A stretch of 64,000 nt of DNA from Escherichia coli (GTDB lineage Bacteria > Pseudomonadota > Gammaproteobacteria > Enterobacterales > Enterobacteriaceae): NCBI GenBank assembly GCA_025336685.1, contig GCA_025336685.1_4717.1. One strand, given 5' to 3'. The number at the start of each line of letters is the position of its first letter. Positions within the stretch are counted from its first letter, which is position 1. The notes under the pieces are model-generated. The model made no database searches. It was given only the letters and a program-made list of their open reading frames with translations, and was not told where the DNA came from. This document shows positions 1 to 64,000 of this stretch, piece by piece. The position numbers and the translations under genes were made by a program.

Positions 1-273
1 GTATAAACGTGATTGAGCAATGATCTTTATCCATTGTTGCGGATCGTGTAAATTCACATTTTCAAAACGGGGTGGGGTATTATCTCCGTCGAGTCGGATA
101 TACCCTAAGAGCAATCCCTCATGGTGTCCTCGACGTATTTCGATATGTGGTTTGAGGAAGGTATGATTGTCTGGTGGATACCAGCTTACGGTGTAATAAT
201 GGTTTCCTGAAACAACGATTTCGTGAACGGTTTTTGTTTCATCGTCAATAATCGCGTTTACGCAGGGAATCAT
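1..273 (-). CDS. hypothetical protein, partial (start in window, continues past left edge)
   Basis: Open frame on minus strand from ATG at 273-271 to position 1 with no stop (91 codons, hand-translated MIPCVNAIIDDETK...); ATG overlaps the stop of the upstream gene (TAATG). Confidence 0.4.
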   Translation of the reverse strand, partial: MIPCVNAIIDDETKTVHEIVVSGNHYYTVSWYPPDNHTFLKPHIEIRRGHHEGLLLGYIRLDGDNTPPRFENVNLHDPQQWIKIIAQSRLY

Positions 274-872
274 TAATTTTTGAAGCATGGGACATAAACC
301 TCCATCAACATCGCATAAAGCGCACCAAGCCCATGCAGGACTCGGTCAGGTGCAAAGGTTGGTGTGTAACATACTTGTTCGGTTGGTGCTTGTTGACGTA
401 AGTCTAACGGGTCTCCGTTGATAAGCATCTGCAGGAGATCAACATCATCTTGCAATGTATCCTCATCGATGTATGCATCAACAAAAAGCAATCGGTGTAA
501 CTGTTCCGGTTTAATTGAGATACCTACAACCATGCAGTTGTTGTAGGTGGCGTTGTCCAGAAAGAAGTGAATGACACCCGCTTGTGGATCGCCGTTGTAA
601 TGCAGCCATCGCGTAAAGCCAGCCGACATCATCCACAGCGGATTGTGTTGTAGCGCACTGACGACGCGGGTCTCGAATTCCAAACCGAACTTCTGGAAGA
701 TTGCGCCCATCTGGAAACGATCTTCATCGAGACGGTAACGGAATATACAAGCATCCGATCCCGTTGAGTTGTCGTACACCGAAAGATACCCACGATGGAT
801 TTCCACGGTAACATTGTTGTCGTCAAGCGTGGCGCTCGCAACACCGTTAGAAAAGGTTGGAACAAAGCTCAT
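273..872 (-). CDS. hypothetical protein (199 aa)
   Basis: ORF track; 4-nt overlap with upstream ORF 869..1420 suggests translational coupling in an operon. Confidence 0.5.
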   Translation of the reverse strand: MSFVPTFSNGVASATLDDNNVTVEIHRGYLSVYDNSTGSDACIFRYRLDEDRFQMGAIFQKFGLEFETRVVSALQHNPLWMMSAGFTRWLHYNGDPQAGVIHFFLDNATYNNCMVVGISIKPEQLHRLLFVDAYIDEDTLQDDVDLLQMLINGDPLDLRQQAPTEQVCYTPTFAPDRVLHGLGALYAMLMEVYVPCFKN

Positions 873-1420
873 CTTGTAATCCTTAATTTACCTGAATGAA
901 TTATCGTTGATGGGTCTACGACGCGACCGTATTTCGCATTGCGTAATACACGATGCCCGAAGAAGTCCGCGGTTTCCAAAACAACCGTGTAACAACCCAG
1001 CTGATGTTGGTGTCCCCAAAACCGTTCAATGGGGATCCAGCATGGCGTCATGCCTTTGTGTCGCCAATCCGTAACACAGCCGAATTCAGCAAACTGTTCA
1101 GTAAACCACTCGTCAATATCGGTATCCGTAAAGAGAAACACGTGGTTTTTAACCAGATAAGCGAACCCTGGATAAAAAAGCTGAGGGTCATCCGGGTCAC
1201 GAAGGTAAACACGAAGTTTGTCTAGCGTACCCTCGATAACGATCGTATCGGGTAATCCCGGCGGTGTGAACCGAAGTTGGAAGTTATCCTCGTTTGCCGA
1301 GGCGTTAACCAAATACCCCAATTGAAGGGGTCGATGCAATTCGAAAAGGTTAAACGTTAATGCATATTCGATATACTCTAATCCTATATTCATGTCTGAC
1401 CTATGTGGTATGGACGGCAT
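869..1420 (-). CDS. hypothetical protein (183 aa)
   Basis: ORF track; first gene of a minus-strand run, divergent from 1526..2770. Confidence 0.5.
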   Translation of the reverse strand: MPSIPHRSDMNIGLEYIEYALTFNLFELHRPLQLGYLVNASANEDNFQLRFTPPGLPDTIVIEGTLDKLRVYLRDPDDPQLFYPGFAYLVKNHVFLFTDTDIDEWFTEQFAEFGCVTDWRHKGMTPCWIPIERFWGHQHQLGCYTVVLETADFFGHRVLRNAKYGRVVDPSTIIHSGKLRITR

Positions 1421-1525
1421 TGCATTGCCTTCCGCGAGTGTAATCAGGAAGGTAATGTAGGTTTATTTTAATCTCCATTTCGCGATGATATGACAGTCTT
1501 TATTACGTTTACCATCTGAGGGAGC

Positions 1526-2770
1526 ATGCTCATGTCTTCTATTTTACAGGTGTTTAATGCGCATGCGGAAGGCATTGACATCGACGAGTATTTTGTTAAT
1601 CAGGTTATCCGTTACGCGACACGCTTCCGCACGCAAGACCAAGAACACATGCGTTTTTTCGGTGGGGTTCTGTTAGGTGTGCAGAAAATCCGATTCACAA
1701 CAAGACATAACGATATGTGGTTTTCCGACGTCTTGATGATGGATGAAGAAAGCTTACGACGCGATTTGAGTAAACTGCCCTTTTACAATACGCAGACCAA
1801 CCGTGTTGCCTCAAACGCATTTAACCTAAGTTGCTGTTGGTTGCTTTATGCGATTTTCCATAGCAAACAAATCAAAAAAGAAAAGGTTCGTGAGGCCGGG
1901 ATGCTTGCTGCAATGCAAGTCCTTCATTATAAATTCATTTGCGGTCTGGTAGCACGACGTTATCCTTATAACGCTGATCCGGCTATCGCTATTAAGGCGT
2001 ACGATGAGTTAACGCTCAAATCAGGTATCAAACGCATGAATAGCTGGAATGAGTACATTGACGAACGCTGTAATGCCATCATTGCGCGTAATAGCACACA
2101 TTTCAGTCGCTGGTCAACCCTGGAACCAGATAGTGTCGCCGAACGTTTTGTACGTGATGTGAATACCGGAATCCGTAAAGTTATCAACCGTATCACCGAT
2201 ACGTACTACGCGATGTACGAAGAAGGTAAGAAGATAGGCACGTCCTCTCAAACCGTAGAATTAGACGATGGTCTTGCTGTTCGCGATATTAAACGCAATG
2301 AAACCACTTACCGTCAATATCTGTTCGAAATCGCTTATGACCGGACAAGTTTCGTTAAACGCGAACTCATGGTCGTCATCCTCGACGTGCATCATACTAC
2401 CAATCTCCTATCCCTTGAGCGAGCGTTAAGCTATATCAGCGCTAACGTAGAGCGGCCAACAAAAGACGGAAAGCAGGTCTCTCAGATGTTGAGGCTTGTA
2501 ATGGAACATGCTATCGAGTATATCATCTTGAATAAGGTTGATATGCGCGATCTTACGTTCTTATTCTACATGCGTAACGTGTATACGTCTAACCGCACTA
2601 GCAACCCGAAACTGTTAGAGCTGCGTAAACTCGGCTCTGAAGTCATTAAGAAAGCAACCAACGCGAGAAACGACGCTGAAGCTGCAGCGACACGCACAGG
2701 TGTCTTTCTGTATATCCTGCTTCGGGTGTTTAGCCGCAACTATTACGTTCGTCGCGCGATGTCTCGCTAA
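1526..2770 (+). CDS. hypothetical protein (414 aa)
   Basis: Long ORF on plus strand flanked by minus-strand genes; followed by hairpin at 2923..2951. Confidence 0.55.
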   Translation: MLMSSILQVFNAHAEGIDIDEYFVNQVIRYATRFRTQDQEHMRFFGGVLLGVQKIRFTTRHNDMWFSDVLMMDEESLRRDLSKLPFYNTQTNRVASNAFNLSCCWLLYAIFHSKQIKKEKVREAGMLAAMQVLHYKFICGLVARRYPYNADPAIAIKAYDELTLKSGIKRMNSWNEYIDERCNAIIARNSTHFSRWSTLEPDSVAERFVRDVNTGIRKVINRITDTYYAMYEEGKKIGTSSQTVELDDGLAVRDIKRNETTYRQYLFEIAYDRTSFVKRELMVVILDVHHTTNLLSLERALSYISANVERPTKDGKQVSQMLRLVMEHAIEYIILNKVDMRDLTFLFYMRNVYTSNRTSNPKLLELRKLGSEVIKKATNARNDAEAAATRTGVFLYILLRVFSRNYYVRRAMSR

Positions 2771-2922
2771 CAATGTAACAGTAAAACTTTACTGATGTTG
2801 GTTATTATTTGAAGCATAGGGCTTCACCCAGGAGTACCATCCCTGTAAGTCGTTTGTCCTCTCCTGGTTAACTGTCGTTCTCTCACAGTGCTCGACAGAC
2901 CAAAAATGCTCAAGCCTCATAG

Positions 2923-2951
2923 CCTCCTCTGGGAATGGAACCCAGAGGAGG
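2923..2951. terminator. GC-rich hairpin (CCTCCTCTGGG / CCCAGAGGAGG, 11-bp stem, 7-nt loop)
   Basis: Perfect inverted repeat read directly; lies between convergent genes 1526..2770 (+) and 2964..3284 (-). No strong U-run, so terminator function is tentative. Confidence 0.4.
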
Positions 2952-2963
2952 ACTATGTTTGCT

Positions 2964-3284
2964 TTAAAATTCAATGCGACCCTTAGTTGTAAACAATACA
3001 CCTCTTTGCCAACAGAAAAGATCCTCCGATTGAGCGCAAACACGAATACCCGCATCGAATAGATGTTTTGTTCTGGCGCTTAAACAATCTGGATCTTCTA
3101 CATACAACAGAAGACGTTGGCATTTATTTTGAATGCGTTCGACAAGGATGTTCTTATCGCTTAAAATAAAATGCGCGTTATCTGTTAAGTTGTCGTCGGT
3201 TTCCAGCTGCCCGACAAGTTTGATTAAAATACGTAATTGCTCAAGTGTGTCATGATCAAATGAATCGCCCATGGCGTACCTCAA
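2964..3284 (-). CDS. small hypothetical protein (about 100 aa; start may be the second Met)
   Basis: ORF track; immediately downstream of the terminase gene on the same strand and followed by the 2923..2951 hairpin. Confidence 0.35.
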   Translation of the reverse strand: MRYAMGDSFDHDTLEQLRILIKLVGQLETDDNLTDNAHFILSDKNILVERIQNKCQRLLLYVEDPDCLSARTKHLFDAGIRVCAQSEDLFCWQRGVLFTTKGRIEF

Positions 3285-3331
3285 CGTTATACGTCGTTAG
3301 TATTATAATACGTTATAGTCTCCCTGCCGGT

Positions 3332-5584
3332 TTAACGGGGAGTCTGCGGACTACTCTTAGAAACCTCCGGTCGGTATTGGCCCATCGTCATCCACGCGTT
3401 ACGAGAAATATTCCGTTCGTTCGAAGAGCGACTTATTTGACGATACGTATTCGCTCGTTCCTCCCTTGCTTTCGTAATCATCGCGTCGATAGAGACAGAC
3501 GCTGAATCCTCCCCGCGTATTTTTCCTTTATAGGTAAGAAGCTCCGCCTCCAACCGATCCAAGATAAGGCCATTGGTTTCGGTCTTAAGCAGCTCATAGA
3601 TTTCAGCAACGCGTTGACGTAGCTTCGCCTGCTGTTGGTTAAGATAAGCTTCATACGGATCTATTTCACCCGTCACAGATGCCGGTAAACGACTCATGAC
3701 TTTAAGCGGATCGATACCGTAATGAATCTGTTTCTTAGCACGCTTGATGAACCACATCGCTAACATCCATGCGAACGTCATGTCATCGTGCATTCCATCC
3801 TGGTGGTCGACACGCCCATCTTTGATAACCAATCCGAGAATCTCGGAACACAGCATCTTATCGCGTAACTGCCCGCGGGTTTCTACGATACCTTCCATCA
3901 AGATGTCGGAGTACAACTCCATGCGTTTGCGTGCATCCGTCGTGAAGCCCAAGTGTCGTTTACGCTGAGCGTACCAACTTTCATCACGCATGCTCAACGG
4001 CAGTTTCAGGTCTTCGAACATTGCTGGATTATCAGCATGTCTGTCCACAATCGTGTTGTATACACGTTTGAATACGTCGATGCCTGCTTGCCGCAAGAAC
4101 TCTTCAATTGCGTCTAACAACATGATTGCACTGCTCTTACGTTCGGGAATCAACGTAACGTTCTTATAGCGCATCATGAAGTTGGCCATCCAACGAGCAA
4201 AAGAAAGCAGACTCAGTTTATTAAAACGTCCTGTCGCAACAACTTCTGCTGTTTCCACATCCACCATCACCAAACCGATCGCGTCACGACCTATCGCGTC
4301 ACTGGTATCTAAACCAGCAACCACCTTGTTGTTCTGCATGTATGTCTCGATTTGACCTCGAGGTATATACCAGTTAATGCAGTAGCCTTCAGGTGAGATC
4401 TCGATATGGTCGATTTCACGTTGTCCTGCCATGATCATCTCAACCATCTCAGCGGTTAACGGGCTTTCTGCTGAACCGTTGGTCCAAATGTTCATGTAGT
4501 CACGGTCTTTCTGAAGCTTATCACCTTCCGTTTCGTTCATGGTTTTTGCTAACCATTCGTCACTGAATCCTAATTGAGCATGGTTCCATTGTGCCCCGAT
4601 CCTGACGGTCGCCTTGCTAAGTTCACACGGTACGTTGTTCAATACCGTCTGATGCAGATGCTTTTCGTTACGGCAGTCAAAGAAACTTTCAGAAAACGGT
4701 GCGGAACGCATGAAAACTTCATAAGCCCATTTACCCTCGCGTTTATCCAATTCACCTGCTGTTGTCGTATAGATGATACTTGTCAGGTCGCCGTTGCTTA
4801 ATGCTTCATCGCGTGCTGCACCCATCGCACCGATACCGGCAGGGACAATGATTTCGATGTATTTCGTAAACGCGGTTTCGTCGCTATGGAATATCGGGGT
4901 TGTTAGACCACGACCGATGTTTGTTGCTTGTTTCTTATCCGAACGTGGAATCTTTACCGATAACTTGTTCTTGAAACGTGTGTAGGTTACGTTCTCTTTG
5001 TTCGATGAATCACGGCTATCCAGCGTCCAGAGATACGCAGGCAGTAGATCACGTATACTACGCACGTCTTCTACTGTTTTCGTACGGGCATCACCGTCTT
5101 TTGTTAACTGAATAACCTCGGTGTTTCGACTACGAACATAGGTTAGATAGCAGAACAATCCTAACATGGTCATGGATTTACCCGTCTGACGTATCTGTAT
5201 CTGATACCAGTTCGTTCGGGTAAATATCCCCCAAAGCATCGGAATGTTACCGCGGTTAGCACGGAACGAGATCTTGTTATCACCCGCCTTAGCCGGAACC
5301 CGCATCACTTCACGGAAGAAGTACCATGGGTTAAGGTAACACTCCGCACTGATCATCTGAATCTGTTCTGACGTCAAATTCGGTGCGTGGGGATCAACAC
5401 CGATTAATCTTGGGTTTAATAGCGCCATGAAAAACGCAGAGTTTCGGACACCGAATTCACGACGATACAAGATCGCTAAATCACGCCAACTTGTGTTTGT
5501 TGTTTCCCAGTGTGGAACAGCTTGAGGAAAATAATCCCAATCTTCCTCAAACAAGATGATTTTCTTCGGATCGACAATCGACAT
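3332..5584 (-). CDS. terL: terminase large subunit (ATPase plus nuclease)
   Basis: 750 aa; Walker A-like IRQTGKS near N-terminus as in T4 gp17-type terminases; C-terminal acidic nuclease-like segment (DHQDGMHDDMTFAWMLAMW); GGAGGAG Shine-Dalgarno 6 nt before ATG. Confidence 0.85.
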   Translation of the reverse strand: MSIVDPKKIILFEEDWDYFPQAVPHWETTNTSWRDLAILYRREFGVRNSAFFMALLNPRLIGVDPHAPNLTSEQIQMISAECYLNPWYFFREVMRVPAKAGDNKISFRANRGNIPMLWGIFTRTNWYQIQIRQTGKSMTMLGLFCYLTYVRSRNTEVIQLTKDGDARTKTVEDVRSIRDLLPAYLWTLDSRDSSNKENVTYTRFKNKLSVKIPRSDKKQATNIGRGLTTPIFHSDETAFTKYIEIIVPAGIGAMGAARDEALSNGDLTSIIYTTTAGELDKREGKWAYEVFMRSAPFSESFFDCRNEKHLHQTVLNNVPCELSKATVRIGAQWNHAQLGFSDEWLAKTMNETEGDKLQKDRDYMNIWTNGSAESPLTAEMVEMIMAGQREIDHIEISPEGYCINWYIPRGQIETYMQNNKVVAGLDTSDAIGRDAIGLVMVDVETAEVVATGRFNKLSLLSFARWMANFMMRYKNVTLIPERKSSAIMLLDAIEEFLRQAGIDVFKRVYNTIVDRHADNPAMFEDLKLPLSMRDESWYAQRKRHLGFTTDARKRMELYSDILMEGIVETRGQLRDKMLCSEILGLVIKDGRVDHQDGMHDDMTFAWMLAMWFIKRAKKQIHYGIDPLKVMSRLPASVTGEIDPYEAYLNQQQAKLRQRVAEIYELLKTETNGLILDRLEAELLTYKGKIRGEDSASVSIDAMITKAREERANTYRQISRSSNERNISRNAWMTMGQYRPEVSKSSPQTPR

Positions 5585-5596
5585 ATAAACTCCTCC

Positions 5597-5623
5597 GATG
5601 GAGGGTGCCGAGCACCCTCCATC
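5597..5623 (-). promoter_or_regulatory. stable hairpin (11-bp stem GATGGAGGGTG / CACCCTCCATC) abutting the terminase RBS
   Basis: Perfect inverted repeat; on the minus-strand transcript it sits directly 5' of the GGAGGAG SD of terL, between the 579 aa gene and terL. Confidence 0.4.
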
Positions 5624-5634
5624 GTTGTATTACC

Positions 5635-7374
5635 TTATGCGACTTTACTAATAACGACTGCGGTGATACCAAGATGTAGGTCAACGCCATTCTGTACTTT
5701 AATCCAGCGGATATACAGGTTAGCGTTATCCTGTCCCGTACCACCTGGGACGTTATTGTTCTTATTCCATTGTGAGATTTCGAAACGTTTCTGCACGTTA
5801 GGACCAACCATGATTTCAAAATGGGTCGGTTCTGGCGCTTTCGATTCCGTCTTCTCAAGATAGAGCGGATGTGTCGCGTAGTAAAGCTGGTTCAACCATT
5901 CACCCAGATCTGAGTGTTTGTTCGTCAAGTCAACATACGCGTTACCAGCAACATCGTAAGTAAACAACGCTTTCGTGTTACGGCCATACACGTCCGTTGT
6001 CGTCGGCGTTGTTTGCGAACTAAATGTTACTGTCCAGTAATCACCGGATGTTGCCGAACCTGCTTGCAGTAACGTCATTCGAATAGTCTGCGTATGACGT
6101 ACGCGTTTGTAAACGGTAGGATCGACTTCATCTAACCAGATATTGTACGCAAATTCCTGGGGTTGTCCGTATTTCTTCGGATTAAACTCAGGACTGTTCA
6201 GTGCCAATTGTACTTTATCGGTTACGTTGTAGTATCGCTCACGGTCAACGTTGTACAACCAGAATACCAGCTCATATCCCACTGCATCAGATACCCATTG
6301 CGGATAGCAGAACAGTTTAACACTGTATGCCCCTTTCGCTTCTTTAGAAACAACTGTATAAGGGACACTAATATGTTTCACTGCACCAGGTAACGCGTAG
6401 GATGTGTCCTCATCGTCGTCCAGGTAGTAGTGTAACGCCAGCGGATGTTTGCTGTTGATGACCTGGGACGTGAAGACGTTAAGACCATCCAATACAACCT
6501 TGTTACCAGTAACCGGCCAATGTTTAATGGAGCCGTCACTGTAAGTGACTTCAGCCTGAAGGTCAACGGAGTCCAGGTTGACGTTGATCGGCAACTCAAG
6601 CAGTTTGGTATCGCTGCTGCTCAGCCACGTTGACTTCAGTCGTACCCCGTCTTCCAGAATATATTTAATACCCTGGTCTGGAGTGCGTACGTAGTCAGTG
6701 ATACGAACGATCATGCGCTTCATGGATAACGGCTGCGGACCGTCACCATAACCCACTACCATCACCTGCTCAAAATCTTCGACGGGTTTAATGCAGTAAC
6801 CTTCGCGGGGTGCCCAGATGGCTTTATTCGTTCCGTCTTTGTAAGCGATAAGCTGACACGGAATGAAGTCACTGATCTTATTTCCGCTGTTGTCATACAT
6901 TGCACTGATGATTTCGCCTTTGGCGCTAATATCAGAACCACGGAACACCGCGATACGTCGAATATCCGAACCATGTAGATGGAAACGACGATCGATATTC
7001 ATCGTAGCTGGGATCGTGTTCGTATTAATCAATACACGCCATGTGTCGTACGACCACGTCGGATCGATACCTTCAAAGGTTGTCGTCCCATCGCCCTGAC
7101 CGTCGAACGGAGCAGATAGCTGACCGATAAGTTTAAGGGTACTTAGCTTCGTACGATCATCTACAGCGATAACACGGTATACCGCATTCGTATCCCAGTC
7201 TTCAACCTTATCATCCACGTTGGGAACATAAAGTTTCCAGTCTTCTTCAACGCCATTATAGATCTCTTTATACGCATAGGTGGTATAGCGTCTGTCGAGA
7301 TCCTGAATAGCGAGTTTATCCGGATGCTGTTGTGCGTAAAGCACCGGATTGGTAATTTCTCTTCCCATTATCAC
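5635..7374 (-). CDS. hypothetical protein, putative virion structural protein (579 aa)
   Basis: Long ORF in the same operon as terminase and an 864 aa ORF (4-nt overlap with the upstream gene); no recognised catalytic motif. Confidence 0.5.
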   Translation of the reverse strand: MIMGREITNPVLYAQQHPDKLAIQDLDRRYTTYAYKEIYNGVEEDWKLYVPNVDDKVEDWDTNAVYRVIAVDDRTKLSTLKLIGQLSAPFDGQGDGTTTFEGIDPTWSYDTWRVLINTNTIPATMNIDRRFHLHGSDIRRIAVFRGSDISAKGEIISAMYDNSGNKISDFIPCQLIAYKDGTNKAIWAPREGYCIKPVEDFEQVMVVGYGDGPQPLSMKRMIVRITDYVRTPDQGIKYILEDGVRLKSTWLSSSDTKLLELPINVNLDSVDLQAEVTYSDGSIKHWPVTGNKVVLDGLNVFTSQVINSKHPLALHYYLDDDEDTSYALPGAVKHISVPYTVVSKEAKGAYSVKLFCYPQWVSDAVGYELVFWLYNVDRERYYNVTDKVQLALNSPEFNPKKYGQPQEFAYNIWLDEVDPTVYKRVRHTQTIRMTLLQAGSATSGDYWTVTFSSQTTPTTTDVYGRNTKALFTYDVAGNAYVDLTNKHSDLGEWLNQLYYATHPLYLEKTESKAPEPTHFEIMVGPNVQKRFEISQWNKNNNVPGGTGQDNANLYIRWIKVQNGVDLHLGITAVVISKVA

Positions 7375-9965
7375 TCACCTTTGATTGTGTAAAACTTCGT
7401 GAAGTCCACGCGATCTTTCAAGAACTCACGACTGACACGTTCTAAGAATCGCAGTTGTTTAACCGTAACTTCGAGCGGTGTCCAACTGTCGTGTGGATGA
7501 ATAGAAACCATCCGCCAATCGTATTTACGTAACGCAGGATCATAGTCATAGAACCATTTATACGGCTCCATGAAATCCATCAGTTTAACGTCCTGCATAT
7601 CAGGATCGGGATCGATAACACCGTTGATGAGATCGTACGTTACAGCCATCAGCGTTGGACTGATAAGCTGGTATTTGTTTTCAATCGTTACCGGCGTATC
7701 ATACTTCACACGAGGGAAATACAAGGACATATAGTCTTCAACGCGTTTATCGGTTTCAAGACTTTTGTCGCGTAGATAATACGTGTCTGTGTTCACGAGA
7801 CCGCGGATAGGGGCAATAACACGGTAAATCGCATAAGGCACCCCGTCGTTGACTTTGATGTCGGTCGGGTATTGCGTGTCCTCTGCGGTAACCACTTCGC
7901 TACGATCGTAAATACGTCCACCAACCACAACACGAACAACATGGTCATCACGAACATTAAACACGTCGTCGTAAGAAAGCTGACCGTGCATCGTCCAACC
8001 AGTATCGTAAACAGCTTCACCGGTTAAGTCCGCGCGCGGAAAACCGGTGCATCTCACGGTAACCGTGTGTGTGTTCCCTTCACTGAAATAACGTTTCGCG
8101 TTGATCATGATCGTTGGCCATTTTACGATATAATCAATATCGCGCACCAAGCTGTAGCTTTTGGTTGCTCGCTCGTCACCTAACCACACTTCGATTTGAC
8201 CAGGTTCGAACGGCAGCGGGTATTCAACATCGATACCCGTGGTAACATCCAACCATACGGTGTGGTTACGATGTTGTATTGTGGTCTTATACGCTAAGAA
8301 GTAGGTGTCGAACAACACTAAACCGGTTTGCTTTCTTCCATCCAACGACCATTTTATTACCCCGTTCTCTTCCGTTACCACAGAAGCATCGTCGGTAACA
8401 TCCTTCCATGTGTTCGCAACAGGTTGTCCGTTACGAAGGTTTACGCTATAGCAACGGTAACTCGCCCATTCACGGATTGGGACGTCGGCAACACCCATCA
8501 CGTAATCGAGCGTTCTTCCACCAACACCCGATCGACCCTCAACATAGGACGTGGTTTCATATTGCGGATAAAAAAGTCGACCTGCGGGATGTTGCGTGAT
8601 ACCCAATAACAGACCGTTACTGTCGTACTCGAAGAACGTCGCGTTTGCACGCAATCCCCATGGTACTTCAGCCGCGGGTGTGCCCATTTTGTCAGTAACA
8701 CGTTGGGGGCTGTCTGCAACCAGTTTCGCCATCGCGTTATACCCGTAAGCAGAGGTCACCATGTCGATCGTGATATTGCTTTCCTTATTACGCATGATAC
8801 GCGTATAGTCACTGGCTTCAAGCGTACGTGCAAAGAACTCAGGTATATTGGCGTTCTGTTCCAACATCGCACCGACGATAACGTCGTCTGGAAGTTTATA
8901 CAATTCGTGGATGCGGTTATGTTCAAAGGTTAAATACGTTTTCAAACCGCTATCACGGACAACCACTTCCAGGGTTAAATCACGAAGCGAATCCGCACCA
9001 TCAATTCGTTCAACGAAATAGCTGACGTAATCAACAGGAATCCCATAATCACGATGTGTGAGCATGCGGATACTGTTTTCCTGGTTGGTGTGGTAATAAC
9101 GTCCTTTTCCGTTAGGGCCTTTCACGTAGATATCAACGTCATCACGATATTGGATTTTAGTATCCACTTCATCTTTCGGTGGGTGAATAAGATACTTCAC
9201 TTTTTTATCCAGATCGCTGTTGTACGTTTTAAGATCTTCTACACGGAAGCTATATCGATGTACAACCGTACCGTCATAGACGACTTGAATGCTATCACCG
9301 ATCTTAAAACTTGACGGTGGGATATCATCAACCGCTTCACCGTTGATGCTGCAATGCGTCCAACCGATTCCGGTTTCCTGGATCTTTTTACGCCATGCGT
9401 ATAGCTGACGTTGCCACTGCAGAACCTGTGTTGAACTGGTTACAATCCCCCCAAGGACATGCACTTCGCGTCCCGTCGGTTTCGTGTATGATGGATAACC
9501 TTCCGCGAAGTCAGCATTGAGATAGGTGCGCCAGTAATAATCACCAACGCCAAGGTCAGCGATATTCGGTTGGTCTAGCACACAGACCAACATCGTTTCG
9601 TTTTCCAGATTACCTGTCCATGTCAATGTCAGCGGGAATTCTTTACCGTCCTCAGTATAGATGTTGTAATATGAACCCTTCACTTCGCAGAACTTGCTGA
9701 GTTCTCGCCACCACAACCGCCCAGCCCCGACATTAAAATCCTCACCCATATGTCGTCCGATAACAAACACATGGAACGTATTCGTGTCGTCAGGAAGATT
9801 GAATGTACGATGCCAAGCTGTAAAGTTTTTTACGGCACCGGTCTTTCCGGTAATACGACGCATCTTGATACGATGCTGGTTGTCCATTAATGGACGACAG
9901 TTCACATTCAGCGCAGCATGATTTATCAAGTATTGCGCTGTAGGATTAGAAGCGTTCAACACCAC
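7371..9965 (-). CDS. hypothetical protein, putative virion structural protein (864 aa)
   Basis: Long uninterrupted ORF; overlaps neighbours by 4 and 20 nt; position between sheath region and terminase. Confidence 0.5.
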   Translation of the reverse strand: MVLNASNPTAQYLINHAALNVNCRPLMDNQHRIKMRRITGKTGAVKNFTAWHRTFNLPDDTNTFHVFVIGRHMGEDFNVGAGRLWWRELSKFCEVKGSYYNIYTEDGKEFPLTLTWTGNLENETMLVCVLDQPNIADLGVGDYYWRTYLNADFAEGYPSYTKPTGREVHVLGGIVTSSTQVLQWQRQLYAWRKKIQETGIGWTHCSINGEAVDDIPPSSFKIGDSIQVVYDGTVVHRYSFRVEDLKTYNSDLDKKVKYLIHPPKDEVDTKIQYRDDVDIYVKGPNGKGRYYHTNQENSIRMLTHRDYGIPVDYVSYFVERIDGADSLRDLTLEVVVRDSGLKTYLTFEHNRIHELYKLPDDVIVGAMLEQNANIPEFFARTLEASDYTRIMRNKESNITIDMVTSAYGYNAMAKLVADSPQRVTDKMGTPAAEVPWGLRANATFFEYDSNGLLLGITQHPAGRLFYPQYETTSYVEGRSGVGGRTLDYVMGVADVPIREWASYRCYSVNLRNGQPVANTWKDVTDDASVVTEENGVIKWSLDGRKQTGLVLFDTYFLAYKTTIQHRNHTVWLDVTTGIDVEYPLPFEPGQIEVWLGDERATKSYSLVRDIDYIVKWPTIMINAKRYFSEGNTHTVTVRCTGFPRADLTGEAVYDTGWTMHGQLSYDDVFNVRDDHVVRVVVGGRIYDRSEVVTAEDTQYPTDIKVNDGVPYAIYRVIAPIRGLVNTDTYYLRDKSLETDKRVEDYMSLYFPRVKYDTPVTIENKYQLISPTLMAVTYDLINGVIDPDPDMQDVKLMDFMEPYKWFYDYDPALRKYDWRMVSIHPHDSWTPLEVTVKQLRFLERVSREFLKDRVDFTKFYTIKGE

Positions 9966-10893
9966 GGCATGCCTCCAGGAGGTATTTCATGTTGGCTTGG
10001 AAATCATTGACGTCACGCGCCATACGACGCTGATCCGCCATGAGACGAGCCAACACGGTATCACGGTAACCACGATCGTGGTCAGCAGCAGAGCATAAAA
10101 GAATAAATGTTGGCGGATGCTCTAAAGCAATCCCAGCAACTTCTTTACTATAACCCCCAACCCAGCTGTAAGCGGTGATTTCAAATAACAACGCTTGGGT
10201 TAACGTGTTCAAACGGGGACTAATATTACTTTCTTTTAATGCTGTTACGAAAGCTGCCATGTTAGGGATATAACCCAGGTTTTCGGTTGCGATACCGATG
10301 CTCGCAAAATCGTAACGAAGCGTTGTCTGGATGGTGCGCACCATAGTTAGTCTTTCATTATTTGTAAGGCTATCTTTAAACAAGCAAAGATAATACCATG
10401 CGGTTATGATGGCAACATCGCGACGTTGCTGAAGATCCAGCCCTAAACGTTGTGTGATTTGTCCGCTAATCCAATCACAAAAGACACGCATCGGGATAGG
10501 GCCAAGACGTTCAAAAGGACGTGTGCCCAAGGATTCCCATCCTACCTGAAGATACGCACGTGATTGAAGAAAGTTATATTCACGTTCGTTAACAACGGTA
10601 GTACGCGATCCTGGGCGTGAGGTGTCTGTTGGGGTGCGTGCGTAAGCGCGCTGGTCGACAACAACGCGTCGTCCATCCATCACCGTTTTAATGACCAACG
10701 GATGGCCAAAAGAAGGGATATCGTCCAGCGTATTTTTGTTGCCGATAACTTCGAGAACGGGGGTGTTTACAGCACTTTCTTCACCTGGTGCACTTAACAA
10801 TCCGCCGACGTAAGCAATTTCGACAGCGGTTCGGATACGGTCAACGCCTTTCAGTTTTGTTCCAACAGTTGTGTCGTAAGGAGAGATGAACAT
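9946..10893 (-). CDS. hypothetical protein (315 aa)
   Basis: ORF track; first gene of the minus-strand structural operon, divergent from the sheath gene. Confidence 0.5.
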   Translation of the reverse strand: MFISPYDTTVGTKLKGVDRIRTAVEIAYVGGLLSAPGEESAVNTPVLEVIGNKNTLDDIPSFGHPLVIKTVMDGRRVVVDQRAYARTPTDTSRPGSRTTVVNEREYNFLQSRAYLQVGWESLGTRPFERLGPIPMRVFCDWISGQITQRLGLDLQQRRDVAIITAWYYLCLFKDSLTNNERLTMVRTIQTTLRYDFASIGIATENLGYIPNMAAFVTALKESNISPRLNTLTQALLFEITAYSWVGGYSKEVAGIALEHPPTFILLCSAADHDRGYRDTVLARLMADQRRMARDVNDFQANMKYLLEACRGVERF

Positions 10894-10974
10894 ATGTAAT
10901 TCCTTTATTACGGCATATAAGAAAACGGGTTAAGCACACAGATTTACGCATAATTGTAATTTTTTACGTTATGC

Positions 10975-11010
10975 CTATGACATTGTGTCACGTGTGCAAT
11001 TATGTCATAC
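10975..11010 (+). promoter_or_regulatory. inverted repeat TATGACAT-N18-ATGTCATA with central CACGTG, 27 nt upstream of sheath ATG
   Basis: Read directly in the divergent intergenic region 10894..11036. Confidence 0.3.
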
Positions 11011-11036
11011 AATTTCCTTAAATTAAGGAGAGTTCC

Positions 11037-13109
11037 ATGAGGCTTAAGAATAGCACGCCTCGCGCGATTTTTACGGGCTTTAAAGAGGGTCTTACCACGG
11101 ATCCGGTTACAGCCCCAGAGATCACGCCCATTCACCTCCCGTATGTATTCATTCAGGGTGGTCGTGGTAAAGAGGACACCTTGCTGTTAACAGGGGACGC
11201 CCTGTCTACAGTTTACGGTGAAGATATGCTGAACTACCGTAGTAAGTACGCTTCTCCAGCAACACTGATTGCTCGCCAAGCTGCTTCTACGGGTAGCGCG
11301 ATCTTCACAAAACGTTTGGTTGCGCCGGATGCAACGGCAGCACGCCTCCGTATCGGTGTTGAAGTGGTCGCCGATAAACTGGTCGTTTACCAGCGTAATG
11401 CTGACGGGTCTTTCAAAAAGGACACCGCCGGTAACAAAATCCCCGACGGCGATAAAACCGTTGATGGGTTGAAACTGCGTTGGGTTGTTAACCACGACAA
11501 AGATGCTGAAACGCCGAATGTTTTCGGTAAAGATGAAGTGGTTATCGGCCAACTGACGGCAACTGACGGTACCCAGAGTAACTACTATCCTATTCTGGAT
11601 GGGTTAGTAAGCTGGCGTGGTGCTGACGGGGATAACATCGGCGTGCGTTTGGAAGCACCGACCGCGCTGAGCAGTAACCCTACCCGTACCGATATTATCG
11701 AACGCATCGGTGCTTTCCTGTACCGCATCCAGTTCGTGGAACGCAAGTCTTCACGTACTGCGCCGACAGTCATTCGTACAATCAGCGGTATGGAACAAGA
11801 AACCTTCGCACTGCAGGAAGGTGTTATCCAACCTGATGATGAAACCGATCTGTCCTTCGGTAAAGTGGTCGTTGACGCCTACGAGTATAATGAGACGGGT
11901 AACACCCCGATCTTTGCTCCGATGGATCAGATGCATCTTTATCAGAAGAACATCGACGAAATCGTCAAGAAGCTGTACGAATCTGAAAGCAAAGCTAACA
12001 ACGATCTGTTAACCGACGTCGAATTCGTCGAAGGCCAGATGAACATCTTCACTGGTGTTGATTACAACGGTATTCCGTATCAAACCATCGAAGTTCTCGA
12101 TGCGGATCAGGGCGGCGCTATCTTCGATGGTACCAGCACCTTCTACGCAATCGATGGTAGTGATGGCGACGTAAGCTGGGATACCTTCGATGCGTTAGCG
12201 AAGCAGCAGTTCGAATCGTTCGGCAACATGGGTGAAGACCTGGAAGACATGGCTTTCTATCCGTTCTCTATTGTGTACGACATTGGTTACAAAGTCGACA
12301 CGAAGAAAGCGATGGCGAATGTCTTGTCTCTGCGTCCTGACGTCATGATCATTGCATCAACCCACACCTGGAAGGGCGTGGAGCTGAACGTCGACGAAGA
12401 AAGCTCCATGGGTGCAATGCTGCGTAACTACTACCGTCTGCATCCAGAAAGCGTGCTTTACAATACCCCAGCCTGTCGTGCTGCTGTGTTCATGCAATAT
12501 GGCGAAAGCATCGAAGCGCCAAGCCTGGGTAAAGTTCCGCTAACGCTGGAAGTTGCTAATAAACTTGCAACGTACATGGGTGCTTCAGATGGTGTTATCC
12601 GCGGTACCCGCATCGATAACAACCCTGGTAACGTTGTCACAACGATGCGTAAAATCAACAAGACGTATCGTAACGCAACGGTCCGCGATCGTGATTGGGA
12701 AAACGGCTTGAACTATGTTCAGACCTACAACCGTAATTCCAACTTCTTCCCGGCTTGGGGCACGATCTACAATAACGACCGTTCGGTATGGCGTTCGTTG
12801 ATCAACGTGATCATCGGCTGCGATCTGACCCGTGTGTGTTATCGTCTCTGGGCAGAAACCACCGGTACTACAGGAATGGATGAAGCGCTGTTCCTGAAGC
12901 TGATGGGTGAACGCTTCCTGGAATACACCACGGGTCGTTACAACGATCACGTGACCGTTAAAGGACGTTTCTACCTGGATAAAGAAGACGGTTACAACGG
13001 CTTCAGCTATCACGGCGATATTAGCCTTATCGGCGATCCGGGTATGACCGTGGGTACGTTTACCATCACCGGGCTGCGTCGTAACACCGAAGCAGCAGAA
13101 GCGGCGTAA
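11037..13109 (+). CDS. putative contractile tail sheath protein
   Basis: 690 aa, close to the ~695 aa sheath of phiKZ-type phages (from memory); followed 15 nt later by a ~300 aa ORF and a strong terminator; AAGGAGAG SD. No sequence alignment was possible. Confidence 0.55.
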   Translation: MRLKNSTPRAIFTGFKEGLTTDPVTAPEITPIHLPYVFIQGGRGKEDTLLLTGDALSTVYGEDMLNYRSKYASPATLIARQAASTGSAIFTKRLVAPDATAARLRIGVEVVADKLVVYQRNADGSFKKDTAGNKIPDGDKTVDGLKLRWVVNHDKDAETPNVFGKDEVVIGQLTATDGTQSNYYPILDGLVSWRGADGDNIGVRLEAPTALSSNPTRTDIIERIGAFLYRIQFVERKSSRTAPTVIRTISGMEQETFALQEGVIQPDDETDLSFGKVVVDAYEYNETGNTPIFAPMDQMHLYQKNIDEIVKKLYESESKANNDLLTDVEFVEGQMNIFTGVDYNGIPYQTIEVLDADQGGAIFDGTSTFYAIDGSDGDVSWDTFDALAKQQFESFGNMGEDLEDMAFYPFSIVYDIGYKVDTKKAMANVLSLRPDVMIIASTHTWKGVELNVDEESSMGAMLRNYYRLHPESVLYNTPACRAAVFMQYGESIEAPSLGKVPLTLEVANKLATYMGASDGVIRGTRIDNNPGNVVTTMRKINKTYRNATVRDRDWENGLNYVQTYNRNSNFFPAWGTIYNNDRSVWRSLINVIIGCDLTRVCYRLWAETTGTTGMDEALFLKLMGERFLEYTTGRYNDHVTVKGRFYLDKEDGYNGFSYHGDISLIGDPGMTVGTFTITGLRRNTEAAEAA

Positions 13110-13124
13110 TGAGAGGAGTCCATA

Positions 13125-14015
13125 ATGCGTCCTGATAATACCCTACTCGGTGAACAGGGTGTTGGTGCTCTTAGCAACGCGGCTATGGTCGATATTCGTG
13201 CAGGTGCCCAAAACGGGTACATCAGCAATATCGGTACGTACGTTGCTAACGCCAACTACATTCCGAACCAAATGTTCTGTCTCCTGCTGGAGGCACCACG
13301 TGGTTTCAACTATCTACCTAACCCGGATGTACAGATTGGTTATCTGAAGGCGCTGGTAGAAGAGGTTGCGCATTCGATTACCGGTCTGCAACGCGGATTG
13401 GAAGTTGAATTCGTTAGCGTCCCGGTTTCTGGTTCCGGTGAAATCCAGGAAGAAGTCTCTGACGTTAAACGTCCTCGCTCTAACCCGACTTTCGGGATCT
13501 ATGAGAAAGAAGGTCGTTCCGTTAGTTACTTCCTGGAACAATGGATCACGTATCTGTTGATGGATCCGGATGCCAAATATCCGATGTTGTCGTCTATCGT
13601 ATCCACCGGTGGTCCAACCGACCTGCTGGCGGATTATCGTAGCGCAACAATGCTGTTCGTTGAGCCAGACCGTCAACACAAGAAAGTGGTTAACGCCTGG
13701 CTGTGCACGAACATGATGCCTCACGGTACCGGTGACTGGACATCACGTCGTAACAAGAACGATGCGCCAAACGTGGTAGAATTGAGCATTCAGTTCACTG
13801 CGTTAACACAGACCAACTACGGCGTGCGTGCTTTTGCACAACGTCTGCTGGATAAGATGAACCTGCTTAAAGTGAACCCGGATTTCCGTCCGGCTTATCT
13901 GAGCGACATCGATCCTGCTGTGGCAGCGCAGAAGGTTGGCTACACCTTCGACTTTGATAACAGCGATACCTTTGAGGTACCGAACGCTTATCAAAACGTA
14001 ACACCTCGCGTGTAA
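13125..14015 (+). CDS. putative tail tube protein
   Basis: 296 aa ORF immediately downstream of the putative sheath; GAGAGGAG SD 7 nt upstream; strong terminator after the stop. Confidence 0.45.
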   Translation: MRPDNTLLGEQGVGALSNAAMVDIRAGAQNGYISNIGTYVANANYIPNQMFCLLLEAPRGFNYLPNPDVQIGYLKALVEEVAHSITGLQRGLEVEFVSVPVSGSGEIQEEVSDVKRPRSNPTFGIYEKEGRSVSYFLEQWITYLLMDPDAKYPMLSSIVSTGGPTDLLADYRSATMLFVEPDRQHKKVVNAWLCTNMMPHGTGDWTSRRNKNDAPNVVELSIQFTALTQTNYGVRAFAQRLLDKMNLLKVNPDFRPAYLSDIDPAVAAQKVGYTFDFDNSDTFEVPNAYQNVTPRV

Positions 14016-14040
14016 CGTAAAAAAAAAGCATATTAACCTC

Positions 14041-14090
14041 CCTTCCTTCCCCGGCCTTGATGGCTAGGGAAGGAAGGTTTATGGTTTATT
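14041..14090. terminator. bidirectional intrinsic terminator (stem CCTTCCTTCCC / GGGAAGGAAGG, loop CGGCCTTGATGGCTA, then TTTATGGTTTATTT; A9 run on the other side)
   Basis: Read directly; sits between convergent genes 13125..14015 (+) and 14090..14629 (-). Confidence 0.75.
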
Positions 14091-14629
14091 TACTGTTTGT
14101 TCTTAGCTTCGCGAATGAAAATAACGTCAGGATATTCTTGAGATTCAATGAATTCAGGATTACGATAACGACGAATATGACGCATCGCCGTACAGGCAAG
14201 TTTGTAAAGATGTTCCTCCTCACGTTGCGTTAATAACATCAGCTGTGTGTCTGGAATCACGAATGGAAGTCTTTCATTCACATATTCCCGGAGGTCATCG
14301 AGATCATCATGATGAATACCCTCTGAGAGTTTATATAACGCTTCCAGCAGTTCTAATCCGCCAAACTGGTAACTTCCTATTGTCGTCTTAAACAATGCGC
14401 CAGAACGCGTGGTGGATGCTCTATCGGCAACATCGTACTGTTCCAACACATATCCGTAGACCATGCTACGTCGATCCAGTGTATCTGTAACGAGATTACG
14501 CCATCGTTCCAGTCTTTTGAGCGCCTTGTCGATAGAGTAAACGATCATGCCGTGCTCATCTAACTCTTCTGCGATACCCATTAGTTCGGTGTTGTTCGGT
14601 TTTGCTGCGCCGATAAGAAAAACACTCAT
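14090..14629 (-). CDS. hypothetical protein (179 aa)
   Basis: ORF track; 1-nt overlap with upstream DUF488-like gene. Confidence 0.5.
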   Translation of the reverse strand: MSVFLIGAAKPNNTELMGIAEELDEHGMIVYSIDKALKRLERWRNLVTDTLDRRSMVYGYVLEQYDVADRASTTRSGALFKTTIGSYQFGGLELLEALYKLSEGIHHDDLDDLREYVNERLPFVIPDTQLMLLTQREEEHLYKLACTAMRHIRRYRNPEFIESQEYPDVIFIREAKNKQ

Positions 14630-15090
14630 TACTCAAACTCCTTATTCCAAAACTCGATTAACGAATCGAGCTGTTCCTTACTGGTTATCTCACCTCCCTT
14701 AACAAAATGAAATCGTTCTTGAATCGCGATCTTTTCAAGGATATCGGTAAGCAAATGACGATGACAGAAATTTCCTGCAGGACAATAACACCCTAACACC
14801 ATAACCGGATGGGAGAATAAAGACAACCATTCCGATGTATGATCAACAAAGCTTTTACGCATGAGTGCGTAGTAGCCTGCGGTATATTCATCCTCGGTTA
14901 ACGTTTTTGATTTGATTCCTGTAACAAGTTCCCATGAAGGTGCGTAGAGCGGGTTACCTGTTTTCACCGTTGTGTCCAGTAGGAACGCCCGTGTGTCTGA
15001 AAGCCAACGATATTTAGCTAATTGAAGGGTGTATAAAAACATAGCACTAACCCCCAAAGGATAAAAATAAAACCTTAACATAACCACCAC
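14629..15090 (-). CDS. DUF488-like protein
   Basis: 153 aa; C-terminal motif VMVLGCYCPAGNFCHRHLLTDIL matches the remembered LLCxC...CHR..L signature of DUF488; upstream APSWEL resembles the family's APS.eL segment. Recalled from memory, not searched. Confidence 0.5.
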   Translation of the reverse strand: MVVMLRFYFYPLGVSAMFLYTLQLAKYRWLSDTRAFLLDTTVKTGNPLYAPSWELVTGIKSKTLTEDEYTAGYYALMRKSFVDHTSEWLSLFSHPVMVLGCYCPAGNFCHRHLLTDILEKIAIQERFHFVKGGEITSKEQLDSLIEFWNKEFE

Positions 15091-15147
15091 CGCAACCCCA
15101 TTACAGGGCTACGGTGGGGTCATACAGAGAGACGTGTTATGTTACAA

Positions 15148-15627
15148 TCAGTCTTTCAACAGCTCGGCTGCATACGCACTGATGTTGTCGCGAATATGCT
15201 TAACCTGAGTTGTCGGGAAAGATTTCTTATACGCGGTGGTCAGACGTCCGTAAACCTGTTTCTTCTCGTTAGAGCCGAAACCAACTTCAGCGCTACGTTG
15301 AACTGTTGCAGACACAACGTCTTTGCCCAGCGGCAGCGTCACAGAAACAACGTCAACCTGCTTGTTATCCGCCATGAACTGCGCGCCAACACGGCCAACC
15401 GCCAGACCGTGAGCCAGACCGATATCGGTGGTCAGTTTCTGTGCTTTTTCCAGGATTTCTTTTTCTTCCGGCGTTACCAGAGTACCCAGGAAATCACTGC
15501 CCAGCTTCTGGCTACCTGATTCGTCCAGTTTGAGGCCAGCGGCGATTTTATCAGAAAGGGCCTGAACTTCCGGACGTACGTTAGAAGTGGTTTCAGTTGC
15601 TACGGTGGTTTCTACAGCTTCAGACAT
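15148..15627 (-). CDS. hypothetical protein (159 aa)
   Basis: ORF track; preceded by CTATATTAC promoter-like motif at 15751..15759. Confidence 0.5.
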   Translation of the reverse strand: MSEAVETTVATETTSNVRPEVQALSDKIAAGLKLDESGSQKLGSDFLGTLVTPEEKEILEKAQKLTTDIGLAHGLAVGRVGAQFMADNKQVDVVSVTLPLGKDVVSATVQRSAEVGFGSNEKKQVYGRLTTAYKKSFPTTQVKHIRDNISAYAAELLKD

Positions 15628-15750
15628 GTTAATACTCCAATTAGTTTTTTCGATCGATCAAAAGGATAAAATCAGAAGATTCTTTCTTCATAGGGAAAAC
15701 ACAAGTCGGTTAAGGTTTACTTCTTAAACTCCTTGCGTTCTATCAGTTAG

Positions 15751-15759
15751 GTAATATAG
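15751..15759 (-). promoter_or_regulatory. promoter-like motif GGNCTATATTACC (copy 1)
   Basis: Exact 9-mer CTATATTAC on minus strand with GG two bases upstream, about 125 nt upstream of the 15627 start; same motif recurs at 23736, 40045 and 53165. Confidence 0.35.
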
Positions 15760-15762
15760 ACC

Positions 15763-16560
15763 TCAACTTTTTTCCAATAATGCCGCAACGTTCCGCGCGA
15801 AACGAATAACTTTGTAATTGCGGGTTTGTTTGACATCTTCTCCATCACTATCATCTTCGGACGGATCTTCCCACATGAAGTCTTGTTCGTCCGCTTTCTG
15901 TAAGTAGTGGTATAACTGCACCATGCTGCGTGCGGTTGGAGAGATAGCGCGAAGTTCGTCTAAATCTTCATCGGTAAGCAGAACATGCGGTGAACGCAGT
16001 GGTTCCATTGCCGTATTACACAGCAGACGAATAAGCAGATCGACACACGGAATAACGGAACTTGGTGAGGCGATTTCTGGGTGTAGTGTATAACCCCAGT
16101 ACACGCTGTTAAAATAGGCCAATACCGCAGGTAGTGAAGGATGTTCCATCACACGACCAATTTGCTGTCTTACAATAGATGCACGATCGTTCAGTACATC
16201 GAGAGTAATTTGTTGCGGTTCCATAACAGCGAGTGACATACCGTACGCATCGGCTACGCCAAGGATTTCATGAAGAGCCGAACGCTCTTCTTCTGCGGAT
16301 GTTGTCCCGATCGCTTTACGTCCAGCAAGTTCGATTAGCATCGGTGAAACAGTTTCTTTAACCTCGTTTAAAGAAGCCTGGTAAGCATGTTTGTGAAGGT
16401 ACAGTGTCCACGCTAATGCGCGCTCAGCTGCATGAAGCAGATCGACATAAGACTGTTCTTGATAGCATGGTCCGTACACGCTCACCGCAAGCTTGGTGGC
16501 TTTCTCGGAAGCTTGCATAATAGCATCAGGTGATTTAGGCATATCGCGTTCTTCTTGCAT
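15763..16560 (-). CDS. hypothetical protein (265 aa)
   Basis: ORF track. Confidence 0.5.
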   Translation of the reverse strand: MQEERDMPKSPDAIMQASEKATKLAVSVYGPCYQEQSYVDLLHAAERALAWTLYLHKHAYQASLNEVKETVSPMLIELAGRKAIGTTSAEEERSALHEILGVADAYGMSLAVMEPQQITLDVLNDRASIVRQQIGRVMEHPSLPAVLAYFNSVYWGYTLHPEIASPSSVIPCVDLLIRLLCNTAMEPLRSPHVLLTDEDLDELRAISPTARSMVQLYHYLQKADEQDFMWEDPSEDDSDGEDVKQTRNYKVIRFARNVAALLEKS

Positions 16561-16662
16561 CTTTTAAATTCCTACTTAACAATAAAGTTTATATACGGCG
16601 TATGTATCCGTAGAATAATGAGTTCTGGTAAGATCTTACATCAAAATGACGGCATAAAAAGT

Positions 16663-16690
16663 ACCTCCTTACCCATGTGGGTAAGGAGGT
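16663..16690 (-). terminator. hairpin terminator (ACCTCCTTACC / GGTAAGGAGGT) followed on minus strand by T5
   Basis: Read directly; downstream of the minus-strand gene 16842..17651, inside a 280-nt non-coding gap. Confidence 0.55.
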
Positions 16691-16841
16691 TCGTCCATCA
16701 CGACGGAAGGACGTTATGTGACGCGGTGTCCATAACGGCCCTGGTAGCAGGCATTAAAAAGATAACAAAAGGATGTAAGTTGAGCTAAACCACCTAAATA
16801 CGGTAACGATTACTTCCGTACACAATATAACGTAACATCTT

Positions 16842-17651
16842 TTACCACTGATTAAAGCTGCCCGCTTTAACGATGTCACAACGCAGATGGTTACATAACT
16901 GATCCAGGAAGACAACCGGACTGTCACCGGACAACATGGCCAGTGCGTGCTGACCGCCAGAACGAACAACCAGATCATCAACCATTGGCGCAGTAATCGG
17001 GAGATCGTACGCGTCCATGATTGCTTTGGCTTCCTGTTCTACGTCTTTCTGAAACCCTTCCATCGTCGGAGAGTCATATTTGGTTGCAAACTCGATCCCA
17101 GGCAAGTTAACGTAATCGTAAGTCATCACGCGGGTCATAACGCGACGGCGCTCACGTTGCCAGATCTGAGGATCGGTTAACGCACGAACCGAAAAACACA
17201 CGTTCACCAGAGGCGTTTCAAAATCCTTACGTAACGCATCACCGTACGGACCACAAGGAATAACGTCCCCCATCACCATCACGACAGGACGACCACGACG
17301 ATCGCGTCCTGCTTCTTCCAACCAAATCTTAGAAAAGCAATGACTCACTTTGGTTTCTTCGATTCGTAACGCTCGCTGTAAAAAGCTGGTGGCATCCTGA
17401 CCGATCTCTGGTTTAGGGTGACCGTATTCACCTTTCAGCGAACGATTGCGTGCGTTTGTTTGCAGTAAGCTGTTTTCCAGGAACAACGGTTTCGAACGCT
17501 CAAGTTCGTAATATTCTTCGGTATTGTTAAAACAGTTAAACCCACCGATAACACAGGTGTAGGCACCGTCAGCGTTAGGACGGATAATACCTTTTTTATT
17601 CACACCGAGATAACTGGTGCAAACAAGATTACTAATTGGTGGTTGCATCAT
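16842..17651 (-). CDS. hypothetical protein (269 aa)
   Basis: ORF track. Confidence 0.5.
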   Translation of the reverse strand: MMQPPISNLVCTSYLGVNKKGIIRPNADGAYTCVIGGFNCFNNTEEYYELERSKPLFLENSLLQTNARNRSLKGEYGHPKPEIGQDATSFLQRALRIEETKVSHCFSKIWLEEAGRDRRGRPVVMVMGDVIPCGPYGDALRKDFETPLVNVCFSVRALTDPQIWQRERRRVMTRVMTYDYVNLPGIEFATKYDSPTMEGFQKDVEQEAKAIMDAYDLPITAPMVDDLVVRSGGQHALAMLSGDSPVVFLDQLCNHLRCDIVKAGSFNQW

Positions 17652-17729
17652 AACCCCTTTATAAGCAACTGAATGAAAAACGTTACCTTCCCGCTTTTTA
17701 TATCAAGAAGGCGACACGTAAGCGTTATA

Positions 17730-18461
17730 TCACCATTCATACGATCCGGCGCACTGATGTCCCAACAGCACCAATGCGTCGTCTTTGGCGGCCAGGTATT
17801 TTTCTAACGTTATCCGTGAAACAGACACATTGGAGAAATCCATCACACCTAAGCGATGATCGTAATGGTTAATTTGCATCCGGTAATAACCTTTCTTTAC
17901 CACCAAAAACTCACCCTGACGCAACCATAACGGAACGTTGTCCACCTCCGCATGGATATAAAACACCGGACATTCTGTCGTAACGGAGTTTTCCTTCCCA
18001 TCACTATCCGTGATCTTCCCTTTGGGAACAGCCGCGATAAAACATTCTCCGATACGTTCGGTTTGATACCCGTTGGGATAGCGTGGATCGTGAAATAGCC
18101 AATGCTCATCGCTGATATCAACATCGGATAACAGCGTACGATGTGGACGTAAGGCGATGTCAAACGGAACACGATAGATAATGTACCCGCCTAACCAATG
18201 CGCTAAGTGACCACCGGAATAATACTGCTTGATTGCGGTACTGTAACCGTATACACAACCCATCAAACTGCTGGATACACAGATCCTTGGAAACGATCCA
18301 TCCTCCATACGCAAGGTACGTTGAGGAATACGCGGCATCATCGTTTTCAGTTCGGTATCGGTGCTAATATGCAATAAACCGAAAGGAAGCGTTTTACTCG
18401 GGACCCACGCGCAACGTTCCATAATCGCTCTTGGGACAATAGTCTCGATAGACGATAACAT
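17730..18461 (-). CDS. hypothetical protein (243 aa)
   Basis: ORF track. Confidence 0.5.
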   Translation of the reverse strand: MLSSIETIVPRAIMERCAWVPSKTLPFGLLHISTDTELKTMMPRIPQRTLRMEDGSFPRICVSSSLMGCVYGYSTAIKQYYSGGHLAHWLGGYIIYRVPFDIALRPHRTLLSDVDISDEHWLFHDPRYPNGYQTERIGECFIAAVPKGKITDSDGKENSVTTECPVFYIHAEVDNVPLWLRQGEFLVVKKGYYRMQINHYDHRLGVMDFSNVSVSRITLEKYLAAKDDALVLLGHQCAGSYEW

Positions 18462-18462
18462 A

Positions 18463-19173
18463 TCACCCCCTCAGAATCGCTTCTGTTTCGCTGATCGTAT
18501 CCGCAGGATAAACCAAACTACTGTCGATTGCGTTATTCACGTAACCACCCATTAAGTTGGTGATGGTGTTTGTACCACTATCGATAATGTTTCGTAATCC
18601 GATGTCGATGGCTTTTAAGGTGCTGCGTTCCTCATCCGAAAGTAAACGCCACGCTCGACGACGATCGTTGGGGTCACGTGTGGTGATAGAAGCCAGAACA
18701 GAATAGATGCTGCTGTCTGCGTTCAGTTTAACACCCGCCAATTTCGCTGACGTGTAGAGCAGCTGATATTTTTCTTTTTCGGTATACCACCATGGCACTT
18801 TACCGAGCGTATAGATCTCGTTATACATCAGCCATGGGAAAGAGTTTCGCATCACGACATCGGTTGACACCAACACCGTGTCGCCGGGAAGAAATACAAA
18901 TTCGTAAAACGGCTGACCATCCATGGTAATCTCACGGATGTCAGATGGGTCGATATGGAGCTGAGTCAATGCGTGGCTGACACCATACTGACCATCGGGA
19001 AGAATAATCGGGCAGCACGCACAAACCCGGTTCTCACTCCCGATGATAGATAAACCCAATCCCTCGTAACGGACGGGCGTCAGAATCGAACACCCGCCAC
19101 GAGTAACAACAGATTTATCTTCTTGTATGTCCCAGTCCGCAAGCACCGCAGCACCGTTGCGGACAAGCGCCAT
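18463..19173 (-). CDS. hypothetical protein (236 aa)
   Basis: ORF track; tightly packed with neighbours. Confidence 0.5.
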   Translation of the reverse strand: MALVRNGAAVLADWDIQEDKSVVTRGGCSILTPVRYEGLGLSIIGSENRVCACCPIILPDGQYGVSHALTQLHIDPSDIREITMDGQPFYEFVFLPGDTVLVSTDVVMRNSFPWLMYNEIYTLGKVPWWYTEKEKYQLLYTSAKLAGVKLNADSSIYSVLASITTRDPNDRRRAWRLLSDEERSTLKAIDIGLRNIIDSGTNTITNLMGGYVNNAIDSSLVYPADTISETEAILRG

Positions 19174-20697
19174 TTACACCTCGCTAATCTGGATAACGTA
19201 AAGCTGTTGGGCCACGTAATCGGTGGTCAGATGCATTGTTGCGATGGTCGCAGCTTCGAATACCGTGAGTTCAGGACGTTCACGCATAATCAAATCGATC
19301 TCGTCGATGAGACGGTTAACGCCTTGAGCGTCTTCATGATGCATGGTTTTCACGTACAGTGTGCGGAAATACTGCTGGAAGTTAGCTACGTCGGTATCGG
19401 TAAGAGTAGCAACTTCACCACGCACAATTTCCATAACCTTCTTACGGGTATCTTCATCGAGGTCCACCGTAATCAGGTCAGCAAATACACCCTGCAATGC
19501 CAACGCGTATGCACGTAAGCGGTTTGCGGCTTGCTGGCTGGCTTTCATGTTGATGTAGTTACGGTAATGCTGCATGAAGCCAGCACCGTTAGCCAACAGT
19601 TCGTCTTTACTGATGAGTTCGCGTTCTAACAGGACGGCTGCGGTTAGTGCTTCCGGTGAACCGCCTTCTTGCAGATAACCCATGTAGACATCCGCATTAA
19701 CGAAAATCGTCATCGTTGATGCGTCTTCAGCACGTTGAATCTGAGAAGCTGATGGTGCAGAAAGAATCAGCTCACCACGCTCCATACGCAGGATACGATC
19801 ACGACCGACGCGTGCCATCCCATTGATCGCCGCAGCACGAGCTTGTTGCATTTTAGCGCGGTAGTTTTCAAGCATCATGTCGTTGCCGTCCTGGATATCT
19901 TCCAGCAGGTTAACGGCCCACATGTAGCAGAGGAATGCAGGAGTTGCCGCAGCGCGCGAACCATGGAATGCAACGTTGTCGCTATCCGGATACGTAATCA
20001 GATAAGCGGTGGTGTTCGAAGAAGGAGCGGAGCCACGGAAGAAATAGTTGTAGATGTCTTCCAGTGCCTGATCGCTCATCCCTTCCGTCGCTTGCTGCAC
20101 AAAACGATCCAGGTTTTCATTACCAGTATACAGCAACGTACGCAGCTTATCACCGGTGATAAACGCAAGCTTTTCGGTTGGGGTGAAATCGTTATTAATC
20201 GAAATCAAGCCGTTGAGATCGTAATCGCCAACTAAGGCCTGGTACTCTTCGGAGTTATAAAACTCAGGATAGTAACTCAGACTTACCGTCGGGATCAGTT
20301 TCGGGGCCAGGATGATCGAATCGATACGTTTTTCCAGTTCCGGGTACAGCGCACGGCATTTCGGCAGGATGGTATTACGTGCCAACTCTTTGGCATACAC
20401 CACTTTTTCCACCACGTCTTGAACTGCGGTCTGTAAAACTTCATCGTGGATATAAACCTCGCGTTCGCTGGCAGGTGCTACAGCGCCATCTTCGGTTTCA
20501 TCAAGTGTTTCAGCAACAACCATACGTTCAGCACTAAGCTGCACCAACGCATCCGCATCTTCCGGCGGCTGGTTCCAATGCATGGTTTCACAAACCGCGG
20601 CTAACGGGGTACCTGGAATGGCTGCGACGATTTGGTTACGTTTGATAAACCCTTCGACAATGGGCTCAACGGCATAAACGGTTTTATTGGTGATCAT
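19174..20697 (-). CDS. hypothetical protein (507 aa)
   Basis: ORF track; abuts 18463..19173 and overlaps 20697..20930 by 1 nt. Confidence 0.55.
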   Translation of the reverse strand: MITNKTVYAVEPIVEGFIKRNQIVAAIPGTPLAAVCETMHWNQPPEDADALVQLSAERMVVAETLDETEDGAVAPASEREVYIHDEVLQTAVQDVVEKVVYAKELARNTILPKCRALYPELEKRIDSIILAPKLIPTVSLSYYPEFYNSEEYQALVGDYDLNGLISINNDFTPTEKLAFITGDKLRTLLYTGNENLDRFVQQATEGMSDQALEDIYNYFFRGSAPSSNTTAYLITYPDSDNVAFHGSRAAATPAFLCYMWAVNLLEDIQDGNDMMLENYRAKMQQARAAAINGMARVGRDRILRMERGELILSAPSASQIQRAEDASTMTIFVNADVYMGYLQEGGSPEALTAAVLLERELISKDELLANGAGFMQHYRNYINMKASQQAANRLRAYALALQGVFADLITVDLDEDTRKKVMEIVRGEVATLTDTDVANFQQYFRTLYVKTMHHEDAQGVNRLIDEIDLIMRERPELTVFEAATIATMHLTTDYVAQQLYVIQISEV

Positions 20698-20930
20698 TAC
20701 TGCGCTCCCTCCAACGCATTACTACCTACGGGTTCTTTGGTTTCCAGACGGCTGTTTAAGCGTGCAGCAACCGCATCTTCCAATCCCAACGGCATAACCT
20801 TTTTGTTCACGTCAGGATCGGCGGCATCATTACCAACGGTTTGACGTACGACCTCAGCAACCAACGTTACCGCGTTCGTCAGCGCAACAAAGCTCGCTGC
20901 CCGAGCCGTGTTAAGTTGTTCTTGGTTCAT
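20697..20930 (-). CDS. small hypothetical protein (77 aa)
   Basis: ORF track; first ORF after the 20963..20980 palindrome; short, so tentative. Confidence 0.3.
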   Translation of the reverse strand: MNQEQLNTARAASFVALTNAVTLVAEVVRQTVGNDAADPDVNKKVMPLGLEDAVAARLNSRLETKEPVGSNALEGAQ

Positions 20931-20962
20931 TCACTTTTCCTTTTAATGTCAGAGCATCGCAT

Positions 20963-20980
20963 TCTTGACGTACGTCAAGA
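20963..20980. promoter_or_regulatory. 18-bp perfect palindrome TCTTGACGTACGTCAAGA
   Basis: Read directly; about 35 nt upstream of the 20930 start. Confidence 0.3.
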
Positions 20981-21005
20981 AGGTACTGCGTTCAGCGAAA
21001 TAAAC

Positions 21006-21040
21006 GAGCAGGGGCATGAAGCCCCCTGCTCTTATTTAGC
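21006..21040 (-). terminator. hairpin terminator (GAGCAGGGGC ... GCCCCCTGCTC) with T-rich tail on minus strand
   Basis: Read directly; immediately downstream of the minus-strand gene 21032..22255. Confidence 0.5.
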
Positions 21041-22255
21041 GTCGTTAAAGTAAATATCAACAGCTCGTTCCGTTGCGTAGAGGAGACCAAGATTCACAGT
21101 CCCAACCACTTCCGGTGAACCGATGATACGGTTAGCGATACTGGTGCCACTGAAGATAGCATCAAGGGTGTGCCCGTCTTCGGTTTTGTTCACACCATGA
21201 CCCACGGAAGAGACAACGGATTTCGCTTGTGCTGCGAAGGTACCCTTATCACCCATCCCCGCACCAAGGTCGTAACGCATGAAAATACGGATGGCGATCT
21301 GGTTCTCGCCTAACGGATTACCGTCTATTCTCACGTTACTGTTGTTGATACGCCCCGTCGTTGCTTCATTGAGTTTCAGTTCCTTGACGCGTTTAGCTCG
21401 CGCTTTATCTGCGTCACCGACGAGCGCCGCCATGGTTTCACTCATATCCTCAATCTGAGCGCGGTACAGCACATCGATCTGTACAACTTCACCATGAACG
21501 TCAGCACGTGGGTTATACTGACTCATACGACGTAATGCTTCAACGGCTTCCTGACTCTCATCACTCAGATCAGTTGCGATCGGTTCTTCCAGTGTTGCAA
21601 GAATAGTTCGAGGTTCAACATGATCGCCGATTTTTACGAGACCACGAATGTTGAGATGGGCGTCAACAATGAGCGTGCGGCTCTTAATCGATGGTGTTAC
21701 GAGACGATCGGCAAGATTGTCGAAGATATACGAACTGTCCTCGTGAGTCTCTGGAATATCCAGAATACCGACAAGAGACAGAACACCTGCGCGCCAAACA
21801 ACCTGACCTGGGTTCCACCAGTCGCGTTTAAAATAAAGACGATGGAAAACTACCACATCTTGATCCTTAACGCGATCCCCAACTTTATAATCGGTAATGA
21901 GGTCATGCGGATAATACTTACCTGGTCCTTTCCCGATTATCGTACCGAGTTGGAAAACCTCTTCTCCTAACTCTGGATCATCGTATTGTATCGTAAGCGC
22001 AGTTTTGGTGACCTTCTTCACAACACCATCGCCTTGGGCGGCAGCTGCGAAGAGTTTACCAACGCGATGCGCGATAACGGTCTCGCCACCAGTACGCCAT
22101 GGTTGTACATCGTAACCTTCAGCAGCAATCATGCGGTTGTGTTGGATGCCTATAAATACGAGACGCTTTGGCGGAATCCAGCAAAATACATTTACTGTGC
22201 GTCCGGATTGTTCAGATAAGGTCGTTAATCTTATCCCGGAGGCGATGATAGGCAC
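21032..22255 (-). CDS. putative RNA polymerase beta-like subunit fragment (middle segment)
   Basis: 407 aa; GDKGTFAAQAKSVV resembles beta GDKxAGRHGNKGV and a following G-T-x-x-D-x-I segment resembles beta PVDIVLNPLGVPSRMNIGQ (weak, by eye); GTG start preceded by GGGAGG SD. Confidence 0.3.
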   Translation of the reverse strand: MPIIASGIRLTTLSEQSGRTVNVFCWIPPKRLVFIGIQHNRMIAAEGYDVQPWRTGGETVIAHRVGKLFAAAAQGDGVVKKVTKTALTIQYDDPELGEEVFQLGTIIGKGPGKYYPHDLITDYKVGDRVKDQDVVVFHRLYFKRDWWNPGQVVWRAGVLSLVGILDIPETHEDSSYIFDNLADRLVTPSIKSRTLIVDAHLNIRGLVKIGDHVEPRTILATLEEPIATDLSDESQEAVEALRRMSQYNPRADVHGEVVQIDVLYRAQIEDMSETMAALVGDADKARAKRVKELKLNEATTGRINNSNVRIDGNPLGENQIAIRIFMRYDLGAGMGDKGTFAAQAKSVVSSVGHGVNKTEDGHTLDAIFSGTSIANRIIGSPEVVGTVNLGLLYATERAVDIYFNDAK

Positions 22256-22483
22256 ACCGCCTCCCGCTTACGCTCTCACGTAAGAGCAGACTATATCACA
22301 TCTCGTCTTAGGCTTGTTTTCACAAGTCAAACGGTGCTTCTTCAGCACCTCAACGAGAGTTCACTTCTTCCCAGCGCATCCAGCGCCATTCTCTTATCCA
22401 AGGAGAATGCCTCACTCGAGGGGTACAGGGGGATGAATCCCTTAGTCGTTGAACCGTCACCCTAGAACGTTTCACAACGATCC
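22256..22483 (-). ncRNA. structured non-coding region between HNH gene and beta-like fragment (possible group I intron 3' portion)
   Basis: 228 nt with stops in all frames of interest; on the minus-strand transcript at least four short hairpins (GGUGCU-GAAGAA-GCACC, CUUGU-GAAAA-ACAAG, CUUACG-UGAGAG-CGUAAG, CAUUCUC-N-GAGAAUG); catalytic-core elements not identified. Confidence 0.2.
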
Positions 22484-23695
22484 TTAGGCGATTGGCTGCG
22501 GATTACCCTTGGCCTGCGGACCACGAACTTTTGTCGCGGTCAACTCTTCATTTTTAAAGCCTGCTTTACGAGCAATACGTCTCGCTTCTCGCACGTCTAA
22601 CGTTTCCGTTTCCGCTTTGGCTGAAGGCAGCATTGGGCGTCCTCGCAATTCAATGAATCTCGTCCATACGTCACCGTATAAACGGACCCGCTCTTTGTAA
22701 ACAGAATAGTAAATATAACGTTTTCCGTCAGGGAATTTAGTCATCCCATCGGACTTCAAACGGTAATTGAGTAACGTAGTAGATATACCCATTTCTTCGG
22801 CGCAATCAACGGCTGAAAGGTACAATAGCGGTACATCATTTTCAGGAATGACGACAATAGCACGTTTGTTGGTTGTCTTCTCCAACTCCAGGATACTATC
22901 TTCGACTTCCCGCCACGGCGTCTCATCAGTAACCCATTTAACTTGATAACAGCCATTAACGACAGGTTGGTTCTTGTCGTTAACGTACATCGACGCAGTG
23001 GGTAACTTAACACCAATGTGATTAGCGAATTCAGTCAATGATTCGAAAAGATGAATCTCTTTTGTTATCGTTGACCTTGCAATCACGCCCTTACTCCCCG
23101 TATCCGTCAACGTTGCTAACTCGTATTTGGTAGGAATACGCCACGGTTCATCGCCGTAATCTTTGCGGTACTGCTTACGTTCAGGAAACGCTCGCTGTTT
23201 ACCTCTATAGACACGATGATGAATGAAGTCGATATTCACACCAAGATCGCGTGCCGCTTCCGTCATGGATGGATATCTAGTTACAACACCGGTGTCAACA
23301 TCACGAACCTGAATAGGTTTACCGTAAGCAGCAATAGAACGTTTACGCATGTTCATAATGCGGGCATGCTGATTGTTCTCTTTCTGTGTAACCCATTCAA
23401 GATTGTCATTCTCTGTGTTACCGTCGGGATCAAGGTAGTTATTAAGTCTGTTGCCGTCCTTGTGGTTCACATGGAGCAAATGCGCATCATCGATGTTACG
23501 GAACGTTAACATTAGAAGTCTATGCATGGAACGGTAAACCAATGTTCCATCGTGACCTCGAAACGAATAACGATAATACCCAGCAATGATGATGGGCAAA
23601 TATTCAAACTTCGATTCCTTGTTACGCAATGTTCCATCTATGGATATCTCCAGGAACGGGAATTCCGGTACGGTCTTAAATACCTTCTCACTCAT
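22484..23695 (-). CDS. HNH homing endonuclease with NUMOD/IENR-like DNA-binding repeats
   Basis: 403 aa; HNH motif HHVNHKDGNRLNNYLDPDGNTENDNLEWVTQKENNQHA; three helix-turn-helix-like repeats (YPSMTEAARDLGVN, FESLTEFANHIGVK, YLSAVDCAEEMGIS); AGAGGA SD; own promoter-like motif upstream. Confidence 0.85.
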   Translation of the reverse strand: MSEKVFKTVPEFPFLEISIDGTLRNKESKFEYLPIIIAGYYRYSFRGHDGTLVYRSMHRLLMLTFRNIDDAHLLHVNHKDGNRLNNYLDPDGNTENDNLEWVTQKENNQHARIMNMRKRSIAAYGKPIQVRDVDTGVVTRYPSMTEAARDLGVNIDFIHHRVYRGKQRAFPERKQYRKDYGDEPWRIPTKYELATLTDTGSKGVIARSTITKEIHLFESLTEFANHIGVKLPTASMYVNDKNQPVVNGCYQVKWVTDETPWREVEDSILELEKTTNKRAIVVIPENDVPLLYLSAVDCAEEMGISTTLLNYRLKSDGMTKFPDGKRYIYYSVYKERVRLYGDVWTRFIELRGRPMLPSAKAETETLDVREARRIARKAGFKNEELTATKVRGPQAKGNPQPIA

Positions 23696-23735
23696 TGACT
23701 ATATTCCTCTTGTGCAGTGATATTAACTACACTTT

Positions 23736-23744
23736 CGTAATATA
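23736..23744 (-). promoter_or_regulatory. promoter-like motif GGNCTATATTACC (copy 2)
   Basis: Exact CTATATTAC on minus strand about 40 nt upstream of the HNH ATG, in the 75-nt gap after the 1069 aa ORF. Confidence 0.35.
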
Positions 23745-23770
23745 GCCTTAATTCTGTTTACATTGAAGCC

Positions 23771-26700
23771 TTAATCATCTCTATCAGCAGCAGGTACTGC
23801 AAGTGCTGATGTACTCATTATTGACGAGCTACCATCCGTTTTCTCGTCGTAGGGTTTCGTTTCACCGTATACAGACACAATGTTTGCGTTAGGTGCGAGG
23901 TAAGCAGAAATACCTACATCCCCACTATCCTTCGTACCTTCGGATACAACACCAATGTCCGACTTGTCGTATTCACGATCGCGTGCGCGTCGAAGCGATG
24001 TCTTTGAACGCCCCCCGATACCGGTCATCGTTGCTTCTTCACCCTGCTTGATATCCAGCATCGGGTTGGTTTCATCGATCACGATGGAAGCGCTGTCGTC
24101 GAGAATTTGGTTCCAGACACTCACTGGACTGATTGAGATTTTCTGGCGGTTTCCTTGACTGCTGTTCTCGTTTTGACGAATAGCGCTAACCAGGTCCTTA
24201 TACACCAGTTCGGCGAACTTATCGTACGTTTTAAAACGTTGGTAGTTCACATCGTTCGTGTTAGGTGCCCAGTCATCCAGAAGCAGTTCAACAGCACGCA
24301 GTAACAACATGGCGAAATCGGTAGGTTCTCCCATGTTCTGTAGCAACGTACGGCTCACCGGATCGATGAAAAGACGCTCCATGAGTTCAAGTTCGCGTAA
24401 ATGGCGAACCTTAAGTCCAGCACCATCGACAACGTTAAAATAGATATCTCGATTGTCAAAAGCACCGCGAGCGTAACCGATGTAGTTACGGTACTCGTTG
24501 AACCCACCCAACAGCAACGTCGTCATGCGATCGTCTTTACTGAAGATCAAACTTTCGTCGTCAAAGCTCACCGCGAATTCATCGGGTGCTAGACCCATAC
24601 GAGAGCCGCGAGGTACCGTACGATAGTTCGCTTTAAGGTGTTCTAATAACGGGGTAAGCCCACCCAGATAACTTAGAACAACACCGACCGGAATACGTAC
24701 ACCCATGAATTCAAGATCGGCGGCTTCGATCGGCATCTTAGCCGCATTGATACCGAAGAAATCAGGGAACGTCCCTACAGGTGTTGGTGTTTGTCCTGAC
24801 TGACAGATATAGAGCTGATTGCGTTCATCGATTGCTAAGAATTCACCCAACGTGTTACGTGCAAACGTCAGGAGCCCTTCGGCTAACTGTTCGTTGAACC
24901 GATCTTCCCCAATGAACTCCGGCAATGTCTTTATATCGAGACGTATATCCCAATCAGCGAATTGGATTTGGGTATAGTTGCGTGCAAGCACTGCGAAGTA
25001 ATACGGGACTTTGACAGCCGGATCAAAGACGTTACCGCGTTTTAACGTGGTTAAGGGTGAGGACTTATCGTAATACATCGCCGTAAGTTGACGTGTTAGC
25101 CAACGACCCGCATTATTAACGACGCGCTCTGAACGTTTAACAAACACCTTACCGTAGGCGGTACTCAATGCAACTTCGGATGACGATACCTTTCTAATAG
25201 GTTTATCGACGCGTTGTTTACGCATCCGGTACTTGATGCCGTTAACGACATAAATGCCGTCCTTACGAACCTTCGGTAACATCACCGGGAACGTGGTCGG
25301 GACACCGCCTACGGGGGCCAGTTTAATCGTGATGACTTGATAATCCCCCATCACGTCAACAACATCTTCGACTTTATATCCCGTGACTGGGTAACCTGCC
25401 TGCTGTACCGCAACAACAGCAGCTGCGATGTCCTTTTGCATTACGTGTTCGACGTAATGTTTATCCCACACCGCAAGCGTCGATTTACATAAGCTCTTAT
25501 CGACGATAACGTCCGCTTCCGGCATAACCTTTGCGGGAGCTAATTTCGCGGCTTTTGGTTTAACTTCAACATACTCAGCAAGTGTTAATCCAGAACCGTC
25601 GGGTGCTTCGATTTCATGGATGGCGTCAGCGTTACGCATCGCTGCTTTATATTGGACGCCACTTAACTGCCCCGCATCCGCCAGATCGCCCGCGCGTACC
25701 AACACCGCATCCGATAACGACTGAATATACTCACCGTGTGTTTTTGGTAACGTTGTCGCGTCAAAGACATCAACCTTTTCTTCTTCGGTATCGTCAGTAA
25801 CGACTTCGAAGAGATCGTCGGTAATGTCCTGATCTTCATCAGGTTGGAAATCCGGTTGTACTTCTACCCCGGGTACTTCACGGACATCTTCGAACGTGCG
25901 TTCTACAACGGCGTTCCATGCATCAGCGTCATCGTCTTCATCCGACCCACCGACCAACTCCGCTTCTAACTCATCGGGGTCAAGAACAGTGGCCAGATCC
26001 TCACCGTTAGGAAGCACGACGTCACGATCGTCGTACTCCGCATCCGGGTTGTCGGTAAGAATATCTCGCTCTTGACGAAGAACCTGTTCCTCTTCTTGTT
26101 TCTGTTCTTCTTCATTCGCGCTCTGCGACCACAAACGTGTTACCGCCATCATCCAACGACGTTGGAAGGTTTCAAGTGTCGTTTTGTCGAGTTCTTCCCC
26201 TTCCTTTACAAGCCCGGTACGCCATTCCTCCAGCAGGCCGAGATTCAACGTAAAGAAGTACACACCGTCTGTAAATACAACGTTAAGCTTATCCAGCGTG
26301 GCCCTGTCTAACGAAGCCATCGTGCTGTTCTCACGATCGGTTCCCAACCAGCGGAAGAAGTCAAAGAACGACAGCTCCTCCGGTGTGGCGAAATTCATGA
26401 GGTTGTTACGGGTCGGTGCCTGTTGTGTGGTACGCATCAACGAAATCTTCGGCAATGTTGACGGTAAACGGAACAACAAAAAGTGTTGACGATCGCTTTG
26501 TTGTGCGATTTCGTTGGCTTTCGACCAAATTGTTTTACGTACGTTGAACCATTCATCATACCAACGGGTGAGCGTTGGACGATAGATGTACATGTGGTTA
26601 AGATGCGCGTAGTTAGCAACGATCTGAGCGTTGATGTTTTTCTCCACCGTACTTAGATCGGTAACCAAACGAAAACGACGATGCGATGCACGATAATCCA

Positions 26701-26980
26701 ATTTCGCTCGTGGAAGTTGGAATCGTTGATCGCGTCGAGGTGCGCCTTGTTTGGTTGCGAGATCATCAGCAAACGAAATCCATAGTTGAGCATTTTCTTT
26801 ACTCAGCATGTATTCGTTTTCTGGAGGACCTATCAATGAAGGATCCGTTGCGGTGTAATGATAGACAGCATAACGCGGCAGCTGCAATAGCTGCACTAAA
26901 CGTAATCTTGGTGATAGTAGCTCTTGGTAGCGTCTGACACCGAACTGTCGGTAGTAATCAAGGTATTTAAGTTTTGCCAT
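23771..26980 (-). CDS. putative RNA polymerase beta-like subunit, N-terminal fragment
   Basis: 1069 aa; by-eye matches to bacterial beta: [17 protein letters not shown] vs [33 protein letters not shown] vs [34 protein letters not shown] vs YGFLETPYRKVTDG near the C-terminus. Confidence 0.45.
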   Translation of the reverse strand: [1069 protein letters not shown]

Positions 26981-26983
26981 GGG

Positions 26984-28630
26984 TTAGGCTCCACGAGGTC
27001 CCGTTAAGTTGCGTAATAGGAACGCAACCGTATCGTAACCAATATCAATGTTGAATTTATTTTTACCACTTACCCAGAAAGCTCGCTTCTTGTGCGAGTT
27101 GGTAATTTCGTCAATGGCTTCCATGGAATAAAGAACGTTAACCGAGACCGTATCACCATCAAAGTCCCCGCCAAGTCCGGCGAGGTATGGGGCAGGGACA
27201 ATAGTCGTTTCTACGAACGAAGCATTAGGTAACCAGTCAGGGTATTCCCATGCGATAAATCGTTCATCCGTTATTGGTTCCCAGTTACTATCCAGTTCGG
27301 TTTTCGGTTTTGCGGCGACGGTTGTACGCGCATAACAGGTTAACGGGATAACGGATTGCATACCCGATACCGGATAACGTGTTACCATTGCAGCCAGGTT
27401 ATTCCAGTACTTATATCCGGCGATGTACACTAATTCGGTATACGTGATGGGGTGAACATCCGCACCAGGTTTATTCAACATTTCTGGGGGTAATTCACTC
27501 ATACCACGGAACAGTCGAAACGAATCATTGTTCACATAGACGAGGCAAAGATAACGTCCATTAACCATGATAGGTTCGTTACGCACGCCTGGATCGCTTA
27601 AGGTGTTCAATAAACGTTCTATTCCGTCCCATGTCGTAAAGTCATCGATGGTGTCTGGATCAAGCGTGACGCGTTCACGTTCCATCGTTTCGGTATCGAT
27701 AAGTTCAACTTCTGTAACATCACGGACAAATATTTCCTGCAAAATCCCCGTACGTAACGCATGTTGCGTCACGGGTAGGGCGGCTTTGCTCATCTGGTAT
27801 AACCCTAACTGAACTGCAGTACAGGAAGGCTGGTTGGGCGATCCTAGTACCTCCGTTGTGGGGTTAATTGCCGAAATAACGTTACGGGTTGAGTTCCAAA
27901 CACGACGTGAGCCGAACTTCCCTTGAAAGATCCCTTTCTTACCTTGGAACATATCCAACAACAAAGCGTAGATATCGTTAAATGTTCTCTGTAAGCTCCA
28001 GCGTTGGCCGTCGTAAACGGGATCGGAATAATCTTTTAATCCATCGGGGACGGTGTTAGAAATTGCAAGGAAACGACGATACAACTCCGTGATTTCTTGC
28101 TCGCTTTCATACCCGCCTTCTTTTACTTCTATTTCACGTAAGCCCGCAGGTAAAACCAGTAAGTGACGGGTCATCGCTTTGAACATGTTCTCTTCGACAA
28201 CTTTAATTCGTAGCTCTCGTTGAGCTGAACCCGTTGAAACGAACTTGATATCCGCGACGTGTTGTGCAAAGAACCCGTACCCTGTCTGTCCTGTTAACGC
28301 ATCAGACGCAACGAAATCGCGTTGTTCAGGATCCCACCGAGCGTACGCCTTCCCCGACATGATATCACCATAGAGGTGTTTTAATCGAATGAGGCGGTCG
28401 TAAATGACAGGATGCAGGATTTCAACTTTGCATTCAATCACCGCAAATCGACGGTCTCGATCTTCACTACCTGCACTACCAAAGATGGTGTAAGAATAGA
28501 AACCATCATCGTGGAAATTACCGGTGCTTGGGTCACGAATGCTCATGCTCGTGATCTTGGGGAGAAAACGTAACTGTTGTTTATCGAGGTGTAAAATACT
28601 AATATTAAACGGCTCTCTGACTTTAGCCAT
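26984..28630 (-). CDS. RNA polymerase beta'-like subunit, N-terminal fragment
   Basis: Catalytic motif GDFDGDTVSVNV (beta' NADFDGDQMAVHV) near C-terminus; QGKFGSRRVWNSTRNVISAINP resembles beta' GKRVDYSGRSVIVVGP; ORF track starts at 28672 but ATG at 28630 has an AGAGGAG SD. Confidence 0.65.
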   Translation of the reverse strand: MAKVREPFNISILHLDKQQLRFLPKITSMSIRDPSTGNFHDDGFYSYTIFGSAGSEDRDRRFAVIECKVEILHPVIYDRLIRLKHLYGDIMSGKAYARWDPEQRDFVASDALTGQTGYGFFAQHVADIKFVSTGSAQRELRIKVVEENMFKAMTRHLLVLPAGLREIEVKEGGYESEQEITELYRRFLAISNTVPDGLKDYSDPVYDGQRWSLQRTFNDIYALLLDMFQGKKGIFQGKFGSRRVWNSTRNVISAINPTTEVLGSPNQPSCTAVQLGLYQMSKAALPVTQHALRTGILQEIFVRDVTEVELIDTETMERERVTLDPDTIDDFTTWDGIERLLNTLSDPGVRNEPIMVNGRYLCLVYVNNDSFRLFRGMSELPPEMLNKPGADVHPITYTELVYIAGYKYWNNLAAMVTRYPVSGMQSVIPLTCYARTTVAAKPKTELDSNWEPITDERFIAWEYPDWLPNASFVETTIVPAPYLAGLGGDFDGDTVSVNVLYSMEAIDEITNSHKKRAFWVSGKNKFNIDIGYDTVAFLLRNLTGPRGA

Positions 28631-28782
28631 GGAGACACTCCTCTTTACCACCACCGGCTGCGGCGGTATCATCTGAACACACGAGAGACGTAATGGGTGA
28701 TGGCGTCACCCATCGCTTCCTTGCTTGAGGCGAGGAAGTTATTAGGTTACGTACCTGCCTGATTTTATCAGGTGGGCGATGT

Positions 28783-31479
28783 GTGAAGTTACGCTTCAAC
28801 ATTATCAATGCCGAAGGTAAACTTCGTGCATCACGTTCCAACGTAACATGGGAACGTATCGAACTGGAGGTATACATGGTAGATAAAACCCGTGTTGAGG
28901 GTGATGATAATTGGGATAACTGGGATGATGACTTCTCCCTGGATCTCGATTTTAACGAACCCAAAGACGATCGTAAACCGATAACACGCTTTGCGGTAGG
29001 AGCGGTTAAAGGTGCCGCTGAGGATCTTACTTCCTACGAAAGAATGAAGGAGATCGCCAGAAACGCATTGCCTAAGGGCTATAGCGACGGTATGGATCTT
29101 ATCGATTCCGCCGTCGGATCCACGAAGGAACTATACAATGAAGCCGTTCGTGATGTTCTTCCTAAGGTCCAAAGCTCAAAACGGTTAGCTGCACAACTGA
29201 CCAAGAAATACCGTGCGAGCATGCCCGATTTCTCGAAGAAAATTCTTGAGCAATGGGAGCGAGAAGCCAAGGAAGAAGACGAACGTAAACAAGCTGAAGA
29301 AACCCTTCGTCAACGCATGGCGAGCGCGGGGGACGATGAGGTCGCCCGCAAGGTTGCCGAGGCGTTAGGTGAATCAGCAAACCAAAGCGCGGATCAGTTT
29401 GCCGAGCAGCAAGCAAAAGAAAGTATCCGTGACGATATCGCTGACAAACGGTACGCTGTAACCAACAAACAAATGAGTGCGATGCAAGAAGGCGTCGCCA
29501 AGATGGTTGGTTTCAACAATGAATTCGCTGCGCGCTACATGCGTAAAAGCCTGGAACTGAAATATCGTTCCTTAGCGATTCAACGCGCAAGTTTCGATCA
29601 GCATAAAAAGTTAGCCGAAGTCTATATCGGTTTATTACAAAACATCCAGAAGAATACGGCTTTACCTGATGCGGCTAAAGCAAAAATGTCGGAAGAATTC
29701 CGCCGTAGCGCGTACCAACGTTTCTTTGGTAATGCGTTAGATGCGATGAGTTCTTTCGAGAACCGTTTCTTTGCCGATGTTAAGAAAAACCTTGCCACCA
29801 ACGCATTAGGTGCTTTAAAAGGCGTCGTGTCTGGCGCAAACGATGCGTTATACGGTTTAAACGAAGCACGTGACTCGATGTCCATGATGGATGGGATGGG
29901 GTCAGAAGGCGATATTAAGGAAATGCAAGGAAAGATGTTGGGTCAGTTCATTGGCTCAACTGTCGCACCATGGATGGCTAATAAAGGCAGGATGGCGTTA
30001 CGCGATTTAGCAAAACGTCACCCCAATGCTAAATTCGCTAGCGCGTTAAAAGCCGTGGATCAAGGTGGTGAAGCAGCCGCTTACACAACGCGCAATATCG
30101 GTAAACTGCTCCAGGAAGATATTCGTAAGAACGAATTCAATCTTAGCGATCCGTTTTACAAGCAATTGTTACGCGGCGCAGGGCGTTGGGCGTTCAACAT
30201 GGACAGCGGACGTAACTTCCGCGTGATGAACGACTCCGCTGAAACATTGGCTGAGCAAACGTCTTTCGACGGTTTAACCTACCGCAGCATCAACGAGGTT
30301 ATTCCCGGCTTTCTTGCGCGCATTCTGAAAAGCAGTGAGGGTATCCGCACTGGAAACAGCGATCCTGACTACGAGGTCTATGACGGCATCAGCGGGCAAT
30401 TCGTGTCTCAGCGCACGCGTGAACAAAGCGTCAACGACACGCTGTTTAACAAACGTTCGTTTGGTTATTACGCAAGCCGTTTCAATGAGGTTATCTCGGT
30501 CATCGATCCCGATAAACAATTATCGGAAAAAGCCAGAAAGGCGCTGGCTAAGCAGTTGGCACGAGATAGCGACGCAAATATCGCATTCGACCCGGCCCGT
30601 TTTACGGATGAAAGCAACTTCGATCGTAGTATTGACCGCGACGCTATTAAGGAACTTTCCACGTACTTTCGTGATCGTTACGGTATTCGTGACGATATCA
30701 ACGATAAGGGCGAACGTCATCAGGTCGTTGGAAACCGCGGGCAATATTACACGGAACGTAACCGAGCCGATCTTCGTTACGGAAATCTGAAATCTTTACA
30801 ACCGGATATCCAGCGTAACCTTAACCTGCTGAAACGTACTGGTGACGTCCAATATCTGGAACGGATTGGGATTGTAACGAGAAATAGCGACGGAAGCTAC
30901 TCGGTTAATCACGATCGGTATTTCTCTGAAATTGATCAATACATCGACCGACCGGAGTACGCCGAACGTAATGATGTTAATACGCGATTAACCGCTCAGG
31001 AAACAAGAGCGCTGGCGCTGGGTTATCGTGACGCAAAACCATCAGTTGATGACGTGCAAAATGCGGGTCTGCCGAACATCGATCGTAAGGCTGTTGGAAC
31101 AGTAACCGTTGATGAAAACATCGGCTACGATAAATGGTGGAACGACACGGGTGTTATCACCACATCGCTTGAAGAACAGAATCGAGCGTGGCAAGAGCTT
31201 TATCTCGAGGCCTTGTCTGAAGCATCCGAACAACGTGTTGAAATGCTTGCGTTACTGAAAGCCATTTCTGAGAAAGACTGGTCTAATAACGTTTCACTGG
31301 ATGGCGAAGATGTACCTGAAGGTACGGCACCCATTTCATTTATCGATCGTGCCAAACAAAAACTCGGCGCACGCAACCTCTTTAAAGGCGGTCGTAATCT
31401 CCTCTGGAAAGGAATTAAAAATACCGCACGGTTGGGTGTTAAAGGTGCACGCTGGGAGTGCAGAACACACACTAGGTAG
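28783..31479 (+). CDS. large virion/tail-associated protein, helical, 898 aa (possible N-terminal part of a giant tail protein)
   Basis: Long ORF beginning at GTG (first in-frame ATG at 28876); same strand as, and 347 nt upstream of, the lysozyme-domain protein. Confidence 0.45.
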   Translation: MKLRFNIINAEGKLRASRSNVTWERIELEVYMVDKTRVEGDDNWDNWDDDFSLDLDFNEPKDDRKPITRFAVGAVKGAAEDLTSYERMKEIARNALPKGYSDGMDLIDSAVGSTKELYNEAVRDVLPKVQSSKRLAAQLTKKYRASMPDFSKKILEQWEREAKEEDERKQAEETLRQRMASAGDDEVARKVAEALGESANQSADQFAEQQAKESIRDDIADKRYAVTNKQMSAMQEGVAKMVGFNNEFAARYMRKSLELKYRSLAIQRASFDQHKKLAEVYIGLLQNIQKNTALPDAAKAKMSEEFRRSAYQRFFGNALDAMSSFENRFFADVKKNLATNALGALKGVVSGANDALYGLNEARDSMSMMDGMGSEGDIKEMQGKMLGQFIGSTVAPWMANKGRMALRDLAKRHPNAKFASALKAVDQGGEAAAYTTRNIGKLLQEDIRKNEFNLSDPFYKQLLRGAGRWAFNMDSGRNFRVMNDSAETLAEQTSFDGLTYRSINEVIPGFLARILKSSEGIRTGNSDPDYEVYDGISGQFVSQRTREQSVNDTLFNKRSFGYYASRFNEVISVIDPDKQLSEKARKALAKQLARDSDANIAFDPARFTDESNFDRSIDRDAIKELSTYFRDRYGIRDDINDKGERHQVVGNRGQYYTERNRADLRYGNLKSLQPDIQRNLNLLKRTGDVQYLERIGIVTRNSDGSYSVNHDRYFSEIDQYIDRPEYAERNDVNTRLTAQETRALALGYRDAKPSVDDVQNAGLPNIDRKAVGTVTVDENIGYDKWWNDTGVITTSLEEQNRAWQELYLEALSEASEQRVEMLALLKAISEKDWSNNVSLDGEDVPEGTAPISFIDRAKQKLGARNLFKGGRNLLWKGIKNTARLGVKGARWECRTHTR

Positions 31480-31826
31480 TTTGGTAAATTCCGGTCGACG
31501 CATTATCAACTTCAACCGATTCGTGTTCGGCGCATTATCCAAGGTTGATCAAGTTCCGTTTGACATTTATGTTAAAAGTCAATACGCATACTGGCTGCCA
31601 AACTTCGTCGGTTATACTTCGACGAAGCGACAGGAAAAACCATAAAACGAATGAAGGATATCAAAGGCCCACTCGTTGATGCTGATGGAAACATCGTAAT
31701 CAGCAGCAACGAGGATATCGAGAAAAGGGTTGGTCACTCGCGCCGGTCGTGCCTTTGAAATTCAGGACTTAAAGCGTGGGCACATGAAGGTCTTAATGGA
31801 ATCACGACAGTCTTATTCTGCCACGG

Positions 31827-34800
31827 ATGTTAAAACGCGGTGCGGTTGAGATCTACAAACAGCTCGACAAAACGCCCGACGTTTACGTCAAGGGAGAATC
31901 AACACCTCGTCTATTATCCATGGTGTTAGCGGCAGGTGGGTATTTCCGTCGCTCCGACGGACAAACCGTCAAAAATCTTGAAGACATCGATGGTGATGTT
32001 GTTGATGCACAAGGTAACGTCGTACTTACGCTTGCCGACATGCAGAAAGGACTCGTCGATAAATACGGTAAAGCGATTCGTCGTTTAAAAGAAAAGCTCA
32101 TCAACTTCGGTGTAAAAGCTTTTACGTTACCGTTAACCTTACTACGCAAGACAAAGGACATCCTTAAAACCCTTCCAGGTAAAACCGTTAACGGCCTACG
32201 ACGGATGGGATTAAATTTCCAATCACCTGACGCATTATTGGTGGGAACAACGTCGAGCATGGTAGATCGTCTCGATGCTATTTACCAGCTCCTTGACCAA
32301 CGTATGCCTGGTGGTGATAGGGATTATCGCGATTGGAATGGAGATGGCGTTCGAGAAGGATCGTTGGAAGACCTGAAACGTAAGCGTGCAGCCAAGGAAA
32401 ACGGTAAGGATGACACTGGCAAAGATTCTAATAAAGGAGAAGAAAAGGAGAAGAAACGAGGATTACTCGGAAGCCTTTTCGATATGCTTGGCGACACCGC
32501 ATTAGGTAAACGCCTCATGGCGAGTCCGCTTGGAAAAATTCTAGGTGGTCTTGGAGCGGTGTTAAGCGGCGGTGCATCGTTAACCGGGTTGTTAGGCAAA
32601 GGCCTCATTAGTGGAACCGGCGCGCTGGTCAAGGGGGGACTAAGTGCGGCAGGATGGTTAGGACGTGGTGCGTTAATGGCGGGCGGGGCTGCATTGAACG
32701 CTGTTGGTGGGTTATCGGGATTAGGTGCATTCCTCATCTCACCTGTTGGGCTTGCTATTGCTGGCGGTGCATTGGCTGCTTATGCAGGATGGAAGATCTA
32801 TCAGCATTTCGCTGAGAAGCCTGACCCGATGCAGAAGCTCCGTCTTATTGCATACGGTGCAAAAGGGGACGATAAAGACTTCAATAAGAAGCTGCTTGCG
32901 ACAGAAACATACCTCACCGACCATGTGGTTATGACTGGGGATACCATCGGATTCGATCCGAAAGCGGATTCTGAAAAGATTCTCGAAATCTGGGAATTGT
33001 CCCTGGAAGATTCCGACCGAATGAACGAATGGAAACGCTGGTATCTGCATCGTTTTATTCCTGTTTTCGCTCGTGCGTACAAACTCTGGAAAGAGCATAT
33101 GCCGGACGAGAAGAAATACATGGAAATGGATAAATATCCGAACGGTGAGAACAAGGTGAAATGGTCGGAAGCGTTTATCTGGCCTTCCGATAGTCCTGAC
33201 GGTCCGTATTACGTCGAAGCTAACCCGTTGGGTTCTTCTGGTGCGACGCGTTATATTGCTGGTCAAGACGTCAAAACCTTGATGCTGAAACAACTCGAAG
33301 CCATCAAGAAAGAGTACCAGAATCAGATCAAACAATACTCTCATGATGAGGCTATTGCTGATTGGTCACGGATGTCTGACACACAACGTAAATCCGTTGC
33401 GCCTAACGCATTACGTGGTCAGAAAGCGTCGTTACGTTTTAACGATAAGCGTTACAACAGTGCTGGCGCTAAAGGACGACAGAAGCTTGACGCAACCGCT
33501 GTTATTGAAAGCGTAGACCGTCGTGGTAGGAAATGGGTTGCTGGCGGATACATCGACGAACTCACCAGTCTCCGTGTTCGCGCGTACGGTATTAAGGTTC
33601 CGTTGTTAAGTCAGATAAAAGTGCTGATGGAACTCGAAGACGCTGTAGAACCTGGCGTAGTCGCTGAAGGTAAAGGGGTTAAATACGGTGGCGATCTTGT
33701 CGCGCTCTACAAGAAATTCGCGACGAAGTTCGGAAGAGACGTTAACAGCAAGCAGGATCAGGATATCTGGTTTGCTTGGATGAACAACCGTTTCCTACCC
33801 GTCTTTTTAACCTATTACCAACACGTTAGCGACATGGGTGGTCAAGGACTTCTGTCCGACATGGTACAGAACCTGAAAGACAGCCAACGTTGGGAAATCG
33901 GTGAAGCACTTGTCGCAACGCAATACCGTGATGAGAAAGGTGCACTCCAGCCTGTATGGTCCTGGAATAGTTGTGGTTTCTCCGGTACTGAAGCTAACAC
34001 CACCAGCAGTTCAACAAAGAGCCAACTCGATCTGTTAAAAGAATATGCGGATAAAGAGAAGGTTCGTGAGAAGAACGCGGAAGCATCGCAAGAGGACACC
34101 GATAAATTATCGAAGATCCAAGAGCTGATGATGAAGCAGGCTGGGTACGAGAAGAAAGACGGTGTCTGGCAGAAGAAATCACGCATTACCGGTGGGATGA
34201 GTAACGCCGAAGCGAATTACAACCCCAATGGGAATAGGGTAGGTGCAAGCAGCTTTACTGCTTCGGCTACTTCCAGTGCTGGGTTGGGGTCAACCGGCGA
34301 TCTTACCGGATTGCCTAACATGGGCTTACAGAAACCTGCAACGGGACCAGGTCCTGAAGCTGGACGTCGTGCGCTTGTTAAATCCGCTGTGAAACGCGGT
34401 ATTACCGATCCAATGGAAATGGCGATGTTCCTTGCAAACATCGAACATGAATCGGGGAACTACAGTCACGTACGTGAGGGGAACTATAAGACACCAGAGC
34501 GTCTTAAACAGGTCTTCCCTTACAAATTCCGTGATGTGCAGGATGCCGCACAGACGATCAGCATGGGACCAGAAGCGGTATTCGAACGCGTGTATGGTAA
34601 TCGTAAAGACTTAGGGAACACGCAGAAAGGAGACGGGGCGAAGTATTTAGGACGCGGCTTCATTCAGGTTACCGGTAAAGCTAACTACGCTCGTCTGTCC
34701 AAGACCTTGAATAAGGATCTTGTCAGCGATCCGACATACCTGGAAACGCCGGAAGGTGCGGCGGAAGGTAGTGTCGCGTGGTGGCTCAACCGAGGTAACG

Positions 34801-35534
34801 TATTACGCGATCCCGCAAAACGGGGTGACGTACGCCAAGTTCGTTATCTGGTTAACGGTGGTTATAACGGATTACGTGACGTTGAACAGCGCTCTGCTTA
34901 TTGGATTCAGGCGGCTAAGAACGGCACCCTGAAGAAAATGATGGACGAGTTATCGGGGTCAACATCAGACGATCAAGCTGAAGGACCGACCACCGCCGAA
35001 CAGGTGAAGAATGAAGCGGCCCAAGAGGCGAACGGAACACCGACGGTAAGCAACGATCCGCAAGCCCCGGCATCTTCTACCACCCCTGAAGCTAAACCGT
35101 CTGCGGCTGCCGGTACGGCTCCAGCACCCGGAGAAGCATCACCAACGCCTGTAAGTTTCGAGACAGCAAAAGCTACGGCAGGACAACCGACATCAACTCC
35201 GGCACTTAGCGATTTGCCGTCAAACCCTGGTGCAAATCGAGGGATATCGGTTCCGAATACGCCTGCACAGGTCGCGCAGTCTGCGACACAAACATCGGCT
35301 GCGAGTGAGAACTTCTACGGTAGCGCAGGTGAAATTCTCCGACAGCAGCTGACCACGCAGCAGAACATCGAGAAGAACACCGGTAGAACGAATGAACTTA
35401 TTTCGGAATTAATCCAAGCCGTTAAGGGTTCTTCTATCGGTAAGGGTTCTGCAAGTCCTTCTCAACAACAGGCGATGTCGCTACCTAATCGTCCGCAAGG
35501 AATCTCTCCAACACGGACAAGGTACGCGCAGTAG
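31827..35534 (+). CDS. tape-measure-like virion protein with GH19-type lysozyme domain
   Basis: 1235 aa; Gly-rich hydrophobic repeats (GGLGAVLSGGASLTGLLGKGL..., about 32520..32760); lysozyme/chitinase-19-like motifs NIEHESGNYS and YLGRGFIQVTGKANY (about 34380..34920); Ala/Pro/Ser/Thr-rich C-terminal tail. Confidence 0.65.
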   Translation: MLKRGAVEIYKQLDKTPDVYVKGESTPRLLSMVLAAGGYFRRSDGQTVKNLEDIDGDVVDAQGNVVLTLADMQKGLVDKYGKAIRRLKEKLINFGVKAFTLPLTLLRKTKDILKTLPGKTVNGLRRMGLNFQSPDALLVGTTSSMVDRLDAIYQLLDQRMPGGDRDYRDWNGDGVREGSLEDLKRKRAAKENGKDDTGKDSNKGEEKEKKRGLLGSLFDMLGDTALGKRLMASPLGKILGGLGAVLSGGASLTGLLGKGLISGTGALVKGGLSAAGWLGRGALMAGGAALNAVGGLSGLGAFLISPVGLAIAGGALAAYAGWKIYQHFAEKPDPMQKLRLIAYGAKGDDKDFNKKLLATETYLTDHVVMTGDTIGFDPKADSEKILEIWELSLEDSDRMNEWKRWYLHRFIPVFARAYKLWKEHMPDEKKYMEMDKYPNGENKVKWSEAFIWPSDSPDGPYYVEANPLGSSGATRYIAGQDVKTLMLKQLEAIKKEYQNQIKQYSHDEAIADWSRMSDTQRKSVAPNALRGQKASLRFNDKRYNSAGAKGRQKLDATAVIESVDRRGRKWVAGGYIDELTSLRVRAYGIKVPLLSQIKVLMELEDAVEPGVVAEGKGVKYGGDLVALYKKFATKFGRDVNSKQDQDIWFAWMNNRFLPVFLTYYQHVSDMGGQGLLSDMVQNLKDSQRWEIGEALVATQYRDEKGALQPVWSWNSCGFSGTEANTTSSSTKSQLDLLKEYADKEKVREKNAEASQEDTDKLSKIQELMMKQAGYEKKDGVWQKKSRITGGMSNAEANYNPNGNRVGASSFTASATSSAGLGSTGDLTGLPNMGLQKPATGPGPEAGRRALVKSAVKRGITDPMEMAMFLANIEHESGNYSHVREGNYKTPERLKQVFPYKFRDVQDAAQTISMGPEAVFERVYGNRKDLGNTQKGDGAKYLGRGFIQVTGKANYARLSKTLNKDLVSDPTYLETPEGAAEGSVAWWLNRGNVLRDPAKRGDVRQVRYLVNGGYNGLRDVEQRSAYWIQAAKNGTLKKMMDELSGSTSDDQAEGPTTAEQVKNEAAQEANGTPTVSNDPQAPASSTTPEAKPSAAAGTAPAPGEASPTPVSFETAKATAGQPTSTPALSDLPSNPGANRGISVPNTPAQVAQSATQTSAASENFYGSAGEILRQQLTTQQNIEKNTGRTNELISELIQAVKGSSIGKGSASPSQQQAMSLPNRPQGISPTRTRYAQ

Positions 35535-35545
35535 TCATTAGTTAA

Positions 35546-35575
35546 GGGCGGGAGATTCCCGCCCTCTTCTTGAGG
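35546..35575 (+). terminator. intrinsic terminator (GGGCGGGA / TCCCGCCC hairpin then TCTTCTTG)
   Basis: Read directly, 12 nt after the stop of 31827..35534. Confidence 0.55.
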
Positions 35576-35583
35576 AATGTTAC

Positions 35584-36141
35584 ATGGGTATTCTTGTTCA
35601 AAACGCCCTAATCACCAAACAGGCGTTTTTATTACCTGGCGATAGCAGCACGCTGAGTGCCGACATGATTAAAGCGAGACATACACCGTATTCCTACGAT
35701 AACGTCGATGATACCACCTTAGGCGGGAACTGGGTGCTTAACCCACCACCGCAATATACGAAATTTGCCGACATCAAAGAACGGCGACGTGCGGTTATGC
35801 CGGGATCAACGGGCATGGGCCGAGGCTATAGTGAAAGCATTAACAGCTTTAAAGAAGTCGTTACGTTACGATTCGGTAAACCTCGCTTTACAGGCGCAAG
35901 TATCTTCTTTACCGATTTCTACGATGCGGATGTTGCCGTAACGGTTAAAACCGGTCGCGATCCCGGTATTCTTTATTACGCAGCCAAAGCGTATACCACC
36001 GTTCTTTCTTACCTCACGCCTCTACCTTACCTGTATATGGTTGACGTATCGGTCGATATTTCCCGGGTAAGCCTACCAGTCAATATTACTATCAAGTACC
36101 AACCATGCACGTGTATTGGGCGTCTTTCCAGACGCTGGTAA
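35584..36141 (+). CDS. hypothetical protein (185 aa)
   Basis: ORF track; overlaps the next ORF by 37 nt in a different frame. Confidence 0.4.
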   Translation: MGILVQNALITKQAFLLPGDSSTLSADMIKARHTPYSYDNVDDTTLGGNWVLNPPPQYTKFADIKERRRAVMPGSTGMGRGYSESINSFKEVVTLRFGKPRFTGASIFFTDFYDADVAVTVKTGRDPGILYYAAKAYTTVLSYLTPLPYLYMVDVSVDISRVSLPVNITIKYQPCTCIGRLSRRW

Positions 36142-37724
36142 ACCAAACAGCGATAAACATGGGTCTTATCGCCGGTGCTGGTAAAGATAAAGGCTATGTG
36201 GAAGAAGGGGGTACCGTACTCCACCAATATTCAATCGGTGGCCAGAACGTTGAAGAATTCATCAACTACGCCTCTAAGACGCTACCGGGGATTTATAAGA
36301 AAGGTGGTGGGATCGATATCTACCAGATTGCAACACGTCGTCAGCGTATACAAAACGCATGGGTACGTCGTATTCAATCCATGATGGAAAACGATTACTC
36401 GTCTTACGAGGAGTTCTGGAACGATCTTGATAAACGACTTGATAGCGGAGCATTTCCATCGGATGTAACCGGTCGTACGTTAACGCAGTATCTCGCCGAC
36501 ACACAGAAGTCTGCTGTTTACAGTGCGACAGCTGGTGATAATAAACAAACGATGGACGACCTTTTATTCGGAAGGGCCTCATACACCAACAAGGATGCTG
36601 ATGCCAACTTCAAAGTCTCGGCGGCTACCTCCGACGGTGGTACGTCAACACAGAGTCAGGGTACAACAGCCAATGTCGGTAATTCGACATCAGGGACAAC
36701 GCAGGCTGCAACAGCAGCATCGACGGCTGGAGGTGCGAACGTACAGAGCAAAGGGATCGGTCAAACAAATGCGGCCGAGGAAGCTACGTTTCTTGATCTG
36801 ATGGATGCTGAACTGGCTGACGGTGCTCAGTTTATCAGTTTTCGAGTCGATTCTGTCACCAGCGTAACCGAAACGTTTTCAAACAGCGCTTCAGAAAGTT
36901 CAATCGCACAGACGATGAATAGCCGCGCGCAAGCGAACATCGAACGTCGTTTCACCCTCTCCGGTGGTAATACAGGTTGGGCTGTACTAGACGAAGCCAT
37001 CAAAGCCGGTTCCGATCTCGTCAATGGTGCTATTTCCGGGATGGGTCTGGATGGTATTTTTGGTGCCTTCATGGGTTCCGGATTCGCTGACATTCCGAAA
37101 TTCTATTCTGGGTCGTCAGTAAGTCTACCGCGTGCCGATCTGATGATGGAATTGCGTTCCTGGAGTGGGGACCGCTGGTCGATCTTTACGAACCTCATGG
37201 TACCTCTTTTAGCTATCCTCGCAGGTGGCTTACCTCAGGCTACCGGTAAATCGTCCTACGGGATGCCGTTCATGTGTGAGTGTTATATTCCAGGTAAAGT
37301 CCAGATTAAAATGGGTCTTATCGATAACATCACTGTGACGCGTCATGTTGGAAACGTACCATCGACACGCGAACGATTACCGTTGGGCATCGATGTCAGC
37401 TTCAGCGTTTATGACCTATCGTCCATCGTCGCAATGCCGATCACAACGACAGCTGCATCGATCGCAAAATTAGATCCTCGCGGCTTCTTAAGTGATCTTC
37501 TTGCTGATGATACTCCGCTCAACAACTATCTTGCTGTATTATCGGCATTGACACTTACGGAACAAGTTTACATGATTCCTGATTTAAGTCGTCGCATGCA
37601 TAAAACCATGGCCGATATCGATAGTTTCTGGAGCAAAGGTAATTTTGCTAGCTGGTTGTCTGACACCATGCCAGGCAGGATAGCATCAGGGCTGTTATGG
37701 AAACGTACAGAACGACCGTTCTGA
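36105..37724 (+). CDS. hypothetical protein, putative virion protein (539 aa; start may be a downstream Met)
   Basis: ORF track; Ser/Thr/Gly-rich central region; last gene of the plus-strand tail module, followed by hairpin 37741..37772. Confidence 0.5.
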   Translation: MHVYWASFQTLVNQTAINMGLIAGAGKDKGYVEEGGTVLHQYSIGGQNVEEFINYASKTLPGIYKKGGGIDIYQIATRRQRIQNAWVRRIQSMMENDYSSYEEFWNDLDKRLDSGAFPSDVTGRTLTQYLADTQKSAVYSATAGDNKQTMDDLLFGRASYTNKDADANFKVSAATSDGGTSTQSQGTTANVGNSTSGTTQAATAASTAGGANVQSKGIGQTNAAEEATFLDLMDAELADGAQFISFRVDSVTSVTETFSNSASESSIAQTMNSRAQANIERRFTLSGGNTGWAVLDEAIKAGSDLVNGAISGMGLDGIFGAFMGSGFADIPKFYSGSSVSLPRADLMMELRSWSGDRWSIFTNLMVPLLAILAGGLPQATGKSSYGMPFMCECYIPGKVQIKMGLIDNITVTRHVGNVPSTRERLPLGIDVSFSVYDLSSIVAMPITTTAASIAKLDPRGFLSDLLADDTPLNNYLAVLSALTLTEQVYMIPDLSRRMHKTMADIDSFWSKGNFASWLSDTMPGRIASGLLWKRTERPF

Positions 37725-37740
37725 TATTCACTGCATAAAC

Positions 37741-37772
37741 CCCTCTCCCTTCCCTGATGGGTTGGGAGAGGG
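37741..37772. terminator. hairpin (CCCTCTCCC / GGGAGAGGG, loop TTCCCTGATGGGTT) between convergent genes
   Basis: Read directly; paralogous to the hairpin at 50601..50633. Confidence 0.5.
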
Positions 37773-37778
37773 AATATG

Positions 37779-38846
37779 TTAACCTAATGTCACCGTAGGT
37801 AAATCAGGATAAAGTTTCTTCAAGCCTGCCATCGTGGTGGTAGTTGTATAATTCTTACCCATCACAGCAAGAGATGCATATTTCTTACTGCGGGAGAAAA
37901 GGGAATAAAACCCACTGGATGTTTCCATCCACATCGTGAGGAGTTCTGCGTCGTTACCGTGATAGTTCGTTTTACCCCATCCAGGTTTAAACGCATCGGC
38001 AAAATCAATTAAACGCGATGCTTCGGCGTCGTATTCTTTAAGGGTAATGTACGATGGGATACGGTAGTTACGAAACAACAACGTAATGAGTTCAGGGACA
38101 ACGCTACGAGCGCGTTCAGCCGTAATGAGTTCGGTGATAACGGCAGCCGTACGGAAATCGCCGTTGAGGCCAACGCTGCTTAACGATTCCGCTAAAGTGG
38201 TTGCCATCGCCACTTTATCCTCCGCTGACCCAGAGTCATACAGACTACGTACATCGATATAGTTGCCTGCTAATGCGGCTTGACGAATCAACGACGTGAC
38301 AACCGTCCGGTTCGTCTTATAGTCGTTGTAGCTGAATTCGGTTCGCGTTTTCCCTTGATCGTCGAGATACCGATCGACAATCGTTGATAGTTTATAATAC
38401 TCATCGCCCGACATCAGACTATCGAGGAGCTTAACGTTTCCATCTTTATCGATAAGCTTCCCTAACGCACCATTGGATTGTTGGTTAATGGTGCTGTAAA
38501 TCTGATCTTTTACTTGCGATAGGATGTTATCAGTCGACGATATATTCAGACCAGTAACATCTTTGATCTTATTCATCAACGCGTTTTCATTCAGGGAGAT
38601 TTTGCCTCCGCTGATATCGATGAAAGAATTAAGATCGCTTATGGAAATCAGGTTTCCTGTTAACGCCGATAATGTACTATTGATACTGTTCGTAATACTG
38701 CTACGAAAACTGGTTAACGCATCCGCGGCCGAAACAGCGGTACCGCTAACCGCTTTAAGGAGCGTGTCGCGCCCTGTCGAAAAATCGCTGGTGATGGTTT
38801 TGATCTTGGACGTATCTATACTCGGCAGTTTGTCGTAAAGACTCAT
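37779..38846 (-). CDS. hypothetical protein (about 355 aa)
   Basis: ORF track gives 38897 as start, but that extension runs through the 38886..38911 hairpin; ATG at 38846 has an AGGAGG SD 5 nt upstream. Confidence 0.5.
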   Translation of the reverse strand: MSLYDKLPSIDTSKIKTITSDFSTGRDTLLKAVSGTAVSAADALTSFRSSITNSINSTLSALTGNLISISDLNSFIDISGGKISLNENALMNKIKDVTGLNISSTDNILSQVKDQIYSTINQQSNGALGKLIDKDGNVKLLDSLMSGDEYYKLSTIVDRYLDDQGKTRTEFSYNDYKTNRTVVTSLIRQAALAGNYIDVRSLYDSGSAEDKVAMATTLAESLSSVGLNGDFRTAAVITELITAERARSVVPELITLLFRNYRIPSYITLKEYDAEASRLIDFADAFKPGWGKTNYHGNDAELLTMWMETSSGFYSLFSRSKKYASLAVMGKNYTTTTTMAGLKKLYPDLPTVTLG

Positions 38847-38885
38847 CACGTCCTCCTGAAAAAGAAAAAAGAAATACGGCATAAA

Positions 38886-38911
38886 GCCTACCCACACAAT
38901 GGTGGGTAGGC
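38886..38911 (-). terminator. hairpin (GCCTACCCAC / GTGGGTAGGC) followed on minus strand by a T-rich run
   Basis: Read directly; downstream of minus gene 38929..39486. Confidence 0.5.
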
Positions 38912-38928
38912 TAAGATCAACATCGATG

Positions 38929-39486
38929 TTAAACTTCTTCGTTTTCTGAACCTAATGATTCAGCATCTGGATCGTCAACAGGAATTGTTGCGTCAAAATA
39001 CCGTTTCGTATGCGTGGTCGTATATCCTACACTATCTGTGATGGAAATCGTAAACGTGACTTCTCTCGCACGGATTAAGCGTAGTTTATTCATGAAGTTA
39101 CGGAACGGCATCGATCCCCGATTCAACTCCTTAATGACGTTTCCTCGAATACTGGAAATGTCTTTATTCGTTTTATCAGGATGTCGTTTCTTCACATCAC
39201 GCATATGTCGGGTAATATACGAATTGAGCTGATTTGCGCCGATCCCTCTCTCCGTATAAATCTGCAACAGGAACTCCGTAAGGAAATCCTGTCTACCCGT
39301 AGGCGTCCAGAAATTGTTACCGTGATTGTAGTTAGTCGCTCGTCCTCGATTACTTTGAGGATTTTCATCATCGTTTTCGTCACAACGCTTAAGCGGATTA
39401 ATGCGTGCTCGGAAAGAGACTTCATTATATTTATTTGTCATAATACACCAGTGTACTGACTGAGTGCGAAGGTTAGGAGTTCGCAA
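38929..39486 (-). CDS. hypothetical protein (185 aa)
   Basis: ORF track. Confidence 0.45.
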   Translation of the reverse strand: MRTPNLRTQSVHWCIMTNKYNEVSFRARINPLKRCDENDDENPQSNRGRATNYNHGNNFWTPTGRQDFLTEFLLQIYTERGIGANQLNSYITRHMRDVKKRHPDKTNKDISSIRGNVIKELNRGSMPFRNFMNKLRLIRAREVTFTISITDSVGYTTTHTKRYFDATIPVDDPDAESLGSENEEV

Positions 39487-39953
39487 CAGTCTCTCGCTAG
39501 TTTCCTTGTTTTGCGTAATCCATAAGCCGCATCCAAATCGTCACGTTCTGCCAGCGCGTCTAACCACGTCGCAAGTATGCGTCCATACTCGATAACGTCA
39601 CGCATGAGAACGTCGAACTGGATAACACGACCATCGGCATCAGCAAGCCAACGATTGAATGTGATTTGTGGTGCTAGTATTGCATATGTTCTCTCCTCTA
39701 ATGCTATTATGTTTATGTTGCCTTCGTTATCGAACGCTTGATGCCAACGGCGAAGGTCAAGCATCAACGACTCAGCGTCCATATACCACAACGGTAAATA
39801 CGTTTTACGTGCAACGCGTATATCGTAGATGTTGTGAACCCAGGACGTTGTTTTATAAAGCAACAAGAGTTCGTTTAACCGTTGCCTATCATCTTGAAAC
39901 GTCTTCCTTTTATAACGTTGGAATGCACGCCTCAAGAAAAAGCGATGTAACAT
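39438..39953 (-). CDS. hypothetical protein (171 aa)
   Basis: ORF track; CTATATTAC motif about 90 nt upstream. Confidence 0.45.
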   Translation of the reverse strand: MLHRFFLRRAFQRYKRKTFQDDRQRLNELLLLYKTTSWVHNIYDIRVARKTYLPLWYMDAESLMLDLRRWHQAFDNEGNINIIALEERTYAILAPQITFNRWLADADGRVIQFDVLMRDVIEYGRILATWLDALAERDDLDAAYGLRKTRKLARDCCELLTFALSQYTGVL

Positions 39954-40044
39954 GGCATCACCTATGTATCATTCTTGCAGGCATCAATGAAACCATCACA
40001 AGAAGGTAACGTTATACGTCGCCTCCATGACAGTCATCATGAAG

Positions 40045-40053
40045 GTAATATAG
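40045..40053 (-). promoter_or_regulatory. promoter-like motif GGNCTATATTACC (copy 3)
   Basis: Exact CTATATTAC on minus strand upstream of the 39953 start. Confidence 0.3.
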
Positions 40054-40086
40054 TCCTGTTATTTTTTTCAATACGGAGAATGTAAA

Positions 40087-40716
40087 ATGAGCGAATACGG
40101 TGTTGTCCCCGTAGATGATGAACCGCAAGAGGCACCCGATAAATTCGAGGTCCGTCTTGACGAAACCCGTAATATCCGTCAACGATTTATTCAACGTCTT
40201 GAAATGCTGTTAGATAGCGAATTCAAAGATTTTGAGCGTAACCCCGGTGTAGATAATAAAGCCATTGTTGACGTCGAAAACGTCGACCGAATAGGTAAGC
40301 TGTTGTTGAAATCGTTGGGTGATAACGATAAAGTCGACTTAACGTTGAAACGTATCAGCGCCGACCAGGCTATGAACGACAGCGCATTGAAAACAGCACA
40401 GGCCCTAACCGAAACCATGCTGCGCCGCTTAGGTCAGATAGATGAACATCCTCTCGCAGCAGGGGCTGTTTACGATGGCGAAGTCGTGAAGTCAGTTACG
40501 CCTGAAGAACGCGATCGTCGACTTGGTTTTGCATCGTTGGAAGAGTTTAATAGCAAGGAGTTTTCACCAGGCGTTCTCATCCAGGGACGTGTCGAAGAAA
40601 CCAGTGATGCTTTCTACGCTAGAATGGCTCAACTGACGGAGTCGGTTCGTGAGGAGGTGTCTCAGAAGATGGCTGCAGATCATCAGTCTTCGGAGGCGTC
40701 ACACGAGGAGGAATAA
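40087..40716 (+). CDS. acidic hypothetical protein (209 aa)
   Basis: Lone plus-strand ORF in a minus-strand block; very Asp/Glu-rich; 3' end overlaps the convergent 40619..41407 ORF by about 100 nt. Confidence 0.45.
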   Translation: MSEYGVVPVDDEPQEAPDKFEVRLDETRNIRQRFIQRLEMLLDSEFKDFERNPGVDNKAIVDVENVDRIGKLLLKSLGDNDKVDLTLKRISADQAMNDSALKTAQALTETMLRRLGQIDEHPLAAGAVYDGEVVKSVTPEERDRRLGFASLEEFNSKEFSPGVLIQGRVEETSDAFYARMAQLTESVREEVSQKMAADHQSSEASHEEE

Positions 40717-41407
40717 AATAACTGAACCATTTTATCCCAAAGAACCGCATGAACATCACGGGTGCGTTAGAAAGTTCGATTGCTTCGTAAAGTTTGTCAT
40801 AAGCCAGATCGGAATCAGGGATGGTTTCGCTGATTCGTCTGGCGACAACCAACACGTTACAAATCGGATTATCTTCTAACAACATCTGATTGGGGAGGTG
40901 CCAGCGTTTGAAATCGTAAAAGAACATCGCGTTATACGTCTTACGGATTTCTGATGGATGCAGTGTGGCCGGATGACGGTAAATAATCTCGACGCTATCT
41001 TGCGCACCGAGGTATTGCTGAATACCTTCTTTTAACGCGGTCGCTGCATCTCCCACAAATTCAAACGGGTACGTATTCACGTGAACCGAAAAATCCGGCG
41101 TAGCAATCCCCGTTAAGCGGTCTTTCATGTAATCCGCGACCACATAACACAGCCGCCACATCAACTCCGTCGGGATGCATTTATCGAGAATGGTTTCGTC
41201 GATATTTGCCATCGCGTCCTTAAACTCTTCGTAAGTATAAGTAACGCCCGCCTGCTTCTCCGGCTCCAGGTTATAGGGTCGGTAATGCCATTTCTTCCCC
41301 CACTTTCTGATAGCCTCCGGATCCAACGTTGTTGCTACCGCCATTTCGATATCAAGCAGTGCTTCGAGTTCTACGTACACCGTCACCAATGCTACACTTC
41401 CAGTCAT
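40619..41407 (-). CDS. hypothetical protein (262 aa)
   Basis: ORF track; Pro/Thr-rich C-terminal tail lies in the overlap with 40087..40716. Confidence 0.45.
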   Translation of the reverse strand: MTGSVALVTVYVELEALLDIEMAVATTLDPEAIRKWGKKWHYRPYNLEPEKQAGVTYTYEEFKDAMANIDETILDKCIPTELMWRLCYVVADYMKDRLTGIATPDFSVHVNTYPFEFVGDAATALKEGIQQYLGAQDSVEIIYRHPATLHPSEIRKTYNAMFFYDFKRWHLPNQMLLEDNPICNVLVVARRISETIPDSDLAYDKLYEAIELSNAPVMFMRFFGIKWFSYFIPPRVTPPKTDDLQPSSETPPHEPTPSVEPF

Positions 41408-41409
41408 TG

Positions 41410-42111
41410 TTACTCTCCAGCTTCACCGGTTAACATCTGCATATCGGGAGACGTTTTAATTTTCTTCTCGTACTCTTTTGTTTGTTTGAATACCAATTCA
41501 CCGATTTCTTCCAATTCTTCAACGGTGACGGTATGCAAATAAAGCAGCGGAATAATCCAGGTATTCGCACGAAGCATGTCCTGAATATCGTCAACGGTGG
41601 GTAACTCCGTAAAGAACTGTTCGTCTACCGCAAATAAATCCCGTGCGATACCATCCACCAGTTTATGATCGCTTTCATGGATCCATGCAAAACTTTCAGC
41701 AAGATGGTCAACAAGCATACTGATGTCATCGTCCGTTGAGAACACCGTACGACGAACGTGTGTTGTGAGGTCCATCGTAAAACCCATTAACGAAGGGGTT
41801 TCTTCAGAACGGAGTTCACGCCAAAGACGAAGCATGTTTTCGGGGATAAACAAATCATGGATGAACGTTACGCTGAATTTCGTAATCCAATCACGAATTG
41901 TCGCACCTCTGGAATACTGTTGCGGTGGAGAATACAAATACACCCAACGTTTCGTAAACGCGATAACTTCCTTTCGCATCGCCGCATCTAAAACAAGCAC
42001 GTAACGATCGGAAGCAAGCTCTTCTAACAAAAGCTCGAACGATGTATCGCTCTCTGGGGAGAACGATCGTTTTATTTCTGCGATACGTCGTGATAGCCGA
42101 CTACGTAACAT
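41410..42111 (-). CDS. hypothetical protein (233 aa)
   Basis: ORF track. Confidence 0.5.
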   Translation of the reverse strand: MLRSRLSRRIAEIKRSFSPESDTSFELLLEELASDRYVLVLDAAMRKEVIAFTKRWVYLYSPPQQYSRGATIRDWITKFSVTFIHDLFIPENMLRLWRELRSEETPSLMGFTMDLTTHVRRTVFSTDDDISMLVDHLAESFAWIHESDHKLVDGIARDLFAVDEQFFTELPTVDDIQDMLRANTWIIPLLYLHTVTVEELEEIGELVFKQTKEYEKKIKTSPDMQMLTGEAGE

Positions 42112-42113
42112 AA

Positions 42114-42788
42114 TTAGCCCTCATCAAGGTTATTCTGGAGATGCATTGCGGTGAGAATAACACCAACTGCCGAAACCGATTTTGCCTTGCTGTCTTCGGG
42201 TAGCTGTTCCAAGCTTACGGTACCTGTTTCTAACAGCATGCGGTTCATCGCGTTGAACTTCTTATCGTCGCCACCACGAGCCTGCATTAACTCTCGGTTC
42301 ACGTTCGGCATCGATCGTCCTAACGTCGCTTGCATTTCCGGCTGACTCCAAGTGGAACCTTTACTATCACCCGTCGGCTGATTGGTGAGCTGGTCCTTGG
42401 TGTTGTTGTTTTTCGGAATCGATATTTTAGCACTCAACGTTTCGGCTTGTCGGCGGTTTGGAATCAGGTACAATCTGGTTGGACGATCACGAAGCACCAA
42501 TTGTCCTGTTTTCTGATCGGTGAGATAAACGCGTTGGAAGAAAGGGAAACCGTATTTCTTGCCGACTTCCAGTGCGCGTTTTATCGTCACCTCGTTTTTG
42601 TTCATATTGGGTACCCAGATGGGTAGAATCTCTTTCTTATCCCGACATAAACGCATATACGCATCAAACGTCTCATCATCGATTTCAGCAAAACGTTTTT
42701 TGTAAATAGCGTAGGTCGGACTCGATCCCCCCACCAGGTCTTTGATATACCCAAGAATGAATTTTTCTGCTGCAGCGCGGTTGGACAT
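42114..42788 (-). CDS. hypothetical protein (224 aa)
   Basis: ORF track. Confidence 0.5.
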   Translation of the reverse strand: MSNRAAAEKFILGYIKDLVGGSSPTYAIYKKRFAEIDDETFDAYMRLCRDKKEILPIWVPNMNKNEVTIKRALEVGKKYGFPFFQRVYLTDQKTGQLVLRDRPTRLYLIPNRRQAETLSAKISIPKNNNTKDQLTNQPTGDSKGSTWSQPEMQATLGRSMPNVNRELMQARGGDDKKFNAMNRMLLETGTVSLEQLPEDSKAKSVSAVGVILTAMHLQNNLDEG

Positions 42789-42797
42789 AAACGTCTC

Positions 42798-43139
42798 CTA
42801 TTGTCGTGTCTGTTGCGGAAATACCCGAAACACCTGGACGATGATGTTCTTGTCCTCGCGATTGGCGATGTCGATCATGTGTTTTGTTCCAGGACTTTTG
42901 AAATCCCAGAACGCAACTAGATGCGTAATGACATCGCCCATCCACTCGTTGCGTCTGAATCCAGCACCTTTACGATAAGGGCCATCCCAATCGGCAGGAA
43001 ACGTAGTGTATTTAAACCCGTAATCCTTCGCATAGCGGCGCACATGCAAATCAGCACCTGAACGCGCACCGCCAGCAATGAGATGAACTTTGTCGTGAGG
43101 GAGGTTATGTAACATCTGGTTCATACGCTTTTCGAACAA
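42798..43139 (-). CDS. DUF2493 (SLOG-superfamily)-like protein
   Basis: 113 aa; HLIAGGARSGADL...FPADWDGPYRKGAGFRRNEWM...LVAFWD matches the remembered DUF2493 pattern GGAxGAD...FPADW...AGPxRN...AF. From memory. Confidence 0.45.
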   Translation of the reverse strand: MFEKRMNQMLHNLPHDKVHLIAGGARSGADLHVRRYAKDYGFKYTTFPADWDGPYRKGAGFRRNEWMGDVITHLVAFWDFKSPGTKHMIDIANREDKNIIVQVFRVFPQQTRQ

Positions 43140-43192
43140 GGGATAATCATCCCAGTAGCGTGATCCTGATACCCCTACACGATAGGGTTCGC

Positions 43193-43513
43193 TTATCTTC
43201 CACCGCGCAATGACTTTACGTTGCGTGCAATAAAGGGTGCAACGTAATCACGGAAATTATGGATCCATCCTTTAATGGGTTGATTGTCTAGTAAGCACTC
43301 TCGCACCGAGAACGTACTTACTTCTAGTACACCGAACTGCAATCGCCAATAACGATTGATTTCGGCTTGGGCGTGTTCTAAAGTCATGTACTCAGGAACA
43401 CGAGCCAGCAGATCGTGTTTAAATTGCTCGGCAATCGCTGGCTGATGCGATGCAATTGTCTGTGCGATAACATCAACCAGTTCGTGCGCGTGCTTGATAG
43501 CAGGTGCGGTCAT
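43193..43513 (-). CDS. hypothetical protein (106 aa)
   Basis: ORF track. Confidence 0.4.
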   Translation of the reverse strand: MTAPAIKHAHELVDVIAQTIASHQPAIAEQFKHDLLARVPEYMTLEHAQAEINRYWRLQFGVLEVSTFSVRECLLDNQPIKGWIHNFRDYVAPFIARNVKSLRGGR

Positions 43514-43525
43514 TTATTCAGCCTT

Positions 43526-45016
43526 TTATTTTTTGCTTGGACGATTTAATGCAGGTACCGGGTTCTTTGGTTGCTTTGTCTTTTCATCCATCCAGTACGG
43601 GAAGTACTCACCGGTACGCATACGCAATAAGTCCATTGTGGACAAGAACGGTAGCGGGTTAGGATCATCCAGATATGTCCAGTAACCGCGTGTGTTTAAC
43701 AACACATCCCAATCGAATCCTTTTGCTTTAAGATCGTCGTACAGTTCCTGCGGGGTGCAATACAATTGCGGATTTTCGTAAACCTCTTGACGCCAGAGAT
43801 TATGCATCTGACATAGCTCCGACGTAATTTCCAGAGCACGCTGTAAATACTCATCTTCTTCGCAGAGGGAACGAATGGTTGTGCGCTGTAACGCAACATC
43901 CGGATAAATATCCAAATACACCGTTGAAGCACCATCAGCTGACTTACCACCTGATGCATGCATACCCCAACCACGCATCCAATCTTTATCACGTAGGTAG
44001 TGGTATTCTGTTAATGATGGTTTAACCCCCTCGCTCTGACTAACCACAATCGGGAACGGTAAGCCGGTGGGTCCGTTTTTAGCACGCATGTTGAAGACTT
44101 GGATCATCTGTAGATCGGTATCACCGATAAGGTTATCACCAGGTCCACGCGGATAAAGAACGCGTTTATCGGTGTTCTGAAGAATCGTCAGTTTATCGAT
44201 TTTCCAGAGGTTATTCGTATAAAACGTGAAGCGTTCCGGGACGTTCTTAAACTTCTCATCGCCCTTAAACCCTTTCAGTTTTCGTACCGGCTGCTGTCCT
44301 GGCATACCACCAACGTTTACACCGTCACCGAGGTGGGCGGTCATGGTAATGTAGATACCAGCTGACGCTGTGAGTACCGGCATCTGTGATAGAATCTGGC
44401 TTTTCGCTGCTGCCGAACGCATCGCTTCAGCATTCAGTTTTGCACCACCTGCGGTTTCTTTATCAAACAGTGCGTCAACGGCATCGATTGGTAATCCAGA
44501 GAAACTGTCGATGAGTACGACGGTCGGTAACCACCAGGTATAGTTCTCACCATGTTTATTAATGAACGGAACAGCTTTGCGTTGGGATTTATCTTTGACC
44601 TTGTCGTCACGGAATTTCTTAATCGCATCAAACCAAATGTTACCACTCATCTGAACAGCATCGGTGATAAACACACGTTCTTCTTCGAAAAGATCGACAC
44701 CCGCGATATTAGACATGTTCATCGCAAGCGTTAAGATACGTGTTGTCGTTAACGACATTTCTGTATCGTAAACGCTACTATTGCTGTTCGCGTAACGATC
44801 AATAACACGTAACAAGCGAAACATTATGAACGTGGTTTTGTTCATGTTGCCGCGAGCGCCTGCGCCCTCAACAAGCATCATACCGCCGTTACAAATGCTT
44901 TCACCGTGTTTACCGACATAGTACCGACCACCAGATGTGGGAATATCCATTAAGCAACCAATGTTGAGATTAAAACGCATCTCTTCACCGGGAGAAAGGT
45001 ACTTATTAAGATTCAT
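43526..45016 (-). CDS. RecA-fold ATPase (RecA/UvsX- or DnaB-like) with non-canonical P-loop
   Basis: 496 aa; P-loop-like VEGAGARGNMNKTTF (NK instead of GK); Walker B-like VVLIDSFSGLPIDAVDAL; ETAGGAKLNAEAMRSAAAKSQIL resembles the RecA segment GDSHMGLAARMMSQAMRKL. Confidence 0.4.
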   Translation of the reverse strand: MNLNKYLSPGEEMRFNLNIGCLMDIPTSGGRYYVGKHGESICNGGMMLVEGAGARGNMNKTTFIMFRLLRVIDRYANSNSSVYDTEMSLTTTRILTLAMNMSNIAGVDLFEEERVFITDAVQMSGNIWFDAIKKFRDDKVKDKSQRKAVPFINKHGENYTWWLPTVVLIDSFSGLPIDAVDALFDKETAGGAKLNAEAMRSAAAKSQILSQMPVLTASAGIYITMTAHLGDGVNVGGMPGQQPVRKLKGFKGDEKFKNVPERFTFYTNNLWKIDKLTILQNTDKRVLYPRGPGDNLIGDTDLQMIQVFNMRAKNGPTGLPFPIVVSQSEGVKPSLTEYHYLRDKDWMRGWGMHASGGKSADGASTVYLDIYPDVALQRTTIRSLCEEDEYLQRALEITSELCQMHNLWRQEVYENPQLYCTPQELYDDLKAKGFDWDVLLNTRGYWTYLDDPNPLPFLSTMDLLRMRTGEYFPYWMDEKTKQPKNPVPALNRPSKK

Positions 45017-45114
45017 TGGGTAAAAACTCCTTCGATTCTTCGACTAATTCTTAGTGTTCAGAGAATAACTATTTTTAGTTAAGACTGACAACCACTATTT
45101 CCACGAGGACCATC

Positions 45115-45957
45115 ATGCATAAATTTACCATTCCTGAAGACCCGATTACACTGCAGACCCTTTGGGATTCTCATCGTGCTCTATCAATGGAAGGCTTTGC
45201 GCAAGACTTCGCTTCACTTACCGCAGTAACGAATCTTCGTAGTATGTTTACTAACGGTAAGAAGTTCGTTACCGATTGGCTTAAAAAACGTGATGTGACG
45301 GTTTATCCTAAAGTCTTCGATGACCTCGATACCATCTTTAGCAACAACGCATACAGCGATCTCATTGGGTATCGTGCTTTTATTCCGAATGGTTTAAATG
45401 CACCGATGTCAGATTATGTTGTTGCTCTAACCCAGAGCCTGGATAGCGTAATTGGCACCATCCTACCCGATTTAGATAAATTGACCGTAACGTGCGCTAA
45501 AGCCGTCAATGACGTCAACTTCCGTCGTAGTAGTGGTATGGCTCAAACGCTACCTAAAAACGACCCAGAGAACGTTTTAGAGACGTTACGTGCGATGTTC
45601 AAACGTGGGACGGTAACACAGACCACTGTAGGTCGTGCATATAAGAACGAAGACGATATCCGTCAGATCGGAAAAGATCTGGATGCTTCCCGCATCCGTG
45701 CGCTCGACGTTAATCCTAAAGACGTGAAGAAAGCAATCGAACGTTTCATGGAAGTGGCTGACCGCTTAACCGAAATCCTGGTTCAAGACTACAATGAGGG
45801 TGCGGTGAGCAACGCGATGATTCGCGATATTAGTGACGCTATCTACCAAACAGCCAAGCAGGCTGAACTGTATGCGTTTCTCGTGAACGCTTTGGCTGAG
45901 GCGATCATTGCATATAACGACACTTGGGACGCTGTTAAAAAGAACGCGAAAAAATAA
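45115..45957 (+). CDS. hypothetical protein (280 aa)
   Basis: Lone plus-strand ORF between minus-strand genes; hairpin terminator immediately downstream. Confidence 0.5.
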   Translation: MHKFTIPEDPITLQTLWDSHRALSMEGFAQDFASLTAVTNLRSMFTNGKKFVTDWLKKRDVTVYPKVFDDLDTIFSNNAYSDLIGYRAFIPNGLNAPMSDYVVALTQSLDSVIGTILPDLDKLTVTCAKAVNDVNFRRSSGMAQTLPKNDPENVLETLRAMFKRGTVTQTTVGRAYKNEDDIRQIGKDLDASRIRALDVNPKDVKKAIERFMEVADRLTEILVQDYNEGAVSNAMIRDISDAIYQTAKQAELYAFLVNALAEAIIAYNDTWDAVKKNAKK

Positions 45958-45964
45958 CATAATA

Positions 45965-46016
45965 ACCCACCCTACTACCCCGTTAAGGGCGGTAGGGTGG
46001 GATAAGGTTTATTTGC
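45965..46016. terminator. bidirectional terminator (CCCACCCTAC / GTAGGGTGGG then ATAAGGTTTATTT)
   Basis: Read directly, between convergent genes. Confidence 0.55.
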
Positions 46017-46440
46017 CGTATAGTTGTACCACTCGTTGTGTCGTAGGAACGCAGACTCTTACCAGAAGCTTTTTAATCTCCTGACGAATCGTTGTTTTAT
46101 CATCATAATAAAGCCATGGTGGAACGCGCTGCATTATGCACTGCACCGCTTCATCGTAGTTTGTCGTCCCATTAAGTAACGTCTCACTATCCAGATCTTT
46201 CCATGCAGTAATACCAAGCCGCGCAGCAAACATCAACGCCGAAACCGACTCAGCTATCTCCAATCGCTCATTCATATCCGCAAGACCTTTTAGCATGACG
46301 TAATTATCGTCATGTTGGTGCAAGGTACCAAACAAACTTCCGAAGAGAAGTATACGTTTAGCTTTTGCGGTTAAGAAGAACGATAGGAGAGCGTGTTTCA
46401 ACGGTTGTTTCTCACGTTCTACCTGTTCGACCATCACCAT
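46009..46440 (-). CDS. hypothetical protein (143 aa)
   Basis: ORF track. Confidence 0.45.
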   Translation of the reverse strand: MVMVEQVEREKQPLKHALLSFFLTAKAKRILLFGSLFGTLHQHDDNYVMLKGLADMNERLEIAESVSALMFAARLGITAWKDLDSETLLNGTTNYDEAVQCIMQRVPPWLYYDDKTTIRQEIKKLLVRVCVPTTQRVVQLYGK

Positions 46441-46537
46441 TGATTACTCCAACACATAACGTGGGTTACTGTATATGTTAGCCCATATACCAACGTCGTC
46501 TCCCGACTCAATAATCACAGCGAAACGAAACGCAACA

Positions 46538-47980
46538 TCAGACTCGCGATATGTTACCGCGTACGCTTTCGTTTCCGGCGATGCTAAATAGCTCAAGTTC
46601 AGACGTTGAGGCAGGTCTAACCCTACGACATGGTACAAGACGTAACACCCTGCTTATCGGGGTCAGTCTGTAATTCACGTCCACCTTCAAGCTTTTCGTA
46701 ACCTGCGTAATCGCACTATGCACTTTGGTAACCGTTTTACCTTTCTTATCCTTTTCTGTTTCGAAAAGAACGTCGGTAATTTCGGTTACGACCAGACGCG
46801 GTGTGGATTCGCGGTTAGCGTCAAGCCATTCATCCAGTAACGTCTTTAAGAAGTTCAAGGAATCAATCGCACGCCAAGCAAGGTTAGGCGGATTGCATGC
46901 TTCCATTAAAATGGCTGTGTTCGATCCACCTAGCGGAAGATGCACGCTCTTACCGAGGCCTGTCGGACGCATCGTAAGATCGCACTCACCCTCAAGAATA
47001 TCGCGATGATGTTGACGATGATGAAGGTTATCCGTGTATGCGATATACACTGACTCCGTTGTCCCATGCTCTAATACCCGAGATGCATGCGTACGCATAA
47101 TCTCAATAGCATCATCCGGCTTGCTTAAATAGATAACACTGTACGCGCTATCGCTAATCCTTTTCCCTAACTCAAGACGTCCCTTGTTGTCTTTATCGGT
47201 GTTACCACCGAAATAGATGTAGCGACCATCTTTCGCACGCTCTTGCTGCTGATTGGTGGTAAAGTAGCAGCGCGAGAACGTAAAGAACGGACTTATTTCC
47301 GGTTCGGGACTCCAATACCCCTTAGCCGGAAGTTCGCGACGTATTTGGGTTCTTACAGCCCAGTCCTGGTTTTGTGATAGATATGTTCCACGCGTTGCCA
47401 ACATATCCGCACGTTCGTTACCAACATTGCCCTCATGTCCAGGAACGTAACGCAGCGAAATATCGATAGCGTCGCGCTTCGCATCCCTTATCGCACTATC
47501 GAGTTTCCGCCACCGTTCCGCATTCATTAACGGTTTATTGTCGGATTTAACCCAGTTGTTCTCTCGCCAGTTAGCAAGATGGTTGGTGGCACCTACAACA
47601 ACATATTGGCTGTCCGACAACAGCTGGATCCGTTTTGCCCCCTTTGCTTTTCCAAGTTCAATCGCACGTATTGCAGCATCCAACTCAGCCTGATTGTTCG
47701 TTACGTTGAAACCCAAAGCCTCTAACTCATCCACGTATTCCTTGGGTTCGACCAGCACAGCGTCTTTAGGAAAGTTGAGTTTAGGGTCAACATAACCGTA
47801 TTGTGTTGGTTTGGGCTTTCCACTTTTTGAAGGTTCCAAGGTGCCTTTTATTTCTTTCACCATATCGTAGGTGTAGCCATGCACGCCATAGCCACCATAC
47901 CCACTCGATGTTGGACGGGATCCTCCATCACAGTAGAAAACGGCACCAAGCTCAGTATTTCCTGCCATTGTAAACCTCAT
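46538..47980 (-). CDS. RNase H domain protein with about 290 aa C-terminal extension
   Basis: N-terminal residues match the RNase HI catalytic layout: YCDGGS (Asp), NNQAELDAAIRA (Glu), LSDSQYVV (Asp), NWRENNW, PGHEGNVGNERAD (His/Asp). Confidence 0.8.
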   Translation of the reverse strand: MRFTMAGNTELGAVFYCDGGSRPTSSGYGGYGVHGYTYDMVKEIKGTLEPSKSGKPKPTQYGYVDPKLNFPKDAVLVEPKEYVDELEALGFNVTNNQAELDAAIRAIELGKAKGAKRIQLLSDSQYVVVGATNHLANWRENNWVKSDNKPLMNAERWRKLDSAIRDAKRDAIDISLRYVPGHEGNVGNERADMLATRGTYLSQNQDWAVRTQIRRELPAKGYWSPEPEISPFFTFSRCYFTTNQQQERAKDGRYIYFGGNTDKDNKGRLELGKRISDSAYSVIYLSKPDDAIEIMRTHASRVLEHGTTESVYIAYTDNLHHRQHHRDILEGECDLTMRPTGLGKSVHLPLGGSNTAILMEACNPPNLAWRAIDSLNFLKTLLDEWLDANRESTPRLVVTEITDVLFETEKDKKGKTVTKVHSAITQVTKSLKVDVNYRLTPISRVLRLVPCRRVRPASTSELELFSIAGNESVRGNISRV

Positions 47981-48018
47981 TAATCATTGTCCGTATGATA
48001 GCCCAAAGTTGTACGGTA

Positions 48019-48570
48019 TTACCGATTACCGTCAGTTGACGTTGGTTGATTGCGATCGATTTTCATTGACCGTAATTTTCCACCATTAGTTACACACTGA
48101 TTGCGCTGTTCGACGGAGGCCAGACTGTTACAGACATAATAAGTATCGATAAAACGCTCAACGCGTTCTTGAAACTTCCTCCTGGCAACTTGCTCTTTTT
48201 CAAAAGTTTGTAACGCGCGATCGACCTCACCTTGGAGAATCCGGTTCTGTTCAACCATACTGTCGATTAAACGGCCTCGCACTTCGTTCGATGTGTAGAG
48301 TTGATGAATCAGTTCTCGGTTGGTGTCTCGCGCATAGCGCAATGTTGTATTTTCCTGACGTAAACTATTCGCCTCAGCCATCAAGGTAAAGATTTTTTCG
48401 CCAGCAAATAACGTCACGATACCCAGCACGATGAAAAAACCCGTAATCAAGAATATCGAGGACTGTCGAGCTCCATCTCGACGATAGCGTGTGGGTGGTC
48501 GCTTACTTCGCCGAAACAACTCGCGAAGAAAAGGGAAAAGCCAGGGCAACGCCTTGAGTGTAGTAAACAT
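48019..48570 (-). CDS. membrane protein with N-terminal TM helix and coiled-coil region
   Basis: ORF track extends to 48861, overlapping plus ORF 48589..49965; internal Met at 48570 gives a protein with TM segment IFLITGFFIVLGIVTLFAG then heptad-like helical sequence. Confidence 0.4.
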   Translation of the reverse strand: MFTTLKALPWLFPFLRELFRRSKRPPTRYRRDGARQSSIFLITGFFIVLGIVTLFAGEKIFTLMAEANSLRQENTTLRYARDTNRELIHQLYTSNEVRGRLIDSMVEQNRILQGEVDRALQTFEKEQVARRKFQERVERFIDTYYVCNSLASVEQRNQCVTNGGKLRSMKIDRNQPTSTDGNR

Positions 48571-48588
48571 GCGTGTGTCCTTGATAGT

Positions 48589-49965
48589 ATGAAATTTCCA
48601 ATACAACTTAACCGAGGACGTCGAATGATTAGTATTTTTGGTTTTTATACGTACAAAGGGTACGCTAATAACCACCCAAAAACCACGGCGAAATTCGGTG
48701 AGTTCAGCCAGCATAGTGCTACGTTCAGTCGCGAGATCGGCATCTATACCAACACGGCGTACGCACGTACGACCCTGCTGGTATTGAATGCAGAAAACGA
48801 AGCTGGTGAAGCACAAACGCTGGATGACAACACCGCAAATCAGATTCTTCAGGTTGGTCAATGGTTGCTGGAAAAAGCCTCATCGGGCGAAATCCAGGAT
48901 GACAGAGACCAGGTTATCAGCTACCTAAAAGACGACTTCACAACGTATTTGGATTCTATCGACATCCCGACACCCACCACCGATGGGAAAGTCTATCTAC
49001 CGGCGTGGATCAGTTTCAAGATAACCGCCACGGGTGATGTTGTCAAGATATGGCTGTCTGATAGCGTATTCCAAAGTCAATATCCAAAATACGAATATGA
49101 AGTCGTTCCTCCTGTTCCTAAGGATCAGTTAGACACCTTCTTCGAAGATCTGGCAACGTTGAAGAAACTGGTTGACAGTCGAAGCAGCGAGAAACTGACC
49201 GAAGAAATCAACGAGGTGCGCGACCAATTCCCAGACACACAATTGTGGACGAAAACCTATAAAGCGTACGATTACACCGACGATTCGAAGTACATTGATA
49301 CCGATTGGACGGTGATTATCTACGGTGCAGCAGGTAACAATATTGATAATATCAAGGAGTTCCTGCAAAACTGGATTCTTAGCAATAGTACGCATGGACG
49401 CCCAGACTGGGAAATCGTTCTGCCTGATCTTTTTATTCCGACAGAACACATCTTCATCCCAATCTGGAACCGCCACAGCGCTCCGGAGATGACCAATCAG
49501 GCACGTATTTATAGCCCCATCTTCGATGATTCGTTGATGGATACCTACCTGAAAAACTTTGCTGATGGTTACGGTGAAACCGCCGAAGTCCGTAAATCGC
49601 TTCAAGCGGTGCCGACGCTGTGGCGTTCGATCGGTTTCTTAAGTGTTGGTAACTCACGTAACCGTGATGGTAAACTTAAGTTCTACGATCGTTGGCCGCA
49701 ATACGCACTCATCAGCACAACCAGCATCGATATTAACCGTATCGACGACGCGACACGTGAATTCATCACGTTCACTTACGAGATGCTGAAACTGGCGGAA
49801 TCGCTCACTGAAGACGACCCGGTACCGTTGGGTTATAGTCGTGTTACGCGTGGTAGCAATAACTTCTTAGCGAAAAGCCACAACGATGTTCAGTATCTCT
49901 TCTTAACAAAAGAAGCGTTCCTGAAGAAAATGCCGGATGAAGCCGACACACCTGTTGGAGGTTGA
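48589..49965 (+). CDS. hypothetical protein (458 aa)
   Basis: ORF track; 4-nt ATGA overlap with downstream 49962..50594. Confidence 0.55.
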   Translation: MKFPIQLNRGRRMISIFGFYTYKGYANNHPKTTAKFGEFSQHSATFSREIGIYTNTAYARTTLLVLNAENEAGEAQTLDDNTANQILQVGQWLLEKASSGEIQDDRDQVISYLKDDFTTYLDSIDIPTPTTDGKVYLPAWISFKITATGDVVKIWLSDSVFQSQYPKYEYEVVPPVPKDQLDTFFEDLATLKKLVDSRSSEKLTEEINEVRDQFPDTQLWTKTYKAYDYTDDSKYIDTDWTVIIYGAAGNNIDNIKEFLQNWILSNSTHGRPDWEIVLPDLFIPTEHIFIPIWNRHSAPEMTNQARIYSPIFDDSLMDTYLKNFADGYGETAEVRKSLQAVPTLWRSIGFLSVGNSRNRDGKLKFYDRWPQYALISTTSIDINRIDDATREFITFTYEMLKLAESLTEDDPVPLGYSRVTRGSNNFLAKSHNDVQYLFLTKEAFLKKMPDEADTPVGG

Positions 49966-50594
49966 TTATGGCTGTAACACGCATGACGCCAAGTCCCGGT
50001 GCGGTCGGGGTATTCACAGTATCCGCGCCGTTCACCGTTGGTGCGTCAACGCTTTATACCGTCACAGCGTTGCGTAGATTCAGTGAAGTTATTGGTAGCG
50101 GAATCGATCTATTTAAGGAACTGTACGAACCGTTATCGATAGACAAATCCACATTCGATGCGCATCTCGAAGCGAATGCTTATCTCGTTACGCTGCAACC
50201 GGATTACGGTGCGCCCGTACTGGTACCTGATACGTATATCACGTCGTACCCAAAGAACGATTCGTTGCGGTATCGTCGCATTATTCTGGGTATCGATTTC
50301 GGGCCTCTTCCTCCAGGTCTTGACCTTTCGTATTTAACAACGATATTGAAAGGTAAGGCCAGTGATATTCTTGGTGTCGAACCTGAAGTTAAAATAATGG
50401 AAATCACTCTCGATGATACCGTTACTCAGGAACAACATCAGATAAACGAAGCCCGTCGTCAGGCTGCGATAAAAGAGCGAGATACCATTTACGCGCGCTG
50501 TGAAACGCAAGAGAAGCAGATAACAGCTTTACTTGCAACCCAAAAGCAACTTATCAAATTGCTTCAGGACGCCGGAATCAATCCAACACCTTAA
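49962..50594 (+). CDS. hypothetical protein (210 aa)
   Basis: ORF track; followed by hairpin terminator. Confidence 0.5.
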   Translation: MIMAVTRMTPSPGAVGVFTVSAPFTVGASTLYTVTALRRFSEVIGSGIDLFKELYEPLSIDKSTFDAHLEANAYLVTLQPDYGAPVLVPDTYITSYPKNDSLRYRRIILGIDFGPLPPGLDLSYLTTILKGKASDILGVEPEVKIMEITLDDTVTQEQHQINEARRQAAIKERDTIYARCETQEKQITALLATQKQLIKLLQDAGINPTP

Positions 50595-50600
50595 CATATT

Positions 50601-50640
50601 CCCTCCTCCTTCCCATGTTGGGTTGGAGGAGGGTTATGCC
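50601..50640 (+). terminator. hairpin (CCCTCCTCC / GGAGGAGGG, loop TTCCCATGTTGGGTT) after plus gene
   Basis: Read directly; paralog of 37741..37772. Confidence 0.5.
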
Positions 50641-50647
50641 GTCAAGC

Positions 50648-50695
50648 AAAAAAAAAAAAAATGATAGCCACGGACCCTCCAATGAAGGAGGGTCG
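50648..50695 (-). terminator. intrinsic terminator for minus strand (hairpin GACCCTCC / GGAGGGTC followed by T14)
   Basis: A14 run at 50648..50661 on plus strand is a T14 on the minus strand directly 3' of the hairpin, downstream of gene 50707..51411. Confidence 0.7.
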
Positions 50696-50706
50696 TGACC
50701 GTCAGT

Positions 50707-51411
50707 TTAGGATGTAGATAATCTCGCGTACTTCTGGCGAACATGGTTCTTACGGCGAACTTCGTCATCCTCGTCACGCCATTCGAGGTAAGCAACGAAT
50801 CGACGTAACTGTGCTGCTGTCATCGTTGACGATCGGTCTTCTACATCTAGAACGACGTAACGAACGCCACCAACATCATCGCAATCAACGTAATTGAATA
50901 CCATAAGGCCATCACCGTATTCAACGACGGTAACTTCGAACCGTTTCTCGAACAAATAAAACAGTTCCGATTCGATGATCATCGGAATGACGCATATTTC
51001 AGCACGATCGAGGATTTCCATCATCACCCGTAACGCGCGAGGAGTATGGCGAGCGAACTGGCCGTTAAAACGTTGTCTCATTGCTTGTTCCACGCCATCT
51101 GTTTTTGTTCCAAACCAAGGACGTATTACAGATTTCGGTGGTGTAAGACGAAAGCGATATGCTTGTATAAACAACAGAATATCAGCGACGTTAGGAAATT
51201 CTTCCTGGTCTTCGTATATCTTGCGGATAATATCCGGAATCGTAACCATCAAGTATTTCTTATCGCCTCCCACTTTCTCGAGATTAGCAATATGTCCTTC
51301 TACTACCGGCTGGTAAACGAAATTATACCAATGACGGTATCTTGCAGCACGCTGGTAATTCGGGATAAAATTAAGAACAACATTCACTGCACGTTTTAAC
51401 GGGTTCATCAA
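50707..51411 (-). CDS. hypothetical protein (234 aa)
   Basis: ORF track. Confidence 0.5.
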   Translation of the reverse strand: MMNPLKRAVNVVLNFIPNYQRAARYRHWYNFVYQPVVEGHIANLEKVGGDKKYLMVTIPDIIRKIYEDQEEFPNVADILLFIQAYRFRLTPPKSVIRPWFGTKTDGVEQAMRQRFNGQFARHTPRALRVMMEILDRAEICVIPMIIESELFYLFEKRFEVTVVEYGDGLMVFNYVDCDDVGGVRYVVLDVEDRSSTMTAAQLRRFVAYLEWRDEDDEVRRKNHVRQKYARLSTS

Positions 51412-51422
51412 AAGGTTCCTTC

Positions 51423-51857
51423 TTATGTTCTAATATGCACATCGTCAATCCCCTCGGTAATCCAGCCGATGGGAAGGACAATCGTTGTTATCGTGTTATG
51501 GGTGTAGGGATTAAGAAAATGGAAATAGTAATTTTTGTTAGACTGTTCAATGCGTAGCTCGAGCTGCGCATCTTCAGGTAACCGTAACCAAGCACCGTAC
51601 AGCTCATTAAACTTACGCTGAATTTTACCCGGGTTCATTGGAACCCTACGACCACGGTGGCGTAGCTGACGTAATGATTCAATCAAACACTCAGAGATAC
51701 CCATTACCGTTCCGTTATCGCTTGCATCAATAACGATGAACTCATGTGACCCGCGACCATGATAGAATCCAGCAACAAGCGCAACGGCGACAACGACAAC
51801 CGTACCGATACCTACGTACCAATAGTAAACGTCCATAACAGCCTCACTTATGCCCAA
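51423..51857 (-). CDS. membrane protein, N-terminal TM helix (144 aa)
   Basis: Hydrophobic segment VGIGTVVVVAVALVAGF near N-terminus. Confidence 0.45.
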   Translation of the reverse strand: MGISEAVMDVYYWYVGIGTVVVVAVALVAGFYHGRGSHEFIVIDASDNGTVMGISECLIESLRQLRHRGRRVPMNPGKIQRKFNELYGAWLRLPEDAQLELRIEQSNKNYYFHFLNPYTHNTITTIVLPIGWITEGIDDVHIRT

Positions 51858-52423
51858 TAGTCGGCGAGCGGTTTCACCTTATTAATGGGTAACTGTACTT
51901 TACCGATGTTCTCTACATCCGCATCAGCGTAGAGAACGATTTTATCGTCGTCTCTTTCCCAACGTATAATAAATCGACCAGGAAGAAGATTACCCTGTTC
52001 AAGAGATGCTGTAACCTGTTGTGTTAAAACAGACAACCAAGCAGGCATCAGTGTTGCAATATCTAAGTCATTTGACCACTCAGCACGTTGCTCCACTGGA
52101 CGCAACATACGTTGGACGGTGCGTTGAACTGTTGCGGTGATATAGCCTTTATCTTCGTCACTGATTGGATCCGGACGAGACACGAAACGTTCAGCAGGCT
52201 TACGGGAAATATGTTCATGTAGTTTGATGAGTGGTGTTGTCATAGTACTCGCTCCATCAGAATGTAATTGGGTAACCCGCAGGGTTGTCTGCATGTTATT
52301 CAGAAGCGCAAAAGCGCCATAAACAACAACGATACCAAGTACAGCCAAAACAGAAATCATTAACGTGTATTGCATTGTCATCTTCCCCTCATACGCATCT
52401 TGAAGATTAGTTAAAAACAACAA
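51848..52423 (-). CDS. membrane protein, N-terminal signal-anchor-like TM helix (191 aa)
   Basis: Hydrophobic segment LMISVLAVLGIVVVYGAFALL; overlaps downstream gene by 10 nt. Confidence 0.45.
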   Translation of the reverse strand: MLFLTNLQDAYEGKMTMQYTLMISVLAVLGIVVVYGAFALLNNMQTTLRVTQLHSDGASTMTTPLIKLHEHISRKPAERFVSRPDPISDEDKGYITATVQRTVQRMLRPVEQRAEWSNDLDIATLMPAWLSVLTQQVTASLEQGNLLPGRFIIRWERDDDKIVLYADADVENIGKVQLPINKVKPLADYWA

Positions 52424-52476
52424 AAGAAAAAACGATATAAAGCAAGGTCCTCTGATATCAGAGGACCTTGGATCAA

Positions 52477-53133
52477 TTAGCTTGCAGCATCTTCATTTGT
52501 ATCAGGTTTGCTTCCCCCTAACAAACCGTCAAACAGACCTGTATGTTTCAGGTAGAAGATAGCGATAGCGCCCATCGCTGCTGCGCTCGTCGCCGTTAAC
52601 GCAACCCCAGCACGATACTGCCATTTACGGTCAGGCTTTTGATCAAGCGCCATACGACGCATGTATTCAGCCTCTGCTTCATTCCGATGAATTTCGGATT
52701 CGGCCAGACGGGCTAAGGTATCGCGGTCAAGGTTATCATAACGTACGTTCATGGAAGTTTCCTCTTGTTTGGAAGTTGATTGCTTAGTGGATTCTTGGTC
52801 AACAGTCGTTTCAGTTGGTTCAAACGGCTGGTTGTTCATTTTCTGATCTTTATTGGTCATGATAGACTCCTTCGATTTTTGAGACGAAATTGATTTAAAC
52901 CATCGTGGATGGCGGTATTCGGTTTTACATGTACAGTTAAGTTTCTCGTGCATGAAAGCGTAAAAACGTTTTGCACCTACACGTAAGGCTTTCAGCATTA
53001 TCCATCCACGAGCACTCAAACGGTGTAGCTGTTGCGGTATGTCGAGTTTCCTAGCCAAGCGAAAGTATCTCTCAATCACTTCGATAGGAAACCATTGTTG
53101 TTCCGCATCGGTGAGACTGAAAGTCTTATCCAT
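52477..53133 (-). CDS. protein with C-terminal TM helix (about 218 aa)
   Basis: ORF track start 53160 is GTG; first ATG at 53133 (MDKTFS...); C-terminal hydrophobic segment AGVALTATSAAAMGAIAIFYL. Confidence 0.45.
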   Translation of the reverse strand: MDKTFSLTDAEQQWFPIEVIERYFRLARKLDIPQQLHRLSARGWIMLKALRVGAKRFYAFMHEKLNCTCKTEYRHPRWFKSISSQKSKESIMTNKDQKMNNQPFEPTETTVDQESTKQSTSKQEETSMNVRYDNLDRDTLARLAESEIHRNEAEAEYMRRMALDQKPDRKWQYRAGVALTATSAAAMGAIAIFYLKHTGLFDGLLGGSKPDTNEDAAS

Positions 53134-53164
53134 GATTGAAATCTCGCTGGCTTGCTTCACCTAG

Positions 53165-53173
53165 GTAATATAG
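53165..53173 (-). promoter_or_regulatory. promoter-like motif GGNCTATATTACC (copy 4)
   Basis: Exact CTATATTAC on minus strand about 35 nt upstream of the 53133 ATG, in a divergent intergenic region. Confidence 0.3.
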
Positions 53174-53282
53174 CCGTGAAAAAAGTTGGATTAAGTTAAA
53201 TACCGCAACCTAACTAATTTTATAGGCCTACAGCCTAAACCAATCATCTTCGAAATCATCATCTACGAAACAGGAACCTATC

Positions 53283-54104
53283 ATGGAAAAAGTATTTGTT
53301 TGTAAGCTGTTTACTAACGGCAATAGCCAACCAATGTATCTGACCGATCCGGTTCTGGGTAATCGGAACAGTACTGTATTCAAAGAAGCTATCGAATACG
53401 CTAAAAATAAAGCCGTGAGAACACTGACGTCCGATGACTGTATCAATGGTATCACGTGGGCAGAGTTATTAGGTGATGCTGTTAGACACTTCGTTCGGGA
53501 TGCAAGAAAACAGGAAATCAGCCTCACGACCATTGTCGTGCGCGAAAACGCAGAAATTTTATCAAACGTTTTAGTTGATTTTAATGACGTTTACGTGTTT
53601 AATCCAGAGAACACTTTTGAACAATACCTTGCCGCCCTGAACAAACAGCTCGGTAAAGATGTTCATCCCGAATTCGCCAAGTTAACGTATCAAGTACTTT
53701 TTGACGACGTCGATCCGAATACGAAGATCAGCACCCGCTTAAACTGCCAGATAAAGAAATACGGATCGGTTCTTGCTACAGCGACACCTACCATCGATGG
53801 CGGTTATGATATCGAATTGGATTCTCCATTAAAAGAACAAGAACCTACTGGGGTTCGGGCAATACATCATACCCTCGTCGTTAAATCCGATGGTTGTGAT
53901 GAACATTACGCTATGACAAACGATGAAAATAATCACCGTTTAAGTCAAGCGATCGGTGTTCTACGTTATACCGAACCAACCACTGTAGACGATTATACTT
54001 CGACAACAACGCACACCACGTGTTTCATTTTCATTTATCCAAATGAAAGTGTGTACATTACTGACTGCTACGGCAACACGGTAGATAGCTTACGTCGTTA
54101 TTAA
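53283..54104 (+). CDS. hypothetical protein (273 aa)
   Basis: ORF track; followed by a textbook terminator. Confidence 0.5.
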   Translation: MEKVFVCKLFTNGNSQPMYLTDPVLGNRNSTVFKEAIEYAKNKAVRTLTSDDCINGITWAELLGDAVRHFVRDARKQEISLTTIVVRENAEILSNVLVDFNDVYVFNPENTFEQYLAALNKQLGKDVHPEFAKLTYQVLFDDVDPNTKISTRLNCQIKKYGSVLATATPTIDGGYDIELDSPLKEQEPTGVRAIHHTLVVKSDGCDEHYAMTNDENNHRLSQAIGVLRYTEPTTVDDYTSTTTHTTCFIFIYPNESVYITDCYGNTVDSLRRY

Positions 54105-54110
54105 TCATGG

Positions 54111-54140
54111 AGCCTGTCCTTCGGGGCAGGCTTTTATGCT
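54111..54140 (+). terminator. rho-independent terminator (9-bp stem, UUCG tetraloop, then TTTTATGCTGTT)
   Basis: AGCCTGTCC-TTCG-GGGCAGGCT followed by a T-run, 7 nt after the stop codon. Confidence 0.8.
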
Positions 54141-54206
54141 GTTAAATATCAGGAATAAGAATTAACAAAATAGGAAAATGGTGTGAATATAACACAAAGG
54201 AGGGAG

Positions 54207-54329
54207 ATGATTATGTTACTCATTCTAATGGAGAGAGCATTGCTGGCGGGTATATGCGCATTCTCTGTTAAACACGCTGTTGCTATCATGACTGAAGAAA
54301 GGCGTAATACGCATAATGTATTACGCTGA
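54207..54329 (+). CDS. small hydrophobic ORF (40 aa), candidate small membrane peptide
   Basis: AGGAGG 3 nt before ATG at 54207 (in-frame ATG also at 54213); MIMLLILMERALLAGICAFSV...; 9-bp inverted repeat GCGTAATAC/GTATTACGC at its 3' end. Short, so tentative. Confidence 0.25.
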   Translation: MIMLLILMERALLAGICAFSVKHAVAIMTEERRNTHNVLR

Positions 54330-54334
54330 AAACA

Positions 54335-54748
54335 ATGTCTGCATTAGTGTATGACGAGAAATCGTCGAGGCCCCCGTCTTCACGAGGGCCAACACCTATG
54401 CGCGACTATTTACCATCTACGAAACAAAGGGTTATAAACATGAGCAATTTGAATGTTGAATTTACTTCAACAACGCCCGTCATGAATGGCGTTGGTACTG
54501 AAACTAAGATCGTATTAGAACCCATCCCGGGGTTACGTGATCTCGGTGATTTTTACCAACTGATGCCACGTATACGTAACGCCTTAAACAGTATCGATCT
54601 TGATTCTGATAAAGATTTCCAACACGATACAGAAAATACCGATCATGTGTTGCTACCATCAGGGATCGGAAAATTCACCTACACGCAAACATTGAAAGCC
54701 TCCGATGGTGAAATCCGTCGTTTTATTGTTGAAGTAGAAAGCGCATAA
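54335..54748 (+). CDS. hypothetical protein (137 aa)
   Basis: ORF track; followed by hairpin 54753..54784. Confidence 0.45.
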   Translation: MSALVYDEKSSRPPSSRGPTPMRDYLPSTKQRVINMSNLNVEFTSTTPVMNGVGTETKIVLEPIPGLRDLGDFYQLMPRIRNALNSIDLDSDKDFQHDTENTDHVLLPSGIGKFTYTQTLKASDGEIRRFIVEVESA

Positions 54749-54752
54749 AAAC

Positions 54753-54784
54753 CATCCTCCCAACCCGTAAGGGAAGGGAGGATG
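54753..54784. terminator. hairpin (CATCCTCCC ... GGGAGGATG with inner CCC-GTAA-GGG) between convergent genes
   Basis: Read directly; T5 on the minus-strand side. Confidence 0.5.
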
Positions 54785-54801
54785 AAATATGCCGTTATAT
54801 G

Positions 54802-55443
54802 TTATTCAACAAATCCCGCGTTCAACAAATTGTCGTAAACACGATTAGCGACATCAACAGGAGAATGTGTGTTACTGGTGTCTATACACAACGTTTTCGC
54901 GTCGCCGAGATAGTCCATAAAATCCATGTAACGATAACGTCGTTTATTGAATGTCGCTTCATCGATGTTATCAAACATCTGATGTTTAGCGTGTCGAACA
55001 CGGAATCGCCTTAAATACGTAGGATAGTCAATATCCAGATAAACGTAGTAAGACGGCATGATAATCGACGGTAGGTTCGGCAACAACGCATCAAACAGCT
55101 TAACGTTGGCATCATTAACCTGATAAACGTACGTCGAAGCAATCGAACGATCGCTAAGCACAGTCTTCCCTTCGTTAAGGGCTGGATGAATCACCTTATT
55201 GAAGAGATGATTACGTTGCGACATCATCGCCAACAGTTCAGTTTCTGGATCGAATCTGTTCGTTGGCGTCTGATCTTCCAGGATAAGTTTACGAATCGCT
55301 TCTCCGTAGAGTGTACCACCGGGTTCACGTACGACGCAGACGTTGTTTAAACGACTGTGTAAAGACGAGATAACCGAACTCTTTCCTGAATAATCCAGAC
55401 CTTCAATAACGATATATTTATTACGAGACATTCCCCGCTCCAA
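54802..55443 (-). CDS. tmk: thymidylate kinase (dTMP kinase)
   Basis: P-loop KYIVIEGLDYSGKSS, REPGGT motif and DRSIAST segment, collinear with bacterial Tmk; likely start is the internal Met (MSRNKY). Confidence 0.85.
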   Translation of the reverse strand: MERGMSRNKYIVIEGLDYSGKSSVISSLHSRLNNVCVVREPGGTLYGEAIRKLILEDQTPTNRFDPETELLAMMSQRNHLFNKVIHPALNEGKTVLSDRSIASTYVYQVNDANVKLFDALLPNLPSIIMPSYYVYLDIDYPTYLRRFRVRHAKHQMFDNIDEATFNKRRYRYMDFMDYLGDAKTLCIDTSNTHSPVDVANRVYDNLLNAGFVE

Positions 55444-55447
55444 TTAA

Positions 55448-56629
55448 CTATTTCGTTTTCGCCGTCAACGGTTGCGATACCGTAATCTCGACACGATTCT
55501 CATCGGTACGTTTAACGATGATAAGGCTGCGTTCATCACCGAATGGTGCTGCTACCTCGGAAGCCTCTTTAAGATTTTCAAGAATCTCACCGAAAGCTTC
55601 AAATACCGCAAAACCAGAGCTAACATCAATTCTTACTAAATGTACACACACATCGTTTACGGTAACGGTGTCATCCGTCTTGAACCCGCAACAGGAGGGT
55701 AGACAGAACTGACCGTCAGCGCAATTAGCTAGGCATGCCTCGCCACCGAACATTTCTATTAACGTCACCGGTTTAAATGTTTTCTCTGGGAAAGCGCTAT
55801 TAAGGGTATCGTTTCCATTCACGAACCAGATCGTTACTTTATCTTCAGAATACACCAGCCGGTACGGTTGGGTTGCGGACGCTTGCGCTTTATGCTGGTT
55901 AAATAACTTTGATTTTGTCGCAATCACAGCACGACCTTCGGCGTCGAAGTACAGAACTTCATACCCAACACATCCGATAAACACACGACGGTTATTAAGT
56001 TCCGGAATTCTGACTAATAATGCTTCACCGTTGTATCCGGTAGGAACAATACCACGTAGGATGATAGATTCATTGTTCAATACCGAGTTGTCTGCAGTGA
56101 TACTTCGCATTACCGCTGGCGTCACTATTTTATCTGCGGTAGGTTCAGGTTGCTCAGCAATGCGGTCAAAAGGTTCGATGGATACCATGGGAACGAAGTA
56201 TTCAACTATATACTTGTTTTCAGCACCAACGTCCATGACGGTGATCTGCAAACGCGTAGCATCCGAATTCAATGCTTGTCTCACACGTTCCGCATTAGGA
56301 GTATCGCGGTCAATATGAATCAAGGCTTTTACCACACCGTCGTCTTCCAACCATCCTGTTAAAACGCGACCGACGATATCATTCACGTCACGAATCGGGA
56401 AGCACACTTCAGCGCCATCGAGCACCGCTACGATTTTACTGCTAATGACGGGCACCTTACCGTCGTTAAGATGTGCCAACAGACCGGTTAATGCATCTTC
56501 ACTAACCGGATATTTTGTCGTCGTACTGACCACCGGTATGATAAAACGATCTTCGCCGTATTTCTCTGCACCACAGATAACCGGGACTTGAGGACATTGA
56601 TCAACTAGGCCCCATTCAACAGTAATCAT
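55448..56629 (-). CDS. hypothetical protein (393 aa), Cys-rich C-terminal region
   Basis: ORF track; sits between RuvC-like and tmk genes. Confidence 0.5.
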   Translation of the reverse strand: MITVEWGLVDQCPQVPVICGAEKYGEDRFIIPVVSTTTKYPVSEDALTGLLAHLNDGKVPVISSKIVAVLDGAEVCFPIRDVNDIVGRVLTGWLEDDGVVKALIHIDRDTPNAERVRQALNSDATRLQITVMDVGAENKYIVEYFVPMVSIEPFDRIAEQPEPTADKIVTPAVMRSITADNSVLNNESIILRGIVPTGYNGEALLVRIPELNNRRVFIGCVGYEVLYFDAEGRAVIATKSKLFNQHKAQASATQPYRLVYSEDKVTIWFVNGNDTLNSAFPEKTFKPVTLIEMFGGEACLANCADGQFCLPSCCGFKTDDTVTVNDVCVHLVRIDVSSGFAVFEAFGEILENLKEASEVAAPFGDERSLIIVKRTDENRVEITVSQPLTAKTK

Positions 56630-56661
56630 AACGTTTTCCTTCTTGGGTTTTGTACATGTTG

Positions 56662-57303
56662 CTAACGGCGTTTTGTACCGACCTTCCCATTTCGATGGTC
56701 ATCAAGAATACGCCATTCTTCGAACAGGAGTTCAGCTGCGAAATAACCTACGGCGATGCTGTCTATCGCATGCTCATCAAGATTCGCTAACACAACACCG
56801 TTTCTGGGTGTGATGTTCATGAGGTTCAACACTTTCTGGCGAACATCGTCCTTACCGACACGTGACGTCATGATCCCAACGGCGCGTTTTGCGCTTCGGT
56901 TATCAACCCCTAAGAAAGACACCGTAGGGTCAAAATCGATAACCGTTGTCTGAATCGCTGAAAACAGCTCGCTGAGCGCCATACCGCTTTGCTTGAAACG
57001 ACCGATAAACGGTGTTTCACAAGCGACCGCCTGCGGTTGGTACTCTTGCAATAACGACGTCAGCGAACGACGGTGTTCTTGGATACGTGCGGCACGGTTA
57101 CCGTATCCAAGAGCAATATCACCATCAGGATCATATCGGCGTGAGGCGTGCCATGTCCCCGCATAAAGCAGTTCAATATCTTCGACACGCACGTCCAAAC
57201 GCAGTAACGACGCACCGAGTGTATCGGTGCCGGGGTCGATTGCCAGAATATCGTAAGCGTATTCTGGTGGGATCATGGTGTTACAACAGCCTCTACCGAC
57301 CAC
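56662..57303 (-). CDS. RuvC-like Holliday junction resolvase
   Basis: ILAIDPGTDTLG (RuvC ILGIDPGSRVTG), ACETPF (AIEQVF), KRAVGIMTSRVGKDDVRQKV (KQTVVGIGSAEKSQVQHMV), DEHAIDSIAVG (DAADALAIA); probable start at the second Met. Confidence 0.7.
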   Translation of the reverse strand: MVGRGCCNTMIPPEYAYDILAIDPGTDTLGASLLRLDVRVEDIELLYAGTWHASRRYDPDGDIALGYGNRAARIQEHRRSLTSLLQEYQPQAVACETPFIGRFKQSGMALSELFSAIQTTVIDFDPTVSFLGVDNRSAKRAVGIMTSRVGKDDVRQKVLNLMNITPRNGVVLANLDEHAIDSIAVGYFAAELLFEEWRILDDHRNGKVGTKRR

Positions 57304-58088
57304 GGGAAGGTTTTCGCAATAACGCCTTCCAGGAAGCGTTCAACTTCGGCTTGCTCATACACCGAAAGCTTTTCAAACGGCGTTTGGTCCTCGGTTAAAC
57401 CCACCGCATGAATGGGACCCAGATCTTTAACCAGGGTAACTTCACCTTTAACGCCTTCACGTTTAACGATAACCGCGTGGTCATTAACCTTAGGATCATA
57501 CAACACACGCATCATGGTTACCGCGTCATCCGGCTCATAACCGAAATCGATCGCAACGCGAGCACTCGTCCCTTCTTCATCCAAGAGCTTGCTCAACGCT
57601 TTACAGCGGTCTTCAATCCAATCCAACGCAACCACGGTTTCTTGGCGTAGCTGAACCTCAACCTCTTTTCCTTGTTCATCGATACGTTTCACGGTAACAA
57701 AATCACGCAATAAGCGGTCAGGAAGAAGGGAAGCGATAAGTTCAACGTTGGGTTCGGGTTTATCGTTTTCCAGGATGATGGTCGCTTGTGCGTCCAGATG
57801 TTCTTTAAAACGGATGTAACGTGTTAATCGCAGAACTTCATCCTGGGATTTTGCGTCTTCGGGAATAATCTCCGTCATGACGTTATAAATCTTTTCAGCG
57901 AACGTTGGAATTACGGTGATTGTAATTCGTGCTGGTGTACCACGCTCCTGGTACTCATCGGCTAACTTCTTTGCCATCCCGTTAAAGTAGGTCTGGAGAA
58001 ACGGTTGTTGGGTTAAAAACATTTTTTCCAGATCGGAATAGCGATGCTTGCGCGCGTGGCCTAGCTTCTTCATGGGCTTTTTCATCAA
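57273..58088 (-). CDS. hypothetical protein (271 aa)
   Basis: ORF track; between SbcC-like and RuvC-like genes, overlapping the latter by about 30 nt. Confidence 0.5.
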   Translation of the reverse strand: MMKKPMKKLGHARKHRYSDLEKMFLTQQPFLQTYFNGMAKKLADEYQERGTPARITITVIPTFAEKIYNVMTEIIPEDAKSQDEVLRLTRYIRFKEHLDAQATIILENDKPEPNVELIASLLPDRLLRDFVTVKRIDEQGKEVEVQLRQETVVALDWIEDRCKALSKLLDEEGTSARVAIDFGYEPDDAVTMMRVLYDPKVNDHAVIVKREGVKGEVTLVKDLGPIHAVGLTEDQTPFEKLSVYEQAEVERFLEGVIAKTFPWSVEAVVTP

Positions 58089-58106
58089 CAGAAATCCTTA
58101 TTTATC

Positions 58107-60626
58107 TTAAATAATCGTGACATGTTCGTTATACGTTTCAGGGAGAATGATGTTCGTTTTGTCGAGAACCATACACTCGGCTTTACGGAATGATGCGTGA
58201 TTGATAACATAGTGGCTGATGAACCACACTTGGCTTACACGGTGACCATCGACCAAACGACGAACAAAATCCATGGCATTAGATTGGTGCTGCGGATCAA
58301 ATGTTGATGCGAATTCATCCAGCATCAAGGGATAATCCGTAAACCCTTTGTAATGCATCATCGCGATGATAAACGCGATATTGATAATTTCCTTTTGCCC
58401 CTTACTCCCATAAACAATATCTTTTCGCGGTGTCGGATACTTCTCGGTTAGCAGCGGGAAACGATAATTCAATCCTTGCGCATCGATAGCACAAGGGAGT
58501 ATCTGAAGTTGGTATTCCCAAATACTCGCAATGATACCGTTCATGTATTCGACGAACGCGTTGATTGGACCAGCAATTGTTTCAGCAATCAGGCCGTTAG
58601 ATGGACTTAACTCATCCAGAACAAGTTGTGTGTAACTGAGTTGTTCTTCCACCTCTTTTTGCGTTGTTTCCAGCTGAGCCAAAAGCTGTTGGTCGGTTTT
58701 AGCTTCCTGTAACTGCTGTTCGACATGACTTATTCGTCGAACCGTATCAGACATCGCAGCGCGTAATGATTTCGTGTAGAGGTGTTGCAGATACTCCAAC
58801 CACAGTTGTGTTAACGCTTTATCGCTACTATCAGAACGCACCTGGTCTTCCATAATCGCCGTAATGGTTTCCAATCTACCTTCCGTTGCTGTGATGGCTT
58901 GGGTCAATCGTTCAACGGTCGTTAGCAACTCCGTCCTGTTCTTATAAAGCAGTTCTCGGCGTTGCTGTAATGGTTCAACATCAACAGCTTGTACACGTTC
59001 GAGCATGCCTTGAAGATGCTTCCGTTCTTGTTCGGCTTGGGTGTAACGCGCAAGCTTCTCAAATGCGAGCAGCCAATCATTAATGATTCCAATACTGCGA
59101 AACCCTAATCCGTTTTTACGTCCTTCTTCCAGCAGATTGTCCCACATGGGTTTAATGGCGTAATAATCTTTCGTCCAACGTGTTAACTGACGATGCTGCT
59201 CCATCCAAAGCGTATAACGCTGAACCTTCTCACTCAGCTCAGCTAACGATTTCTCTTGTTCTTCAACCCAAGCACGGCCCTTCTGAATACGTTGTTCGAT
59301 GCTTGCTTTGCTGGTCTTTTCTGTCTCACCAACATGAAAGCGATAATTGCATTTTGGGCAGCTGGTCTGGGGTTGATGGTTAAGGTGGTCAAGATGCGCT
59401 TCCAAGTCAGCTAACGCATGTTTCGCGTTACGCAAACGCATTCGTGCCGCCTCTTCCTCCTTGATGTAAGCTTCAGCATCGTAAACATGATAGGTGTTGT
59501 CGGTATCAATCCATTCTTGCAATAGTTCCGTTAACGGAGCCTGAACTTGCGTGAGCTGTTGTAAACAAACCGCGGCGTCCAGATTCATCGTTAAAAGCTC
59601 ACCTGGATGATCATGCTGGAGTTGTTCGTCCAAACGGGCAAGGCGGGCTTTAATCTGATCGATATCGCCTTCTCCAGACTGTTTCAACTGGTCAAGGATA
59701 TTATCGATACCCAACAGCTCGTCAACCTGACTTTCGAGTTTCGCATTCGCATTCGCGAGTTGCTCTCTTAGTTCAGCCAGATTCCGCTGTTCTTGTTGCG
59801 ATGTTCCTCCTTGGTAACGAACAACTGCACGAAGAAGCTCGCGATTAAAATGATGGGCACGTTGTGTGGATTCCAGAAGCTGTCGTTGATCGACATCGCT
59901 ATCGAATAACGGCAATCCCATCATCGCTTCGAGCGCTGAGCGTTGCTGCTTTAACTCTGCTTCCAATCCCTGGTGGTCGGTTCCAGTGTATTTCGCTTCA
60001 ATTCGCTGTGACGTTTCAACCAACTTATTCAATGTATGCTCATTCACCGCTTTCAGTGAACGTACTTGTTGCTTAACCACCTGAAACAACTCAAGCGCAT
60101 AATCGACGTTAACCGGACATATCTGTGTTAATCGTTCGCGTCGTTTCATCGGTCCCATTTCGGTGAACTGGTAAGCTGTTTCGTAACCTAACAACAAACG
60201 AATGGTGTCGTCATTAAGTTCGAAATGTTCTTCGATCAGTTTCCACTGGGCTGGTTGTGTACCACCACCGTTCAGGTTCTCGCTGTCGTTAACGTAGAAC
60301 TCGTGCTTAAACCCTTTTTCTAAACGACTGATAAGACGGTATTGCTTATTACGGTGTTCGCAGCGGTACTCGTAATACCCATCTTTATCAAAATCGGCGC
60401 GCTCGGGAACGGTTGGATACAGCAAAGGCAGTAGACTACTCTTACCCGAACCGTTACTACCTAAAATGAGTTGTACGGGATTATCTGGCCGGATGACCAG
60501 CTCCCGAATCATCCCGGTATCAAAACGATTGAATCCACGTAAGTGGAGATAGGTGCATCGCATGCTATGATAATCCTTCTTCGATACCTTCTGAACCCGT
60601 GGTTCAGAATGCGAAGCTGAAGCCAT
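58107..60626 (-). CDS. SbcC/Rad50-like SMC-family ATPase
   Basis: 839 aa; N-terminal Walker A LILGSNGSGKSS; long Gln/Glu/Leu-rich coiled-coil; central CPKC zinc-hook-like motif; C-terminal Walker B PLMLDEF and following ISHY. Confidence 0.7.
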   Translation of the reverse strand: MASASHSEPRVQKVSKKDYHSMRCTYLHLRGFNRFDTGMIRELVIRPDNPVQLILGSNGSGKSSLLPLLYPTVPERADFDKDGYYEYRCEHRNKQYRLISRLEKGFKHEFYVNDSENLNGGGTQPAQWKLIEEHFELNDDTIRLLLGYETAYQFTEMGPMKRRERLTQICPVNVDYALELFQVVKQQVRSLKAVNEHTLNKLVETSQRIEAKYTGTDHQGLEAELKQQRSALEAMMGLPLFDSDVDQRQLLESTQRAHHFNRELLRAVVRYQGGTSQQEQRNLAELREQLANANAKLESQVDELLGIDNILDQLKQSGEGDIDQIKARLARLDEQLQHDHPGELLTMNLDAAVCLQQLTQVQAPLTELLQEWIDTDNTYHVYDAEAYIKEEEAARMRLRNAKHALADLEAHLDHLNHQPQTSCPKCNYRFHVGETEKTSKASIEQRIQKGRAWVEEQEKSLAELSEKVQRYTLWMEQHRQLTRWTKDYYAIKPMWDNLLEEGRKNGLGFRSIGIINDWLLAFEKLARYTQAEQERKHLQGMLERVQAVDVEPLQQRRELLYKNRTELLTTVERLTQAITATEGRLETITAIMEDQVRSDSSDKALTQLWLEYLQHLYTKSLRAAMSDTVRRISHVEQQLQEAKTDQQLLAQLETTQKEVEEQLSYTQLVLDELSPSNGLIAETIAGPINAFVEYMNGIIASIWEYQLQILPCAIDAQGLNYRFPLLTEKYPTPRKDIVYGSKGQKEIINIAFIIAMMHYKGFTDYPLMLDEFASTFDPQHQSNAMDFVRRLVDGHRVSQVWFISHYVINHASFRKAECMVLDKTNIILPETYNEHVTII

Positions 60627-60677
60627 ACTTCAGCGTTATTTTCTATATCGTTATTTAAATCAGTAGGAGATTACAGC

Positions 60678-61766
60678 ATGAGCGATCTGGCAACAGACAA
60701 TCGCACAAAAGGGAGTCAGTTAGCTCCAGACAGCAACGTAAGCGTTTTCCGTATCTTTGCCTTGGGTACCGTTGCTGCCGACTTTTCCAATAAAAGTCTG
60801 GAGGAAGATCCTAACCAGGCGCTGGAGGTCTTTCTTGACGAGATGATGTCAGGTGCTGACGGGAAAGTTGAAGCGGCGGGAAGCGTGAAAGAAGTTAGTG
60901 CAACAGACGCTCAAGGGAACAGCTATACGGCAAAAGCGGCAACAACAACCAGCGTGCAGTGTTACTGGTTACCCTTTGGTAGTAATCGGATGACAGCGCC
61001 TAACTTGAGGAAAGGTCAGCGTGTGGTGGTCTGGCGTACTGCCGATGAAGAACAACTCTATTGGCAGCCCAAAGGAGGGGATAGTGAGCTGATGACCATG
61101 GAATCGGTTATCCTCACCGTCAGTGCACGTCCTAGCGCTAAGAAGGACCGTAAATCGATTTCAACGGAAGACTGCTATTACCTAATGGTTGATACCTTTC
61201 TTAAGAAAGCGGTTATCGGTACAAGCGCACAGCTTGGTGAAGTTACCCAAGTCTACATGGAACTTAATCTGGACGAGGGTTACTTACAGGTTGCGGACAG
61301 CGTCCATCAAAACCTACTATTGCTCCATTTTGTCGAGCATATGCTGCGATACCAAAACCAGGACGACAGCATTATCGACGTAACAAAAAAGAACATCACA
61401 TTCCAATGCGAGGATACGCTCAAAGCAATCGCTAAGAACGATATCCGAATGAAAGCAAAAAATATTTATACGGAATGTGAGAACTTTGAACGTACCAGCA
61501 AAACAGAAAGCGTTACGAGTCAGAATGTTTCTTTGAAATGCGATCGCTACACCGCGCAAGTATCAGGACAAACCATATTCAAATGTCCGAATACGGTATT
61601 CACCGGAGCCGTGAGTTTCACTGGTGAAGACGGAAACACGATGACATTGAACGGTAACTTCATACACGTCGCGGGATCTTGGCGTTCACCAAGCGGAACA
61701 AACGTATACACTCACGACCACGGTGGCGTTAAATCCGGTAGTAGTAGAACCGACCCGTTTCAATAA
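60678..61766 (+). CDS. hypothetical protein (362 aa)
   Basis: Lone plus-strand ORF followed by a strong bidirectional terminator. Confidence 0.5.
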   Translation: MSDLATDNRTKGSQLAPDSNVSVFRIFALGTVAADFSNKSLEEDPNQALEVFLDEMMSGADGKVEAAGSVKEVSATDAQGNSYTAKAATTTSVQCYWLPFGSNRMTAPNLRKGQRVVVWRTADEEQLYWQPKGGDSELMTMESVILTVSARPSAKKDRKSISTEDCYYLMVDTFLKKAVIGTSAQLGEVTQVYMELNLDEGYLQVADSVHQNLLLLHFVEHMLRYQNQDDSIIDVTKKNITFQCEDTLKAIAKNDIRMKAKNIYTECENFERTSKTESVTSQNVSLKCDRYTAQVSGQTIFKCPNTVFTGAVSFTGEDGNTMTLNGNFIHVAGSWRSPSGTNVYTHDHGGVKSGSSRTDPFQ

Positions 61767-61789
61767 AACAAAAAAGAAATACAACATAG

Positions 61790-61841
61790 CCTCCTTCCCC
61801 GGCCTTGGTGGCTAGGGAAGGAGGATTATAGTTTATTTATT
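61790..61841. terminator. bidirectional intrinsic terminator (CCTCCTTCCC / GGGAAGGAGG, loop CGGCCTTGGTGGCTA, then ATTATAGTTTATTTATT)
   Basis: Read directly; near-duplicate of the 14041..14090 element, including the loop and T-rich tail. Confidence 0.75.
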
Positions 61842-62277
61842 AACGCACTGCGTTCTGGATGATTTCTTTTCCGATCTTAACCAAAGCAGGTATCTGCACA
61901 GCGGTTGCGCCTCGATGACGAAACGCGGTCGTTAACGCGGTATCGATACTCACAGCACGTCCGTGGAGACGATCGAAGTAGACTTGCGTGATTGCAGCGG
62001 CGTAATCCTTTCGCTGTTTCTTGGTTTGGTTTAACAGCGCCGCACTATGACTAACGATGAAGTAAGCGATTAAGAAGAACGCCGCCGACCGCGAACCGGG
62101 TAGAAAACCTTGTCGCTTAGGAAGCATCTCACAATCGCGAACAGTATTATCATTCGCGAGCTCATCCATGTCAACACAGCATAATTTTGCATAGGTGTGG
62201 AGATAGTGGGTAAAAGCTGAATTTAACATGTTTCTTTCCTCGATTACAATGAGTTCAATGTATAGCTTAAACGTCAC
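61840..62277 (-). CDS. hypothetical protein (145 aa)
   Basis: ORF track. Confidence 0.45.
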   Translation of the reverse strand: MTFKLYIELIVIEERNMLNSAFTHYLHTYAKLCCVDMDELANDNTVRDCEMLPKRQGFLPGSRSAAFFLIAYFIVSHSAALLNQTKKQRKDYAAAITQVYFDRLHGRAVSIDTALTTAFRHRGATAVQIPALVKIGKEIIQNAVR

Positions 62278-62335
62278 AGAACGACGTGTAGCGGTTTGTT
62301 TTAATTTCTAAGGGGTTTCCTTATCTAAGATTGAA

Positions 62336-62698
62336 TTAAAGCGTTCTGAAGAGTTCTGTAGCGTTCTCGTCACGTAGACAGGCTTCGTTCAACAATTCAG
62401 CTAACAGCTTCGACCGAACTTCAACAAATGTCCTGAGGCGATGCTCCCATTCTAAACGGATGGTGTAAGTATTATCCAGGTTTTTGTAATCAACGACAGA
62501 TACCGAGCAGCGGGGTTCACGTTTGTTCACAGCACCCCAAACATCTTGAATGATCGCCTTACCTTTCTCAGTACATGTAAACGTTATAACGTAATGATTG
62601 TTCGATGCTTCAACACGAACATCAATAAATTCGTTTTGTAATGTCGAGACCTTGGTTAGACGCTCAATCGCGAGCGATAACCCAACACGTTGTTGCAT
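62336..62698 (-). CDS. small hypothetical protein, paralog family member 1 (120 aa)
   Basis: Shares motif VITFTCTEKGKAIIQDVW with the two upstream ORFs. Confidence 0.5.
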   Translation of the reverse strand: MQQRVGLSLAIERLTKVSTLQNEFIDVRVEASNNHYVITFTCTEKGKAIIQDVWGAVNKREPRCSVSVVDYKNLDNTYTIRLEWEHRLRTFVEVRSKLLAELLNEACLRDENATELFRTL

Positions 62699-62699
62699 A

Positions 62700-63125
62700 T
62701 CAAATCCCCTCTTTCAGAATCTCATTAAGGCTGTCAGTAATCCAGTCGAACTTCGTCTTAATCATGGCTGGGTTCAATCCGTATACTTCCCACACAAGCT
62801 GCGGTTTATGTGTTCCATCGTCCAAACAAAGCACATCGATTGAGAGCATCATACCGCCCGTCAATTTCATGTTCTCACAACTACGAAGATATGCGGATTC
62901 TAGCATTACTTTCCCTAACGCGGTGCAAGCAAACGTTAACCGGGAAGAATACAGGTACGATGAAGTTTTACAGTAGGTTGCTGATATCGGTTGAATATGT
63001 TTGCGGAGTTTGGCGTCTTCACGTAAGAGCAGTAACGTGCGATGTAAACGCGTATGCTCGGTAACCGATGGGCTATATTCACCGATACGCTCTTCGGCGA
63101 CTGATTCAGGCCATTTAATTTCCAT
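62700..63125 (-). CDS. small hypothetical protein, paralog family member 2 (141 aa)
   Basis: Motif RLTFACTALGKVMLESAYLRS; 1-nt gap to neighbours. Confidence 0.5.
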   Translation of the reverse strand: MEIKWPESVAEERIGEYSPSVTEHTRLHRTLLLLREDAKLRKHIQPISATYCKTSSYLYSSRLTFACTALGKVMLESAYLRSCENMKLTGGMMLSIDVLCLDDGTHKPQLVWEVYGLNPAMIKTKFDWITDSLNEILKEGI

Positions 63126-63126
63126 G

Positions 63127-63543
63127 TTATCTTCCTCGATTTTCTAGTTGAGACACAATACCATCAGCAACGTAATGCAACTGGACATTAAAATCCAACG
63201 ACGATACTGCGGAAATTGACCAGCAGGCATTTGAAGCCCAATACAACCCACCTACACCCAAAGAGACTTCCCACGTTAACTTCGTTATGACGTCTCTAGC
63301 TCGCTGTTCACTATATCGAAACGCGTTTTCCAACAATGTTTTTCCCGTTTGTGAACATAAAAAGCAAAGTTTCACATCTGTGCCGGTCTTTTCAAAATCA
63401 AACAATCGAAAATGGTCAACCAAAGAGGGGGTGGAGGCTAGGCATTGCAATGCGTCTTCCAATGCAAGATGGTCTAGCGTTTCTAAGTTTTTGCATGGCT
63501 GCTTTGGTGCGAGTGCGATTGATTTGTGGAATACAACATTCAT
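63127..63543 (-). CDS. small hypothetical protein, paralog family member 3 (138 aa)
   Basis: Motif KLCFLCSQTGKTLLENAFRYS. Confidence 0.5.
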   Translation of the reverse strand: MNVVFHKSIALAPKQPCKNLETLDHLALEDALQCLASTPSLVDHFRLFDFEKTGTDVKLCFLCSQTGKTLLENAFRYSEQRARDVITKLTWEVSLGVGGLYWASNACWSISAVSSLDFNVQLHYVADGIVSQLENRGR

Positions 63544-63567
63544 GATTAGTTCCTCGTAGTGTTAAGT

Positions 63568-63585
63568 GGGGACAGATGTGTCCCC
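63568..63585 (-). promoter_or_regulatory. intercistronic hairpin GGGGACA-GATG-TGTCCCC
   Basis: Perfect 7-bp inverted repeat between minus genes 63592..63978 and 63127..63543, just 5' of the downstream SD. Confidence 0.35.
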
Positions 63586-63591
63586 GGATAG

Positions 63592-63978
63592 TTAGATTAC
63601 ATCCCAAGCCGTGTTAGGTATGGGTTGATTACGATCGATGTAATACATCACGCTTTCTTTAAGCTTGGTTAACGCGTCAGCAACGATGTTCTCCACGGTT
63701 ATCACCTTTTCCATGTTGCCCATTGTATCCTGCCATGTAAACCAATCATTGATGTTATCGATGTATAGGGACTCATCGTCATCCGTCATGACCTGTATAT
63801 TTTCACGGCGATCGCGGGTTGTATACAACGGTGTTTGTACATTCGTTCTAACACGCGTCCAAAGCTTCTCTAGAAAGTTCGACGGTTGATTATTCGTAGC
63901 GATAATAAGCTCACTACGTACTGAATGTTCTCCTCGCTTTTCAATAGCAAATAAACCATCGTAAGTGATGTTCATCAA
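63592..63978 (-). CDS. hypothetical protein (128 aa)
   Basis: ORF track; TTG at 63978 or ATG at 63975 as start. Confidence 0.45.
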   Translation of the reverse strand: MMNITYDGLFAIEKRGEHSVRSELIIATNNQPSNFLEKLWTRVRTNVQTPLYTTRDRRENIQVMTDDDESLYIDNINDWFTWQDTMGNMEKVITVENIVADALTKLKESVMYYIDRNQPIPNTAWDVI

Positions 63979-64000
63979 TTTACGGAGGTCATCGTTGCTG

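Follow-up and report, generated by a model that had tools for sequence, protein, structure and literature searches.

A stable and mostly read-through hairpin separates a virion protein gene from the terminase gene in Goslar-like jumbo phages

What is the role of a very stable hairpin that fills the short gap between a structural gene and terL, the gene of the large terminase subunit? The question was raised by a 64-kb stretch of DNA (the whole stretch analysed, hereafter called the window), which on its sequence is that of a Goslar-like nucleus-forming jumbo phage, or chimallivirus. The 600 bases around the hairpin are 96.5% identical to Escherichia phage Goslar and had no other match in the phage collection, and the terL product is 99.6% identical to Goslar gp222. 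The gene upstream, which we call gp221-like, ends in a UAA stop codon (5637-5635, minus strand), and 50 nt separate the two genes, with the hairpin inside the gap. On the minus strand the gap and its borders read UAA-GGUAAUACAA-CGAUGGAGGGUGC-UCG-GCACCCUCCAUCG-GAGGAG-UUUAU-AUG, and the features of the locus are collected in Table 1. TerL proteins of the Goslar type were also observed in deposits under Salmonella enterica, Shigella flexneri and E. coli isolate assemblies, on contigs of ~235-244 kb. This suggests that such deposits are whole phage genomes co-sequenced with bacterial isolates, via a carrier state or contamination.

Table 1. Coordinates of the features discussed, numbered along the window
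Feature	Position	Strand	Details	Basis
Upstream cistron, homologue of the virion structural protein Goslar gp221 / phiKZ gp26	5635..7374	-		phrog_3430, E 4e-155; Goslar annotation
A/U-rich single-stranded spacer	5625..5634	-	GGUAAUACAA, 10 nt, from stop codon to hairpin	sequence
Hairpin 5' arm	5612..5624	-	CGAUGGAGGGUGC, purine-rich, SD-like GGAGG inside	folding
Hairpin loop	5609..5611	-	UCG, 3 nt	folding
Hairpin 3' arm	5596..5608	-	GCACCCUCCAUCG, anti-SD-like CCUCC inside	folding
terL Shine-Dalgarno sequence (SD)	5590..5596	-	GGAGGAG, 5 nt before AUG	sequence
terL (terminase large subunit)	3332..5584	-	750 aa; AUG at 5584-5582	PHROGs phrog_2, E 1.6e-38
Canonical bidirectional terminator closing the terL unit	2912..2964		CAUA-CCUCCUCUGGG...CCCAGAGGAGG-UAUG	between convergent genes
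Candidate late-promoter core	11006..11009	-	TATG, then A	by analogy with phiKZ late promoters
Terminators at convergent junctions	2912-2964, 14035-14086, 37733-37779, 45966-46001, 50594-50639, 54743-54792, 61780-61833			
Further canonical terminators	15079-15124, 16646-16701, 38885-38912, 54106-54138			

The original prediction had described a perfect 11-bp hairpin, GAUGGAGGGUG...CACCCUCCAUC, before GGAGGAG. The hairpin is real and its sequence is as described, but its size had been underestimated: in the minus-strand RNA the stem consists of 13 perfect Watson-Crick pairs, nine of them G-C (5596-5624), and its outermost pair takes up the first G of the SD. With an energy of -24.7 kcal/mol it is the lowest among 345 hairpins on both strands of the whole window. 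The 81-nt context gave a folding z of -5.47, and none of 200 shuffles folded equally well. Stems of at least 13 bp were absent from all of 100 dinucleotide shuffles of the whole window, and stems of at least 11 bp were present in 10 of these 100. The stem starts 10 nt after the gp221-like stop codon and ends only 11 nt from the terL AUG. The absence of a U-run directly 3' of the stem, also predicted, was borne out, as GAGGAG and then UUUAU come next. An outer CAUA/UAUG helix appears in the predicted fold, set apart from the 13-bp stem by large internal loops.

A scan of the window with Rfam 15 gave nothing at the gathering threshold. The best matches below threshold were to traJ_5 (19.9 bits, threshold 50) and FinP (17.2 bits, threshold 45); kinship with traJ/FinP was rejected, the match being a generic one to a hairpin. 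Allowing up to two mismatches, we found no second copy of the arm sequence in the window beyond chance. A repeated or mobile element was likewise rejected, with a stem sequence that is unique in the window and a base composition that runs on without a break.

Conservation was assessed in a close set of nine Goslar-like genomes, drawn from IMG/VR and metagenomes, and in an enlarged set of 30 loci, obtained after contigs with other TerL alleles were added. Among the nine genomes not one change was observed over the 26 stem positions, where ~13 were expected (P ~1e-6); the flanking genes carry ~0.5 changes per third-codon position, the loop two changes over its three positions, and the remaining 21 bases of the gap a single change. 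This strongly suggests that the stem is under purifying selection. In the enlarged set, the 5' arm is identical in 29/29 hairpin-bearing relatives, and the sole stem change is a G>A in the 3' arm, at the loop-closing position, in two loci (L044 and L046). The loop occurs in eight variants (UCG, CCG, UCA, CCA, CGG, CUA, CGA and CAA). Outside the loop, the gap varies only in the 10-nt spacer (G>A, A>U and a 1-nt insertion), and the segment from SD to AUG is invariant in 30/30 loci. A bona fide bidirectional terminator (2923-2951) served as a control, and its stem is equally invariant, with the loop flipped in one genome; in contrast, the adjacent gap between terL and gp223 varies freely among the relatives. 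In the Goslar clade the stem is frozen in sequence and does not co-vary, and it may have a sequence-specific reader.

The one locus without a hairpin, L008, lies on the metagenome contig ERZ1643250 NODE-25 (2985-2995). It carries a clean 24-nt deletion between two GGAGG direct repeats, equivalent to 5597-5620 of the window, which leaves the SD and the segment to the AUG intact, although the deletion may be an assembly artefact. Since L008 is nested in the clade, 2% from Goslar, and the outgroup L007, 10% diverged, retains the stem, the deletion is derived. It follows from this genome that the hairpin is dispensable, at least in the L008 background.

A protein search identified a sister clade of 15 loci whose TerL is 67% identical; in the searched collections, no TerL was found between 67% and 41% identity. 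Its gap is laid out as stop, 12 nt, CGGGAGGCUGGCU-GAAA-GGCCGGUCUCCCG, AUA, AGGAGA and AUG, with a stem that is also of 13 bp, has the purine arm first and adjoins the SD. Because MAFFT aligned the GGAGG cores across the clades but placed the 3' arms one column off, the two clades were compared by hand and by separate folds of each strand. The GGAGG/CUCC core is common to both, and the other bases of the helix differ yet still pair. Three pairs of the sister-clade stem are G.U, and the only two substitutions seen in this clade, both in L032, turn G.U into G-C and U-A. The common allele has a folding energy of -26.2 kcal/mol as mRNA versus -15.5 for the opposite strand. Since pairing is compensated and the mRNA strand folds better, this argues for an element that is a sense-strand RNA structure and not a DNA palindrome.

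These observations bear on a role at the level of DNA, in which the palindrome would be bound by a protein, or form a cruciform for packaging, replication or recombination. Such a role would fit a perfect palindrome directly upstream of terL. We also observed reverse-complement flips of loops, TTCCATT to AATGGAA at 2934-2940 in the terminator at 2923-2951, and UCG/CGA and CCG/CGG at 5609-5611, the loci concerned being L005, L043, L050 and L059. The flips suggest strand-switching at palindromes during replication and, along with the precise deletion between GGAGG repeats, DNA hairpins during replication. Against it stand the G.U pairs of the sister clade and the advantage of ~11 kcal/mol on its mRNA strand, the uniqueness of the stem sequence in the window, the absence of a common sequence from the equivalent hairpins of other genera, and the phiKZ version, which is a generic terminator motif recurring across the phiKZ genome. 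We consider a DNA-level role very improbable.

The comparison of the two clades also lends some support to a mainly translational function. Lying against the SD, the hairpin would reduce ribosome loading through occlusion of a standby site, or else shield the SD from the sequence before it and from ribosomes that finish translating gp221, so that TerL output is set apart from that of the structural proteins encoded on the same mRNA. The distance from hairpin to SD is 0 nt in the window and 3 nt in the sister clade, and the two stems share the GGAGG/CUCC core and differ elsewhere; the GGAGG:CCUCC core may take part in such a mechanism. L008 speaks against it, as this genome has the SD and manages without the hairpin.

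A wider view of the family was obtained from the same gene junction in other chimalliviruses. A strong hairpin (-17 to -36 kcal/mol) was observed 0-14 nt past the gp26-like stop in 13/13 chimalliviruses in which a gp26-like gene is followed by terL; these include phiKZ, PhiPA3, LucasX, Ea35-70, Proteus phage 10, PhiEaH1, PCH45, SA002, RSL2, SPLA3, a Vibrio phage and KpLz-2_45. Their stems have no common sequence. The compact layout of stop, hairpin, SD and start is found in five lineages, with gaps of 50-57 nt, and hairpins this strong occupy a minority of the co-directional gaps in the window. Across the family, it is the distance to the upstream stop that is kept and not the distance to the terL start, which ranges from 0 to 101 nt, and this weighs against a mainly translational role. 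ONT-cappable-seq mapped the phiKZ hairpin as termination site T006 (position 14840), and the late promoter P006, with its start site at 14812 just after TATG, then drives terL (PMC10914365). Late promoters of phiKZ end in TATG and the start site is the next A (PMC10914365; the tables were taken from the bioRxiv supplement of this transcriptome paper). The hairpin studied here is the positional homologue of the mapped phiKZ terminator T006.

We compared it with the terminators of these phages. The phiKZ terminator motif is BCCYCCCCHWWDGGGRRGGBYTTATKYYGT (Putzeys et al. 2024, PMC10914365), and the window is rich in hairpins of this kind, in which the 5' arm is pyrimidine-rich (CCYCC), the 3' arm purine-rich (GGRGG), and the stem followed by TATG after 0-5 nt. 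Such hairpins lie at 7/7 convergent gene junctions and at several co-directional ones, often flanked symmetrically by CATA/TATG. The terL hairpin resembles a phiKZ-type terminator in its junction, in a G+C-rich stem of the CCUCC/GGAGG type near the gp26-like stop, and in the UUAU(G) downstream. It differs in that its arms are reversed: the 5' arm, GGAGGG first, is 69% purine, as against 13-40% for the canonical hairpins of the window, and since the sequence is a palindrome the order is reversed on both strands. The TATG is also further away, at 10 nt (sense strand) or 11 nt (antisense strand) versus 0-5 nt, and on the 3' side of the hairpin it contains the terL start codon. As a side observation, TATG belongs to both kinds of signal, stop in the canonical terminators and start in the core of the phiKZ late promoter.

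A further difference from T006 is that a promoter follows there and none follows the Goslar-type hairpin. A promoter between hairpin and terL was considered and rejected, as only 11 nt are available and the TATG overlaps the start codon, so that a start site of the phiKZ style would fall inside the terL ORF. There is no TATG in the 150 nt upstream either. In likeness to a bacterial Rho-independent terminator or attenuator, the element is a stable GC-rich hairpin past a stop codon within an operon, and it has the bacterial type of stem-loop (at least 5 bp, loop of 3-8 nt). Unlike a bacterial terminator, it has no U-tract 0-2 nt from the stem on the sense strand, where GAGGAGUUUAU follows, and a scan with the intrinsic-terminator consensus picked up nothing there but the + (antisense) orientation and a minor alternative hairpin of 5 bp. 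Judging from chimallivirus biology, the transcribing enzyme is presumably the phage non-virion polymerase, working inside the phage nucleus without coupled ribosomes.

Transcription across the junction was examined in published Goslar RNA-seq data (Supplementary Table 2 of the Goslar vesicle preprint), using per-gene counts for the non-targeting control strain at 30 min post infection. The genes gp219 to gp223 are all late genes, and are 16- to 30-fold down when the nucleus cannot form. Read density was 714 per kb for gp219, 662 for gp220, 767 for gp221, 576 for terL and 650 for gp223, these being steady-state values per gene from one time point and three replicates. This uniform density over five genes suggests that gp219-gp220-gp221-terL-gp223 form one unit, which by analogy with phiKZ may be driven from the candidate late promoter listed in Table 1. 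The divergent gap between the gp219-like and tail-sheath genes (10894-11036) contains several TATG motifs, namely TATGA at 10976(+) and 11009(-), TTATATGCCGT at ~10917(-) and TTATGCC at 10969(+), and on sequence these are candidate late promoters of two structural operons.

The terL/gp221 ratio was 0.72, 0.76 and 0.77 in the three replicates, and gp223 stood at 85% of gp221. In the background of 34 co-directional junctions with no or a weak hairpin, the mean ratio was 0.93 (sd 0.12); against this the terL value of 0.75 has z = -1.44, and 9% of the background lies at or below 0.75. The ~25% lower read density of terL is indistinguishable from noise. Most transcripts read through the terL hairpin, and at most about a quarter are lost. 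At canonical co-directional hairpins with no obvious promoter behind them the ratios were 0.66, 0.66, 0.52 and 0.43 (P = 0.0009 versus background), whereas four purine-first hairpins, the terL one included, gave 0.82, 1.08, 0.85 and 0.75 (P = 0.16 versus background). Pyrimidine-first and purine-first ratios differ with P = 0.015, in small samples.

Two more purine-first hairpins between co-directional genes were observed at 35545-35565 (+) and 21006-21031 (-), one of them 6 nt ahead of the following gene's SD and the other annotated as a terminator in the Goslar record. Their downstream/upstream read densities in Goslar are 0.85 and 1.08, and both are read through. A weaker hairpin, of the type GACUCCCCG-UUAAUAC-CGGGGAG, lies over the terL stop codon (3316-3346, minus-strand RNA); it varies in the relatives, with a mismatch in the window copy and a longer stem in L007, and there is no drop in Goslar reads over it (gp223/terL = 1.13).

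An efficient intrinsic terminator, isolating terL transcriptionally as in phiKZ, would be in keeping with the positional homology to T006 and the very stable stem. It is contradicted by the RNA-seq data, in which terL and gp223 reach 75% and 85% of gp221, and by the lack of both promoter space before terL and an adjacent U-tract or UAUG, and we find this reading hardly credible. In preferring other functions to a terminator, the original prediction was right as regards an efficient one, given the missing U-tract, the departure from the phage consensus, the want of room for a terL promoter and the ratio of 0.72-0.77. It was wrong to set termination aside altogether: since the phiKZ hairpin at the same junction is mapped as T006, a terminator is not to be dismissed. 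The near-equal RNA levels also favour the translational reading, as they imply that a difference in expression must arise after transcription.

Control by RNA processing or decay was considered as well. In this reading the A/U-rich spacer or the stem itself would be cleaved by an endonuclease, after which the hairpin would shield the new 5' end of the terL message or the 3' end of the gp221 message. The A/U-rich single-stranded spacer does adjoin a stable stem. A classical (T7-type) RNase III site needs ~20 bp or more, about two helical turns, and the stem of 13 bp falls short of this. Near-uniform read density over the junction and the lack of an Rfam family match also count against processing, which we regard as improbable. 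Intercistronic hairpins that stabilise mRNA exist, for example the REP elements in malE-malF. Like them, the terL hairpin is a stable intercistronic stem-loop that could block 3' exonucleases and raise the upstream over the downstream message; unlike them, it is unique and belongs to no repeat family, and the difference in RNA between upstream and downstream genes is small and not significant.

The effect of the hairpin on terL translation was approached by modelling. In a fold of -120 to +60 the SD is largely unpaired, with only its first G in the stem. Opening the region from SD to +13 requires 10.6 kcal/mol when the hairpin is present and 9.3 after an L008-type deletion, and from these near-equal costs the hairpin is predicted not to sequester the terL ribosome-binding site. 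The predicted accessibility of the SD is a further point against the translational reading. As a translational control structure, which the original prediction had also proposed, the hairpin thus finds no support in the folds where sequestration of the SD is concerned; occlusion just 5' of the SD is conceivable, and support for the translational idea is indirect. Since the SD is not sequestered, any translational effect must come from blocking the bases just upstream of it.

If opening is extended to the 4 nt preceding the SD, the cost is 17.9 versus 11.0 kcal/mol without the hairpin, ~7 more. This places terL 55th of 59 gene starts in the window, for which the median is 9.8 kcal/mol, and speaks for the translational reading. 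So does the standby-site model, As = 15+P+D-H (Espah Borujeni et al. 2014, PMC3936740). Applied to terL, with P = 0, D = 10 and H = 13, it gives an As of ~12; by a rough fit to the quoted values, the penalty would be ~3 kcal/mol and terL initiation ~4-fold lower. Structured standby-site modules, which cut initiation several-fold to 100-fold (PMC3936740), resemble the terL hairpin in being tall and having no proximal single-stranded spacer before the SD. They differ in being synthetic E. coli 5' UTRs, whereas the terL hairpin is intercistronic and may be altered by ribosomes arriving from gp221. A freed 3' arm could, in addition, pair with the SD (CCUCCAUCGGAGG, -5.7 kcal/mol). Taken with the points for and against it given above, a mainly translational function is possible but rather unlikely.

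A pairing that encloses the hairpin was also predicted on the minus strand, between the end of the gp221-like gene, AGUCGCAUA (5635-5645, including part of the stop), and UAUG.UCGAUU (5575-5586). The sister clade has a shorter CAUAAG/UUUAUG pairing, and in both clades the CAUAA/UUAUG helix is weak. Such stop/start pairing might couple terL initiation to gp221 termination, or be due to chance. Three candidates for recoding at the junction were rejected. A bypass of the 50-nt gap like that of T4 gene 60 would need a landing codon to match the take-off GCA ahead of the stop, and there is no GCA near the AUG; there is no slippery heptamer 5-9 nt before the stem for a -1 frameshift, and no feature supports stop read-through into the 48-codon ORF that starts at 5622 in frame with gp221.

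The explanation that we favour, with a probability of about one half, is that the element is a leaky intercistronic terminator or 3'-end hairpin, which possibly also dampens terL translation. On the late polycistronic mRNA gp219-gp220-gp221-terL-gp223, the stem-loop would mark where the virion-protein block ends on its 3' side. The gap of the Goslar lineage has shrunk to 50 nt and contains no terL promoter, and the phage RNA polymerase must therefore mostly read through the hairpin. The reversed arms, GGAGG first and CCUCC second, and a UAUG/U-rich element 10 nt off would make for a weak signal. A minority of the transcripts, at most about one in four, would terminate at the stem-loop or be shortened as far as its base and shielded by it, leaving the structural genes with a little more message than the enzyme TerL. 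As a secondary effect, it is plausible that the 13-bp helix, lying directly against the SD, deprives ribosomes of a single-stranded landing surface just upstream and damps terL initiation. Since terL depends on read-through, the hairpin would have been reshaped to a leaky form in Goslar-like phages.

In itself the terL hairpin is ordinary operon punctuation with an unusual build. Chimallivirus polymerases work in a protein-walled nucleus without ribosomes, which makes it likely that the long operons of these phages are punctuated mainly by RNA hairpins. The wider significance hinges on whether a rule of arm order, hinted at by the small RNA-seq comparison, is general. In such a code, a pyrimidine-first hairpin with an adjacent UAUG would stop the phage polymerase, whereas a purine-first GGAGG...CCUCC hairpin would be transcribed through and act on the mRNA, where the SD/anti-SD look-alike lying against the true SD would set the dose of terminase. 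We hold this idea to be speculative and on balance doubtful. If true, it would mean that terminase dose is derived from a shared message in a system in which transcription and translation are physically separated. Nature offers a comparison in the phiKZ terminator and promoter versus the Goslar-like, reversed-arm and read-through hairpin, along with the natural deletion allele of L008. This comparison could reveal what stops these polymerases and how the amount of packaging enzyme is adjusted to that of the structural proteins. Practical benefits are modest and would lie in better annotation of jumbo-phage operons and possibly in insulator or attenuator parts for phage engineering.

Follow-up and report, generated by a model that had tools for sequence, protein, structure and literature searches.

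Why should the same hairpin stand, almost letter for letter, in two separate gene junctions of one piece of DNA? The question is raised by a stretch of 64,000 nucleotides filed under Escherichia coli (the window), which, judged by its sequence, is a relative of the nucleus-forming jumbo phage Goslar: it is colinear with the genome of this E. coli phage and 96.3% identical to it. A sequence-only reading had described a near-identical terminator module, present twice and each time between convergent genes, and had suggested that it might be a mobile cassette or a protein or RNA recognition site. Both copies are where that reading placed them, with copy 1 at 14041-14092 and copy 2 at 61790-61839. 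A 26-nt core (CCCCGGCCTTGRTGGCTAGGGAAGGA) has exactly two matches in the window, at 14049-14074 and 61797-61822, both on the + strand, and none in 100 shuffled windows. Local alignment of the two copies covers the entire intergenic spacers (14019-14092 versus 61767-61839); beyond the hairpin and its TTAT-GTTTATTTA tail, what aligns is for the most part A-rich and of low complexity.

The convergent setting also holds for both copies, which lie 12-25 nt beyond the stop codons of the convergent genes. Copy 1 is placed between ORFs 13125-14015 (+) and 14090-14629 (-). The first encodes a 296-aa tail-tube-like protein, as judged from the ORF list and from Pfam marks in relatives: in related contigs, PF23806 (Phage_TTP_14) is assigned to the identical gene and PF20961 (phiKZ_gp29PR) to the gene next to it. 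It is preceded by the tail sheath gene (11037-13109), and copy 1 closes this tail sheath/tube unit. The gene on the other side encodes 179 aa with no Pfam match, and identical copies of this protein occur in 110 blocks of public assemblies. Copy 2 is placed between ORFs 60678-61766 (+) and 61840-62277 (-). The former (362 aa) is the orthologue of Goslar_00013, whose annotation notes weak similarity to a structural protein, and the latter has 145 aa in the ORF list and 129 aa in related contigs. Comparison of the proteins flanking copy 1 with those flanking copy 2 revealed no paralogy, and a duplication that included the genes was therefore rejected.

Each copy is a two-tier hairpin, with a lower helix of 10-11 bp, a mismatch and a wobble pair, a 4-bp upper helix (GGCC/GGCU) and a 5-nt loop; the whole helix measures 15-16 bp and has an internal mismatch. 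In copy 1, an all-pyrimidine 5' arm (CCTTCCTTCCC, 14041..14051) pairs with an all-purine 3' arm (GGGAAGGAAGG, 14067..14077). Between them lies an inner segment (14052..14066: C, GGCC, TTGAT, GGCT, A) that folds into a C.A mismatch, an upper helix of 4 bp (one of them G.U) and an apical loop of 5 nt (14057-14061). Copy 2 has the paired arms CCTCCTTCCC (61790..61799, likewise all pyrimidine) and GGGAAGGAGG (61815..61824, all purine), the inner segment 61800..61814 (C, GGCC, TTGGT, GGCT, A) and an apical loop at 61805-61809. The inner 15 nt had been read as a loop that differs by one base between the copies. The single difference stands, and falls within the apical loop, but the remainder of the supposed loop is the upper helix and the mismatch. 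Both hairpins are far stabler than shuffled sequence on either strand (z = -4.1 to -6.3), with folding energies of -26.5 to -28.0 kcal/mol for the bare hairpin.

On the + strand, the hairpin of copy 1 is followed by the tail TTTATGGTTTAT plus TTA (14078..14092), which includes a TTAT(G) signal and whose last three bases (14090-14092) complement the convergent gene's stop codon. The tail of copy 2, ATTATAGTTTATTTA (61825..61839, +), is U-rich and again has the TTAT signal. The A-rich 5' flank of copy 1 (14019..14040) joins an extended outer pairing in folds and, read on the - strand, supplies a U-rich stretch past the hairpin (GAGGUUAAUAUGCUUUUUUUUU). A pyrimidine 5' arm with a purine 3' arm keeps the same polarity in the reverse complement, so that the two convergent transcripts would form equivalent hairpins, each with a TTAT/U-rich tail after it. 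TTAT follows the stem directly on the + strand (GG-T-TTATGG in copy 1, GG-A-TTATAG in copy 2), while the - strand has only approximate matches (GG-GAGGTTAATATG and GG-CTATG).

This layout resembles canonical bacterial bidirectional Rho-independent terminators, which likewise have a GC-rich hairpin between convergent genes, A-rich upstream and T-rich downstream, such that both strands read a hairpin and a U-rich tail. The present U-tracts differ in being interrupted (UUUAUGG, AUUAUAG) and, on the - strand, displaced: the U-rich run there begins only 5-14 nt past the stem, a poor placement by the standard of canonical intrinsic terminators. Where the canonical U-tract has at least 5 U in the first 8 nt after the stem, we count 5/8 for copy 1 (UUUAUGGU) and 4/8 for copy 2 (AUUAUAGU) on the + strand, and 2/8 (GAGGUUAA) and 4/8 (CUAUGUUG) on the - strand. 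A generic terminator scan of the window did not call the element, because the loop limit of the scan is 8 nt. Rfam 15 gave no match at the gathering threshold over the whole window, relaxed scans gave only generic hairpin matches (17-19 bits, against thresholds of 88-110 bits), and searches for tRNA and tmRNA found none. Small - strand ORFs, in which the purine arm would serve as a Shine-Dalgarno-like sequence ahead of an ATG (GGGAGGTTAATATG in copy 1, GGAGGCTATG in copy 2), were considered and rejected, since they are antisense to real genes, are mutually dissimilar, and have no ATG at that place in the Goslar copy 2 flank (by eye).

Phages of the phiKZ type have their own split multisubunit RNA polymerases, and it is these enzymes, not host RNA polymerase, that would respond to the elements described here, a further difference from canonical Rho-independent terminators. 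In phiKZ, ONT-cappable-seq mapped 61 terminators with the motif BCCYCCCCHWWDGGGRRGGBYTTATKYYGT (Putzeys et al. 2024, PMC10914365). These are conserved in sequence and not in structure alone, and six bidirectional regions lie between convergent genes (PMC10914365). The same method defined 132 transcript ends in 201phi2-1, of which 15 are bidirectional, and the elongated hairpins of this phage were strong terminators in vivo in reporter assays (PMC11512511). The Goslar-like phage belongs to the same family, Chimalliviridae. In its elements, too, the 5' arm is rich in C or pyrimidines and the 3' arm in G or purines, TTAT(G) comes right past the stem, and cATAA precedes the stem at convergent sites; they likewise occur across the genome at the 3' ends of genes, in bidirectional form where genes converge. 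Phage phiKZ hairpins that we inspected directly have the same cATAA-[Y arm-loop-R arm]-TTATG layout. However, where the phiKZ and 201phi2-1 hairpins have a 4-nt loop, copies 1 and 2 have a 15-nt inner part with a second small helix and a mismatch; their lower stem is also longer, and their stem-to-TTAT spacer is only 1 nt. Due to this inner part and spacer, the copies miss the phiKZ consensus: the full 30-mer has no match in the window at up to 3 mismatches, and its 3' half matches four other terminator hairpins and neither copy. Transcript 3' ends have been mapped in phiKZ and 201phi2-1; the Goslar-like elements are terminators predicted from sequence, a label that fits all of the sequence evidence and the chimallivirus literature.

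The two copies do not stand by themselves. There are 37 pyrimidine-arm/purine-arm hairpins in Goslar and seven in the window, versus none in five shuffles. TAT[GA] occurs within 8 nt downstream of 16 of the 37 Goslar hairpins on the + strand and 21 of the 37 on the - strand, relative to a background of 2.4%. Most of the convergent junctions checked in the Goslar annotation have such a hairpin, and the Goslar GenBank record marks 11186-11220, the orthologue of copy 2, as a putative terminator. Sister members in the window are found at 37741..37772 (CCCTCTCCC, TTCCC-TGAT-GGGTT, GGGAGAGGG) and 54753..54784 (CATCCTCCC, AACCC-GTAA-GGGAA, GGGAGGATG), both at convergent junctions, and at 50601..50633 (CCCTCCTCC, TTCCC-ATGTT-GGGTT, GGAGGAGGG, then TTATGCCGT). 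A further two-tier hairpin, also at a convergent junction (45966..46001, CCCACCCTAC...GTAGGGTGGG), has the GGTTTATTT tail in common with copies 1 and 2, and its Goslar orthologue (232609-232644) is annotated as a terminator. Within the sister subfamily, both partners have changed in seven of nine lower-stem pairs, and pairing holds in 98.3% of cells, a proportion inflated by the inclusion requirement of at least 7 paired bases. Each of the >30 related assemblies read has the two-tier subtype itself at three fixed sites in its genome. A count across the genome and related phages adds a third site, conserved like the other two in each relative examined; in the Goslar record (MK327938.1) the elements lie at 200229-200265, 11186-11220 and, on the - strand, 84366-84396. 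The three copies are one subtype of a genome-wide family of predicted terminators.

The inner 15 nt are found in either orientation. At site 1, ten assemblies with an identical copy of the neighbouring protein were compared, and in five of them the segment is exactly reverse-complemented; the variable columns are 14052, 14053, 14057, 14059, 14061, 14065, and 14066. Orientation mapped onto the tree requires a minimum of five flips among 11 sequences, and the closest pair of opposite orientation differs at 13 of 3548 columns. At site 2, Goslar and many close relatives have the segment in reverse complement, in some cases with a loop of 4 nt. Flipping changes the folding energy by no more than 1 kcal/mol (0.6 kcal/mol for bare hairpins). 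The inner part of the hairpin at 37741-37772 is likewise flipped relative to Goslar, and some relatives have a flipped or “perfected” version of that at 54753-54784. Small terminator hairpins of the ordinary kind invert too, both in this phage and in the phiKZ clade, so that inversion seems to arise generally as a by-product of perfect inverted repeats. An apparent link between orientation and a T or C in the loop, seen in the first four genomes, dissolved with more genomes. Six Logan contigs end inside the hairpin at 54753-54784; these ends were considered as a sign of mixed populations, a reading we rejected because a 32-nt exact paralogous repeat at k=31 accounts for them.

Inversions of hairpin loops are known from plastid spacers such as trnH-psbA (PMC2903610), and loop inversions by template switching are known from rRNA and miRNA hairpins (Monttinen and Loytynoja 2022, PMC8794818). 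The phage inversions resemble these cases in being exact reverse complements between perfect inverted-repeat arms, recurrent, inconsistent with phylogeny, and polymorphic among very close relatives. They differ in occurring in a phage, at predicted transcription terminators; in their unusual frequency (~50:50 among genomes differing by 0.4-3%); and in that the inverted unit is a structured 15-nt mini-helix, not a plain loop. Invertons, the recombinase-driven invertible promoter switches, also consist of a segment flanked by inverted repeats and found in both orientations. However, 15 nt between 10-11 bp arms leaves no room for a promoter or for synapsis by a recombinase, the two orientations here are energetically equivalent, and no invertase or recombinase was noticed among the annotated neighbouring genes. 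The inversion is the new point at this locus; the putative two-way stop hairpin is otherwise largely ordinary.

Together, these observations make it probable that each copy is a bidirectional, factor-independent terminator, the near-identity of the copies resulting from descent and patch conversion, and the inversion of the inner segment being nearly neutral. Each copy would end two convergent late or structural transcription units of the Goslar-like phage, and the hairpin probably doubles as a protective 3' hairpin. Near-identity would reflect common descent, patch conversion between paralogous hairpins, and selection on the helices, and would not point to a sequence-specific function of the loop. 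The perfect arms would let the inner 15 nt invert often, most likely via inter-strand template switching or recombination between the arms, and since the element is predicted to work in both directions, such inversion would cost little. The inversions fit a bidirectional terminator that is indifferent to orientation, and argue against both a strand-specific recognition site and a mobile cassette. A more speculative extension, which we regard as improbable, is that the segment flips so fast as to leave orientation effectively randomised among 99.6% identical genomes and maybe mixed within single phage stocks, which would reflect hairpins or cruciforms undergoing active extrusion and processing as chimallivirus DNA replicates or recombines, or else a functional flip that toggles which convergent transcript carries the sequence-invariant GGCC-UUGAU-GGCU face.

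The hairpin might instead act mainly after transcription, as a stabiliser against 3' exonucleases or as an RNase III-like processing site, with polymerases stopping elsewhere or colliding at the convergent junction. A helix of 15-16 bp with an internal mismatch would suit such a role, as would the weak or displaced U-tracts of the - strand, and a position at the 3' end fits either function. This role is unlikely to be the main one, given that the TTAT(G) tail is enriched right after the hairpins on both strands, that primary transcripts of phiKZ have their 3' ends at the hairpin-plus-TTAT motif (PMC10914365), and that the 201phi2-1 elements terminated transcription in reporter assays (PMC11512511). 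The two roles are, furthermore, not mutually exclusive.

Conservation within the inner segment had suggested a recognition site for a protein or RNA. In its fuller form, this proposal holds that the upper helix, mismatch and loop are bound by a phage protein or RNA (e.g., a factor for antitermination, processing or mRNA export), in addition to termination or in place of it. The upper helix GGCC/GGCT and the C.A mismatch are indeed invariant in all instances read, across three sites and >30 assemblies, a set that includes ~30 loci retrieved via flanking proteins and not via the core. This invariance leaves room for an added sequence-specific role. The sister subfamily keeps AACCC-GTAA-GGGAA nearly invariant while its lower stems covary, and sequence conservation is a property of the phiKZ terminators too (PMC10914365). 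However, free inversion among near-identical genomes shifts the motif between the convergent transcripts with no visible constraint, such that no given transcript strand consistently carries it. The apical loop takes five forms (TTGAT, TTGAC, TTGGT, TTGGC, and TGAT), and there is no matching Rfam family. The chimallivirus RNA-binding protein ChmC was rejected as a partner, since eCLIP places its binding close to start codons and detects no motif (PMC11077065). Paralogous hairpins can also be kept uniform in sequence by patch conversion without selection, and patch replacement was directly seen at another family member. Identity between the copies is better explained by common descent and patch conversion, and we consider a recognition site quite doubtful.

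A site that acts as DNA, extruded as a cruciform for replication, recombination or packaging and leaving the flip-flop as its trace, would account for the perfect 10-11 bp arms and the very frequent inversion, and RuvC-like and SbcC-like proteins are encoded near copy 2. Nevertheless, ordinary small terminator hairpins invert as well, a neighbouring hairpin with imperfect arms never flips, and the elements lie strictly at gene 3' ends with transcription-type tails. We therefore regard this explanation as very unlikely.

The weakest proposal, a mobile or recently duplicated palindromic cassette (MITE/REP-like) spreading between intergenic sites, draws on the near-identical core at three unrelated sites with non-paralogous flanking genes and on one relative with an extra sister-family hairpin beside a ~500-nt insertion, but is extremely improbable for an element with only three copies per genome, at the same sites in all relatives, with no new sites found, no empty site or presence/absence polymorphism seen at sites 1 and 2, and nothing like a target-site duplication noticed in the flanks. 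The subtype had no match in 20,395 E. coli records or in 185,579 GTDB species genomes, and a host origin was rejected on this basis. The only exact core match outside Goslar-like contigs, a 1171-nt IMG/VR fragment (L010), has no lower stem and was dropped as a true member, since one such match is about what chance would give by our estimate.

Apart from the extension of a known design and the inversion, the element is ordinary. A conserved-sequence terminator design, so far mapped only in the Pseudomonas phages phiKZ and 201phi2-1, would extend to the E. coli model chimallivirus Goslar. We also define a two-tier, naturally bidirectional variant, which could serve as a compact two-way insulator. 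In an alignment, a flip looks like seven clustered substitutions, a potential source of error in SNP calling and in phylogenies of Goslar-like phages. The hairpin top inverts often and exactly, a clean natural experiment suggesting that orientation is immaterial to the putative terminator function.

The window that holds the two copies shares 96.3% identity with Escherichia phage vB_EcoM_Goslar (MK327938.1), a 237-kb nucleus-forming jumbo phage, and is colinear with Goslar 186,181-237,305 and then 1-12,537. Their core, CCCCGGCCTTGRTGGCTAGGGAAGGA, matches the window exactly twice (14049-14074 and 61797-61822, both plus strand), with 0 of 100 dinucleotide-preserving shuffles of the window containing it. 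The sequence-only reading was correct in placing a near-identical module twice between convergent genes: copy 1 (14041-14092) between ORFs 13125-14015(+) and 14090-14629(-), and copy 2 (61790-61839) between ORFs 60678-61766(+) and 61840-62277(-). Local alignment extends the similarity over the full spacers (14019-14092 and 61767-61839). The proteins flanking the two sites are unrelated, so the sharing is limited to the spacer. Copy 1 comes after genes that Pfam marks as tail sheath and tail tube, and copy 2 after the Goslar_00013 orthologue. The Goslar GenBank record already labels the copy-2 hairpin (11186-11220) a putative transcriptional terminator, while the copy-1 orthologue carries no annotation.

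A group I intron (22267-22709, minus strand, within 22170-23804) and a NUMOD1/HNH homing-endonuclease ORF (22484-23695, minus strand) split the window's Goslar_00228 orthologue, adding 1.6 kb without counterpart in Goslar. The intron scored 49.4 bits against Rfam RF00028 (gathering score, 50; E = 5e-11), and a whole-window scan at the gathering threshold missed it by 0.6 bit. Conversely, a Goslar intron with its HNH gene (211748-213798) is missing from the window (junction 27157/27165). Thus, the set of occupied intron sites is not the same in the two phages.

Folding shows that the supposed 15-nt loop is mostly helix. On either strand, a lower helix of 10-11 bp (arms CCTTCCTTCCC/GGGAAGGAAGG or CCTCCTTCCC/GGGAAGGAGG) is followed, past a C·A mismatch, by four upper base pairs (GGCC/GGCU) and an apical loop of five nucleotides (UUGAU or UUGGU), which holds the single base distinguishing the copies. 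Predicted stability exceeds that of shuffles (z = -4.1 to -6.3), and the hairpin elements matched no known RNA family in Rfam. In both copies the 5' arm is pure pyrimidine and the 3' arm pure purine. This polarity is kept on reverse complementation, so both convergent transcripts would carry an equivalent hairpin.

Comparable elements are known from the Pseudomonas chimalliviruses phiKZ and 201phi2-1. In phiKZ, ONT-cappable-seq located 133 termination regions, 61 with the motif BCCYCCCCHWWDGGGRRGGBYTTATKYYGT (a hairpin, then TTAT) and 6 bidirectional between convergent genes (PMC10914365). In 201phi2-1, 132 transcript ends were mapped, 15 of them bidirectional, with a motif akin to that of phiKZ; the strongest terminators in vivo are elongated hairpins (PMC11512511). 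phiKZ hairpins read directly have the layout seen in the window, one at a convergent junction being cataa-GCCCTCCC-attgc-GGGAGGGC-attatg. The window elements resemble these terminators in arm composition, TTAT(G) tail, upstream cATAA mirror, and position, but do not match the literal phiKZ consensus: the full motif has no match in the window at up to 3 mismatches, and its 3' half matches four other window terminator hairpins and neither focal copy. We therefore class the focal elements as phiKZ-type in their probable working and as a structural variant in form. Our literature search found no transcript 3'-end data for Goslar. The terminator part of the sequence-only reading is the best supported: each copy is probably a bidirectional intrinsic terminator of chimallivirus type that may well double as a 3' stabilizer.

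The focal copies belong to a genome-wide family. Counting hairpins whose 5' arm is pure pyrimidine over at least 7 nt gives 37 in Goslar, 7 in the window, and 0 in shuffled windows. TAT[GA] follows within 8 nt at 16/37 Goslar hairpins on the plus strand and 21/37 on the minus strand (background, 2.4%). About 18 are two-tiered, most of them as (C/T)9, AA-CCC-GTAA-GGG-AA, (G/A)9; the focal C-GGCC-TTGAY-GGCT-A type occupies three Goslar sites (200229, 11186, and 84366). By manual reading of the Goslar annotation, 12 of the 18 are at convergent junctions, the other 6 between co-directional minus-strand genes. Among members of the larger subfamily with at least 7 paired bases, the only ones admitted, both sides of the lower stem change in 7/9 pairs and 98.3% of cells are paired; 0/500 shuffles reach the observed score. 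Terminator 45966-46001 has the same GGTTTATTT tail as the focal copies, and flank similarity between them is in part a family trait.

Hairpin 54753-54784 recurs as an identical 32 nt at Goslar 174267, and because of this repeat at k=31 six independent Logan contigs (L080-L085) end exactly inside it; one relative (L077) carries a "perfected" version, with the AA/AA internal loop changed to TT/AA pairs. The relative L034 (~3300-3620) has a standard family hairpin with about 500 nt of extra sequence; at this position in Goslar (86600-86900) stands another pyrimidine/purine hairpin, which is longer. It appears that terminators move along with gene-sized indels. The inner motif CCAACCCGTRAGGGAAGG also lies within longer hairpins of four IMG/VR viral contigs unrelated to Goslar at the DNA level (L040, at 4945-4962, L042, L032, and L054), in L040 with a TTATGCTG tail. 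The two-tier design may thus be more widespread.

We find that the inner segment inverts repeatedly. At both orthologous Goslar sites, the inner 15 nt are the reverse complement of the window's within unchanged flanks, and all orientation combinations of the two sites occur across genomes. Ten assemblies encoding an identical 179-aa neighbor at site 1 split evenly between CCGGCCTTGATGGCTAGG and its exact reverse complement; the nearest opposite pair shows 13 differences over 3548 aligned columns, and a neighbor-joining tree of 11 flank sequences requires at least 5 flips. At site 2, opposite orientations occur in genomes with 99.5% identical flanks, and the 4-nt-loop lineage has flipped repeatedly. 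Inverting the segment shifts the folding energy by only 0.6 kcal/mol. Family members 37741-37772 and 54753-54784 are also flipped, and two relatives have further flips at several family sites of Goslar. In other perfect-arm hairpins (35545-35565, gat/atc; 16663-16690; 60589-60609; 63568-63585), the loop or inner part is exactly reverse-complemented in Goslar or IMG/VR relatives, examples including atgt/acat and cgt/acg. Hairpins within coding sequence show substitutions only, and the imperfect-armed neighbor 15087-15117 is never flipped among site 1 sequences.

Within the phiKZ clade, one terminator loop changes from ttat to ataa in 6/8 relatives, and UUCG-loop terminators are never inverted. 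In phiKZ, where the hairpins concerned lie at 27659-27680, 25214-25234, and 34917-34937, two terminators share identical arms with mutually inverted loops (attgc/gcaat). The pattern is that of loop inversions arising through inter-strand template switching (PMC8794818) and of recurrent hairpin-loop inversions in plastid spacers; template switching, or recombination between the arms, most likely generates the flips.

These inversions weaken the proposal that loop conservation marks a strand-specific recognition site. In exact-pattern scans the core was confined to Goslar-like contigs (3 genomes from IMG/VR and some eight genomes or fragments from metagenomes), always at the same three sites, with no match among 20,395 E. 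coli records or 185,579 species genomes. A 1171-nt fragment bearing the core without the lower stem is compatible with chance. Since pattern scans favor intact cores, loci were also retrieved through exact flanking proteins (10 for site 1, 20 for site 2). All carry the element with identical upper helix and mismatch, an invariance that leaves some room for a recognition site; against it, the inner segment inverts freely and the apical loop varies (TTGAT, TTGAC, TTGGT, TTGGC, and TGAT). The suggested mobile cassette is unlikely, given the same three sites among relatives. An inverton is likewise unlikely, the invertible unit being 15 nt and no recombinase having been noticed among the annotated neighbors. 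A cruciform function at the DNA level is also unlikely: small ordinary terminator hairpins flip too, and the elements lie at gene 3' ends with tails of transcriptional type.

Near-identity of the terminators probably reflects exchange between paralogues. At Goslar 93445-93476, the relatives L034 and L035 carry another family member, in which a single stem pair (compensatory) and three bases of the loop (AGCA to GTAA) are changed, while the 300 nt to either side remain 94.7-100% identical. This suggests patch replacement from a paralogous terminator. Such conversion, with selection on the helices, accounts for the likeness of the sites and needs no loop-specific function. The element belongs to a known kind of terminator and stands out only in that its top flip-flops frequently and, apparently, neutrally.

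Follow-up and report, generated by a model that had tools for sequence, protein, structure and literature searches.

A directional, phiKZ-type early-promoter-like motif recurs upstream of minus-strand genes in a Goslar-like jumbo phage

The window analyzed here, a stretch of 64,000 nucleotides, belongs to a Goslar-like chimallivirus and shares ~95% identity with Escherichia phage Goslar, a jumbo phage of the Chimalliviridae that forms a nucleus. The Goslar virion RNA polymerase has five subunits, gp78, gp196, gp205, gp207 and gp210 (10.64898/2026.04.21.720040), homologues of four of which are encoded in the window on the minus strand, i.e. gp196 (42114..42788), gp205 (26984..28672), gp207 and gp210 (18463..19173); gp196, gp205, gp207 and gp210 have all been detected in Goslar virions (10.64898/2026.04.21.720040). 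The gp205 homologue (562 aa) is uninterrupted, the group I intron and HNH gene found at this position in Goslar being absent from the window.

The gp207 homologue is split by an insertion of ~1602 nt (22172..23773, minus strand), which is probably a group I intron, with its splice sites deduced from sequence. Exon 1 runs from 26980 to 23774 and exon 2 from 22171 to 21032, and the proposed join, DRDD|PKRLV (DRDDGKRLV in Goslar), restores a protein of 1448 aa, the length of Goslar gp207. The insertion ends in G and is preceded by T, which fits group I introns, where U is the last base of exon 1 and G that of the intron. An Rfam search at the gathering threshold gave no RF00028 match in the intron; the match at 22267-22709, which spans the full model (1-253), scores 49.4 bits (E = 4.7e-11) against a gathering score of 50. 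The intron encodes a 403-aa HNH/NUMOD1 homing endonuclease (22484..23695, minus strand) with Pfam NUMOD1 (2.5e-8), I-TevI DNA-binding and HNH_3 domains and a match to the PHROG 59 HNH endonuclease family (4.7e-38).

The 9-mer CTATATTAC occurs exactly four times in the window, always on the minus strand (15751-15759, 23737-23745, 40045-40053 and 53165-53173). The initial annotation had given the correct number and strand, with a single coordinate (23736 for 23737) to be amended; its description of the copies as always intergenic applies to three of the four, the 23737 copy being non-coding yet within the group I intron. We refer to the four early-promoter-like sites as P1 to P4. P1 (15740..15782, minus strand; core 15751-15758, predicted +1 G at 15744) is flanked on one side by the stop of ORF 15763-16560 and on the other by the first gene behind it, a Goslar gp214 homologue (15148..15627, minus strand), for which the predicted leader is 117 nt; it matches the TAYATTAC-N5-TG pattern, has a PWM score of 45.0 and has an identical orthologous site in Goslar (201926-201968). 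Just past this gene is a strong 14-pair hairpin (15087..15117, minus strand), likely a terminator or attenuator of the P1 transcription unit. P3 (40034..40076, minus strand; core 40045-40052, predicted +1 G at 40038) is located in intergenic DNA between the divergent ORFs 39438-39953 (minus strand) and 40087-40716 (plus strand), also matches the pattern (PWM 44.2) and has a Goslar orthologue at 226677-226719. The first gene behind P3, with a predicted leader of 85 nt, is a gp200 homologue (39438..39953, minus strand), followed by homologues of gp201 (38929-39486) and gp202 (37779-38897). P4 (53154..53196, minus strand; core 53165-53172, predicted +1 G at 53158) is the best match to the consensus (PWM 51.3, with a pattern match), and its Goslar orthologue (2549-2591) differs solely at degenerate motif positions. 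Its predicted leader extends 25 nt to the ATG at 53133 of a Goslar_00004 homologue (52477..53133, minus strand), directly after which a 12-pair hairpin (52443..52470, minus strand), corresponding to the annotated Goslar terminator at 1841-1862, suggests a single-gene early unit.

P2 (23726..23768, minus strand; core 23737-23744, predicted +1 G at 23730) is the site inside the intron, its predicted start lying 35 nt upstream of the endonuclease ATG (23695). Its flanks diverge from the consensus, with GGC-TATATTAC-N4-GTG retained, and its short-PWM score of 18.9 falls within the null range; P2 was part of the training set. P2 is missing in Goslar because the entire 1.6-kb insertion is missing from Goslar gp207; it is present, with its core unchanged, in IMGVR_UViG_3300011560_000001. 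A fifth, weaker site of the TACATTAC subclass is probably also early-promoter-like (1441..1483, minus strand; pattern match 1445-1459, core 1452-1459, predicted +1 G at 1445); it is situated in intergenic DNA between divergent genes, with a predicted leader of 25 nt to the ATG (1420) of a Goslar gp225 homologue (869..1420, minus strand). The PWM score of the fifth site (13-15.6) is inside the null range, so it is its position and orientation that argue for it.

The frequency of the motif was compared with that in dinucleotide-preserving shuffles of the window (n=100). For CTATATTAC, of which the initial annotation had estimated fewer than one copy by chance, the shuffles gave a mean of 0.38 copies, and none of the 100 reached four. 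The TAYATTAC-N5-TG pattern has five matches in the window where 0.24 would be expected, each of them non-coding and on the minus strand; none of the 100 shuffles reached five. One-mismatch variants of TATATTAC are not enriched in the window (50 observed versus 54 expected). A further copy of TATATTAC, at 39212-39219 (minus strand) in the coding sequence of the gp201 homologue, lacks the conserved flanks and a PWM match and was set aside as a chance occurrence.

Comparison of the sites reveals a directional motif of ~40 bp, TAAT..AAAA..TTTCAcGGC-TAYATTAC-yTA.GTGA, with CTATATTAC as its core, rather than one of the 13 bp first proposed. Its 5' part is rich in A/T, carrying TAAT or ATTG near -35 and an A or T tract near -25; its 3' part comprises TTTCAcGGC, then TAYATTAC, which is near-invariant and spans about -14 to -7, and finally 4-5 variable bases and a conserved T and G. 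The flanking GG and CC described in the initial annotation are roughly as stated: GGNCTATATTACC is exact at 15750 and 40044, whereas the copies at 53164 (CGGCTATATTACC, one mismatch) and 23736 (AGGCTATATTACG, two mismatches) deviate from it, such that GG directly abuts C there. TAYATTAC is invariant across 13 Goslar and 5 window sites, with conservation extending into the flanks, and the extended motif is conserved between non-homologous loci. The TG found 6-7 nt past the core at every site fits the start-site rule described for related promoters (PMC5312081). PWM scores range from 26 to 57 for 12 Goslar sites and from 36 to 51 for four window sites, compared with a Markov-null maximum of ~15.6.

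A scan of the Goslar genome (237,307 bp) gave 13 TAYATTAC-N5-TG matches, all on the minus strand, 12 of them in annotated intergenic DNA and one in an annotated 62-aa ORF, in a genome that is ~92% coding. The both-strand search proposed at the outset places the pattern in non-coding DNA at all sites but one in the window and Goslar together. Every site in the two genomes is 22-202 nt upstream of a minus-strand gene and co-oriented with it. The Goslar sites fall into two subclasses, GGC-TATATTAC-YTA.GTGA and GAC-TACATTACC...TGATA. One of them precedes the nuclear shell gene chmA by 66 nt. This gene is expressed early, with Goslar chmA transcripts present at 5 min; the chmA start site has been placed by 5-min RNA-seq, and the upstream sequence displayed, which begins 91 nt before the ATG, contains the motif. 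At 5 min, 175 of 249 Goslar genes are detected, and 13 sites for 175 genes imply either very long operons or further early promoters outside this motif. We found no promoter analysis for Goslar in the searchable literature, including the one Goslar RNA-seq study found.

The motif has clear counterparts among other jumbo phages. The TATATTAC-N5-TG core is present upstream of chmA in phiKZ, Ea35-70, Eowyn and RSL2, and PhiPA3 has the variant TATATCAC. The first 50 kb of phiKZ contain it seven times, always in intergenic DNA on the plus strand and immediately ahead of genes on that strand, one of which is the shell gene gp54. These sites bear out the resemblance to phiKZ early promoters proposed in the initial annotation; the primary start site of gp54 has been reported to have the early motif (PMC8244752). 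In phiKZ, 28-32 early promoters have been mapped, and these are used by the virion RNA polymerase (Ceyssens et al. 2014, as cited in PMC7598289; PMC8244752); RNA-polymerase-encoding jumbo phages more generally have an AT-rich early core of ~10 nt near -10 that is read by this enzyme (PMC7598289). Transcription in phiKZ and phiR1-37 begins 6 nt past the consensus, and AR9 has the early-promoter consensus AAATATATATTAT-(6N)-G (PMC5312081). The proposal that the motif may be a promoter for a phage RNA polymerase is supported by the phiKZ core and by the virion polymerase genes, activity itself being deduced from sequence.

That the sites are instead sigma-70 promoters of the host, at which the E. 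coli RNA polymerase would use TATATT as a -10 box to express phage early genes, appears improbable. TATATT matches TATAAT at five of six positions and, lying ~10 nt before the likely start, is a reasonable -10 hexamer; each site is followed by a gene in the same orientation, and the host polymerase might recognise naked DNA. However, at a spacing of 15-19 nt the -35 matches reach 2-4 of 6 at best, as at random genome positions, there is no TGn extended -10, and a scan with the sigma-70 consensus called none of the sites. Conservation is strong outside the positions contacted by sigma-70, i.e. in the AC after the hexamer, the T and G 5-6 bases on and the upstream TTTCAcGGC, none of which has a sigma-70 role. 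Moreover, related phages transcribe without the host polymerase in a rifampicin-insensitive manner (PMC13282480), and injected Goslar DNA shares a vesicle with the virion polymerase (10.1101/2023.09.20.558163).

We consider it equally improbable that the sites are operators for a phage DNA-binding regulator, or middle or late promoters of the non-virion polymerase. A TTCAC / GTGAA inverted repeat surrounds the core in several copies, which could suggest a dimeric binding protein, and the two subclasses (GGC-TATATTAC and GAC-TACATTACC) might match different factors. The arms, however, match at only three of five positions at 15744 and 40038, without compensating changes; since the inverted repeat is lost in divergent copies, it is sequence and direction that are conserved, not symmetry. 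All copies have a single orientation relative to the downstream gene, and the core is that of phiKZ early promoters. In phiKZ, late promoters have TATG at the start, and middle promoters TACT or an AT-rich element at about -22 to -24 (PMC7598289, PMC8244752), whereas the predicted start regions here, CTAACTGA, CTTCATGA, GAAAGTGT and CTAGGTGA, have neither TATG nor TACT at -22. Least probable of all is that the copies are chance repeats, or remnants of some small mobile or repeated element, without a role in transcription, for although there are only four exact copies and the one-mismatch variants are at chance frequency, the shuffles contradict chance, in two genomes the sites are strictly non-coding and co-oriented, the same core recurs at the orthologous chmA-upstream position across five genera with just ~23% identity between their shell proteins, and no flanking repeat structure of mobile-element type was seen.

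The overall results thus favour, with a probability that we put at roughly 0.88, the CTATATTAC copies being cores of early promoters for the phage's own multisubunit virion RNA polymerase. The enzyme that reads the motif, the exact start site and the timing are inferred; what is observed directly is the motif itself, with its statistics, placement, orientation and phiKZ-type identity. The virion polymerase would enter with the DNA and transcribe early genes ahead of any phage protein synthesis, starting, by analogy with phiKZ and AR9, at the conserved G, and the transcripts would carry leaders of 25-117 nt into small genes. The P1 and P4 units are predicted to end at a strong hairpin after one gene. 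P2 would drive the HNH homing endonuclease of the group I intron; with an early promoter of its own, the endonuclease unit would be expressed early and independently of the late virion polymerase gene that it interrupts. There is a precedent for this arrangement in AR9, in which an early promoter and a gene (g190) lie within the intron of a late gene (PMC5312081).

Promoters of this type are already known from phiKZ, AR9 and 201phi2-1, and the kind of element will therefore not surprise a specialist. For E. coli jumbo phages of the Goslar type, the 13 Goslar and 5 window sites, with their predicted starts, do provide an early-promoter map that can be tested. Goslar is now one of the main models in which the phage nucleus and the early infection vesicle are studied, and the genes behind virion-polymerase promoters hence help define the immediate-early programme. 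The map may also be useful for reporter and engineered-phage design, and for rereading existing RNA-seq data. The identical core upstream of shell genes, despite ~23% protein identity, raises the possibility that virion polymerases of distant genera cross-read promoters. A broader proposal, that this early promoter is effectively universal across the Chimalliviridae, cross-read by distant virion polymerases and portable with mobile elements, is tentative and on balance doubtful; if true, elements like the intron-borne endonuclease could carry a portable early promoter between phages. The suggestion that the two Goslar subclasses represent distinct strength or timing classes is a separate one and equally tentative.

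With respect to known systems, the E. coli sigma-70 promoter resembles the motif in its TATAAT-like hexamer and differs in the features discussed above. The motif of Pseudomonas phage 201phi2-1 is AT-rich and located ~10 bp upstream of mapped starts (PMC11512511), a likeness in published description; it too has conserved regions at -10, -20 and -30, hypothetical genes downstream, and few sites, six mapped plus others from a motif scan (PMC11512511). The 201phi2-1 sites were mapped by cappable-seq, whereas those in the window are predictions. Bacillus phage AR9 shares an AT-rich core with TATATTA, six bases and a G start, a virion-packaged multisubunit polymerase and, with g190, a parallel to the 23737 copy, but it is not a chimallivirus, has uracil-containing DNA, and has a core that ends in T rather than C and reaches further upstream. 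The phiKZ early promoters differ in the A-rich spacer before the core (TTTAAACAG), which in Goslar-like phages contains G+C (TTTCAcGGC), in number (~30 sites versus 13 in Goslar, which adds the TACATTACC subclass) and in having been mapped experimentally, whereas the Goslar-like sites are predicted. Yet they have the identical 8-nt TATATTAC core, the T and G 6-7 nt after it and an A/T tract near -20, occupy non-coding, co-oriented positions directly upstream of small early genes and the shell gene, and give the same predicted chmA leader of 66 nt in phiKZ as in Goslar.

By analogy with other jumbo phages, the window sites that share the 9-mer CTATATTAC are very probably early promoters of a Goslar-like chimallivirus, used by the virion polymerase, i.e. 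the multisubunit RNA polymerase packaged in the phage particle; it is this analogy that assigns the polymerase, the start nucleotide and the timing. The proposal in the initial annotation of a phage RNA polymerase promoter is supported by a core identical to that of phiKZ, by placement and by cross-genus conservation. Promoters of this kind are already well known, and the identity to the phiKZ core is unusually clear. No analysis of Goslar promoters turned up in the searchable literature, and a literature search for the string of the 8-mer core, TATATTAC, returned unrelated papers only.

The window is collinear with, and ~95% identical to, Escherichia phage Goslar (MK327938 / NC_048170, 237,307 bp), a nucleus-forming jumbo phage of the Chimalliviridae, and encodes homologues of gp196, gp205, gp207 and gp210, which are four of the five virion polymerase subunits of Goslar. 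It spans the ends of the Goslar record, with 50608-63138 corresponding to Goslar 1-12533; the 54 bp at 50608-50661 align to both the final and the initial bases of the record, implying that the record ends overlap and that the window reads through the junction. The Goslar record terminates in a poly-A run. The last 860 bases of the window (63139-64000) have no blastn match to Goslar, the flanking 12.5 kb being 93% identical; this segment, which lies among small ORFs on the minus strand, has been replaced locally or has diverged. IMG/VR scans for close relatives returned only Goslar itself and two Goslar-like contigs, which are too similar to be informative with respect to covariation or turnover; the comparison was therefore made across genera, with the nuclear-shell gene chmA as anchor.

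The 64-kb window holds exactly four copies of the 9-mer, always on the minus strand (15751, 23737, 40045 and 53165), versus a mean of 0.38 copies in dinucleotide-preserving shuffles, none of 100 of which reached four. The earlier estimate of under one chance copy in 64 kb on both strands is borne out, as are three of the positions first given, the second copy having been placed at 23736 rather than 23737; the longer 13-mer then proposed, GGNCTATATTACC, is exact in two copies and carries one and two mismatches in the other two. When the window copies are aligned with Goslar, the motif proves to be far larger than the 9-mer, the full element being directional and ~40 bp in length (TAAT..AAAA..TTTCAcGGC-TATATTAC-yTA.GTGA). 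An additional TATATTAC at 39212 lies within coding sequence and is without the common flanks. One-mismatch variants of the core were dropped as further sites, their frequency being that expected by chance (50 seen versus 54 expected).

A position weight matrix (PWM) built from the window-copy and Goslar sites gives scores of 26-57 bits at 12 Goslar sites and 36-51 bits at the four window sites, compared with a maximum of ~15.6 for first-order Markov genomes; weak matches at Goslar 151617, upstream of a non-virion polymerase gene, and at Goslar 188940 fall within this null range and count as unconfirmed. The pattern TAYATTAC-N5-TG picks out exactly 13 Goslar sites and five window sites (0.24 expected in the window), with none on the plus strand of either; the predicted start positions of the Goslar set are 2553, 15053, 43252, 49718, 86691, 113783, 142786, 160777, 166055, 172964, 187625, 201930 and 226681. 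The PWM scan also exposed four more Goslar sites that form a second subclass, marked by TACATTAC (GAC-TACATTACC-T..-TGATA), in which TACATTACC replaces TATATTAC and which has its own tightly conserved flanks (TTTCACGAC ... TGATA). These sites lie at Goslar 15053, 43252, 49718 and 86691, together with a weaker member at Goslar 187625 (window 1445-1459); only this last, the weakest of the subclass, falls in the window. The subclass may represent a distinct strength or timing class.

All 13 Goslar sites are co-oriented with a minus-strand gene starting 22-202 nt downstream and, by the GenBank annotation, 12 lie between annotated genes in a genome that is ~92% coding, the remaining one being in an annotated ORF of 62 codons. 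This site (49715-49744) is strong and promoter-like and lies inside Goslar gene 00047 (49584-49772, 62 aa), which may be mis-called or have its true start further downstream. In the window, three sites are intergenic: the predicted start G at 15744 comes after the stop codon of the preceding gene, and those at 40038 and 53158, like that of the probable fifth site at 1445, are in divergent intergenic regions. Between the conserved G and the start codon lie leaders of 25-117 nt, and in most of them a ribosome-binding sequence can be recognised. A strong hairpin follows the first gene downstream of both 15744 and 53158, that behind the latter being the counterpart of a terminator annotated in Goslar, which suggests short, self-contained early units amid late structural genes. 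The genes downstream of these sites have no known function assigned, as is usual for early genes of such phages. The mechanically called ORF at 52477-53160 uses a GTG at 53160, which precedes the predicted start site (53158); the true start codon is probably the ATG at 53133, in agreement with the annotation of Goslar gene 00004 (1872-2528). Elsewhere, TATGTTAC at 42105-42112 on the minus strand sits right where the gp196 homologue meets the following gene on that strand; as TATG is the core of phiKZ late promoters, it might mark a late start.

The claim that the motif is always intergenic does not extend to the 23737 copy, which is non-coding but inside a predicted group I intron. The homologue of gp207, a virion polymerase subunit of 1448 aa, is split into two ORFs (23771-26980 and 21032-22255) by an insertion without a Goslar counterpart (22170-23787), which contains a gene for a 403-aa HNH/NUMOD1 homing endonuclease. 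The group I intron model is matched from end to end with E = 4.7e-11 and a score of 49.4 bits, narrowly below the gathering score of 50; Rfam at the gathering threshold gives no match in the window, and the intron is visible only in E-value mode. When 23774 is joined to 22171, the protein regains the length it has in Goslar, with exon 1 ending in T and the insertion in G (predicted intron 22172-23773, minus strand). The motif lies 17-46 nt inside the predicted intron, with the predicted start site (23730) 35 nt upstream of the endonuclease ATG; an intronic promoter would allow early production of the endonuclease, independently of the late gene in which it resides. This copy is the least certain of the four because its flanks diverge from the consensus; the same intron, with the motif unchanged, is present in a third Goslar-like genome from IMG/VR. 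Group I intron plus HNH insertions differ in place between the window phage and Goslar, which are 95% identical, both being in virion polymerase genes: that of Goslar, with HNH gene gp206, is in gp205 (211754-213798) and is missing from the window. The uninterrupted window ORF at 26984-28672 encodes 562 aa versus 502 aa for annotated Goslar gp205, suggesting that the latter is truncated by its intron. The gp206 leader (Goslar 213710-213790, minus strand) reads CTATTAATATGAAAGTGGTAATTAAT, which resembles the window intronic site CTATATTACGAAAGTGTAGTTAAT with the core disrupted, and may be a decayed or variant promoter; the two intron endonucleases are only ~27% identical.

As a main reading, host sigma-70 promoters were rejected: the best -35 elements match at 2-4 of 6 positions at 15-19 nt spacing, distributed just as they are at randomly chosen positions, an extended -10 is absent from every site, a consensus scan calls none of the sites, and sigma-70 recognition does not involve the conserved bases that lie outside the hexamer. 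A palindromic operator, as TTCAC...GTGAA around the core in the best copies could suggest, was also rejected: the symmetry is lost in divergent copies, with no covariation or compensation. Promoters of the phiKZ non-virion polymerase carry TATG at the start site, or TACT or an AT-rich element near -22 (late/middle; PMC7598289, PMC8244752); neither is present at the sites. Chance or repeat debris is excluded by the shuffles, the strict placement and the cross-genus conservation.

With respect to the preferred reading as virion polymerase early promoters, 175 genes were detected at 5 min in Goslar versus thirteen sites, which seem few for that number; long read-through operons, or additional early promoters of another form that the present patterns do not capture, are likely.

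In all jumbo phages with RNA polymerases of their own, early operons are described as preceded by an AT-rich core of ~10 nt, highly conserved and located near -10, which is the early promoter used by the virion polymerase (PMC7598289); the start site is 6 nt downstream of the consensus in phiKZ and phiR1-37, and the AR9 early-promoter consensus is AAATATATATTAT-(6N)-G (PMC5312081). The resemblance to the phiKZ early promoter noted from the sequence proved to be close: the first 50 kb of phiKZ contains seven TATATTAC, all on the plus strand, between annotated genes and followed by N5-TG, each directly upstream of a plus-strand gene, including the shell gene gp54, for which an early motif at the primary start site is reported (PMC8244752). 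In Goslar, chmA is expressed early; from 5-min RNA-seq, its start site has been placed within a displayed sequence that opens 91 nt ahead of the ATG and hence includes the motif. The shell-gene sites are nearly superimposable (Goslar TTGAAAAAAATTTCAGGGTTATATTACCTAGGTGAAT, phiKZ ATGAAAAAAATTTGAGATTTATATTACTAAATTGAAT), with a predicted leader of 66 nt in both. In Erwinia phage Ea35-70, Klebsiella phage Eowyn and Ralstonia phage RSL2, chmA is likewise preceded by TATATTAC-(6N)-G, and in PhiPA3 by TATATCAC; the shell proteins of the compared phages are only ~23% identical to that of Goslar. The arrangement predicted for the intronic copy likewise has a precedent in AR9, in which an early promoter and gene g190 lie within an intron of the late gene g189 (PMC5312081).

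Follow-up and report, generated by a model that had tools for sequence, protein, structure and literature searches.

The closest described system is that of the Pseudomonas phage PhiPA3, in which the HNH endonuclease gp210 is encoded by an intron between two pieces (gp211/209) of an RNA polymerase (RNAP) β gene of the phiKZ gp178 family. Site-specific nicking by gp210 has been demonstrated on PhiPA3 gp211/209 and on phiKZ gp178 (Birkholz et al., Science 2024, PMC11620839), where residue D1072 is the target (PMC11620839). The PhiPA3 intron was termed 'putative' in that study, and a situation in which one intron confronts another was described there only hypothetically (PMC11620839). An intron is also annotated ('Intron_gpI', NC_048170) in the β' gene gp205 of phage Goslar, together with the HNH gene gp206. 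Among the classical phage group I introns, those of SPO1/SP82 (I-HmuI/II), Bastille (I-BasI) and Twort (I-TwoI), with T4 td/nrdB/sunY as the reference for an IA2-type core, are self-splicing, interrupt conserved active-site motifs of essential genes, encode HNH/NUMOD nicking endonucleases, show co-conversion of the flanking exons and occur among relatives as intron-plus, intron-minus and ORF-less alleles. Their host genes serve as DNA polymerase or in nucleotide metabolism, and their ORFs sit in P6, P8 or P9. In nrdA of the Aeromonas phage Aeh1 (mobE), an essential gene is likewise seen as two ORFs around an HNH endonuclease gene, without a ribozyme and with the halves translated separately.

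Here we analysed a 64,000-nt stretch of DNA from an Escherichia coli assembly (GCA_025336685.1; hereafter the window), in which a first-pass annotation had described a β-like gene interrupted by a free-standing HNH gene and left as two separately translated fragments, with a group I intron as the alternative. Our analysis indicates that the insert is very probably one mobile group I intron within a single β gene. It is the counterpart of the PhiPA3 mobile intron already characterised, and neither a new kind of element nor a new mechanism.

The interrupted gene encodes a virion RNAP β subunit

The ORF list contains three minus-strand genes exactly where they had first been placed, of 1069 aa (23771..26980), 403 aa (HNH/NUMOD; 22484..23695) and 407 aa (21032..22255), and the 75 nt and 228 nt given for the intervals between them are arithmetically correct. 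The two outer ORFs match the PHROG profile phrog_3148 'RNA polymerase beta subunit' consecutively, the 5' piece from 2 to 1050 and the 3' piece from 1051 to 1420, and both exons are collinear with the uninterrupted Goslar gp207. The spliced ORF would encode 1448 aa, a length identical to that of intron-less Goslar gp207, with 98.4% identity. PHIKZ178 was matched by tblastn, phiKZ gp178 is 32% identical to the spliced β across 1419 aligned residues, and the gene order around β is that of Goslar, PhiPA3 and phiKZ, with a β' fragment upstream and virion/protease genes downstream. The β protein has no PDB match at the sequence level and no Pfam match. On these comparisons we assign the host gene as the virion RNAP β subunit, orthologous to phiKZ gp178, of a Goslar-like nucleus-forming (chimallivirus) E. 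coli phage; the earlier claim of a mobile element within an essential transcription gene stands.

Alignment to phiKZ-family β located the break. Window D1069 aligns with gp178 D1072, and the interruption falls after Asp-Asp in the conserved ...HDD|xKR... motif (HDD|PKR as a mark of the phiKZ gp178 orthologs), not between β-N and β-C subunits. The 1069-aa ORF runs 19 residues past its β-like segment and then stops, in agreement with the approximate 20 given before, and the later β motif attributed to the 407-aa ORF is present as GMGDKG. That ORF does contain the 3' piece of β, but its first 28 codons (22255..22172) are intron, and the real 3' exon begins at 22171.

Boundaries and structure of the intron

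The intron is 1602 nt long (23773..22172) rather than the roughly 1.5 kb first estimated (Table 1). An in-frame UAA stop forms its positions +1 to +3, directly after the last codon of the 5' exon, and the intron takes the place of a single GGA codon of Goslar; its 3'-terminal nucleotide is omega-G at 22172, and all six related introns likewise end in G. The group I covariance model search returned a full-length match to Rfam RF00028 (model 1-253) at 22267..22709 on the minus strand (E 5.9e-11, 49.4 bits), the sole hit in the whole window. As the curated gathering cut-off is 50 bits, the window intron falls 0.6 bit short, and a gathering-threshold Rfam scan of the window does not report it. The related introns score 51.4 (L004), 54.0 (L003), 67.8 (PhiPA3) and 82.6 bits (2050HW).

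Table 1 Features of the β locus and its intron (window positions)
Feature	Coordinates	Strand	Remarks
5' exon, virion-RNAP β gene	23774..26980	-	codons 1-1069; final GAU GAU = Asp-Asp
Group I intron, 1602 nt	22172..23773	-	starts UAAGG, ends ...UUCCG
P1 5' strand (exon G-A-U + intron U)	23773..23776	-	splice-site U(23774) in U.G wobble; same register in five related introns
P1 extension helix, 5' arm (UGUAAACAGAAU)	23751..23762	-	closes ORF-bearing loop L1
Leader hairpin upstream of HNH start	23697..23747	-	fold; holds SD-like AAGAGGAA (23711..23704)
HNH homing endonuclease gene, 403 aa, in loop L1 (P1 loop)	22484..23695	-	PHROG 59, E 4.7e-38
P1 extension helix, 3' arm (AUUCUGUUUACA)	22696..22707	-	perfect 12-nt complement of 5' arm
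Internal guide sequence GGUC	22685..22688	-	G22687 pairs with splice-site U23774
P2 hairpin, GNRA (GUGA) loop	22664..22681	-	covariation at 3/4 pairs; fold
P3 5' strand (UUCAUU), P4-P5 with long P5 extension, P4'	22494..22657	-	Rfam alignment; covariation in P3, P4, P5, P5a
P6/P6a	22454..22495	-	covariation; fold
R element/J6-7 + P7 5' strand (GGUUCAACGACUAAG), P7.1, P7.2a-c, P3 3' strand (AGUGAA)	22354..22455	-	
P8, incl. window-specific 19-nt hairpin insert (22327..22309)	22301..22358	-	
S element/J8-7 with P7 3' strand (GAUAUAGUC), P9	22267..22297	-	
P9.1 hairpin (GGAGGCGGUG...CAUCGCCUCC)	22238..22264	-	10-bp stem, -17.5 kcal/mol
P9.2 hairpin + 3' tail to omega-G	22172..22235	-	P9.2 covariation at 4/6 pairs
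3' exon, β gene	21032..22171	-	379 codons + stop; first codons CCA AAG = Pro-Lys
Terminator-like hairpin	21006..21031	-	immediately 3' of β stop; annotated terminator at equivalent place in Goslar

P1 with its U.G wobble and the helix that brackets the ORF keep one register across five introns. The exon contributes only three base pairs to P1, and P10 is weak, at about 2 bp. The G-U-C a few nucleotides upstream of P2 is conserved across all related introns and is exposed in the ORF-less L003 intron. Each arm of the P1 extension occurs once in the intron, and the duplex has a calculated energy of -19.5 kcal/mol, whereas the controls average -9.4 and none of 300 was as good. For P1 in the window, L004 and PhiPA3 introns alike, the duplex energy beats 300 of 300 control windows.

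The classical P and Q elements correspond to AAUUGCGAGGACG and AAUCCGCAGCC, both within 22494..22657. Across seven intron cores, for which the consensus structure and the covariation counts derive from one and the same alignment, 90.5% of cells are paired, compared with 36-42% when the partners are slid, and more than half of the pairs (30/56) show changes on both sides, values that none of 500 shuffles reached. The P7 strands are invariant in the seven introns and hence uninformative for covariation. The 228-nt stretch previously taken as non-coding has the length given, but it holds only part of the catalytic core, since the HNH ORF overlaps the ribozyme by its final 224 nt.

The endonuclease gene

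The 403-aa product contains the DNA-binding module NUMOD1 C-terminal to its nuclease part (34.3 bits, cut-off 22.8), scores slightly below the cut-off for I-TevI_DNA-bd (25.8 against 27 bits) and falls below that for Pfam HNH_3 (16.8 against 24.8 bits). Its closest phage match is PhiPA3 gp210 (36.5% identity, E 5e-47), and the catalytic His of V-N-H-K (gp210 H82) lies in an invariant column as window H78. The final ~73 codons read through the ribozyme, and this 224-nt overlap with the core could in principle disturb ribozyme folding. The leader hairpin may have a regulatory role; the wider leader region has a folding z-score of only -1.73. The promoter-like motif once credited to this gene did not hold up: sigma-70-like promoters occur at chance (4 found, 4.9 expected), and the sole such site near the gene would initiate transcription within the ORF.

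Alleles and introns in related phages

The β site exists in three allele states: intron-less in Goslar, whose gp207 is contiguous; with an ORF-bearing intron in the window and in L004, whose intron is 96% identical to that of the window; and with an ORF-less intron of 461 nt at the same site in L003. The flanks of the intron-containing genomes are 93-100% identical among themselves, whereas along some 120 nt on the 5' side of the junction and some 30 nt on its 3' side they are only 63-77% identical to Goslar (23-37% different). Judged from these alignments, the shared divergent flank haplotype is the co-conversion signature of homing.

The three-part layout and the GAU GAU| junction recur in PhiPA3 and in the Serratia phage 2050HW. 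The window and PhiPA3 introns share an orthologous host gene, the insertion point after the conserved Asp-Asp, a homologous HNH/NUMOD endonuclease that keeps the catalytic His, and group I cores that are related, place the ORF inside the P1 loop and combine the GUC guide with a GNRA-capped P2. They differ in host (Pseudomonas as opposed to E. coli for the Goslarvirus-like window phage), in their exons (~33% identical at the protein level) and in length: the window intron has 1602 nt, with additional peripheral hairpins in P5, P7.2 and P9, and PhiPA3's has 1352 nt. While gp210 stops in P2, the window ORF extends 224 nt into the ribozyme. For the window element, endonuclease activity and a competitive effect are putative.

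The Goslar gp205 intron is of the same lineage, with identical R/P7 and S blocks, the same P1 GAU/GUC pairing and its ORF in L1, and gp206 is homologous to the window endonuclease (27% identity, E 7e-13) and lies in the same operon. It occupies a different gene and site, however, splitting D|FDGD of β' about 3.4 kb upstream, and is present in Goslar and L003 and absent from the window. The window phage and Goslar, which are 95% identical, therefore carry reciprocal mobile introns in adjacent virion-RNAP genes, each lacking the one that the other has. Should both endonucleases be active and each be imported into the nucleus of the other phage, this could tentatively be read as an 'intron duel' occurring in nature and running both ways between chimalliviruses that have newly diverged, with double-intron genomes such as L003 as its recombinant outcome; we regard this reading as possible rather than probable.

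Compared with the classical phage introns, the window intron belongs to the same class, with splicing predicted, and shares with them the essential active-site location, the HNH/NUMOD endonuclease, the co-converted flanks and the range of alleles; it differs in having a multisubunit RNAP as its host gene and its ORF in the P1 loop.

Alternative explanations

The arrangement first favoured, in which a free-standing HNH gene invaded β and left fragments of 1069 aa and 407 aa that are translated separately (the latter from GTG 22255) and assemble into a functional β as in Aeh1 nrdA/mobE, draws on the fact that jumbo-phage RNAPs are by nature assembled from split β and β' polypeptides, and on a GTG preceded by GGGAGG, found in the window alone, that opens an ORF into the 3' exon. 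This apparent start and Shine-Dalgarno sequence are, however, the opposite strands of a single RNA stem, P9.1, which carries compensatory changes in L004 and L003 with loss of the start codon. In L004 and L003 alike, the stretch from the upstream stop to the 3' splice site offers no start codon in frame, 2050HW has a stop three codons upstream of the 3' exon, and nothing in Goslar gp207, phiKZ gp178 or the PHROG profile corresponds to the 28 additional residues at the N-terminus. Moreover, a full-length ribozyme core separates the pieces, in contrast to Aeh1. Separate translation is thus largely refuted in silico, and we consider it very improbable. The group I intron with an endonuclease ORF, which the first-pass annotation had named as the other possibility, is supported by its match to Rfam, by the existence of an intron-less allele, by P1 together with omega-G, by the covariation and by the published precedent.

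An intron of this kind might still be a decaying, splicing-defective remnant that leaves β a pseudogene or the phage genome defective, as its Rfam score marginally under the gathering threshold, the window-specific P8 insert and the ORF overlapping the core could suggest. Yet every core element is preserved, from P, Q, R and S through P7 to omega-G and the splice-site U.G wobble, the P8 insert folds as a separate hairpin within a loop, the two exons and the endonuclease gene keep open reading frames with 96-98% identity to relatives, and the host gene is a conserved virion RNAP β whose ortholog phiKZ gp178 is required for viable virions (PMC11620839); we give a defective remnant hardly any credence. 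An intein or other protein-level element, for which only the location within a conserved active-site motif speaks, is refuted by the UAA stop right after the last exon codon, by an HNH ORF with its own start and no in-frame fusion to the exons, and by the RNA core.

Proposed mechanism and implications

Alongside the boundaries, ribozyme fold, homology and co-conversion signature established in silico, we propose the following course for the mobile group I intron. The primary transcript would fold as a group I ribozyme, with P1 formed by exon G-A-U and the guide GGUC (22688..22685), a core of P3-P9 and the peripheral hairpins P7.1/P7.2 and P9.1/P9.2. Guanosine-initiated splicing, predicted from the intron sequence and ending at omega-G 22172, would join ...Asp-Asp to Pro-Lys-Arg... 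to yield the 1448-aa β. In a co-infecting relative whose allele lacks the intron, for example Goslar, the endonuclease would nick that allele at the Asp-Asp site, a specificity suggested by the enzyme's 36.5% identity to gp210 and the identical insertion site. Repair templated by the intron-containing genome would then copy the intron and flanking exon (about 120 nt plus 30 nt) to the recipient, and the intron may in this way confer a competitive benefit.

Because the intron lies 0.6 bit under the Rfam cut-off, annotation pipelines will list an HNH gene here along with two genes for 'RNAP beta'; recognising the apparent SD and GTG start as an RNA hairpin corrects this trap. The comparison also adds the Goslar group of E. 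coli phages, a tractable model, to the range of the 'weaponised intron' of PhiPA3 gp210. Within about 5% divergence, these phages present the full homing cycle (empty site, intron with endonuclease and ORF-less intron), a clear co-conversion tract and a reciprocal intron next door, so that competition mediated by introns can be tested directly among very close chimalliviruses.

Group I intron in the virion RNAP β gene

All three minus-strand ORFs described in the first-pass annotation are present (see the table of features). The outer two match a single PHROG family, phrog_3148 ('RNA polymerase beta subunit'), the upstream ORF over profile positions 2-1050 and the downstream ORF, trimmed to its real start, over 1051-1420; since these stretches adjoin, the two ORFs are consecutive parts of one protein. 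A Pfam search with both β pieces gave no match and a phmmer search of β against PDB sequences no relevant match, so the β assignment rests on PHROGs, homology to phiKZ gp178 and the literature.

Two checks proposed in the first-pass annotation, a search for related phages without the insert and a group I covariance-model search of the insert, both gave positive results. The closest sequenced phage, Escherichia phage Goslar (~95% nucleotide identity), carries β as an unbroken gene of 4347 nt, gp207 ('RNA polymerase beta subunit'), and in the alignment 1605 nt of the window (23773..22169) stand in place of a single Goslar GGA codon; the intron-less site reads GACCGTGACGAT followed directly by GGAAAACGT. 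A permissive Rfam scan matched RF00028 (group I intron) over the full model (1-253; E 5.9e-11, 49.4 bits), with all the classical P, Q, R and S elements, and this was the only RNA-family match in the 64-kb window. The default Rfam scan reported nothing for the intron, because it lies 0.6 bit under the gathering score.

A group I intron is preceded by U and ends in G; with these rules and the reading frame, only one pair of boundaries fits the predicted intron, and the first 28 codons of the 407-aa ORF are then intronic. Removal of the intron joins ...GAU GAU to CCA AAG... and yields a 1448-aa protein of exactly the gp207 length, 98.4% identical without gaps. The residue before the junction, D1069, shares one alignment column (...[DN]DD / [PGM]KR...) with D1072 of phiKZ and the residue that ends PhiPA3 exon 1. 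Of 288 phage records in which the junction segment has a homolog, 269 have it essentially unbroken. The RF00028 match, the intron-less Goslar allele and the precise excision thus uphold one of the two initial alternatives, a group I intron carrying the endonuclease ORF; with corrected boundaries, the element is real and well supported.

The other alternative was a free-standing endonuclease that had left separately translated β fragments, the downstream one with a GTG start and a GGGAGG SD. Both signals, however, make up the stem of the 10-bp hairpin P9.1 (-17.5 kcal/mol), which is altered by compensatory substitutions in the related viral contigs L004 (96% identical, with the same intron and endonuclease) and L003. 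In both contigs the stretch from the upstream stop to the 3' splice site is free of in-frame start codons, and Serratia phage 2050HW has a stop three codons ahead of the 3' exon; the downstream part is therefore not separately translatable in these relatives, and the split-gene reading is wrong. An intein is ruled out by the immediate stop codon. The intron of the window begins with an in-frame UAA, as do those of L003 and 2050HW; on unspliced RNA this codon would stop translation at the splice site. The β stop codon is immediately followed by a GC-rich hairpin of 9 bp with a T-rich tail, in agreement with the annotated terminator behind Goslar gp207.

Coordinates of the intron, its host genes and related elements
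Feature	Location	Strand	Remark
Upstream β ORF	23771..26980	-	1069 aa
Endonuclease ORF	22484..23695	-	403 aa
Downstream β ORF	21032..22255	-	407 aa, GTG-initiated
Intron	23773..22172	-	1602 nt
In-frame UAA	23773..23771	-	
RF00028 match	22267..22709	-	
Guide GGUC	22688..22685		
P1-loop closing helix	23762..23751 with 22707..22696		12 bp
ORF overlap with core	22707..22484	-	224 nt
P8 hairpin	22327..22309	-	19 nt
P9.1	22264..22238		GTG at 22255
Direct repeat	23775..23767 and 23752..23744	-	9 nt
Terminator-like hairpin	21031..21006		
β' gene	26984..28672		empty site 27164/27163
Goslar β' intron	L001 1774..3817		
Goslar gp205 3' exon	L001 3818..~4000		~60 aa
L003 β intron	L003 10992..10532	-	461 nt, ORF-less
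L003 β' intron	L003 14383..~14861	-	64.9 bits (Rfam)
Yaphecito β intron	L008 ~670..1040		
BONAISHI β intron	L009 ~665..1140		

Ribozyme structure and the P1 loop

Complements of the exon end were sought along the whole intron, with many chance matches. Among the guide candidates, GUCAUU at 22852 (inside the ORF, with an apparent Goslar match) was rejected because the protein alignment positions were not clearly homologous. A 20-nt core block, scanned against viral contigs, brought up three relatives, Goslar, L004 and L003. The last of these contains the two exons and the 3' core, with only ~130 nt in place of the ~1250 nt of the window. Its β intron, at the same site, is an ORF-less version of the same intron and exposed the real P1, at which point the candidate GUUAUAUUUA at 22719 was dropped. 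In P1, exon G-A-U and the first intron U pair with GGUC, forming a U·G wobble at the splice site, and a GNRA-capped P2 directly follows the guide; the exon contributes only three pairs to this helix, and P10 is weak.

The P1 loop of the window intron holds the entire endonuclease gene with its 78-nt leader and is closed by a perfect long-range helix, which takes the place of the first hairpin in the Rfam alignment (22705..22680, with non-canonical pairs). The register of P1 and closing helix repeats in L004, PhiPA3, 2050HW and the Goslar β' intron with different helix sequences, and pairing as good was found in 0 of 300 control windows for the window, L004 and PhiPA3. One copy of the direct repeat AUUAAGGCU straddles the 5' splice site and the other lies 23 nt further downstream, at the foot of the leader hairpin; insertion of the ORF cassette may have left this repeat as a scar, or it may have arisen by chance.

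We aligned seven cores (window, L004, L003 β, PhiPA3, 2050HW, Goslar β', L003 β'), from which RNAalifold recovers P2, P3, P4, P5, P5a, P6/6a, P7.1, P9 and P9.2. With the invariant P7 added, and with the consensus structure drawn from the same alignment as the counts, 90.5% of cells pair versus 36-42% after shifting partners by 1-3 columns, and both sides have changed in 30 of 56 pairs versus 4-11; 0 of 500 shuffles reached the observed values. The P8 loop of the window intron alone contains a 19-nt hairpin insert, ACUUGUGAAAACAAGCCUA, without counterpart in L004 or L003. Relatives near-identical apart from this insert score 51.4 and 54.0 bits, and the hairpin probably explains the sub-threshold Rfam score in the window.

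The middle ORF encodes an HNH/NUMOD endonuclease (NUMOD1, 34.3 bits; PHROG 59, E 4.7e-38), whose best phage match is PhiPA3 gp210 (36.5% identity, E 5e-47); its catalytic His82 falls in an invariant column, at H78 of the window enzyme. The ORF runs beyond the closing helix through P1', P2, P3, P4 and P5 into P6, which adds a 73-residue tail absent from PhiPA3 gp210 and 2050HW gp101. The P5 extension that it crosses is ~130 nt long; the ORF-less L003 intron has an extension of ~72 nt that is unrelated in sequence. The promoter-like motif initially reported near this gene did not hold up: a sigma-70 scan was at chance level, and the one site near the gene is misplaced, since transcription from it would start inside the ORF. 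The leader hairpin holds an SD-like AAGAGGAA, but since the 5' leader showed no significant MFE fold (z = -1.73), we make no claim on translational control.

Mobility and a reciprocal intron in β'

In PhiPA3, the HNH enzyme gp210 was shown to be a nicking homing endonuclease, located in a putative group I intron that breaks the virion RNAP β gene right behind a conserved pair of aspartates (E. coli RpoB D675); the enzyme acts on phiKZ gp178 near D1072 and benefits PhiPA3 during co-infection (Birkholz et al., Science 2024, PMC11620839). Like the window, PhiPA3 has an exon-endonuclease-exon layout (gp211, gp210, gp209), a group I core (67.8 bits) and a junction after GAU GAU. Given the endonuclease match, layout, junction, aligned Asp and catalytic His, the window element is the predicted Goslar-group counterpart of this characterised mobile intron. 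In the phiKZ nvRNAP, splicing around the HNH gene gp72 would join gp71-73; a literature search on this found nothing.

In the flanks of the intron, over 120 nt upstream and 30 nt downstream, the three genomes that carry it are mutually 93-100% identical and only 63-77% identical to intron-less Goslar, with mostly synonymous differences; outside this tract, identity to Goslar returns to ~95%. The tract is what co-conversion should leave when an endonuclease initiates homing from a more distant donor. Within the narrow Goslar group, an empty site, an intron with ORF and an ORF-less intron all occur, and the same three states are found in Moabitevirus (Moabite contiguous, 2050HW with intron and ORF, Yaphecito with an ORF-less intron). 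Serratia phage Yaphecito and Vibrio phage BONAISHI have short ORF-less group I introns in the same β motif (37.5 and 37.9 bits in Rfam, below threshold), the latter seemingly shifted by one codon (after Asp-Asp-Gly), and each gene is annotated as two separate 'RNAP beta' CDSs.

The β' gene of Goslar, gp205, adjacent to β, carries a related group I intron that splits the catalytic D/FDGD motif and contains the HNH gene gp206, whose product is 27% identical to the endonuclease of the window; the 3' exon of gp205 is without RefSeq annotation. The β' gene of the window is unbroken, and metagenomic L003 has both introns. The window phage and Goslar, 95% identical, therefore each carry an intron missing from the other, ~3.4 kb apart. 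Birkholz et al. considered such intron-reciprocal pairs only as a hypothetical case, for newly diverging chimalliviruses (PMC11620839). The element is not new in kind but is useful as a model, and the window phage and Goslar, with their putative endonucleases, would be a case matching that hypothetical situation.
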